DNA of 37,289 bases from the NCBI GenBank assembly GCA_021432655.1, contig MU271419.1, positions 1 through 37,289 of the forward strand. The letters are read 5' to 3'. Shown here piece after piece: positions 1 to 37,289 of this stretch (within the stretch, counting starts at the first letter, position 1; each line of letters opens with the position of its first letter). Under the pieces are notes generated by a model. That model made no database searches, was not told the DNA's origin, and saw only the letters and a list, made by a program, of their open reading frames with translations. A program made the translations under genes and the position numbers. Source of the stretch: Atractiella rhizophila. Its lineage: Eukaryota.

Positions 1-236
1 GGAAGTCGAAGAGAGAGAATCAGGAATTCTCTCCGTTCGGCTGTGGAGTGATGGGTCGACGATTGTCGAATGTGTATTAGCCGTTAGCCGAAGAGATCCA
101 GCTAACCTATAGTTTGATGGCATTCGTAGGTATATATTTATGTCAATGAGGAATATGAAATTTAGATAAGGCGGATACAGACAAATGGAATGGCATGGCC
201 CAAATGTTGCAAGCTTAAACCGCAAACTGATTGAAG

Positions 237-1795
237 CTATTGGTTTTTTCCCACAATATGAACACTGTATTCTGATGCAGAGTACTCATCATGACCTTCA
301 GGCTGCGGCGACGCTTCGAACCTGTCTTTTCATCAAGGTCATCGTTCGATGAGAAATCACTTACCCTTTTTCCACCTTTGTCCTTGTTTCAGCCTGGAGT
401 ATTACCGGTACACCTCCCTCCATTCTGCTCCCCAAGGTTTGAAGCCGCATATCCGGTCCTTCGCATACACCACGCAGAGGATGCGTCCCGCGCTTTGGAA
501 TCATATCATTTCGTCGCGCGGAACTACTGTCGTTTGATGGACCTCCATCTCGCATATCGCTCTGACCGACAGAACGAAGATGGAGGACAATGCGAGAGGT
601 CATCATGGTCGTAAATATGAGTGCAAGTGGTGCATTGAGAACCGGGTTAGCTACTGTTGGAATGCTGTTTCATTCCCTAGTAAGTGTCGAGGCTACACAG
701 GGGTTGGCTGGAGGATGACAAACCCGAAATAAATCGCGTTAATTAGGTTGCAGGTGAATACCACCAGAAAGTAGACCACTCCATCACGCGCAAAAATGGT
801 AAGGAGATGGGTGCGAGGTGACTTGCGCCAGTGAGAAATGAGCGCTCTGGAATGATTTCAGCGACAGTTAAATGGATGAAGTGGATGACACACACGAGTA
901 CAAATATGGTCGCCGTGGTGTCATACAGGAGAGGAGGGATCCTGTCATTGCCATCAGGCTTCCGATCCTAACTTCGGTAGGGGAACGGACCAATAAACAT
1001 AACTGTGGCTTGAGGACTCATCAGCTTGTTGACATCAGATCGGGGAACCACAAATTACTTCTTCTGATCCCGAAGTTCAGCGATACAACCTCTCAAGCCC
1101 GGAGGTCTATTTAATCCGTTAGTGTCTCTCTCCTGAATTTTAAACGCGTACACAGGTAATGACTTGCTCGGAACGACCGCCCATATCTGAACGGCAAAAC
1201 CACAGATTGCAAATGCGCTGAAGAACCCAGCAATCCACTTTCGACGGTTCCACATTACCCAGACCCTTGCCCCAAGCAGGAACTCGCAGCTCACTGCAAC
1301 AATCGCGTTACGTGGGTCAGTTTGCTTAAAACTCGAGGTAGGAGGCTAAATATGCAAAAAGGAGAATGCTGCTAGCGATAGGTTCGATAATATGAACCTT
1401 CTCGCACGTTTTTGGGTCGATTTTTAACCAGAAGAGGCACAGGAAGATGACAACATCTAAAAGCCCCCAGTAGCTACATATTTCGCTTCAGCTCTCCACT
1501 TGGAGAGCAAAGAGCAATAAAAGGTCTACCGGTTGAAAAAGAAGGCGATATGGACTGGGGTCCAGCGCTCGGCGCCCCACATGGTCCTGTACTCGTTTGG
1601 GAAAGTAAGGATGAAATCCCAGCTGTAGATGGCGAAACAAGCTGCTTTCTAGTTCAATGAGCTGCACAAGTGAGAGCGAGAAAAGCCCGAACCTGTGAAA
1701 TAGGTACGGCTAGTAGAGACAACTTCCTCCACGGCTGCACTTTGAAGAGCGAGATGCAGCTGTTCCTCCACAGTAGGACCAATAGAGGATGACAT
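237..1795 (-). CDS. Multi-exon DUF6533-like fungal membrane protein (3' end uncertain)
   Basis: ATG at 1795 (MSSSIGPTVEEQ...). Spliced exons give ACFAIYSWDFILTFPNEYRTMWGAERWTPVHIAFFFNR, which fits the DUF6533 N-terminal pattern (D..LT.P.E...W....F..NRY). Later hydrophobic exons read LLGARVWVMW and end in MMTSRIVLHLR. Several short GT-AG introns. The stop is at 361-363, or near 237 if a last intron is used. Confidence 0.72.
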
Positions 1796-3325
1796 GGCGG
1801 CTCTTTGTTCTGTGAAATTAAGAGGAAGGCAGAATTTTAACAGCTGAGAGCTAGGAGCCTCCTTTATAGGTCTCATTTCACCATGAACCAGAAGCAATTG
1901 TATAAAGCTCTGAGAAGATCAAGGCGGCATTGTTCGACTGGTGCTAAACATGAATGCGTCTGTAATGTAGAAAGACCCACTTATTGAGTTTGGGATTTCA
2001 GGAGTGGTTACTGTGCAATATGAAAAGAAACGGAGCTCTCGCTCGCCAAAGCCGTTGGTTTGCTGGCATTCCTGGCTTCGGCATAAACGACCAGGAATTC
2101 TTGGAACACACTATGGCCGTGGCCTTGAACGGTTCCCTTCTACATTTTGCTAATCATATCAGGATCCAAAATTTGACCCTGTGAGATCTTCTCAAAGCAG
2201 TTCGGAGGCTGCCCTATGCGGAGCCTACCCATTTCGGTCCTCAAGGTTCATTCGGCGTTCAGGTATTCAGTTCAAAATATGGTGATCAGAAGAACTGACA
2301 TTGATGTTATGGTATGCAGGTCATGATCGGCTGAGCTATCCATCAGCGGAGAGAGCTGAGAGGAATCTGGTGATCATGTGGAAAGTTGTCTTGATCAAGA
2401 AGTCAATTGTGACCGTTTGTAAAGCCCGCCCATCCTACTGCGTTCATTGTGATGGTAATATAACATCTAAGGATGTTGATGAGAGCAACCGACGCTCAGC
2501 AAGCGGTCTGGGATAAGCTACGTGCCACTAGATTCGCAATTTGGGCGAGTTCTCTTCTGAGCTCGCTCTGAGGCGTGAAGGAAGACGGAAAATACCCAGA
2601 AGCACCGATCATTTTGTAGGTAAATGAGACCTCCTTCAATTAGGTAGGTTCAATATCAGTTTTAGCAAGCTAAACATTGAGTCAAAATGGAAAGTGAAAT
2701 TGGTAGACCTAGTAGTTCAAGGAATGATCGTTATACCTAAGTGCCTTGGACAGATATTAAACTTCAGAGGAGAACTCTTCATCGTATTGTGGACTTGATA
2801 ATGAATCCTAAAAATGATCCCAGTGTAGCGAAGACGATATAGTAAAATGAATGCAGTTCTCCGCAAATAGAAAGCAAGAAAGTGCCTAAGAGCTGTGCGC
2901 AGTTGGTAGAACTGCAGTGGAGTACTGAGGCTTGGCAACTAGGCATACTGCAAAGCAAAGACTTGGATAGAAGACAACGCAGAGTTGTGAGTTGCTCAAG
3001 AATGGTCACACACCCGACATCCCAGAGTGCGACTTCCTCCATGAAAAGGAAATCGTTTCAAAATGCCAACATGTACAATAGAATCCTACGCCTCCCACTC
3101 GCAACCTTTTCCCGCTGGTCAAGTTGCCAGTTTGCCAGTGGGATGCCTTCGTTGTGGTTGGCAACTTCCGGCTCCCGGTACCAACATCATTCAACAACGC
3201 CTTACAAAAATGGAATGGATCAAACGTCCACTTGCTCGCACGACACTTGATTAAGCTTGATTCCAGGCGACTTCAAGTTGGCGTTATATTGAACGTCTAA
3301 AAAGCTCATAATCACAGCATTGAGA

Positions 3326-4592
3326 ATGTCGGAATCCACGAACGAGTTCACAGGGGCAACGTTCCTTGACGCTGCTACATGCTTGCGACGTGGCTTCGCT
3401 CCATTGGACAAGAAGCGAGTGAAGCCCGTGGGAAAGGAAGGGGATGCGTTTAAACTATATTACGGTTCATTTTCCTCTATTCATGGTTTATACGTGCCTG
3501 ACATGACTGGCGGATAGAGCTCCATGGTTCAGACAAACCGGATGCGAGAAAGATTGTCTTCATCATGGGTTTGAATTCGACCTGTTGGGGATGGCATGGG
3601 CAGGTTAGATATTTCGCGAGGCAGGGATATCAGGTTTTGGCATTCGACAATCGCGGAGTTGGATACAGCGAGTGAGCTTCCTTTCCTGGGCAGCCCAACA
3701 CGAGCTGATTTCGTCGGAATAGTACACCAAGAGGTCCCTATAAGTCAGAGCTTCCATAGATTACGAGGTTTCGAGTCCTAACGTCAAGTGCTTAGGACGT
3801 CAGAAATGGCTAAGGATGTAGTGGATTTATTTGATCATCTTGGGTGGACGTCTAAGGACCATTCGATCAACGTCGTTGGCGTCTCCTTGGGTGGCATGAT
3901 TTCACAGGAGCTTGCATGTCCCTTCTTCACGTTTCATCTCCCCTACTAACCAGGTCAACGACAGGGTCTCCTGATACCAGAGCGCATCCAATCCATCGTT
4001 CTAACCTCCACCACAGCAAACATCGTTTTCCGACTTCCTTCTCTCAAAGCGCTCAACATGTACGTTCGCATCACCACCGGCATGGTGAAGACGAAAGAAG
4101 ATCTCGTCACGTTGGCAGTGAAAACGTTGTATCCGGACTCCTTCCTAGACAAAGTGGGAGACTACGAGCCTGAGCGGGGCAACCGTGACTACCTTGAAGA
4201 CGAGTTCCTGCGCCGAGTAAACACAGGACGACCCTCAACTGCTATGGGACGTTTCTCTCAGATCAGCGCGGGGATGTTCCATCGTGTCAAACCCGAGCGA
4301 TTGGAGAAACTGGGGAGAAGTATTCCTGCGATTGGTGTTATCACTGGGAATGACGATAATCTGATTTATTGGAAAGAGAGCGAGATTCTGAAGCGCTATC
4401 TTGGTGTACGCCTTTTCCTCATCTCGGCACCTGGACTTAGGCTGACTGTTCGGGTTGGGTTGATAGGATGTCGAGTATAAGGTGCTACAGAATGGAGGAC
4501 ACGCGCTTCCTTCTCAGTTTCGTGATGAGTACAATCTTTTTGTAGAGAGCATCGTAGAGAGCAGCGAAGGTAAAGCGAAAGCAATGTTGTGA
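3326..4592 (+). CDS. Alpha/beta-fold hydrolase (Abhydrolase_1 type), about 6 exons
   Basis: Spliced translation: LYY|ELHG...IVFIMGL...QVLAFDNRGVGYS...SEMAKDVVDLFDHLGW...VVGVSLGGMISQEL (GxSxG nucleophile elbow), ITGNDDNLI (acid) and NGGHALP (His). TGA at 4590-4592. Confidence 0.88.
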
Positions 4593-4787
4593 TCTTTATC
4601 CATTCCAGATCCGCCAGACATACGTAGACATATACAACGATGCATTTAGAAATCTTAATACCTTGTTTGATCATGTACACCATTATACGAGACAAATCAA
4701 GAAATTGTTTTGGGACACTCCATCAGGAAAACGACAAACTTGTGCTTAATCAAGAGACGACGACAAATCAAAACAGTCAATAAAGAA

Positions 4788-7009
4788 TCAATCGAACAAC
4801 AAACCTCCTTTCCCTCTCTTTTTCGGGGACGCTGTCTGCTTCCCAATCTCGTCCTCAAACAGCAACTTCTTCCCCTTAACGTTTCTCGGCTTCCTCCCAC
4901 TACCTAATCCACCTCCAAAATCTAACGGTGTGATCTCCATATCCACATCCATCACTTTCTCTTCCCCATCATCCGCACCTCCAGACCCAGAACCAGATCC
5001 AGAACCAGAGCCATCAGCATGAGTCTGAAAGTCCATTTTCCTCTTCCTATGGATGCTCCAACTCCCTGTATCCTTCTTGGGACTCGGAATGACATCCGTG
5101 TTCCTCTCCAACTTGCTCACTCCGGATTCCACATGCCGATGAGGGGTCCCATCCAACTCTGGCGTACGATTGCGATCGGGGGTGACATTCGAAGACTTGG
5201 GCTTAGCGGAGGGAGAAGTCGGAGGAGTCTCTTCCTCTACTTCGATCCGCGCCTTTTTAATTCTCCTACCGCTCTTCGAGGGGGACGGAGGAGGCGACGC
5301 CTTTCTTTTACCCTTCCCTCCAGACGTTGAAGCGGAGCCTGGTGGCGGAGCGAAAGGCGAACTCTTGGCTTTAGGCGGCGACATAGACAGATCGTACGAA
5401 TCGAGGGTTAGCTGTCCTTTCGGTCTCAATCCTCCTTTGCCACTAGACAACGGGGTCTTCCTCAATGATGCCTTAGTCGGGGTAGGCGAAGTTGGAGTGG
5501 TTGGTCTCTTTCCCTCAAGTATGCGAGTCGGGGTCCTTTGTCCATCTTCCGGGTCAGGAGAGGAGTCCCATTCGGATCCTGGGCGAGATGTCTTGAGAGC
5601 AAGCTCCTCTTCGGGTTCTTTTGCTTCAGGTTTGGGTGGGGGAGAAGGAGAAGCCTTCTTCTTCTTTTTGGATGGGGAAGCTGGAGGGGCAGGCTTGGAA
5701 GTATTGGAAGCGCCTGTGGAAGCAGATGTTGAAGCCTTCGAAGCTTGCTTCGCAAACAAGGCATTCAGTGTTCCTTTGCGTTCGGCAACAGGAATAATCA
5801 TGTCGGGACTGTCGTTTCCGACTTTCCCAACATCAGGTGTCACCTTATAACTGCCACAATGCAGACATCAGTATCGTCTCCCAATTCATAGCAAATAGAA
5901 ATACCACTCCAGTGACCCTTCAAACGGCTGCATCATCTTAGCCACTTTCTCACCCCAAGGATTTTGCGCAACGTTGAGCCAGGACTCGAATTGGCTGTGG
6001 GTGTTAAAGATGACGGGCATACGGTCGTGGAGCTGCACATTTAAGGGATACGTAACAAAGGGGAGTCAGCGCATGGACAACGGCGGGCAGGATGAAGGAA
6101 AGGAGCTTGGAAGGGTGGAGGAAGGGAGAACGAACAAAGGTCAGCTGCTTGTTTGACGAAGTAGTAACGATCGTGAACGTGTAGACGGGCTCATCGTTCA
6201 CTCTAAAGGTACAAGGTTTGTCATTTCTTTAGCTAGTAGAACAGACAGCAGGGTTACGCACATAGCGCAGTCCCATAGGCCTGCGAAGACCATCAATTTC
6301 TGGCCTTTGGGCATCTTGGTGAAGTGCGGAACTTTCTGATTCCCTTTCTTGAGCCATTCATAGAAGCTGCTCCATTTCGTTCTCATCAACATGTTGCGGC
6401 ACAAAATACAGGAACGGCGGCTTGGAAAGGAAAGACGTACCCCTGACAGACAACCAAGCACCTCTTCTTCCCCCTCTGCGCCTTCCACATTCCTCCTCCC
6501 TCAGAAATAGTATCATCCCTCGCATTGAAGGTTTTACTGATGTTGCTCCATTCTGGAGCTTCCTTCGACCAATGCGGCACCAGTCCCCATTTCTGCGCAC
6601 CGAACAAAGATCAAGTCATTCCCTCACGTCATTGCAGGGCACCAAGAAGTGGAGTGGAAGAAAGCAAATCTAATTGGACGAACCATCGTCTGAACCACCG
6701 TCCCAAGTCCGTCATGGTTCTCGTCCTCCTCTCCACGTTCATTCAGGTCTGCCCTGATAACAACCGCGTTATGAGTCGGCGCCTGTGTTCCCGTCCCAAC
6801 AATTCACGGGTACAATCAACAACGGCAACCTCTACAACACCGCAATCCATCCATTCTTGAGCTTGAAATAAAAGACCTACGACGTTGTAATGAGGTCTGA
6901 ACTCTTCTCGTCCTTCCCACCTTCTGGGTCGTCGAGGGGCAGGCATCATTTCCTCCACGTCTTCCCATATCTCGTCCTGGGACAACCCCAGAGCAAAGCG
7001 TCCACACAT
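4788..7009 (-). CDS. HMCES: SRAP-domain (DUF159, HMCES/YedK family) abasic-site protecting protein with long low-complexity C-terminal tail
   Basis: N-terminus MCGRF (catalytic Cys2) at ATG 7009. Exons contain KWGLVPHW, FNARDDT, RCLVVCQG|FYEW, FAGLWD, YTFTIVT and HDRMPVIL, all SRAP motifs. The last exon is the P/S/K-rich ORF 4788..5843. Confidence 0.92.
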
Positions 7010-7257
7010 ATCCAAGAAATCCGTATACAAATCGTGAGAAACAAGAGGAATTTGTGAAAGGAAGTGGTTGGTCGTTCGTTGTTGACGGGCGAAGAGCGCG
7101 TAACGTGACTGTGAACGCGTTCAAGTACGCGACTCCCGTTCAGACAACAGGGTTCAAAAGAGACTACACCAGGAGTACTAGTATGCAAGTGCGATGTAGG
7201 AAATGTGAATGCTGAACAATCCATAAATATACTACACTGCGTACTTGTCCAAACTCC

Positions 7258-7917
7258 TCACCCAAACCTTTCGTACCAAGCCTTGGTGATCTTCCACCTC
7301 CACGCTCTCCTCCATGCCTCCCATCCAGGTCGAATCAATCCCCACTGCTCCCTCGTCCACGTCTTCTGGAAGTCGCGATACTCCCCTTTCTTATTTTCCA
7401 ACCACCAAGCATAGAAGCGCTCCATCGCCTCCTCCTCAGTCATCCTTGGTTTCTTCACCACATTCGCTTCTTCTCCATCCTTTCCATCAACAGCCACAGG
7501 TGCCAAATCGACCTCCTCCAAAAAAGCCGCTTTCTCCCTCTCAAACTCGGTATTCATCTTCGTCCAAAACTCCGAAGCCATCTTATCCACCCGATACCTC
7601 TGAAACCTCCACTCAAAGTCCCTATACTCATACTCCCTCCGAATCTCCTTCAGCCTCTCCGTACTCTCCCAACTCATCCCCTTTCCCTCCCAATCTCGCT
7701 CCGAGAAATCGCTCGCGCTCTCAAACTCGCGCACTTTATACGGATGCGCGGCCGTAGTCTCGGAAGGAGTCAGAGAGGGAGCGGAGGGCTGGAAAAGCGG
7801 CGCATAGATCATCGGTCGCAAGTTGGAGATGGCATCTGGGCGGCCGACCAGGTTGAGTGGTGTCCGTGGGGGGTTGTAGAGGTGTTGCAGGGCAGACGGG
7901 GGCTTGAATTTGGACAT
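7258..7917 (-). CDS. COA8: Cytochrome c oxidase assembly factor 8 / APOPT1 (DUF2315) family protein
   Basis: Intact 219-aa ORF with VGRPDAISNLRPMIY (cf. family GPPD..SNLRP), FW.KMN..F..EK and MERFY.WWL...Y..F...W motifs, recognised from memory. Confidence 0.8.
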   Translation of the reverse strand: MSKFKPPSALQHLYNPPRTPLNLVGRPDAISNLRPMIYAPLFQPSAPSLTPSETTAAHPYKVREFESASDFSERDWEGKGMSWESTERLKEIRREYEYRDFEWRFQRYRVDKMASEFWTKMNTEFEREKAAFLEEVDLAPVAVDGKDGEEANVVKKPRMTEEEAMERFYAWWLENKKGEYRDFQKTWTREQWGLIRPGWEAWRRAWRWKITKAWYERFG

Positions 7918-8802
7918 CTTCTCATGAAAGCGTCAGCTTAATGATAACATTTGTTAAGTCATGCATCCAAATGGCGCAACCGCAGCCCAGACAATATGTG
8001 CGCGTTTTTGTCCATCAACTAGGCATGACGGTTTGTGGTGACAATGACAAGCAGTTAATATGTTCGAGCAGAAACTGTCACAGCCTGTGACAAATGTGTG
8101 CTCTTTGCAACGTTTAAACCGTACGTAACCTGTGCTTCCAGTAATGAATGTAGGAACCACGGATTCCATATGTGAACAAGAAAGGAGGGGATTAAATCGC
8201 CCACAGAACTGCTTTGAGCATTCCTATGGCTGTTCGACGCTCGAAATATATGCAGCTGCACCTCGAGGCTTTGTTGCGCTCTAGAATCAATTGAACAATA
8301 AATACAACCACTCTTGGTGAGACTAGATAGACCTTTCCAGGTATATTGATTGAGTCAAGAAGTTGCTGCTTATCATTTCCAAAGCAAGCAACTTAAAGGA
8401 ACGTGGCTCAGGTACATGCATAAATTTTGGTAAAAGTGAGCCACAACCGTGTTTTACCTTCTCCATTCAGTTCCCTCTTGTAGATAACACATCCGTCTTA
8501 TTGTTATAAGAGGGATCGCAAACTCGTTTCGTTTGACTCGATATCTCCATAGAGCTCAAGAAACCATAACGTGGAATGTAGACCGTTCGTGAACGTAGAG
8601 CCTTGCGAGGAAGGAAATACAGATATCCAACCGCAACTGCCTTAACATAAAAATCTTACCTTTCACTCGCCCAAGTTTCTCTAGTAATATTCTCTGCTGC
8701 TTAATACTGTCAACCGGACGATAATACCTGCTTCCCTGACAATAACTTCGCCCACAAATCCTCCCTTCTAAGGAGCAGTCTCGAACTCGATTTTCACCCT
8801 CC

Positions 8803-9058
8803 CTCAGGCCCCCCAACCCACTTGCAAGGGGTATGGCCCCTTGAAGTCTATGGTGACTCATGTAAGGGTTCGAGTCCAGTATGAAACGCATCTTTTTACC
8901 CCCTTCAGATAAAATTTCCTTGCAAGTTCAGAAAGGGGCAAGCATATGGGATATGATGGTACGATACTTCATTCTATTGTGTATGGTGAGGGAGGTGTGA
9001 GGGCTCAAAAGTGCGTCTTATGACTCATGCCAAGAACTGATGAATCTTAGAGTATAGG
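8803..9058 (+). repeat. Dispersed repeat, copy 1 of an inverted pair (partner 21121..21377)
   Basis: Reverse complement of 21121..21377. The inner ~90 bp are identical and the outer part is diverged. Confidence 0.85.
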
Positions 9059-9596
9059 AAGGATAGGATAGATTGATGTGTCCTGGCAAATATGTCTTGG
9101 TGTAACCACCATGCATAGTGCCGTGATGATTCATGAGCATTTCTTTTCACGTGAGAAAAAGGACAGTCTGGACCACATGCCAAATAAACGCTGTTGTGAG
9201 TTGATTGCGTGGCCTCAAGGAAGTGTGATGACAGTTCTCCCTGGTGCTGTTCTGATGTGATGAAGTTGCTGAGTTATTTGTGGTTGGTCAACTTGGAGCA
9301 GCGCTCCTCAAACCCTATCCTAGAACTCAGGGTTCGTACTCATGCATGAAAGCCATACTACACTTCTTGCCACCCCTCACTTCCAAATCCCAAAATGTCG
9401 GCAGTTGCAAAGTCACAGTTAGTGACAAGTCAGTTTGTGATGCTGCAGTGTGGCTTGAAACTTTTCATGGAAGAACATCGACAATCCCCCTAAGTTAGCA
9501 ATGCCATTCTTCCATTCTTGCACAAACGAAAACCTAACTTTGTGACCAATTTGATGTGTACTATTTTGCACCTCATCTAGGCCATCACCATGTCCG

Positions 9597-10092
9597 TGTT
9601 AGGGCTGACACTGTGTGCGGTCACCGACAGGCGATGCGTCTGTAGTGGAGATAAACTTAAGCGCATGATATGACATGAAGACTAACCTGTAGTGGAGATA
9701 AACCTAAGAGAATACTCTAAGGTCACCTCCACTACTCTCTGATCTATATATACAAGCGGAATAACACTGCCACAGAGTGTGGAGGAGAGCAGATGAAACA
9801 TGTAAGAGAACTAAAAAGGGGAAGTGACAGTAGGATTACGTGGAGTTAATAAGAGGAGAATAGACACAAAGGGGCTAAGTGGTGATGCAGGTGCAAATAG
9901 ATGACGGGAGATGCAGAGTGGTGATGACGGGAGACGCAGATATATTGAGATGTAGTGATGGTGACCATCAGAGTATTCTCTGAGGTTACCTCCACTACAG
10001 GTTAGTCTTCTCATGCCATAGTATTCCCTTAGGTTTACATCCACTACAGACGCATCACCCATTGGTGACCACACATGGTGTCAGCCCTAACA
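9597..10092. mobile_element. Foldback made of two partial gypsy LTRs joined head-to-head (LTR type 1 on minus, 9597..~9940; LTR type 2 on plus, ~9941..10092)
   Basis: Starts TGTTAGGGCTGACAC and ends GTGTCAGCCCTAACA. The left part matches the reverse complement of ~12520..12880 and the right part matches ~20905..21059. Flanks GTCCG/TAGGG give no TSD. Confidence 0.85.
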
Positions 10093-10427
10093 TAGGGTTT
10101 TTGCTCTCGATTAGCTCCCTGTTTGTTAAACCGACTGTTCTGTCCTGACTGCCACGTGTTATGCATCCTTTCCTCTGAGCTATTAAACATCTGAGTTCCA
10201 TAGCTCTTCCGACTTGCTAGTATTGTGGGTTCCCATTGAAACAGAATGTGTCGGAAGTGTGAGACCTTGCAGTTCTTGGGTATGTCGCCTTTGATACTAG
10301 CTCTATACTGTAGAGGAATACCACTCAGTATGTCATGTATCAATGCTGAATGGGCTACATTATTATCATAAATAGACCTCTGTAGTCTCCTTTTATCTAA
10401 GAAGTAAGCAGTGACTGACTCACTCTG

Positions 10428-10916
10428 TGTTAGGGCTGACACTATGTGCGGTCGCCGATAGGCGATGCATCTGTAGTGGAGGTAAACCTAAGTGAATAGT
10501 ATGGCATGAGGAGACTAACCTGTAGTGGAGGTAAACCTAAGAGAATACTCTGAGGTCACCACCACTACATCTCGATGTATATATACATAAGTAAAGGCAC
10601 TGCCATAAACTGTAACATACGTTGCTTGAAACGTGTAAGATAGCTAGATCAGGAAAGTAATAAAGGGAATACTCGGAAATAAGGCATACTGAGCAGTACA
10701 AGTGAGAAAGGACAATAAAGCAATAATAGAGACGGTGCAGACCGGCGAAATGTGTAAGGTTTGCTGAGCGGCGATTCGTGTAAGATAGGGAAAGCGGCGA
10801 TCAGCGCGAATGTGAGCAAAGCGGCGATGGGGAGGCACGTGATCCTTCGACGTGATGAAATAGGTCACGTGACTTCAAATGGTACGTTTCAATAATGCGT
10901 AGGGGCAAGCCTGACA
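10428..10916 (-). mobile_element. Solo LTR (gypsy LTR type 2, 489 bp) with 5-bp TSD CTCTG
   Basis: TG...CA ends. CTCTG at 10423-10427 and 10917-10921. Full-length reverse-complement match to 20570..21059 with scattered transitions. Confidence 0.95.
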
Positions 10917-11699
10917 CTCTGCTTAAGGTAGTGACACTTGTTCTCGATGTCCAGTTTGTCTAGCCAGTCAGGTGGTCGAAATGTTTCTCTAAGACTTTTT
11001 CTCCAACGCTTCCAAGTGTTTATGCGAAGCGTTCTTCTTCTTCTAGTGATGAAAACCAATCAAGTGCTTCAACTTTAAGACATTGAGGTAAAACTGACAA
11101 TAGGTTCCATTCTGAGGTGTCTCCAAACCTCCAAATCGAGTCAATTTTATGGATCCATTGGTCCACATTATCACTCGAGCCGTTGAACTTGGGCTGGTCA
11201 CCAGCCTTCAGCTTTGAGGCACTCTCTTTAACTACTTCTATCCGTCGGTGTTGTTTCGGCTTGATCGGTTTCCCTCTGTAATGGGGTCTGTCTTCTTCAG
11301 GGTTATCATCAACAAGGTCTGATGGTGGATAGTGACTATCATCATTGTCCATCTGATGATGGGTTTGAGGAGGAGAGCTCTGTAGGCTCGGCACATTCCA
11401 TGTGACTCCTATACTCCCTTTGCTGTCCTGTTGTAGGTGATGGGACAGGCTGTTTCCTGTTTGCTCTAAGTGGAGTTGAGCTAAATGTATGTGTTATGTT
11501 AGCCTTTGTTGACTTTAATGGCCTAACGGATTCGGGTTTAATAGTAGCTCTTTCTATTACTCTTTCCCTGTATCCCTCTTTCTAGAATGATCGGATTCGC
11601 CTAACTCAAGTGAGTTCAAGTCAAGATCTAAGATCTCTTCTCCTTCAGGGATAGTCTCAAGTGTTGTCCCTCTTCCTTGTTGAAGTGGGTATGAGGCTG

Positions 11700-11892
11700 C
11701 ACGGGGAGAATCCGGCTGTCCACGACCGAAAATTTCCGCACGGGCTGTTGCCGTCCGGGAGCGGGCGGAACCCTAAAACAATGGCCAAACAAGGACAAGC
11801 TTTGAACTTTGTAATTTTAGGTTCCGATTGCTTGGGGACAGCCTGTCCCTGTGCGGAAATTTTCGGTCGCGGACAGCTGGATTCTCCCCGTG
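11700..11892. mobile_element. MITE (193 bp) with ~42-bp TIR starting CACGGGGAGAATCC, possibly CMC/CACTA-derived
   Basis: CACGGGGAGAATCCGGCTGTCCACGACCGAAAATTTCCGCAC versus the reverse complement of the right end shows 2 mismatches, both at CpG. Removing the element restores the minus-strand gag reading (KENES-ASYPLQQGRG...). Confidence 0.88.
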
Positions 11893-12110
11893 ATTCGTTC
11901 TCCTTATTGCCCATGATGGATGACATGTTTTCCGCAATATTAGTCTTCATTGCCTTGTTAAAAGCCTTCAACTGCTCATCACTTTGCTCTGGTGTTTGTT
12001 CTCCAAGCCTACTGGTGAGAGCAGAACCATTGAATAGAAGCTCATCCATGTCGTTTCTAAGATGAGTGTTTCCTTCAGCAAGCTCAGTGAGCAGTGCTGC
12101 AAGCCTAGGA

Positions 12111-12880
12111 TGTCAGGTTTGCATCTTACGCAAAGCGGCACCCGTTCGCCGGATTGCGTCTCCCGTCGTCGCTCTGCGTCTCCCGTCGCCGCTCTGCGTC
12201 TCCCGTCGTCGCTCTGCGTCTCCCGTCGCCGCTCTGCGTCTCCCGTCGTCGCTCTGCGTCTCCCGTCGCCGCTCTGCGTCTCCCGTCGTCGCTCTGCGTC
12301 TCCCGTCGCCGCTCTGCGTCTCCCGTCGTCGCTCTGCGTCTCCCGTCGCCGCTCTGCGTCTCCCGTCGTCGCTCTGCGTCTCCCGTCGCCGCTCTGCGTC
12401 TCCCGTCGTCGCTCTGCGTCTCCCGTCGCCGCTCTGCGTCTCCCGTCGTCGCTCTGCGTCTCCCGTCGCCGCTCTGCGTCTCCCGTCGTCGCTCTGCGTC
12501 TCCCGTCGCCGCTCTGCGTCTCCCGTCGTCGCTCTGCGTTGTCTCCCGTGCACATCGGCGCCCGGTCGCTAAGTGGTGATGTAGGTGCAAATGGGCGAAC
12601 AGGCCCAATTGTGTCTATCCTCCTCTTATTAACTCCGTGTAATCCCACTGTCACTTCCCCTTTTAGTTCTCTTACATGTTTCATCTGCTCTCCTCTACGC
12701 TCTGTGGCAGTGTTATTCCGCTTGAACATATAGATCAGAGAGTAGTGGAGGTGACCTTAGAGTATTTTCTTAGGTTTATCTCCACTACAGGTTAGTCTTC
12801 ATGTCATATCATGCGCTTAAGTTTATCTCCACTACAGACGCATCGCCCGTCGCCGACCGCACATAGTGTCAGCCCTAACA
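12111..12880 (+). repeat. 5' LTR (type 1, 770 bp including minisatellite)
   Basis: TGTCAGG...CCCTAACA. The last ~150 bp are similar to the 3' LTR, but the U3 region is different. Confidence 0.9.
12161..12540 (+). repeat. Minisatellite: 19 x 20-bp TCCCGTCGYCGCTCTGCGTC with strict T/C alternation (40-bp higher-order unit)
   Basis: Read directly. Units are contiguous with no spacers. Confidence 0.98.
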
Positions 12881-12882
12881 GA

Positions 12883-12892
12883 AGAATACTCT
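12883..12892 (+). promoter_or_regulatory. Putative self-priming primer-binding site AGAATACTCT
   Basis: Lies 2 nt after the 5' LTR and does not have the TGG start of a tRNA-type PBS. It is complementary to AGAGTATTCT in the LTR (20936-20945; AGAGTATTTT at 12759-12768), ~34 nt downstream of the TATA-like motif. Confidence 0.7.
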
Positions 12893-12923
12893 CTCCACCT
12901 TTCAGAACAGCAAAACTTAAAAA

Positions 12924-14234
12924 ATGTCGGAGGTTTGGGGAGATATGGAACCGTGCGAATCGCCGACGAGCGAAGAACGCATCCATCACTTAGAAAGGAT
13001 GTTCCAAACTCTACACCTCACAACCAAAAAACAGTTCAAAAAACTCGAACAAGACCCTCATAACAAGTTTCAACCAACAAAATGCGCAAGCCTCCCAGAA
13101 CGCGAACGAAATTACACAACTGAGGTCCGACGTCCAAAACACAAATGACCGAATTTTACAACTGCTAGAATCCAGACTACCTCCTCCTAGAGACAGTGGC
13201 ACCACTTCCCCCTTTTTATGGCGAACAGACCCATTACCTCAAGCTTACTCTTCTCCCTCTATACCCCAAACTACCCAAGTTGCACCATATGCAGGTATCA
13301 AACTTTCCCCACCTTCAATCTTCAAAGGAGTGCCCAACACAGCTCCGACATTTTTACGCGAAATTTACGTCTACACGTCTACCGTTCTGGGCCAATTCCC
13401 AACTGAAAAATCGAAAATCCTATTTACCCTTTCTTACATGAAAGAAGGGGATGCGGAAAAATTCGCCGCTGGGATTTTGCGCCGACTTGTCAAAAACGAG
13501 GAATAAATTTTGTGGGAACAATTTTTGTCGGAGTTCAAAGCGCGTTTCTGCAAGACAGACCACAAGTTCATTGCACAGACAAAAATATCTTCCCTCCAAC
13601 AAAAGGGGAGCCTAGAAACCTACATCATCAGGTTTGAAGAATTGGCAAATCAAGCTGGCTTTGATGATGAAGCCCTTATTTTTTTCTTCAAACGAGGACT
13701 CAACCCTGCCCTACATCTCAAAGTAACCCAAGGAAAGTTCCCAAAATCGCTGGAAGACTGGAAAGACAAATCTCGGCGAATTGATGCGGAAGAATCTGCT
13801 CACTCAACCTTCTTTCGAATATCCCGTCGGCGAAAGACGGACCCCAAAATACGTTTTCTGCCAAAAGAGACAGCTCAAAATCATCAAAGCACAGAGAGAG
13901 CAGAACACCCGTATCGTATCGACCGAGCGCCACTTTGTCAATGGTCGCCGATCCGTCACCAAACGCCGCTACACACGCTCATAGAGCCAAAGACCCTGAT
14001 GACATGGAAGTCGATGCGACAAAATCTAGACCTCCTCGTTGCAGACGATGTCAAAAGATAGGACACCGGGAAAGAGAGTGTAGAATGACTATGAACAAGG
14101 AGCAATATCTGCGGGCCCAAGGGGAATATTTTGATTCAAAAATGATGCACCAAGGACGACAATTCGAACAATTCGCCGACCAGCCACCGGAAACGAGTGT
14201 TACCCAATCAAAAGATCTTGAGGAGGATTTTTAG
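12924..14234 (+). pseudogene. gag: Gypsy gag (frameshifted, internal stop)
   Basis: WEQFLSEFKARF...LQQKGSLETYIIRFEELA...FFKRGLNPAL capsid motif, DDMEVD, CCHC knuckle CRRCQKIGHREREC. Ends EEDF*. Confidence 0.9.
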
Positions 14235-14278
14235 GATGGCGGTGGGTGGAAGAAGTGTCCCCATCACCGATTTGCAAT
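14225..14278 (+). promoter_or_regulatory. Putative -1 ribosomal frameshift signal (G GAT TTT plus downstream stem-loop)
   Basis: The heptamer at 14225-14231 sits just before the gag TAG. The protease ORF (14246) is in the -1 frame. Stem CGGTGGGTGG / CCATCACCG starts 8 nt downstream. Confidence 0.7.
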
Positions 14279-17200
14279 TCATTTACGTCACATAAAATCA
14301 CTTCCAACAAAATGCCGCCCAGCACAGTATTCCCCCCGGCAGAACAAGACTCCCCATTCCCGAAATTGCATTTTCCCTCCTGGAGACAAAGATGCGCAGA
14401 AGTCGCAAAAATGTACAACAAAGTCCACTTACGCTCGACAACAGCATCTCTTGTCAGTTCGAAGACGAAACTCAGAACCGCATTCCACCATCCACATTCC
14501 CATCGCCGACACGCCACATCGGCGCTCGTCGACAGCGGCGCAACAACTTCTTTTATTTCTCCAAAACTCATTTCTGCATACAATCTACCTGTCACTCAAC
14601 TTCCTTCCCAGTACCTGTTTATAACATCGATGGATCTCTAAATCAAGGAGGATCCATCCATTCTGTCACTTACTTGCCCATTTCGATCGCAGCTCACCAT
14701 GAAGTTTGGCAATTCGCTGTAGCGGAGTTAGGGACCGTCGGCATGATTTTAGGCCACGACTGGCTAAAACACCACAACCCAGAGATCAACTGGGACTCAG
14801 GGAAAGTTGAGTTCTCTCGTTGCCCTACCAGTTGCAATGCAGAAGACGTGTCTACCACTCGCGAACACTTCCCGCCATCATCTACCTCGATACGAGCCGC
14901 CATGACAAAATCGCAGAAACTGGCAAAACACGCAGCGGCAATGAGACCAAAAAACGTCGTCGAAATACCAACGCAAATCGCCGATTTTGCAGACATCTTC
15001 GACGACGAAAAATTCAAAACTTCTCTTCCTCCCCGACGTCCTTGGGACCACGCGATCAACCTCATACCCGAAACACGACCATATGCGGGTCCAGTCTACC
15101 CCTTGAAAAGAGACGAACAAGCGGCGCTCGACCAATTCATTGACACAGAACTAAGCGCCGGCCGTATACGTCCTAGCACAGGTGAACACGGAGCCTCTGT
15201 TTTCTTCACGCACAAAAAAGACTCCTCCGAACTCCGTCCCCTTTTCGATTATCAGAAGCTAAACGAAGCCACAGTCAAAGACAAGACCCCACTCCCCATT
15301 CAAGCTGACCTCTTTTCCATGGTTGCTGGTAAGAAGTTTTTCAGCAAGATTGATCTGAGGAAAGGGTTCAACAACGTTCGTATCAAAGAAGGAGACGAAC
15401 ACAAAGCGGCGTTTCGCACAAATCGAGGACTTTTCGAACCATTGGTAATGTATTTCGGTCTCTGCAACTTGCTGGCGACTTTTCAAGCTTTCCTGAACTC
15501 CATTTTCCGCGCTATGATCGCTGCTGCGTTCATCTTCAGATACATCGACGACATCCTAATTGCGACAGAAACTGAAGAAGAACACTGGGAACGTGTTCGA
15601 CAAGTTTGTCAAATTTTTGCCCGAAAATGAACTTTATGTTAACTTACAGAAATGTGTTTGGTGTCAAAGCGAAGTATAGTATCTAGGATTGATCATTACC
15701 AGCAGGGTGATTGCACCGGATCCAGTAAAAGTTGAAGGGGTGATGCATTGGCCGGAATCGAAAAACATGAAGGAAGTCCAAATGTTCCTCAGTTTCGCTA
15801 ATTTGTATCACCACTTTTGCGACAGATTTAGTCACATCGCAAGACCTTTATATGAACTGACCAAAAAGGAGATTTCCTGGGTCTGGGGGGTAGATGAACG
15901 ACGTTCGTTCACTGCTTTGAAGCAGCTCATGACTTCGGCGCCCGTTTTGGCACATCCCGAACAAATAGGACGATTTTTGCTCGAAGTCGTCGATGCGTCA
16001 AATTTCGCGACAGGCGCTGTTTTGTCGCAAATGAAGCCAGATGGGAAGTTTCATCCTCTCGGTTTCGTGTCAAAATCACTCTACGCTGCCCAGAGGAACT
16101 ACGACACCTACGGCAAAGAAATGCTCGCGATTATGCGTGGACTGCAAGAATGGAGACACCTTCTTCAAGGTACTGATGAGCCATTTCTGATCCTAACCGA
16201 TCACAAAAACCTTGAGTATTTCAGAATACCACAGAAGTTGAATCGCTGACAGGCACGCTGGATCACTGAACTTGCATCCTTCAACTTCACTCTTTTACAC
16301 CGTCCTGGGCGGAACTCCGCAAAACCAGATGTGCTCAGTCGGCGACCGGATCACAAACCGGCGACTTGCGACAACTTCGACGTAGTATTACTCCCAGAAC
16401 GTTTTTTCAACACGGATCGTAGCACCATCAACGCGACTGGAAGCGCAGTTGCGCTCACAAGACAAATGTCGGAGTTGAGTATACTAGAACGCGTGAAAAA
16501 AGTACCCGAAAGGGAAGAACAAGTAGTAAAAGCCTTGAGAGAAACCCAAAACAAACAAGCCAACCAAATCCCCAAACGAAAGGGCAAAAAAGCCAAGGCC
16601 CCGGTCAATTTCCCGGAAAAACCCAAAATCCCCCCCAACAAGAAAATCCCCCCCCCAATTTGCAAAGACCGCAACAATCCCAAAACCGCCGGTCATCCAG
16701 GCGTAAAATCGACGACAGCCCTTGTAAAAAGGTATTACTGGTGGTCAGGTTTGGCACATTACATTCGCCGCTATGTCGGCGCTTGTTACACTTGCCACAG
16801 AACGAAAAACTCTCCTTCCCCACCTGTCTGGTTTTGACAACCAAACGACATTCCCACATGTTGATGGCAAATTGTCAGCATGGACTTGGTTGGACCACTC
16901 CCAGAATCTGGGGGTTCGACACGATTTTCGTCATAGTAGACAGACTCTCAAAACGCACCCATCTTATCCCCACCCATTCGACGATGGATGCAGAAGGCCT
17001 TGCAAGACTTTTTCGCGATCACGTATGGAAACTACATGGACTTTCGATGTCGCAATTTTCGATCAAGGTAAAGAGTTTGTGTCCAAATTCATATCCGCGC
17101 TTTTTCGACTGTTAGGTATCAAAGGTTCACCATCGACAGCCTATCACCCGCAAAGTGATGGTCAGACTGAACGCATGAACCAAGAGGTTGAACAATATTT

Positions 17201-18012
17201 GTGCATTTTCTGCAATCACCTTCAGGATAATTGGATGGAAGGGCTTCCCAACGCAGAATTTGCGCTCAACAATCGTGTCAGTTTGGCGACGGGGCATAAC
17301 TCCATTTTCGCTCGATTGCGATCAACATCCCCGCATGGCCTTTGAACCCATCTCTGACGAAGACGTTCCCGCGGCGGCGTAATTCGTCGAAAAGATGCAA
17401 ATCGCCGACCAGGAAGCACAAGCGGCACTCGAGCAAGCAGCAGATCTCATGGCAAAACATTATGACAGAAAACGCGCACCGGCGCCCGAATATCACGTTG
17501 GTGATTTAGTCTGGTTCAGCGCGAAAAACATCAAATCGACGAGACCTGTCAAAAAGTTGGACGACAAATGGCATGGCCCCTTTCATGGTCTGCAAGTTTT
17601 GGGTCCCCTCAACCTCAAACTTGAATTGCCATCCTCATAGAAGATACATCCAGTGTTCCATGTGAGCCTACTACGAAAAGTCAACAAAGACGACATCCCT
17701 AGCAGAGTCCAGTTACCCAAACCACCTCCGGAATTGGTGAATGGGATTGAAGAATGGGAAGTGGAAAAAATTGTTGATGGGAAATGGTTCGGCATCCGAA
17801 ATAGAGTTTTCAAATATCACGTTCGATATAAAGGGTATTCACCATCTGAGGACGAATAGATCAGCATTGCAGATCTGGAGAATTCCCAAGAGGCCATAAA
17901 AGACTATCACAACGCACACCTCCTTGCAGATAGTCCAGGCTCCATGCCGAACTCTGCAAAAAATCGCCCAAATACGTCATTGGCGAAATCGAGTTCCGAC
18001 TTGGCGACTTAA
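14231..18012 (+). pseudogene. pol: Gypsy pol: protease, RT, RNase H, integrase, chromodomain (disrupted)
   Basis: ALVDSGAT protease; KIDLRKGFNNVRI...MYFGLCN...YIDD RT; DASNFATGAVLSQ...TDHKNL RNase H; GHPG...C..C, VDRLSK and YHPQSDGQTERMN integrase; EWEVEKIV...YHVRYKGY chromodomain. Multiple stops and frameshifts. Confidence 0.95.
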
Positions 18013-18566
18013 AACCTTCGTTGGCTCAGGAGGCCTATGACAATTCCAATTATGACGTGTATTTTGTTTCTTTTTCGAGTAGTAGCAATAGTGAGGAATC
18101 CATCCAGAGCGGCGATTTTGAACTCTGAAATGTATGTTTTGTGTCCCCGTATTATCGGCGAATTGCCGGGCGGCGACAAGCGTAAATCGTGTCATGGTGG
18201 CATAAGGTATTGTGGTGAGTGGGGAGAACATCGGCAAAGTGGGTGGTGCAGGACTCACACTCCCCTGTCTAGGGGAGGACCCTCAGGCGTTCCTCCCACT
18301 AGCTACCCAAGCTTATTATGGAGCTCGCAACCAAATAAGCCTGGGCCACGCGCTCGTGGACACAACGTGCAGTATAACGTGTCGGTAGTTTGCATGCTCG
18401 TCGCCGGTCTGCCTTCTTTGTGTTGTCAAGCGAACAAAGATGGAAAAACAAAAAGATAAAAGGCAAAAATAGAACACTATAAACATCAAAGCCAAAACAG
18501 GGCGTGAGATGAAAGGAAGCTGTTGTTTTGGTGCAATAAGCAACCGTTTTGCGAAAATGGGGTGAG

Positions 18567-18888
18567 TGACTCACCAACAAACCGGTCGCCGCTCTGTCCG
18601 TTGAGGGACAGACCGGCGCCTCGCTTAGACCTATGTTCAACAGCGTGACTAGGGATTCACCCAGCGAGGCGTATAGAGGAGTAGGACCTCTTACAGTGAG
18701 GGGGAGGGGACCTCACGATTGAGGACAATTTTTCGTAAATGCGACATTGGTGATGGTGCGAGAACGCAATGAGTATTCGTCTTTGGCAGGCGATGAATGA
18801 CTCACCACCGACCAAGTCGCCGACTTGTCCGTTGAGGAACAAGTCGGCGCCTTGCCTTGACCTAAGTATCAAAGACTAGGATTTCACT
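18567..18888. repeat. Two ~95-bp diverged direct repeats (offset 231 bp), each with a conserved hairpin and antisense splice signals
   Basis: 18567..18660 versus 18798..18888. Hairpins at 18587-18618 and 18818-18849. On the minus strand each reads TAG|56 nt|GTGAGT. Confidence 0.75.
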
Positions 18889-18931
18889 GGACTTATGCTC
18901 AGCTGGTGATGGGTTAGGTGCCCTACGATGC

Positions 18932-20443
18932 CTAAACAACATCTCGATAGTCAGACGGATCGCCGAAAACGGATAGACTCACCCTACCAGTCACATCGGC
19001 TACCACACCTTCCAGCACAGAACCCTCGCTAGCCCCATCCTCCGCAGCACGATCATCCTGCCTCCTTCCATACAATTCCATTTGCAACTCGGCGGCCTTA
19101 AGAGAGTCCGCCGCCGCTTGCGCATTCAACCTGGCGGCTGCGAGCATCGTTTGCACGAAATTCATGCTGAACGCTTCGGAGTACAACCGAGCGGCGCTCA
19201 GCATCGAATGCGCGGGAGAGTCTTCATCGACGTCCGATAAGTTCTCGTAGTTGCTCTCAGCGAAAACCGACGGACGTTTTCTCCCATCACCGATGTGTTT
19301 AGGGTGGAACACAGTCGACATCACGACTAACATCGATAGCTCTCTCAGATATCCCAAAGGCAAAACCTCGCACCTCTTTCACGAACTGTGACAACGCGAA
19401 CAAACCCGACCGAACGCGGTTGCGACATGCCCAGCGGAGAAGTCGCACACCTGAGACTCGTTGTCAGCCTTAGCCTTCTTTTTTGCCGCTTTGACGGGCG
19501 CCGCTCGAATTTTTCCGGTACAATTACTACATCACTGAGTTCCGATGCTCGCTAACGTGGGAAGGATGCGCGCATTCGCCGGAGGAGTCGTGATAACCAA
19601 TTCGAGTTCCAACTCATCCAGATTGATGTTCGCCGCAGCATGAGAATAGGCCTCGCGAGTACCTGGCCAGAAGTAACAATATTTCGTCGCATCCAATTCC
19701 TTGTCACCGATTCGCACTTTTCCGTCGCGCACTACGAATTCGGCGACCGGTGCACCGGCGAACGGATTTCGATCCACCAACGCTGCAGGCAAAATGAAAG
19801 TGGTCGCAGTAACCAAGTGGTCAGACAGGGTCCTCACGACCCCGACCTCGGATCCCTTCGCCGCCGAAATCGACTTTTGAGCGCGCAAATTTTCCTCCGC
19901 CGCTCGACGTTTATTTTCAAGCGCCGCCCGTTTTCGTTCCTCTTCTTCCTTAGCCAAGCTTTTTTCGTGTCAGACAAGAAGAGCTCTCGTTCTTTCCTTC
20001 GCAAAATCGGGTCGCCATTCGCTGATTCGGAAGGCTGAAACCCGAATTTCACCGCTTCCTCCTCGACGAGCACCGCTTGTTCGACCCAAAGCCGGAGTTC
20101 ATCCCGCAATGCCTGCAAGGCTTCCACAGGCATCCGCAGCGGAAACGACAGAACCCGCCCATCACCAAACCCTTTTGCGGCCTCATAAGCCATTCGCACC
20201 TTCCCACCGGCGACGGGTTACCACACACGCCCAACCACAATACGAGACAAGAAAGCTCACCTCTGCTTGCACCTCATCGCAAAATTTGACATACAGAGGA
20301 TAGCACCTTTTCCCCCACTGCAACACATCGGCGAATCGCCCAAAGTTCACCTCCTTCGCTTTCTCCACGTCCCAATAAACGGTGCTCTCCTTCCTATCCT
20401 TGTTTACCAGAACGAAGTCGAAAAGTTGCGCGTCGGTCGACAT
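18932..20443 (-). pseudogene. Extra antisense, intron-containing gene carried inside the gypsy element (coiled-coil plus C-x2-C-x6-C motif), decayed
   Basis: ATG at 20443 (MSTDAQLF). Intron 20260..20200 (GTGAGC...AG) joins ORF 20183..20548 in frame to ORF 19834..20199. A frameshift in an A-run near 19960 leads into KEEEERKRAALENKRR. CSRCHSS*KRC near 19370-19405 continues into ORF 18932..19363. Confidence 0.65.
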
Positions 20444-20561
20444 TTTTGCAAGAATAGAAGGGGAGAGTGATGGTGGTAGAACTAGAAAAACTTTTTCGCC
20501 CAAGCTAGCTGCAAACCTTAACCTTAAAATTCCGTGACTCACATACACTAGTCAGAAATTT

Positions 20562-20569
20562 GGGGGTGT
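20562..20569 (+). promoter_or_regulatory. Polypurine-tract-like GGGGGTGT before the gypsy 3' LTR
   Basis: G-run immediately upstream of TGTCAGG at 20570. Confidence 0.55.
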
Positions 20570-21059
20570 TGTCAGGCTTGCCCCTATGCATTACCGAAAT
20601 GCACCATTTGAAGTCACGTGACCTACTTTATCACGTCATGGGATCACATGCCTACCCATCGCCGCTTTGCTCACGTTCGTACTGACCGCCGCCTTCCCCC
20701 GTCTCACACGAATCGCCGCTCAGCAAACCTTATACATTTCGCCGGTCTGCACCATCTCCATTATTGCCTTATTATCCTTTCTCACTTGTACTGCTCAGTA
20801 TGTCTTATTTCCAAGTATTCCCTTTATTGGTTTCCTGATCTAGCTATCTTACATGTTTCAAGAAACGTATGTTACACTTTATGGCAGTGCCTTTACATAT
20901 GTATATATACATCGAGATGTAGTGGTGGTGACCTCAGAGTATTCTCTTAGGTTTACCTCCACTACAGGTTAGTTTTCTCATGCCATACTATTCTCTTAGG
21001 TTTACCTCTACTACAGACGCGTCGCCCATCGGCGACTGCACATAGTGTTTGCCCTAACA
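20570..21059 (+). repeat. 3' LTR (type 2, 490 bp)
   Basis: TGTCAGGC...CCCTAACA. Colinear with solo LTR 10428..10916. TATATATA at ~20902. Confidence 0.93.
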
Positions 21060-21120
21060 TCTACCATATTCCAGAGTAATGTTCTAGGCTGTTCTAAGAG
21101 GTTCCAGAAGGTTCCAGTAT

Positions 21121-21377
21121 CCTATACTCTAAGATTCATCAGTTCTTGGCATGAGTCATAAGACGCACTTTTGAGCCCTCACACCTCCCTCACCATACAC
21201 AATAGAATGAAATGTATTATACCGTCATATCCCATATGCTTGCCCCTTTCTGAACCGGCAAGGAAATTTTATTCTGAACGGGTTGAAAAATGTGTTTTGT
21301 ACTAGACTCGAACCCTTACAAGCGTCACAGTAGTGTTCAAGGGGCCATGCCCCTTGCGAGTGGGTTGGGGGCCTGAG
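21121..21377 (-). repeat. Dispersed repeat, copy 2 (inverted partner of 8803..9058)
   Basis: Reverse-complement match to 8803..9058. Confidence 0.85.
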
Positions 21378-21447
21378 AGACGAAGGCCGATGACACACTT
21401 GTCTCCTATAATGTGTGTGGCCTAACCATTACACTTTTGTGGGGTTA

Positions 21448-22066
21448 CTAGCACCAACAAGAGCTACTGTAGAACAGGCAGTCAGTAGTGTCTTTCCAGG
21501 ACATGACATTGATGAGGTAGGCCCATTCTCTGGTGAGTTTGTCGTAGGTGTAGATTCGAGTGATTTTGTCGAGGAGGCCTGATCTGAGGACGCAGCACCA
21601 CATGTTGATGGCTTGCGATATGAGTTGTGGACAGAATTTCAAGGTTTGCAGAATGCTGGTCCTGCGAGCCACAAAGATTAGGATGTGTTCCACTTGACGT
21701 GGAGTAGAGAATAAACATTGTCTGAAAAACTTGCAGGTGTCCATAGGGGTAGAGAGAATGTACACGAACTTGTAAGGTAGATAGAGAAGTACGACATCCA
21801 CAAAGTCCCTTCTGATTCAGACTGGAGAAAGGTTTCCAAAGTTTGTCAAAGGTATCGAAGAAATGTGTCGTTTTGACCCCGTTCATATCCACACCATCCC
21901 TTTTCACCGCCTCAATGAGACCTTTGTAGCAAGTGTCCATGAGAGATGTGGGTTCAGAAGAATACGGAATGTTGGCTGAGACTGAAAGTTTGTAGAGAAA
22001 ACGAGTGTGTGGATTGGAAGTTTCCAGAACAAAGAAAGAGAGACCCAAGTTCATGTCTAGCAGGGT
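21448..22066 (-). pseudogene. Unidentified coding relic, possibly TE-derived
   Basis: Two overlapping open frames (21482..22066 and 21448..21801) look like a frameshifted CDS cut by the hAT insertion. No motif recognised. Confidence 0.25.
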
Positions 22067-22074
22067 GTTGCTAC

Positions 22075-23091
22075 TAGGGATGGCAATCGGATCGCACCGT
22101 CCCAGACGTACGTGTCCGATACGTGTACCGTACCGGTCCGTCCTGATTGACTGTTCTTCGGGACGATAGATACGATACGCCATCCTCCACGTCCCGTCCG
22201 TTTTCATCCAGAAAATCCGTCGTATTACGGGTTACGGTGGCGGAAGGCAATTTGCAGCTGGAGCAATGGGTTACAAAGGAGGACAGTGGAGGCGATGGTC
22301 TGTGCTTCCTTTTCAGCATTCTTAGATTCTTCAACAAAACTGACACATTGAGGCTGCAGCTTATGAAACAAGACGAGCGCTCACACCGATAACACATCCT
22401 TCCTCTCCTCAAACATATAACATCTTCGACTCTCTCCATTCTCGATTATCTCGCTTCTATCGGTCATGCTCCAAGGCGGGAGCGGATGAAAATAGAGTAA
22501 TGAAGGAAATTAACCATCTCTTCAAGCATGTAACCCTGGCTTAGGAGCTGATCCACTTTCCTTTTGAAGTAAGAGTCAAAGCACAACTTGCACAACTTGT
22601 CTTTTCTGGCTCGAGATATTCTGGCTATTTCAGAACGTGTCTCCCCAAAGTGTTCTCACTTGCTTTCAGGGTTTTCAGTGCTATATGTTGTGCTGTGGGA
22701 GTCAAGCACATCTTCTCTGGTGCTTGTGATACCATAGGTATTTGCTGTCATTGTCCAGACACTGAGATACACGACCTTATCATGCTCAGGATCACATTGC
22801 GCGCTTCCTTCGTAAATCTCAGCTTACAGAGTTTGCAAATAGAGCTGATGACATTGGAGGATGACGGTGCAGAGCTGGTCAGAAGCGACGAAAGTGTGAC
22901 ACGTGACACTTGAGACGTGATGAAATTGCTATATGCCATATAACCCGTAATCCGTCGTATTCTCCCGTTTTCCGCCGTACTCGTACGTATCTGACAATGG
23001 AAATGTGTTACGGTACGATATGAGCCGAGACAGGACACGTACCGTCCGGAATTGGTGCTGAGACGACGATACGGTACGATAGCCATCCCTA
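22075..23091. mobile_element. Non-autonomous hAT-superfamily DNA transposon (1017 bp), 8-bp TSD GTTGCTAC
   Basis: Ends TAGGGATGGC / GCCATCCCTA (Ac/Ds-like). GTTGCTAC at 22067-22074 and 23092-23099. Subterminal short repeats (TACGG, CCGT, GATACG) at both ends. No recognisable transposase. Confidence 0.93.
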
Positions 23092-23327
23092 GTTGCTACT
23101 TATCTAACCGCCCTCTGGTGCCATCTTCTTCAAGTAGGTCATGTGTTGGCTTTGATGGTGAGGCTACAGGTAGTGAATGTTCTGAATTGGAGGGTTGATG
23201 ACAAAGAGAGGATATGATCGAAGAGAGTTGAAAGGAGAGCCCTGAGTGAGCTTGGGAGAGCGCTTGGTGGGTATTGGTAATCACCGGATGACTCAGTGAC
23301 TTATGTTACATTGGACTAGGACCAGAA

Positions 23328-23562
23328 TGTTGAAGTTATTATGTTTCTCGTCTTTCACTTTCTTTTGGCTCTCTTGAGTTGGCTATCGCATCTGGTGTTA
23401 GTTCCGCCCGCTCCCGTAGTTTAGTCTGTTTTCAGCTATCTGAGGTTCATCTTTTCTTCGTTGTCACTCTGATGAACCTCAGGTAGGTGACTCCTCACCA
23501 ACGTTCATGCAATACTGATGATCTTTTCTTCGTTGTCACTCTGATGAACCTCAGGTTCAACA
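23328..23562 (+). repeat. Copia 1 5' LTR (235 bp)
   Basis: TGTTGAA...TTCAACA. Internal 36-bp direct repeat at 23449 and 23521. Confidence 0.97.
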
Positions 23563-23574
23563 GGTTATGAGCCC
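23563..23574 (+). promoter_or_regulatory. PBS GGTTATGAGCCC (half initiator tRNA-Met priming)
   Basis: Directly follows the LTR. Complementary to the tRNAiMet anticodon arm GGGCUCAUAACC, as in Drosophila copia and Ty5. Confidence 0.9.
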
Positions 23575-23716
23575 AATCGTTCCCTACTGATTGAGCACTC
23601 CATTGTACCGCTCAATTCAACACCTTCTTCGATCAACAGCCGTAAACACCATCAAACAAACACGACGCGCCGCGCACAATTAAATTGCACGGTCCACAGG
23701 TCCATCCTGAAGTTTT

Positions 23717-24799
23717 ATGTCACGATCACCAAGATCAGGCAAACGATCTCTACCTCAAGATTCACAAGATCACGGCCTTGCAACCCCTGAACCATCAACT
23801 GCACCCGCGCGTGAACGTAGCCCTGCCCCTGAACCTGAAGAATTCCCGTTCGTCGCAATGGATGTGCTTCCGTCTTCTCCTCCAGTCTCTTACTCTGGTC
23901 GAAAAATCCCTACAATCCTCGACGGTCCCAACTATCGAGCATGGAAGGAAGATGCATACGAGACTCTGCGAAGCCAACAGCTCTGGCTCGTCACCTCTGG
24001 CGAGGAAAGGGAGCCCGTCGAATCTCGTTACGGTGCTGCGCTTTATCTGTTCGATCAGCACTCCATAGCTTGGAAGAACAAAAATCTACAAGCGTCCGCA
24101 CTTCTCTATGAATCGCTCTCAGACGGGATCAAGGCAAGAATCAAGGCCAACGACCTGAAAGAGAAAGCGAAGGAAATGTGGAATTGGTTGAAGAAGGAAT
24201 ACGATGCGGCAAATCATCTCTACGCCGTCACGGCGTGGAGCGCCTTCGCACGTACTCATTTCACTGGAACTACGCCTCAGCACTGGACAGAACATATGGC
24301 TGTCCTAGAAAAGAATCTCGCTGATTTCCTCAAGTACGTCGGCGAGAAGCAACTCACCACCGAAACCTGGCAATCAATCATCTTCTCCGCCCACCTCCAA
24401 GCGACGCTCCCGGATTCTCTTCGTGACAAGATGAAGCCCTACTTCTCAGCTCTCCAGGCGACAAAATCAGCTCAGGCAACTCTGGTCGATTTCACTCCAG
24501 AGTGGATCTCCAACACCATCAACACGATAATGCTGGAGGAAGGTCTCAGCGAGGTTCAGAAAGCGCAGGAACAGGCCCTGATCACTCATTCAACAACACC
24601 TGCGAGGGGTGGCGGAAACAGTGGGAGTGTAGGAGAAAAGGGGAGAAGAAACGGCTCAAACCGCTTCCCTCCATGCCCTCACTGCAGCCTGCGATCACAC
24701 ACCTCCGAATGCTGCTGGGAGCTTGAAGCCAATCGAATCCTTGCGCCTCCCGGGTATCGATTTAAGGACGGAACGGTGAACCCAAAACAAAAAAAATAA
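23717..24799 (+). CDS. gag: Copia 1 gag
   Basis: LDGPNYRAWK...LRSQQLWLV, AKEMWNWLKKEY, CCHC knuckle CPHCSLRSHTSEC. Confidence 0.92.
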   Translation: MSRSPRSGKRSLPQDSQDHGLATPEPSTAPARERSPAPEPEEFPFVAMDVLPSSPPVSYSGRKIPTILDGPNYRAWKEDAYETLRSQQLWLVTSGEEREPVESRYGAALYLFDQHSIAWKNKNLQASALLYESLSDGIKARIKANDLKEKAKEMWNWLKKEYDAANHLYAVTAWSAFARTHFTGTTPQHWTEHMAVLEKNLADFLKYVGEKQLTTETWQSIIFSAHLQATLPDSLRDKMKPYFSALQATKSAQATLVDFTPEWISNTINTIMLEEGLSEVQKAQEQALITHSTTPARGGGNSGSVGEKGRRNGSNRFPPCPHCSLRSHTSECCWELEANRILAPPGYRFKDGTVNPKQKK

Positions 24800-24800
24800 C

Positions 24801-27800
24801 GTGAAAGAAGTTGCATCACCATCTATCGACACTTCGTCCATTCCTCAGGTCGAGCAAGCCAACCTTGTCCTCAACGCCTCTGATTTCAGCTCAGACTTTG
24901 CACCGACTGCCCAAGCGACGCCGCCATTCTCCGTCCAAGACCAGGTACGGCTAGTTGAAGAAGTGCAAGCTAGCAGGGCCAATCTATCACTTGACAGAAG
25001 CATGGCCATCGCTTGCATTGACTCTGGATGCACCTCTCATGTCTTTCCTCTCGATTACATCTCTAATCGTCAGCCTCACAGCGGATCCATCGAGGTGGCG
25101 GATGGAAGGAGCATATCCATTACCACTAAAGGCACCACAGAATACACCACCCACAACAAACACGGACGACCTCTTTCCAACATCATACTTCGAAACGTTC
25201 TCCACCTCCCCTCACTCACCAACCCCCTGATAAGCGTCTCCAAACTCGTCAGCCTCTCTCTCCCACCACACGACCGCCTCAAACTCGTTTTCGAGGATGG
25301 AGCATGCAACATTTTCAACCGGGAAGGACGACTAGTAGGAATGGCAGAGGACAAAGGAGGGTTGTTTCTATTAAAAGGGGATGCGAAGAAGGTGAGCACT
25401 TGTGTCGACACTGTATCCAAGGCAGTCGATCTGAAGGTGTGGCACAATAGGCTCGCACATATCGGGATGGAAAAGATCAAAGAGTTGGTTTCGAAGTCTC
25501 TAGTTGGAGGATTGGAGGTGAAAGACTCGAAAGAAAGAAATTTCCAAGATTTTTGCGAGCCGTGTGTGATGGGAAAAATGCATCGGGGTTCGTTTCCTTC
25601 AAAACAAAGCATCGAGCTCCCGCCCACTCTACCGGGCGAGTCTGTAGTCTCCGATTTAACTGGACCTGTGCAAGTCTCTTCGTTAGGTGGTGCCTGGTAT
25701 TCAGTCGTACACGTAGATGTCCGTTCAAGAGTAGTACATCAGGAATTCATTCCAGACAAATCGAAAGCAACCGTTCTCCCATCTTTCAAGCGATTCAGAT
25801 CAATTCTTCATGCGAAAACGCAGAGAACTGTGAAAAGATGGAAAGTCGATGGTGGGGGAGAATTCGTGAATAACTTGCTACAGTCCTGGTTCGAAATCAA
25901 CAACGTGGAATGGAAAGCAACGACTCCTTACTGTCATCAAGAGAACGGGATTGCAGAACGCATCCATCGCACTCTTCGTAACCTCGCAAAGTCCATGCTT
26001 CACCACGCAAAGCTGCCTCTAACATTTTGGGCGGAAGCTCTCTACTTTGCCGGTCACGTCTACAATCGAACACCTCACTCTTCGTTACAAGGAAAAATAC
26101 CACTCACAAGCCTCAAAGGAACCAAACCATCGGTTGGCTATCTACGCACGTTCGGCTGCACAGCATGGGCACTGATTCCAGAAGAGCGAAGGAGGAAGTG
26201 GGAAAACAAAGCCATCCGCTGCATCTATCTGGGACCAGATGTCATGTTCAAATCCCATCGCTGCTGGGACCCAGTCAAACGCCGTCTGATTCGTGCACGC
26301 CATGTCGTATTTGCCGAAAACTACTTCGAAGGAAGAACAGGGTCAGATCGTCTGGATGACTACTCCTTCTGGTCAGAAGAGAACATAGACGAGTTCCCTC
26401 AAGACACACCTTCTGACGCTGGACTTCCCGATTTGGGAGTGCAAATTGCACCCTCCGCTCCAAACTCCATTGAAACGATAGCTCCAACCCCATCCATTCC
26501 GAGCTCCTTCGAGGTGAGAAATGATGAGGAGAGAGATGATTTGAAAACGGGCAGTTGCGAGGGCGCTTCACACGAAAGGGTGGACGTAAGACCCGCAATT
26601 CAGGAAAGTGATGTTCCTCTAAATGACCAGCAATACCCTGATACAACAACTGAACCTACGTTCACTCATATGCGTCCTGACATTCCTCCCGAGCCACCTT
26701 CGATCCTTCCATCAGCCTCGACTCAAACGGTCCCACCTCCTCGCCGTTCCACACGAAAGAGAATCGCGAACAGGCGTATCTTCAATAATGACTATGCGGT
26801 TGATCCGAAATACCAAGATATTCTGCGCCTTGCTTCAACCACCAGCGCTGAAAGGAGCTTGAAATTGGGCAGTTGCATGGGGGCCGAGCACGTAGTGGTG
26901 GACGTAAGACCCATCCAGCAGGAAAGTGCCCTCGCTTCGCATGATATGCACGTCCCTAACGACAGCTCTCCCATCGCGGTTCGGGTGGATGAGCTCTCAC
27001 AAAAGGACGTACAAGAAGCAATTGGCAAACGGCGCCAGACAACCCCTCCGTCCAAACAACCTGCCCTAGACTCCGTAGATTACATGTTCTCGACGCGAGC
27101 GCTACAAGATCGTGGGTGGACCCTGCGAGAGCCCCGCAGTCTCAAGGAGGCTCTAGCGAGCAATGAAGGTCCTGATTGGCTCCAGGCGTGTCGGAACGAG
27201 TGGGAGAAACAGTTCCTAAACAAAACCATAGAGGGTGAGCCGATAGAGCTTCCTGAAGGAGAAACAGCTACACCTCTCATGTGGGCGTTCCGACACAAAT
27301 ATGATATTAATGGAAAGTTAGAAAGCCTAAAAGCACCAATCTGCGTCAGCGGAGACCTTCAAACTCCTACTGGGGATCCAACTTTCGCTCCAGTGAGCAA
27401 TGGTGAGACGATTCGCGGAGTAATCGCCCTTGCTGCCCGTGAAGACCTATCCATCTATCAAGCTGACTACGAAACTGCTTTCCTTAACTCCCCAATAGAC
27501 ACCTCAAAAACTCGAATCTATATTCGTCAACCCCCTGGACTAGAGAAACCTGGAACGGAAGGGAAGGTATACCTTCTAAAAAAAGGACTATATGGCCTGT
27601 TGGAAGCAGCTCGTCTGTGGTTTGACACGCTCAAAGAAGACCTCCAAACGAAAGGTTGGACTCCCCTATGGTCCGACTCCTGTGTCTTCACAAAGAGGGT
27701 AGACGGCAAGCTCTACATCCTAGTCGTTTATGTTGACGACACGCTCCTATTGGGGAAGGATCGAGGAATTGTCCAAAGGCTTCAGCAGGAGCTGGGGACC

Positions 27801-28748
27801 TCATTCGCGATGCGAACACTTGGGGAAGTTGGGAAATTTCTTGGAATGGAAATCAAACGGGATTGGGAGAAGCGCACGATCAGCCTGACTCAAAGAGTCT
27901 ACACGGCGAGAATCTTAGAGAAGTTTGGGTTCACAAACAGCTACGCGAGTGTGCCTGCAAATCCAAAAGCAAAATTGGAACCATTCGATGGCGTTTGGAC
28001 TGAAGAAGAGCTCGCCAACAAGCCTAAGTGGTCTTTCCTGGAAGCGACCGGATGCCTCAACTGGCTTTCAATTTGCACACGGCCAGATATAACGTATGCG
28101 CTCTCAAATGTTCAGCGATTTGCAGCCAACCCTGGCCCAAATCATTATAAGGCAGTCAAACAAATCTTCCGTTACCTCAACGCAACCTCGAATAAAGGTT
28201 TGCTATTCAACGGCAACGATCGGAGACCCCTTCACGCATACGCTGACGCCTCCTTTGCCTCTCTTCTTGCCTCTCTCAAGTCGCAAGAAGGTCGGCTCAC
28301 CATGCTCTGCGGAGCACCCATCACTTTCAAATCAAAACCACAGACAGTTGTCGCCCTTTCTTCTGGTGAAGCAGAATATGGCGCTGCTGCAAAGGCAACT
28401 GCAGACCTCTTGTGGACGAGAGGTCTTTTCGAGGAACTAGGAGCCCTGGCAAGCGTCCATAACGTATCTCCTGGAGAAGAGATCCCTCCAACCACTGTCT
28501 TCGAAGACAATCAGGCTGCAATAAAGATATCAACAAACGGCGTTCACCACGCGCAAAGCAAGCCCTTCCTACTTCGCTATCATATGGTAAGAGACAACGT
28601 GCAAAAAGGGAACATCGTACTACGGTACATACAGACCAAGCACCAAATTGCCGACGTTCTCACGAAACCTCTCTCAAAGGATGTCTTTCACCAATGCATA
28701 TTCGCCATGGGAGTACGGGACATCGGAGAGCGCATTACCTTCACGTAG
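24801..28748 (+). CDS. pol: Copia 1 pol (PR-IN-RT-RNase H), +1 frame relative to gag
   Basis: IDSGCTSH, WHNRLAH, CEPCVMGK, DGGGEF, ENGIAER, LKKGLYGL, VYVDD, TRPDI, YADAS, EAEY, EDNQ, IADVLTK. Confidence 0.96.
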   Translation: MKEVASPSIDTSSIPQVEQANLVLNASDFSSDFAPTAQATPPFSVQDQVRLVEEVQASRANLSLDRSMAIACIDSGCTSHVFPLDYISNRQPHSGSIEVADGRSISITTKGTTEYTTHNKHGRPLSNIILRNVLHLPSLTNPLISVSKLVSLSLPPHDRLKLVFEDGACNIFNREGRLVGMAEDKGGLFLLKGDAKKVSTCVDTVSKAVDLKVWHNRLAHIGMEKIKELVSKSLVGGLEVKDSKERNFQDFCEPCVMGKMHRGSFPSKQSIELPPTLPGESVVSDLTGPVQVSSLGGAWYSVVHVDVRSRVVHQEFIPDKSKATVLPSFKRFRSILHAKTQRTVKRWKVDGGGEFVNNLLQSWFEINNVEWKATTPYCHQENGIAERIHRTLRNLAKSMLHHAKLPLTFWAEALYFAGHVYNRTPHSSLQGKIPLTSLKGTKPSVGYLRTFGCTAWALIPEERRRKWENKAIRCIYLGPDVMFKSHRCWDPVKRRLIRARHVVFAENYFEGRTGSDRLDDYSFWSEENIDEFPQDTPSDAGLPDLGVQIAPSAPNSIETIAPTPSIPSSFEVRNDEERDDLKTGSCEGASHERVDVRPAIQESDVPLNDQQYPDTTTEPTFTHMRPDIPPEPPSILPSASTQTVPPPRRSTRKRIANRRIFNNDYAVDPKYQDILRLASTTSAERSLKLGSCMGAEHVVVDVRPIQQESALASHDMHVPNDSSPIAVRVDELSQKDVQEAIGKRRQTTPPSKQPALDSVDYMFSTRALQDRGWTLREPRSLKEALASNEGPDWLQACRNEWEKQFLNKTIEGEPIELPEGETATPLMWAFRHKYDINGKLESLKAPICVSGDLQTPTGDPTFAPVSNGETIRGVIALAAREDLSIYQADYETAFLNSPIDTSKTRIYIRQPPGLEKPGTEGKVYLLKKGLYGLLEAARLWFDTLKEDLQTKGWTPLWSDSCVFTKRVDGKLYILVVYVDDTLLLGKDRGIVQRLQQELGTSFAMRTLGEVGKFLGMEIKRDWEKRTISLTQRVYTARILEKFGFTNSYASVPANPKAKLEPFDGVWTEEELANKPKWSFLEATGCLNWLSICTRPDITYALSNVQRFAANPGPNHYKAVKQIFRYLNATSNKGLLFNGNDRRPLHAYADASFASLLASLKSQEGRLTMLCGAPITFKSKPQTVVALSSGEAEYGAAAKATADLLWTRGLFEELGALASVHNVSPGEEIPPTTVFEDNQAAIKISTNGVHHAQSKPFLLRYHMVRDNVQKGNIVLRYIQTKHQIADVLTKPLSKDVFHQCIFAMGVRDIGERITFT

Positions 28749-28925
28749 CATCTAATCTGTTTGACAAAATGCTTGCATTGCAACTTACAGTAATATCTTG
28801 GAAAAGACGTTAAAAGAAATGCATTTGACCACACACCGTGGTTGTCTACCCTATCATTTCTGCATCTCTCCTCCTGCATTGCACCAGCTGTTTTCATTTC
28901 CGTTCGTTGTGTTACGGTAGCGTAC

Positions 28926-28935
28926 GGAGTGGGAG
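28926..28935 (+). promoter_or_regulatory. Copia 1 polypurine tract GGAGTGGGAG
   Basis: Abuts the TG of the 3' LTR. Confidence 0.85.
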
Positions 28936-29098
28936 TGTTGAAGTTATTATGTTTCTCGTCTTTCACTTTCTTTTCGCTCTCTTGAGTTGGCTATCGCATC
29001 TGGTGTTAGTTCCGCCCGCTCCCGTAGTTTAGTCTGTTTTCAGCTATCTGAGGTTCATCTTTTCTTCGTTGTCACTCTGATGAACCTCAGGTAGGTGA
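28936..29098 (+). repeat. Copia 1 3' LTR, 5' part
   Basis: Matches 23328..23490. Confidence 0.96.
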
Positions 29099-29368
29099 TG
29101 TTGGATTATGATCTTTCACAGGGCTTTCCCAGCTGGTGGTTGTTGGGCTCTTCACTTCGTTCTAGTTATGTCTTACATCTCATATCCTCCCGCACTTAGC
29201 CAACGCCGTCCGCTCATATATATACCTCCTCTTCGTTCACTGGATTCCCCATCGTCTTCCACCATCGTAAACGATTGGGGAATCCAGGTCTGTCTTCTCC
29301 TACATAGTGTTTTGCATTGCTGATCGTCTTCCACCATCGTAAACGATTGGGGAATCCAGATTCTATCA
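29099..29368 (+). repeat. Copia 2 5' LTR (270 bp)
   Basis: TGTTGG...TATCA. TATATATA at ~29217. 37-bp direct repeat at 29251 and 29323. Confidence 0.97.
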
Positions 29369-29380
29369 GGTTATGAGCCC
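29369..29380 (+). promoter_or_regulatory. PBS GGTTATGAGCCC (half tRNAiMet)
   Basis: Same 12-mer as in copia 1, directly after the LTR. Confidence 0.9.
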
Positions 29381-29501
29381 AAACCCTCGAATCTGAGGCA
29401 TCTCTGTTTCAGGTGGCAAAGTCGATTTTTTCTTGATCGAACGAAGTATCTTCTGGAGTCCGGAGCGACTATAAATCTCGTACATCTCATCTATTCGTTA
29501 C

Positions 29502-32500
29502 ATGTCGCGTAGGACGCGACTCAGGAGCAACCAAGATCACCTTCAACCTCCTTCATTTCTTCCGAACGTTTCGGAGTCCTTCCAAGGTCTCAACATTGAA
29601 GAACCGAGCATTCCCACGCCATCTACGGCTGATCTGCTCAGCTCACCACCTCCTTTCTTCACACGCGACAACTCTTTCTATCTTCCCATCGAAACCGACG
29701 ACGAATTGCCCATCATGTCTCCAGACAATATCAAGATTTCGGAGAAACTCACTCGGGCGAATTGGTCGTCATGGTCAGAAGAGGCGAAAGAATGTTTGAA
29801 GACGATGATGCTTTGGGGATATATTGCGGAGAATGCCAAAGGGGAAGTCCTAATGGCGCGACCGGTTAGGGAGCTTTACGAGGCGGCTGGACCGTCTCAG
29901 GCTATTCTTTTCAGCAAAGAGAATTCTGCCTGGCTGAAAGGGGATTGGGCTGCTAGTGCGTTCTTAAAGGCTTCGGTTGACGATGCTTTGAAAGAAATTA
30001 TTAAGGCGAAAGAGTTGGAATGGAGTGACGAAGAGAATACCGCTCATATGATCTGGAAACTTCTTCAGTCCAAATGCACGGCCGAAGGTACCCTTCAAGC
30101 TACTACAGCATGGCGAGCTTTCCTTTCCACCGCCTCCCAACCCATCTCCTCGACCTCGTATGTGGATTGGGCCAACTCTGTTCGACGATCGTGGGTGGAG
30201 ATCGAACGATATGCGGGCAAGATTACGGGACCCGACAAGATTATCTCCTTACATCTACTTTCGATGATTCCCGAGTCTCTCAGCATCAAATGGGAGACGT
30301 CATTCAAGGTTCTCCAGGAACGACACGAACGCTTACATCCCGGAACCCCTTTCAAAATCGAGCATATCTCCCCTGACACCATCGTTGAAGAAATTAGCGG
30401 GATCGTTGGAAGGGAATCTCTTACTCAAGATGGAGACCGAGCGTTTCTTATGCGACGATCTGATGGGACCGGTGGGAGTGTCAACAATGTTCATCCCAGT
30501 CGTCGTGGTTTCGTCGAGGCTGGTTCCAGATTCAGTGGGACCTGTGATCACTGCAAAAAGAAAGGACACAAGAAAGCGGAATGCTTCCAACTCCATCCAG
30601 AAAAACTCGAACAATTCCGCGCTAAGAAGGCTTCCTCGTCTCTCACCGCCAATGTCGCTGTTTCTTCGGAGACGCCTATCACAGTTTCTCCGCCTCCTTC
30701 CTTTCTCTCGGGATCGAACGTGCTCCCTACCAATGCCAATTGGGGTGATAGGCATCAGGATGTCAGCGGCAACCTTGGGACACAAGAGGTCTCTCACTTC
30801 GCCCGCTACGTTGGTGAACATCAGCCGGGTTGGAACGGGGATATCGATGCACTTTCTCTTGATATCAACGGTGCAGAGCCTGCTCACGCCCTCATTTTGC
30901 TCGACTCAGCCATCCGACATGACATCCCCGTTCCCAAAGTCGCATCTCTATCTCCTGCCTTGTCTGTCCTCGGCGACATCGCTCTCTTTGCGGCTCAAAT
31001 CAAAGGGTGTCTCGACTCAGGCTGTTCTAAGCCCACGGAATTTCGGAGGGAACTCATCCACAATTTCAGAGAGGAATCGGGTAATGAGACCGTTGAAGTT
31101 GGCAACGGAGTCAAAGTACCTATCCTGGGTCGCGGCGAAATGTTCTATTCTACTCGCACCCCGGACGGTTCTCCATGCGTCCTTCGACTTCGCGAAGTCC
31201 TCTACGTCCCTGCCATTCGGACCCCTCTCCTGTCTGTTTCTCAGATCGTTAAAGACGGGGATCACGAGGTTTTGTTTACTGCGAAAGGTGTCTACGTCCG
31301 CGTATCTGCTACTGGTGCTACCGTTGCCACCGCTTCTCTCCGCCATGGTGTCTATTGGATTGACGGTGATCCTATCCCTGCCCCTTCGTTCAGCTCTCCC
31401 CCGAGTGCGATTGCACGAGCATATCTCCCCTGACACCATCGTTGAAGAAATTAGCGGGATCGTTGGAAGGGAATCTCTTACTCAAGATGGAGACCGAGCG
31501 TTTCTTATGCGACGATCTGATGGGACCGGTGGGAGTGTCAACAATGTTCATCCCAGTCGTCGTGGTTTCGTCGAGGCTGGTTCCAGATTCAGTGGGACTT
31601 GTGATCACTGCAAAAAGAAAGGACACAAGAAAGCGGAATGCTTCCAACTCCATCCAGAAAAACTCGAACAATTCCGCGCTAAGAAGGCTTCCTCGTCTCT
31701 CACCGCGAATGTCGCTGTTTCTTCGGAGACGCCTATCACAGTTTCTCCGCCTCCTTCCTTTCTCTCAGGATCGAACGTGCTCCCTACCAATGCCAATTGG
31801 GGTGATAGGCATCAGGATGTCAGCGGCAACCTTGGGACACAAGAGGTCTCTCACTTTGCTCGCTACGTTGGTGAACATCAGCCGGGTTGGAACGGGGATA
31901 TCGATGCACTTTCTCTTGATATCAACGGTGCAGAGCCTGCTCACGCCCTCATTTTGCTCGACTCAGCCGTCCGACATGACATCCCCGTTCCCAAAGTCGC
32001 ATCTCTATCTCCTGCCTTGTCTGTCCTCGGCGACATCGCTCTCTTTGCGGCTCAAATCAAAGGGTGTCTCGACTCAGGCTGTTCTAAGCCCACGGAATTT
32101 CGGAGGGAACTCATCCACAATTTCAGAGAGGAATCGGGTAATGAGACCGTTGAAGTTGGCAACGGAGTCAAAGTACCTATCCTGGGTCGCGGCGAAATGT
32201 TCTATTCTACTCGCACCCCGGACGGTTCTCCATGCGTCCTTCGACTTCGCGAAGTCCTCTACGTCCCTGCCATTCGGACCCCTCTCCTGTCTGTTTCTCA
32301 GATCGTTAAAGACGGGGATCACGAGGTTTTGTTTACTGCGAAAGGTGTCTACGTCCGCGTATCTGCTACTGGTGCTACCGTTGCCACCGCTTCTCTCCGC
32401 CATGGTGTCTATTGGATTGACGGTGATCCTATCCCTGCCCCTTCGTTCAGCTCTCCCCCGAGTGCGATTGCGAACTCAGCTGTGTCTTTGGACGTGTGGC

Positions 32501-35500
32501 ATCGTCGCCTTGGTCATCCTGGAAGGGACAGGCTGGAGAGACTTTTGAAGGAGGATCTGGTGACTGGTTTTGATGTTGTTGGCCCCAAAAAGGTTGATCT
32601 TAAGTTAGAGGATTGTGAGGCTTGTGTCATGGGCAAGATGACGAGGGGGTCCTTCCCTCAAAAGTCTTCTGCTTTAGAGTATCTTCCTGGCGAGTGTATT
32701 TCTACTGATCTCTGTGGTCCTATGGAAGTCCCATCTTTGGGCGGTTCTCTGTACATGGCGACGCACGTTGATTATGGTTCGCGTACTTTCCACGTTGAGT
32801 TCTACTCTGGCAAGCTGGCATCTGAGATCATTTCTTCCTTTAAGTCGTTCAAATCGTGGATCGAACTCAACTCTGGTCGCCGCATTATTCGCTGGAAGGT
32901 TGATGGAGGTGGAGAATTCATGAACGGGCTGCTCAGTCGTTGGATGTTGGATGCAGGGATCAACAAGACTCCTACCACACCCTACTGCTCTCCTGAGAAT
33001 GGGGTTGCGGAACGCGCTCATCGCACAATTGTCACCTCTGCAGTATGTATGCTTCACCACGCAGGTCTTGACAAGAAGTTCTGGTCCTACGCCTGCGCAT
33101 ATGCAGCTCATTTGCACAATCGCCTTCCTTCCAAACCGCTCGATGGTCGTACTCCTCTGGAGGTTTCCACAGGTCGCAAGCCTCCGGTTGATCACTGTCG
33201 CGTTTTCGGTTGCACAGCTTATGCGAAGATACTACATCAATCTGGAAAGTTCTCAGGTCGTGCTCACGAAGGTGTATATCTGGGCCCCGACGTTCAACAC
33301 AAGTCTCACTTTATTTTCGTTCCTCAGTTGCAGCGTGTTTTGCGAGCCCGTCATGTTCTATTCCGTGAAGATCACTTTGCAGGACGGGTACCTGGCGACA
33401 CTCTGCTTTCCTCAAATTTTGTTCCTAACTTCGATCTCTCTCATACATTTCCGCAATCTCTTCCGGAAGAGCCCTCCTTCCCTGATTCGACTGCCCCGGT
33501 TGCAACGGATATATCGCCACCACCTATTCTCGTACCCCCTACAGGCGGTTCTGGTTCGGTGGGAGCAGTGTCTACACCATTGACGGGTGGCTTGTATGCT
33601 CATGGGGATGGTTACTCGGAAGGGGGCGTTCAGCGCGTGATGGCGGATGTAAGACCCACTCAAACGATGAGTTCTAACTCTCCCGTTCATGTGCGGCATG
33701 CTGATACTTCCTCTCTCGTTGCTCCTGTGCCAGTCCGCACTTCAAGAAATGGCCGTACCATCAAGCCTAATCCCCGGTATTTCAACGATAATTATGTTGT
33801 TGACGCTATCCCGTCGACATCGCTGGCCAACTCTGCGGTTGAGGTCGTTGACCTACCCTCTGATATTGCTTATTTCGCCTCTGCTTTGCCCACTCCTGCG
33901 GCTCCACCCTCGTCGTATGCGTTTAGTCTGCAACACCATCTCGACTCTGGATGGACTGATATTCCTGATGATCTTGCTTACCTTCTCTCCTCTGATGTCA
34001 CACCGTCTTCTCCTCCTAGATCTTGGAAGGAGGCCATGTTTGGCCCGCACAAAGAACACTGGCGCGCTCAGATGGAGAAGGAATGGACCCATGGCATGGT
34101 CGGCCAAGGGGTTGTTGGAGAACTTCAGCCGAAGCCTGATGGGGTCAAGGCCATAGGTTGGCAATGGGTCTTCACCATTAAGGATCATTTACAAGGGACT
34201 GGAGAAGAGTTTAAGGCCCGTCTTTGTGTACGTGGCGATCAGCAGCCTTCTTCACCATCGAATGCCTCCAATTACTCCCCTGTTACCAACTGGAACACCA
34301 CTCGGGCGGTCTTAGCCTATGCTGCCAGGGAGAACCTCCATGTTCACCAAGCTGATTATTCGCAGGCCTTCCTTAACTCCCCCCTTGACGATCTCACGGT
34401 TTTCGTCAAACAGCCTCCGGGATTCGTTGTTGAAGGCAGGGAGGACTGGGTTTATCCGCTCAAGAAAGGCGTCTATGGACTGGTCCAGGCTTCTCGTTTA
34501 TGGTATAAGACACTGAAGGCGGACCTACTTTCTAAAGGCTGGCGGGAACTCTGGTCTGATTCCTGTGTCTTCATCAAGGTCATTGATGGGGTTTCTTACA
34601 TTCTAGTTGTTTATGTTGACGACACACTCACGGTTGGACCGGTTGAATCTGCAGTCATTGCCTTGCAGCGGGATCTTGCTTCCACTTTTCGCATGCGCCT
34701 ACTTGGTCCGGCAAAGAACTTCTTAGGGACGCTGATTGAACGGGATTGGTCTAAAGGCACATTGTCTATCTCGCAGTCCTCTTTCATCGTCGACACCATT
34801 CGTCATTTTGGCTACGACCAGGACCAGTTGCCCTCTGCCCGTACCCCCGTGGATGTCAATGAACGCCTGGAGCCTTTCGATGGCTCGTGGTCTGAGGAGG
34901 ATCTTCGCTCGAAACCATCCTGGTCCTTTAACTCCGTTATCGGTTGCTTAGGTTGGCTTGCCACTGCCACACGCCCTGACATTTCCTTTGCGCTCTCGAA
35001 TATTTCTCGATTTCAATCGAATCCTGGTCCCGCCCACTTTCGTGCTGCTGACCGCATTCTACGCTATCTCAAAGGTACTCCTACTCATGGCATAGTCTAC
35101 GACCGCTCCAATCGTCAACCTCTATCCTTCTACTCCGACGCCTCCTTCGCAACACTCCTTCCTAACCTTCGGTCTCAGACGGGTGTTGTTGCCATGTTAG
35201 CAGGTGGACCAATCTCTTGGGTATCTCAAGCTCAGAAACTCGTGGCTGGTTCATCCGGGGAGGCAGAATACAGCGCTGCTCATGTTGCGGTCAAACAAGC
35301 CATTTGGACGCGTGGTTTCTTTCAGGAATTAGGCGCTCTCAACCTGGTCCACAATGTGGATCCTTCTGCCCCTGCTCCCCCGACTACTATCTTTGAAGAT
35401 AACCAAGCGACCATTGCAATCTCTCAAAACGGCTCTCACCAAGCGCAATCGAAGCACTTTCTGCTACGCTACTACATCGTTCGGGATCGGGTCAATCGTC

Positions 35501-35649
35501 ATGAAGTTGTATTGCGTTACATTCGTACAGGCTCCCAGATTGCAGACTGTCTCACCAAGGCCGTCTCCTACGTTCCTCTACGAAAGGCTATGGACGCTCT
35601 GGGAATTCGCGCAATAGGGTCGAAGTTTCTGTGGTCTGGAGGATCATGA
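29502..35649 (+). pseudogene. Copia 2 gag-pol polyprotein, frameshifted by an internal tandem duplication
   Basis: ORF 29502..31433 gives gag plus protease (CDHCKKKGHKKAEC, LDSGCS) and stops just after the duplication junction. The second copy runs in another frame through WHRRLGH, DGGGEF, KARLCVRG, YVDD and IADCLTK to TGA at 35649. Confidence 0.93.
30359..32471 (+). repeat. Tandem duplication, period 1057 bp (30359..31414, A, 31416..32471)
   Basis: Direct comparison shows 6 substitutions between the copies. Confidence 0.97.
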
Positions 35650-35757
35650 TTTGTCTTATCCCGTTTGTTTACCCTTACATTATTTTGGTATTGTTCTTTT
35701 GGTTTCCTTTCGTTGTCATGTCTTGCATATGAGCTCTCACCGTCGTTGGGGTGGGAG

Positions 35758-36027
35758 TGTTGGATTATGATCTTTCACAGGGCTTTCCCAGCTGGTGGTT
35801 GTTGGGCTCTTCACTTCGTTCTAGTTATGTCTTACATCTCATATCCTCCCGCACTTAGCCAACGCCGTCCGCTCATATATATACCTCCTCTTCGTTCACT
35901 GGATTCCCCATCGTCTTCCACCATCGTAAACGATTGGGGAATCCAGGTCTGTCTTCTCCTACATAGTGTTTTGCATTGCTGATCGTCTTCCACCATCGTA
36001 AACGATTGGGGAATCCAGATTCTATCA
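35758..36027 (+). repeat. Copia 2 3' LTR
   Basis: Matches 29099..29368 and is preceded by PPT GGGGTGGGAG. Confidence 0.97.
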
Positions 36028-36032
36028 GGTGA

Positions 36033-36104
36033 CTCCTCACCAACGTTCATGCAATACTGATGATCTTTTCTTCGTTGTCACTCTGATGAACCTCAGGTTC
36101 AACA
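36033..36104 (+). repeat. Copia 1 3' LTR, 3' part
   Basis: Matches 23491..23562 and is followed by TSD CAGAA. Confidence 0.96.
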
Positions 36105-36284
36105 CAGAACTTTGTTTTCTGGGCTTTTAGAAGTACGTAATCTTGTACGTGTTCAAGTAGGCGATGTTTCGTACGTTCGTGAGATATGTACAACGTTTTG
36201 CCTGGCACTTGTGCGTCTTTGGAGTATGGATGTCATGTGATAATATGTGCAGATGGGGTGGGGTACGTCATAGGCAATGATTCA

Positions 36285-36947
36285 TAAGGCTCCCATACGG
36301 GGTGCCCGTGGCCCGTACGGGGAAACGTGCGGGGTTTGAGGTCTAAAAAGTCAACACATCCCCTCCCCTCCCCCCGTAAGCGCTACCCGCGACGGGGACG
36401 AGGAAGGGGACCCTGAGGGAAACAGCTCTCGGGTACACCGAGGGATCAGGCCTATTAGATAATGGTACTTCAGTTTGTCGTCCCTCTGTTGTCTCTTCTC
36501 CTGATTCTTCCCTAGCCTATCCTCCCTCTCTTCCTTTAACATCTTAACCATTTCATGCAGTGGCAGGAGCACGTTAGGATTCATCCCAAAGTCGGAGCTT
36601 CATTTGAGAGTGAAAGGTTACATTTGACACCAAGAGCCACAAATATGATGCATCTGATGCCTTTCCCACTCAAGACGTGATCCATCTAAGAACAGTTTTA
36701 GTATCATTCAATGATTCAGGTTCGTTCGCTTCGGGAGCTTCTTCGAAGGCTTCGCATTGTTCCTAAGATTTAGGGCTTACCGTGGCGGTTGGCCCTCATA
36801 CGTGCCATACATCGGATTAAACCAAACACAGATCCATATCTACAAAAGAGTTTTGAGAATCCTGACCCCATCCCCGTATCCCGTGTAGGCGGTCCCCGTG
36901 ACCCTGCGGAGGGACCCCGCGAGGTGTCAGCCCGTGTGGGAGCCTTA
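36285..36947. mobile_element. Older non-autonomous TIR element, hAT-like (663 bp)
   Basis: TAAGGCTCCCATACGGG at 36285 versus CCCGTGTGGGAGCCTTA ending at 36947 (16/17). CGGGG/CCCCG-rich subterminal regions. GCAATGA occurs on both flanks but is offset by a few nt on the left. Confidence 0.65.
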
Positions 36948-37289
36948 GCAATGAAAGGAGTGGGTGTGAAGGGAGCTAAAAGGAATAGGGGTAACAGTAC
37001 CATTCTCTCACGTTTATTGGCTTCATTGTAAGATGTGTAATGGGTAATAGTAGTAATAGTAAATGATATTTTGGTGCCGCTAACAAATCACTCCCTCCTG
37101 ATTCTCTTCGCACCACTGCACATTCTCTCCTTTCCCTTTGACAACAAGATGCAGCAAATTCTAAACTTCTCATCATTGCAAGTAAGCCATCATCTCCATT
37201 TCCCAATCAAACGTTCACAGTCACTTTTTGCTCTCTCATTATTTCAAAAAGGGGTCCACCCTTCTCGGCCTGAGGATTGCGGGTTGTGT

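Follow-up and report, generated by a model that had tools for sequence, protein, structure and literature searches.

A repeat-flanked, intron-like segment in the long terminal repeats of copia and gypsy elements of Atractiella rhizophila, and how it might survive splicing

Known systems and the elements that carry the module

An intron in the transcript of a retroelement is lost once the spliced RNA has been copied back into DNA. In the Rogers model, introns are gained by tandem duplication across AGGT; as in the locus described here, each splice junction then has a direct repeat, and splicing yields the sequence without its duplication. However, that model concerns a one-off origin in a host gene, whereas the repeats studied here appear to be kept identical and to be tied to an arm in U3 and to reverse transcription. 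The internal complementary region of DIRS elements and the DR1/DR2 template switches of hepadnaviruses rely on a terminal sequence that is present once more internally and acts as a landing site. The logic is that of the scheme proposed below, in that reverse transcription rebuilds ends that are absent in the right form from the RNA alone, but the element classes, enzymes and sequences differ and no intron is concerned.

In the foamy virus LTR the major donor is situated in R and is masked, in the 3' copy, by a fold that depends on U3 (Schrom et al. 2013, PMC3694450). Shared with the present locus are a donor within the terminally repeated RNA, about a dozen U3 nucleotides upstream of +1 that refold this donor in the 3' copy only, and two copies that behave differently, which here applies to the predicted fold. 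In the available part of that paper, by contrast, the acceptor is found a long way downstream of the LTR, the purpose shown is the choice of poly(A) site, and no complete LTR intron, duplicated leader or link to strand transfer appears. The spliced L1 copies called SpIREs (PMC5860796, available part) arise when a retrotransposon RNA is spliced within its 5' untranslated region and then reverse transcribed; unlike in the arrangement proposed below, which would remedy such a loss, the spliced-out part is missing from the new copy. In the copia-type element Ty1, a sequence near the RNA 3' end is complementary to the 5' leader (CYC5/CYC3; PMC3592414), but the partners are far apart and the available part of the source mentions no local hairpin, repeat or intron. 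Finally, in the Tf1/sushi group the RNA 5' end primes reverse transcription by itself at a site just after the LTR (PMC10085805, available part). The gypsy elements of this locus share with that group a predicted RNA 5' end complementary to the post-LTR site (10 bp), a hairpin in U5 and the domain order gag - RT (RVT_1) - RNase H - integrase, read from a degenerate copy whose reading frame is in pieces. No chromodomain was detected at the integrase C-terminus among the 10 reading-frame pieces scanned, an absence that means little in so decayed a copy. No Tf1-group element with an intron-like segment and a leader copy between self-primer and PBS is described in the literature searched.

The window, that is, the whole 37,289-nt stretch of contig MU271419.1 that was analysed, contains nine LTR copies, four of copia and five of gypsy type, and all nine carry the same module: a U3 arm, repeat 1, a GT…AG segment and repeat 2 (Table 1). 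Three of the five gypsy copies, A (9593-9865, minus strand), B (~9940-10093, plus strand) and C (10424-~10630, minus strand), are new additions to the inventory. Direct reading bore out every coordinate that the initial annotation had given for the modules, and an independent repeat search returned the same repeats and arms. When both strands of the entire window were scanned for exact direct repeats of at least 16 nt at a spacing of 35-150 nt, seven were found outside a 20-nt tandem array (12066-12619), and 7/7 lie in LTRs of the copia and gypsy families studied here. None of the nine copies has one repeat or three. A canonical U3-R-U5 LTR with a single R was considered and does not describe these elements, each LTR having two identical candidate landing sites.

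Both copia elements have TG...CA LTR ends, a 5-bp target duplication and a PBS adjoining the 5' LTR, and their domains follow the Ty1/copia order (Retrotran_gag_2, then gag_pre-integrs, rve and an SH3 domain before RVT_2; gag / integrase / RVT_2 in copia 1). The PBS, GGTTATGAGCCCAA, is the same in the two and presumably matches the anticodon arm of tRNA-iMet. The paired LTRs are 99-100% identical, i.e. the copies are young. The three families had been taken as unrelated and without evident LTR similarity, which overstates the case: copia 1 and copia 2 share 42% identity in Pol, the PBS and the 72-nt period, with tails of 8 and 9 nt, and their LTRs can be weakly aligned (z 2.8, 5/500; intron part z 3.1, 7/1000), a modest statistical support for homology of the LTRs. 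Because of these shared features, the independent lineages with the module are two, copia and gypsy, and not three.

Table 1. Positions of the modules and of associated features in the window
Feature	Position	Strand	Remarks
Gypsy LTR copy A	9593..9865	-	D subfamily, full module
Gypsy LTR copy B	9940..10093	+	module intact from TATA box on; upstream sequence unlike other copies
Gypsy LTR copy C	10424..10630	-	E subfamily, full module; two 22-nt repeats identical
Gypsy LTR D module	12741..12892	+	arm 12741-62, self-primer 12759-68, repeat 1 core 12769-90
Gypsy LTR D segment, 47 nt	12791..12837	+	repeat 2 core 12816-37; LTR end 12880; PBS GAAGAATACTCT 12881-92
Gypsy LTR E TATATATA	20902..20909	+	34 nt before self-primer
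Gypsy LTR E U3 arm	20918..20939	+	pairs with 20944-20966
Gypsy LTR E presumed exon 1	20936..20967	+	self-primer AGAGTATTCT 20936-45; 22-nt repeat core 20946-67
Gypsy LTR E intron-like segment, 49 nt	20968..21016	+	GTTAGT ... CAG; repeat 2 core 20995-21016; four-state column 20994
Gypsy LTR E tail to LTR end	21017..21059	+	U5 hairpin GTCGCC (21021-26) / GGCGAC (21031-36)
Copia 1 whole element	23328..36104	+	5-bp target duplication CAGAA at 23323-27 and 36105-09
Copia 1 5' LTR	23328..23562	+	TGTTG...CAACA
Copia 1 U3 arm	23432..23451	+	core 23440-51 = CTGAGGTTCATC; repeat search, fold
Copia 1 repeat 1, presumed exon 1	23449..23482	+	begins with A after C, ends CAG
Copia 1 intron-like segment, 72 nt	23483..23554	+	CAG/GTAGGT, TACTGAT at 23513-19, CAG end; last 34 nt (23521-54) = repeat 2
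Copia 1 tail and PBS	23555..23576	+	tail 8 nt (23555-62); PBS 23563-76
Copia 1 3' LTR, first part	28936..29098	+	split within intron-like segment by copia 2 insertion; remainder 36033-36104
Copia 1 3' LTR repeat 2 and tail	36063..36104	+	
Copia 2 5' LTR	29099..29368	+	element 29099-36027; 3' LTR 35758-36027, 100% identical; Pfam domains; target duplication GGTGA at 29094-98 and 36028-32
Copia 2 TATA-type TATATATA	29217..29224	+	34 nt before repeat 1 start
Copia 2 U3 arm	29240..29251	+	complementary to the final 12 nt of both repeats (12 nt, 100% each)
Copia 2 repeat 1, presumed exon 1	29251..29287	+	
Copia 2 intron-like segment, 72 nt	29288..29359	+	GTCTGT, GCTGAT, CAG; repeat 2 = 29323-59
Copia 2 tail and PBS	29360..29382	+	tail 9 nt (29360-68); PBS 29369-82
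Copia 2 3' LTR module	35910..36018	+	repeat 1 35910-46; repeat 2 35982-36018

Splice signals, RNA start and the U3 arm

The borders of the segment, which measures 47-72 nt across the families, are those of a spliceosomal intron. A donor, CAG/GTNNGT, follows repeat 1 in all three families, with GT at positions +5 and +6 in each, and CAG closes repeat 2 in all; what follows repeat 2 is a poor donor or none (GTTCAA, ATTCTA, ACGCGT). In both copia families CTGAT stands immediately before repeat 2, in the best-conserved part of the segment (TGCAATACTGAT vs TGCATTGCTGAT), no AG intervenes between this motif and the acceptor, and a pyrimidine-rich stretch accompanies the CAG acceptor. In the gypsy segment an AG (TTAGG) precedes the proposed acceptor and there is no clear branch motif. 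From these borders we infer that the segment is probably removed by splicing.

Transcription had been proposed to start at repeat 1, and several in silico signs now favour this. The 10-nt gypsy self-primer is a perfect complement to part of the 12 nt right after the LTR, a match reached by 12/5000 shuffles, and its helix is predicted with probabilities up to 0.94-1.0, whether the leader is unspliced or spliced. The self-primer places the predicted RNA 5' end at 20936, 34 nt after TATATATA. This TATA-type motif was confirmed at the same distance before the predicted start in copia 2 and in gypsy (29217-24 and 20902-09), and the predicted starts of all three families are an A after C, the C/A initiator dinucleotide. 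In the copia families, then, the RNA probably starts at repeat 1. The poly(A) site is presumed to lie no earlier than the beginning of repeat 2. A point against the mechanism proposed below is the copia tail of only 8-9 nt: the site would have to fall within repeat 2, the tail or flanking DNA.

The arm is predicted to base-pair with the last nucleotides of repeat 1, and the hairpin ends at the donor or beside it. In copia 1 the stem could be lengthened to 20 nt, 23432-51 pairing with 23471-90 (the end of repeat 1 and the donor) at 90%, and the stem of the predicted fold covers CAG/GUAG; the arm core is also complementary to the end of repeat 2 (23543-54; 12 nt, 100%). For the copia 2 arm, the partner is repeat 2 in the minimum-energy fold and repeat 1 in the centroid alone. 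In gypsy the stem is 97% paired across the five copies. The dependence of the hairpin on U3, as put forward in the initial annotation, is upheld by fold prediction: with the arm, i.e. in the 3' context, the z-scores of the three families are -3.5, -4.2 and -4.7, whereas folds that begin at the predicted start, and hence lack the arm, score -0.8, -1.9 and -1.95. As in the foamy virus, U3 nucleotides upstream of +1 are thus predicted to refold the donor in the 3' copy only. No compensatory change was seen in the gypsy arm hairpin, a test that is uninformative because the pairs hardly vary (16/20 never do; 184/500 shuffles match the observed score). The gypsy U5 hairpin contains a single compensatory pair, which occurs in copy B. 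Conservation of the arm and of repeat 1 greatly exceeds that of the remaining LTR.

Concerted change of the repeats

Repeat 1 and repeat 2 are identical at 36/36 positions in copia 1 (23449-23484 and 23521-23556) and at 37/37 in copia 2 (at 29251 and 29323), and each arm fits its own repeat. Between the two families the repeat cores can no longer be aligned (z 0.5), i.e. turnover has been complete. In gypsy LTR E the repeat in full lies at 20940 and 20989; the part stably shared is 22 nt long and starts directly after the 10-nt self-primer, and two gypsy subfamilies differ by T/C at the matching site of both repeats.

Variation of the same kind was found among four sequencing runs, compared as contigs of DNA or of unknown type. 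TC insertions behind 23461 and behind 23533, 72 nt apart, co-occur in the contigs of runs X1 and X4, and in run X4 both share the contig depth (6.09) of a 3-nt deletion at 23516. A 3-nt indel at the junction of the copia 1 intron and repeat 2 is present in 4/4 runs. The concerted events are few, and in run X3 repeat 1 has a CC insertion (29069, depth 614.1 of 614.1) with no counterpart in repeat 2 among the variants listed, so that this variant may not be concerted. With repeats of 36-37 nt, a copia LTR that lacks the intron would escape notice in contigs built with 31-letter words. Several gypsy contig joints are ambiguous, e.g. 12790 to 12861.

The other sign concerns a single base. Of the 158 ungapped columns between TATA box and LTR end, and likewise of the 178 in the full gypsy alignment, a single one shows all four bases: the position just 5' of the repeat 2 core. 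Its counterpart at repeat 1 is T in 5/5 copies. If strong-stop DNA landed on repeat 2, this column is where untemplated bases at its end would be fixed, an argument formed after the data had been seen. The jump of strong-stop DNA to repeat 2 that had been postulated is thus favoured by two signs, the concerted change of the repeats and the unique hypervariable base at the 5' edge of repeat 2, which make repeat 2 the putative landing site. Within the 22-nt core, repeats 1 and 2 of gypsy copies A and D differ in the same way (AGG vs AAG). Strict overwriting does not predict this; it fits only if both copies descend from a single reverse transcription event with an error in the strong-stop DNA, or if transfer is early.

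Proposed mechanism and competing readings

We tentatively regard the module as a short intron of the spliceosomal type in the transcribed part of the LTR, built to survive splicing, for which the mechanism of the initial annotation is the best explanation, if one held with somewhat less than even confidence. Transcription would start at the first A of repeat 1, ~34 nt past the TATA box, and the 5' RNA copy would therefore lack the U3 arm. In this copy the donor CAG/GTNNGT would be free, and splicing would join the leader to the acceptor that closes repeat 2; the two repeats being equal, the spliced leader (repeat and tail) would read the same as repeat 2 and tail. In the 3' copy the transcribed arm would fold over repeat 1 and the donor, leaving the copy unspliced and concealing repeat 1 as an annealing site. 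Minus-strand strong-stop DNA made from the spliced leader would be the complement of repeat and tail, anneal to repeat 2 of the 3' copy, and be extended through the intron, repeat 1, the arm and U3, so that a complete LTR is rebuilt. As a side effect, each cycle would overwrite repeat 2 with repeat 1. That two superfamilies each evolved such a self-regenerating LTR intron, with a leader that is spliced and thereby gains any advantage of splicing for expression, and a cDNA guided by the arm onto the leader copy inside the intron so that insertions regain the intron, is a possibility to which we give slightly less credence.

A published description of an LTR intron kept by a duplicated leader was not found in the literature searched, which leaves out most subscription journals. 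If the mechanism holds, a simple sequence device, a U3 arm combined with a second copy of the leader at the 3' end of the intron, breaks the rule of intron loss. It would supply a variant of first strand transfer whose landing site is inside an intron, and a new step in the scheme of LTR replication. It would also give a general answer to how retroelements can retain introns, and explain how they can use splicing-dependent expression in intron-dependent fungi. For annotation, LTR-internal repeats of this kind should not be taken for assembly noise.

It is unlikely, though the strongest of the competing readings, that the intron is real and that only unspliced RNA is reverse transcribed, as in retroviruses, the spliced RNA serving export and translation; the repeats would then be left over from the origin of the intron (duplication around AGGT), or would at best offer a rescue path now and then. 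The splice-like signals fit this equally well, the self-primer helix does not discriminate between the leaders, and the inherited AGG/AAG difference of gypsy A and D is just what ordinary in-register transfer predicts. What it leaves unexplained is the 100% identity of the repeats despite full turnover of the core between related copia families, the TC indel in both repeats, and a repeat boundary that coincides with the predicted end of strong-stop DNA, with the four-state column at the 5' edge of repeat 2.

We consider it improbable that no productive splicing takes place and that donor and arm control 3'-end formation in a foamy-like manner, or that the arm, by pairing with the 5' leader, circularises the RNA for strand transfer as Ty1 CYC5/CYC3 do. 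In the foamy-like version, U1 at the 5' donor would block early polyadenylation and the U3-dependent fold would hide the 3' donor; in either version repeat 2 would be a duplicated part of R. There is precedent for both versions: the foamy virus has its donor in R, where 13 nt of U3 refold it and activate the 3' poly(A) site (PMC3694450, available part), and Ty1 needs a 5'-3' interaction (PMC3592414, available part). In our elements the arm immediately precedes the predicted start, alters the predicted fold and is complementary to both repeats of the 5' leader. Yet such a function requires no acceptor, whereas an acceptor, CAG, is there, together with a pyrimidine-rich stretch and the conserved CTGAT before repeat 2; U1-dependent suppression of polyadenylation in fungi could not be documented; and it does not account for repeats that are identical and co-vary beyond the 12 nt paired with the arm, the TC indel lying in the loop part.

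A neutral relic, i.e. a local LTR duplication with chance GT and AG, would suit the youth of the copia copies and has a parallel in a copia-like metagenome LTR (L073) with a plain 53-nt tandem duplication near its end, but it is very improbable and disfavoured in view of the same architecture in two superfamilies, its persistence in 5/5 gypsy copies whose LTRs are only 78% alike, a conservation of arm and repeat 1 far above the rest of the LTR, the donor +5/+6 GT in all three families and the lack of one- or three-repeat variants among the nine copies.

Returning to the proposed self-regenerating intron, wider surveys were made for relatives of the elements. A metagenome scan with the copia PBS pattern gave at least 121 matches in at least 120 loci, 95 with tRNA-gene-like flanks, 20 with other flanks and 6 resembling LTR ends; the module was present in 0/6 of the latter, a small and taxonomically blind sample. 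Viral contigs scanned with copia 1 Pol and with an alignment of the two Pol sequences contained no relative, and Rfam matches and tRNA genes both numbered 0. A kinship between the copia and gypsy modules was considered and set aside: the intron parts share an 11-mer with one mismatch (14/3000 shuffles), and the similarity is not significant LTR-wide (372/1000). Protein searches with copia 1 Pol returned no match above 37% identity, the best-scoring one having 31%. Weak matches in the protein searches carry the source names Sporobolomyces and Puccinia, and a host-gene search gave one weak match.

Repeat modules within the LTRs and the elements that carry them

The arrangement found in these LTRs comprises an arm in U3, a repeat 1 (presumed exon 1), an intron-like GT...AG segment and a repeat 2. 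Direct reading of the four LTR regions and of the distal LTRs gave the same coordinates for every arm, repeat, GT and AG as the initial annotation. A scan of the whole window on both strands for exact direct repeats of at least 16 nt, spaced by 35-150 nt, found seven such repeats outside the tandem array at 12066-12619, and all seven were located inside these LTRs. Three further gypsy LTR copies (A, B and C) present the same module, and each LTR copy in the window contains exactly two repeats (5/5 in gypsy, 4/4 in copia). The module observation is confirmed, and chance is clearly excluded.

Features of the module, of the elements that carry it and of their surroundings
Feature	Position	Description	Source
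copia 1 element	23328-36104	complete; target duplication CAGAA; LTRs 99% alike	
copia 1 repeat pair	23449/23521	36 nt, 100% identical, period 72	repeat search
copia 2 element	29099-36027	target duplication GGTGA; LTRs 100% alike	
copia 2 repeat pair	29251/29323	37 nt perfect, period 72; extends to 47 nt at 91%	repeat search
copia 2 internal direct duplication	30359-30658 and 31416-31715	300 nt at 99%, spacing 1057	
Arms, both copia families		12 nt at 100%	repeat search
Gypsy LTR copies A, B, C	9593-10630	same module	
Gypsy LTR A	9593-9865 (-)		
Gypsy LTR D	12610-12880 (+)		
Gypsy LTR D repeat		22 nt at 95%	repeat search
Gypsy LTR E repeat		33 nt at 91%	repeat search
Arms, gypsy		12-18 nt at 78-92%	repeat search
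Tandem array	12066-12619	20-nt unit, at least 19 overlapping register copies; directly upstream of gypsy LTR D	
Stretch with inverted ends	22069-23093	~1025 bp	
Short intron-like stretch	22297-22358	62 nt, GTCTGT...CTGAC...CAG	
ORF	7261-7932 (-)	COA8, Pfam E 1.8e-12	

As elements, these are copia and gypsy retrotransposons of an ordinary kind. Pfam domains appear in the copia-type order in copia 1 and copia 2, and as gag, RVT_1, RNase H and integrase in the decayed gypsy element. The point of insertion of copia 2 lies within the intron-like segment of the copia 1 3' LTR. In both copia elements the primer-binding site GGTTATGAGCCCAA adjoins the LTR, and the tail from repeat 2 to the LTR end measures only 8-9 nt. 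A contig of sequencing run X3 omits exactly 1057 bases (31415 to 32473), so that the internal duplication of copia 2 is absent from relatives. At a metagenome locus with a copia-like LTR end and the same primer-binding site as the copia elements, a plain diverged tandem duplication of ~53 nt was observed ~130 nt before the primer-binding-site match, with neither GT/AG borders nor an arm.

As to the gypsy locus, LTRs A and D are ~95% alike and mutually inverted, and the similarity of LTRs D and E, one on either side of the internal region, is only 78%; the locus has either undergone rearrangement or arisen by recombination between two subfamilies. Around 9890-9950, LTR copy B departs from the other four copies: the module is shared only from the TATA box on, and the part upstream is unlike theirs, which suggests a swap of U3 near the U3/R border.

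Relatedness of the families and signs of joint change of the two repeats

The LTR families had been described as three and unrelated. This is correct for copia with respect to gypsy, which are separate lineages, but not for copia 1 and copia 2: their Pol proteins are 42% identical, and their LTRs agree in primer-binding site, in the period of 72 nt and in tail length. The alignment of the two LTRs is weak but collinear, with shared islands at the LTR start, at CCGNCCGCTC before the TATA position, at CAG|GT, at TGCAWTRCTGAT before repeat 2 and at the tail. Its z was 2.8 for the full LTR (observed score reached by 5 of 500 shuffles), 3.1 for the intron part before repeat 2 (7 of 1000) and 0.5 for the repeat core (311 of 1000). 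Given the Pol identity and these shared, weakly alignable features, the independent lineages are therefore two, copia and gypsy, and this tells more than a set of three families without kinship would. Should the copia modules descend from a common ancestor, both repeat core and arm would have undergone complete turnover; even so, within each family, repeat 1 equals repeat 2 (36/36 in copia 1, 37/37 in copia 2) and each arm fits its own repeat.

Three signs point to the repeats evolving together: a T/C difference that separates gypsy subfamily A/D from B/C/E and falls at an identical site in each of the two repeats, a pair of TC indels in copia 1, and the contrast between copia 1 and copia 2. 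The TC insertions, behind 23461 and, 72 nt on, behind 23533, co-occur in contigs of runs X1 and X4, which come from other genomes, and the window copy has TC in neither repeat. In X4 both have a contig depth of 6.09, the same as that of a 3-nt deletion at 23516, which fits a single contig extending from repeat 1 across the segment to repeat 2. One observation speaks against strict overwriting, namely that gypsy copies A and D have in common AGG in repeat 1 and AAG in repeat 2. A second may do so: in run X3 repeat 1 has a variant with CC, for which the rows listed show no match in repeat 2.

Besides, TCATGC[A/C]ATAC is common to the intron-like segments of copia 1 (23503-23513) and gypsy (20977-20987), just before repeat 2. 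This sharing was reached by 14 of 3000 shuffles within the segments and was not significant at the LTR level (372/1000); either a site for a shared host factor or chance could account for it.

Splice-like signals, predicted RNA start and arm hairpin

The donors, one per family, are CAG|GTAGGT, CAG|GTCTGT and CAG|GTTAGT; after repeat 2 the donor is poor or absent. The acceptor is CAG in all three families, repeat 2 supplies a pyrimidine-rich stretch, and the segments are 47-72 nt long. In both copia families CTGAT lies immediately 5' of repeat 2, with no AG between it and the acceptor. The gypsy segment contains an internal AG (TTAGG) and lacks a clear branch motif, these being the weak points of the intron reading.

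Directly past gypsy LTR D lie 12 nt (12881-92, GAAGAATACTCT) complementary to AGAGTATTCT at the start of repeat 1. The gypsy self-primer match of 10 nt is perfect in copies A and E and was reached by only 12 of 5000 shuffles, with predicted helix probabilities up to 0.94-1.0; in addition there is a U5 hairpin, which shows one compensatory change. In the Tf1/sushi group the first RNA bases anneal to the primer-binding site (PMC10085805), and the gypsy family here has the same self-priming layout, by which it is grouped with these elements. The predicted 5' end of the gypsy RNA is therefore placed at 20936, 34 nt after TATATATA (20902-09); the perfect repeat of copia 2 begins likewise 34 nt after TATATATA (29217-24), so that the proposed spacing of ~34 nt holds in both. 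The predicted start is an A preceded by C in the three families. The arm lies mostly upstream of it (18 of 22 nt in gypsy), and that portion would be present in the 3' RNA copy only.

Folding with the arm, in a 3'-type context, yielded arm:repeat 1 stems, and folding from the predicted start without it yielded none (z with and without arm, -3.5 and -0.8 in copia 1, -4.2 and -1.9 in copia 2, -4.7 and -1.95 in gypsy E). The predicted stem spans CAG|GUAG in copia 1 and stops immediately 5' of the donor in gypsy; for copia 2 the arm pairs with repeat 1 in the centroid and with repeat 2 in the minimum-energy fold. The gypsy stem is 97% paired over the five copies, among which no covariation was found because 16 of its 20 pairs never vary.

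The part of the gypsy repeat that is constant in all copies is the 22 nt starting right after the 10-nt self-primer. Upstream of this core repeat 2 varies (TATTCT, TATTCA, TATTCC, CATGCG), and the base just 5' of it (position 20994 in LTR E and 12815 in LTR D) is the sole four-base column, whether the comparison is limited to the stretch between TATA box and LTR end (158 ungapped columns) or takes in the whole alignment (178 ungapped columns). No other column within the LTR has a different base in each of B, C and E, and the corresponding base of repeat 1 is T in the five copies. In copia 1, a 3-nt indel occurs at the segment/repeat 2 junction in all four runs compared. In Ty1 and in retroviruses, bases added without a template can mark the points of strand transfer. 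Were strong-stop DNA to end at the base following the primer and to land on repeat 2, such bases at its end would become fixed precisely at this hot spot, an argument formed post hoc, with the variation already seen.

Replication models and neighbouring features

All these observations are most simply explained by a sharpened form of the model in the initial annotation, to which we give slightly less than even chances. The 5' RNA copy, without the arm, would be spliced, leaving a leader with the sequence of repeat 2 plus tail; the strong-stop cDNA of this leader would anneal to repeat 2 of the unspliced 3' copy, in which the arm would mask repeat 1 and the donor, and extension would restore the intron, repeat 1, the arm and U3. 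In-register transfer along unspliced RNA is unable to make the repeats alike, and transfer out of register would alter their number, a change seen in none of the nine LTR copies. As a reading of sequence, this interpretation is coherent and has gained several independent in-silico supports. If the model holds, the module would be a new variant of the copia/gypsy replication scheme. Its logic is shared in part by the DIRS internal complementary region, by the hepadnavirus DR1/DR2 switches and by the origin of introns through duplication across AGGT. The literature searched, which takes in only a minority of subscription journals, contained no account of an intron within an LTR that is retained by means of a duplicated leader.

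A retrovirus-like scheme using only unspliced templates seems unlikely to us. Somewhat less probable again is that donor and arm act in regulation, after the manner of foamy viruses or Ty1, with no productive splicing. Foamy virus offers the nearest precedent for the arm: its major donor is situated in R, and in the 3' copy 13 nt of U3 change the fold around the donor, allowing polyadenylation (PMC3694450). That the module is a neutral relic we regard as very improbable.

Regarding neighbouring features, the stretch with inverted ends (GGGATGGC... / ...GCCATCCC) is passed over by a contig of run X1 and by another of run X3 (joint 22068 to 23094) and looks like a small DNA transposon inserted in another repeat. 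The 62-nt stretch, which shows how an ordinary short intron-like unit looks in this DNA, is omitted in one contig of run X3, either as an intron taken out of RNA or because the contig derives from a copy without the stretch. Finally, the ORF matching cytochrome c oxidase assembly factor 8 has as the only database relative found a 28%-identical protein, source-named Sporobolomyces.
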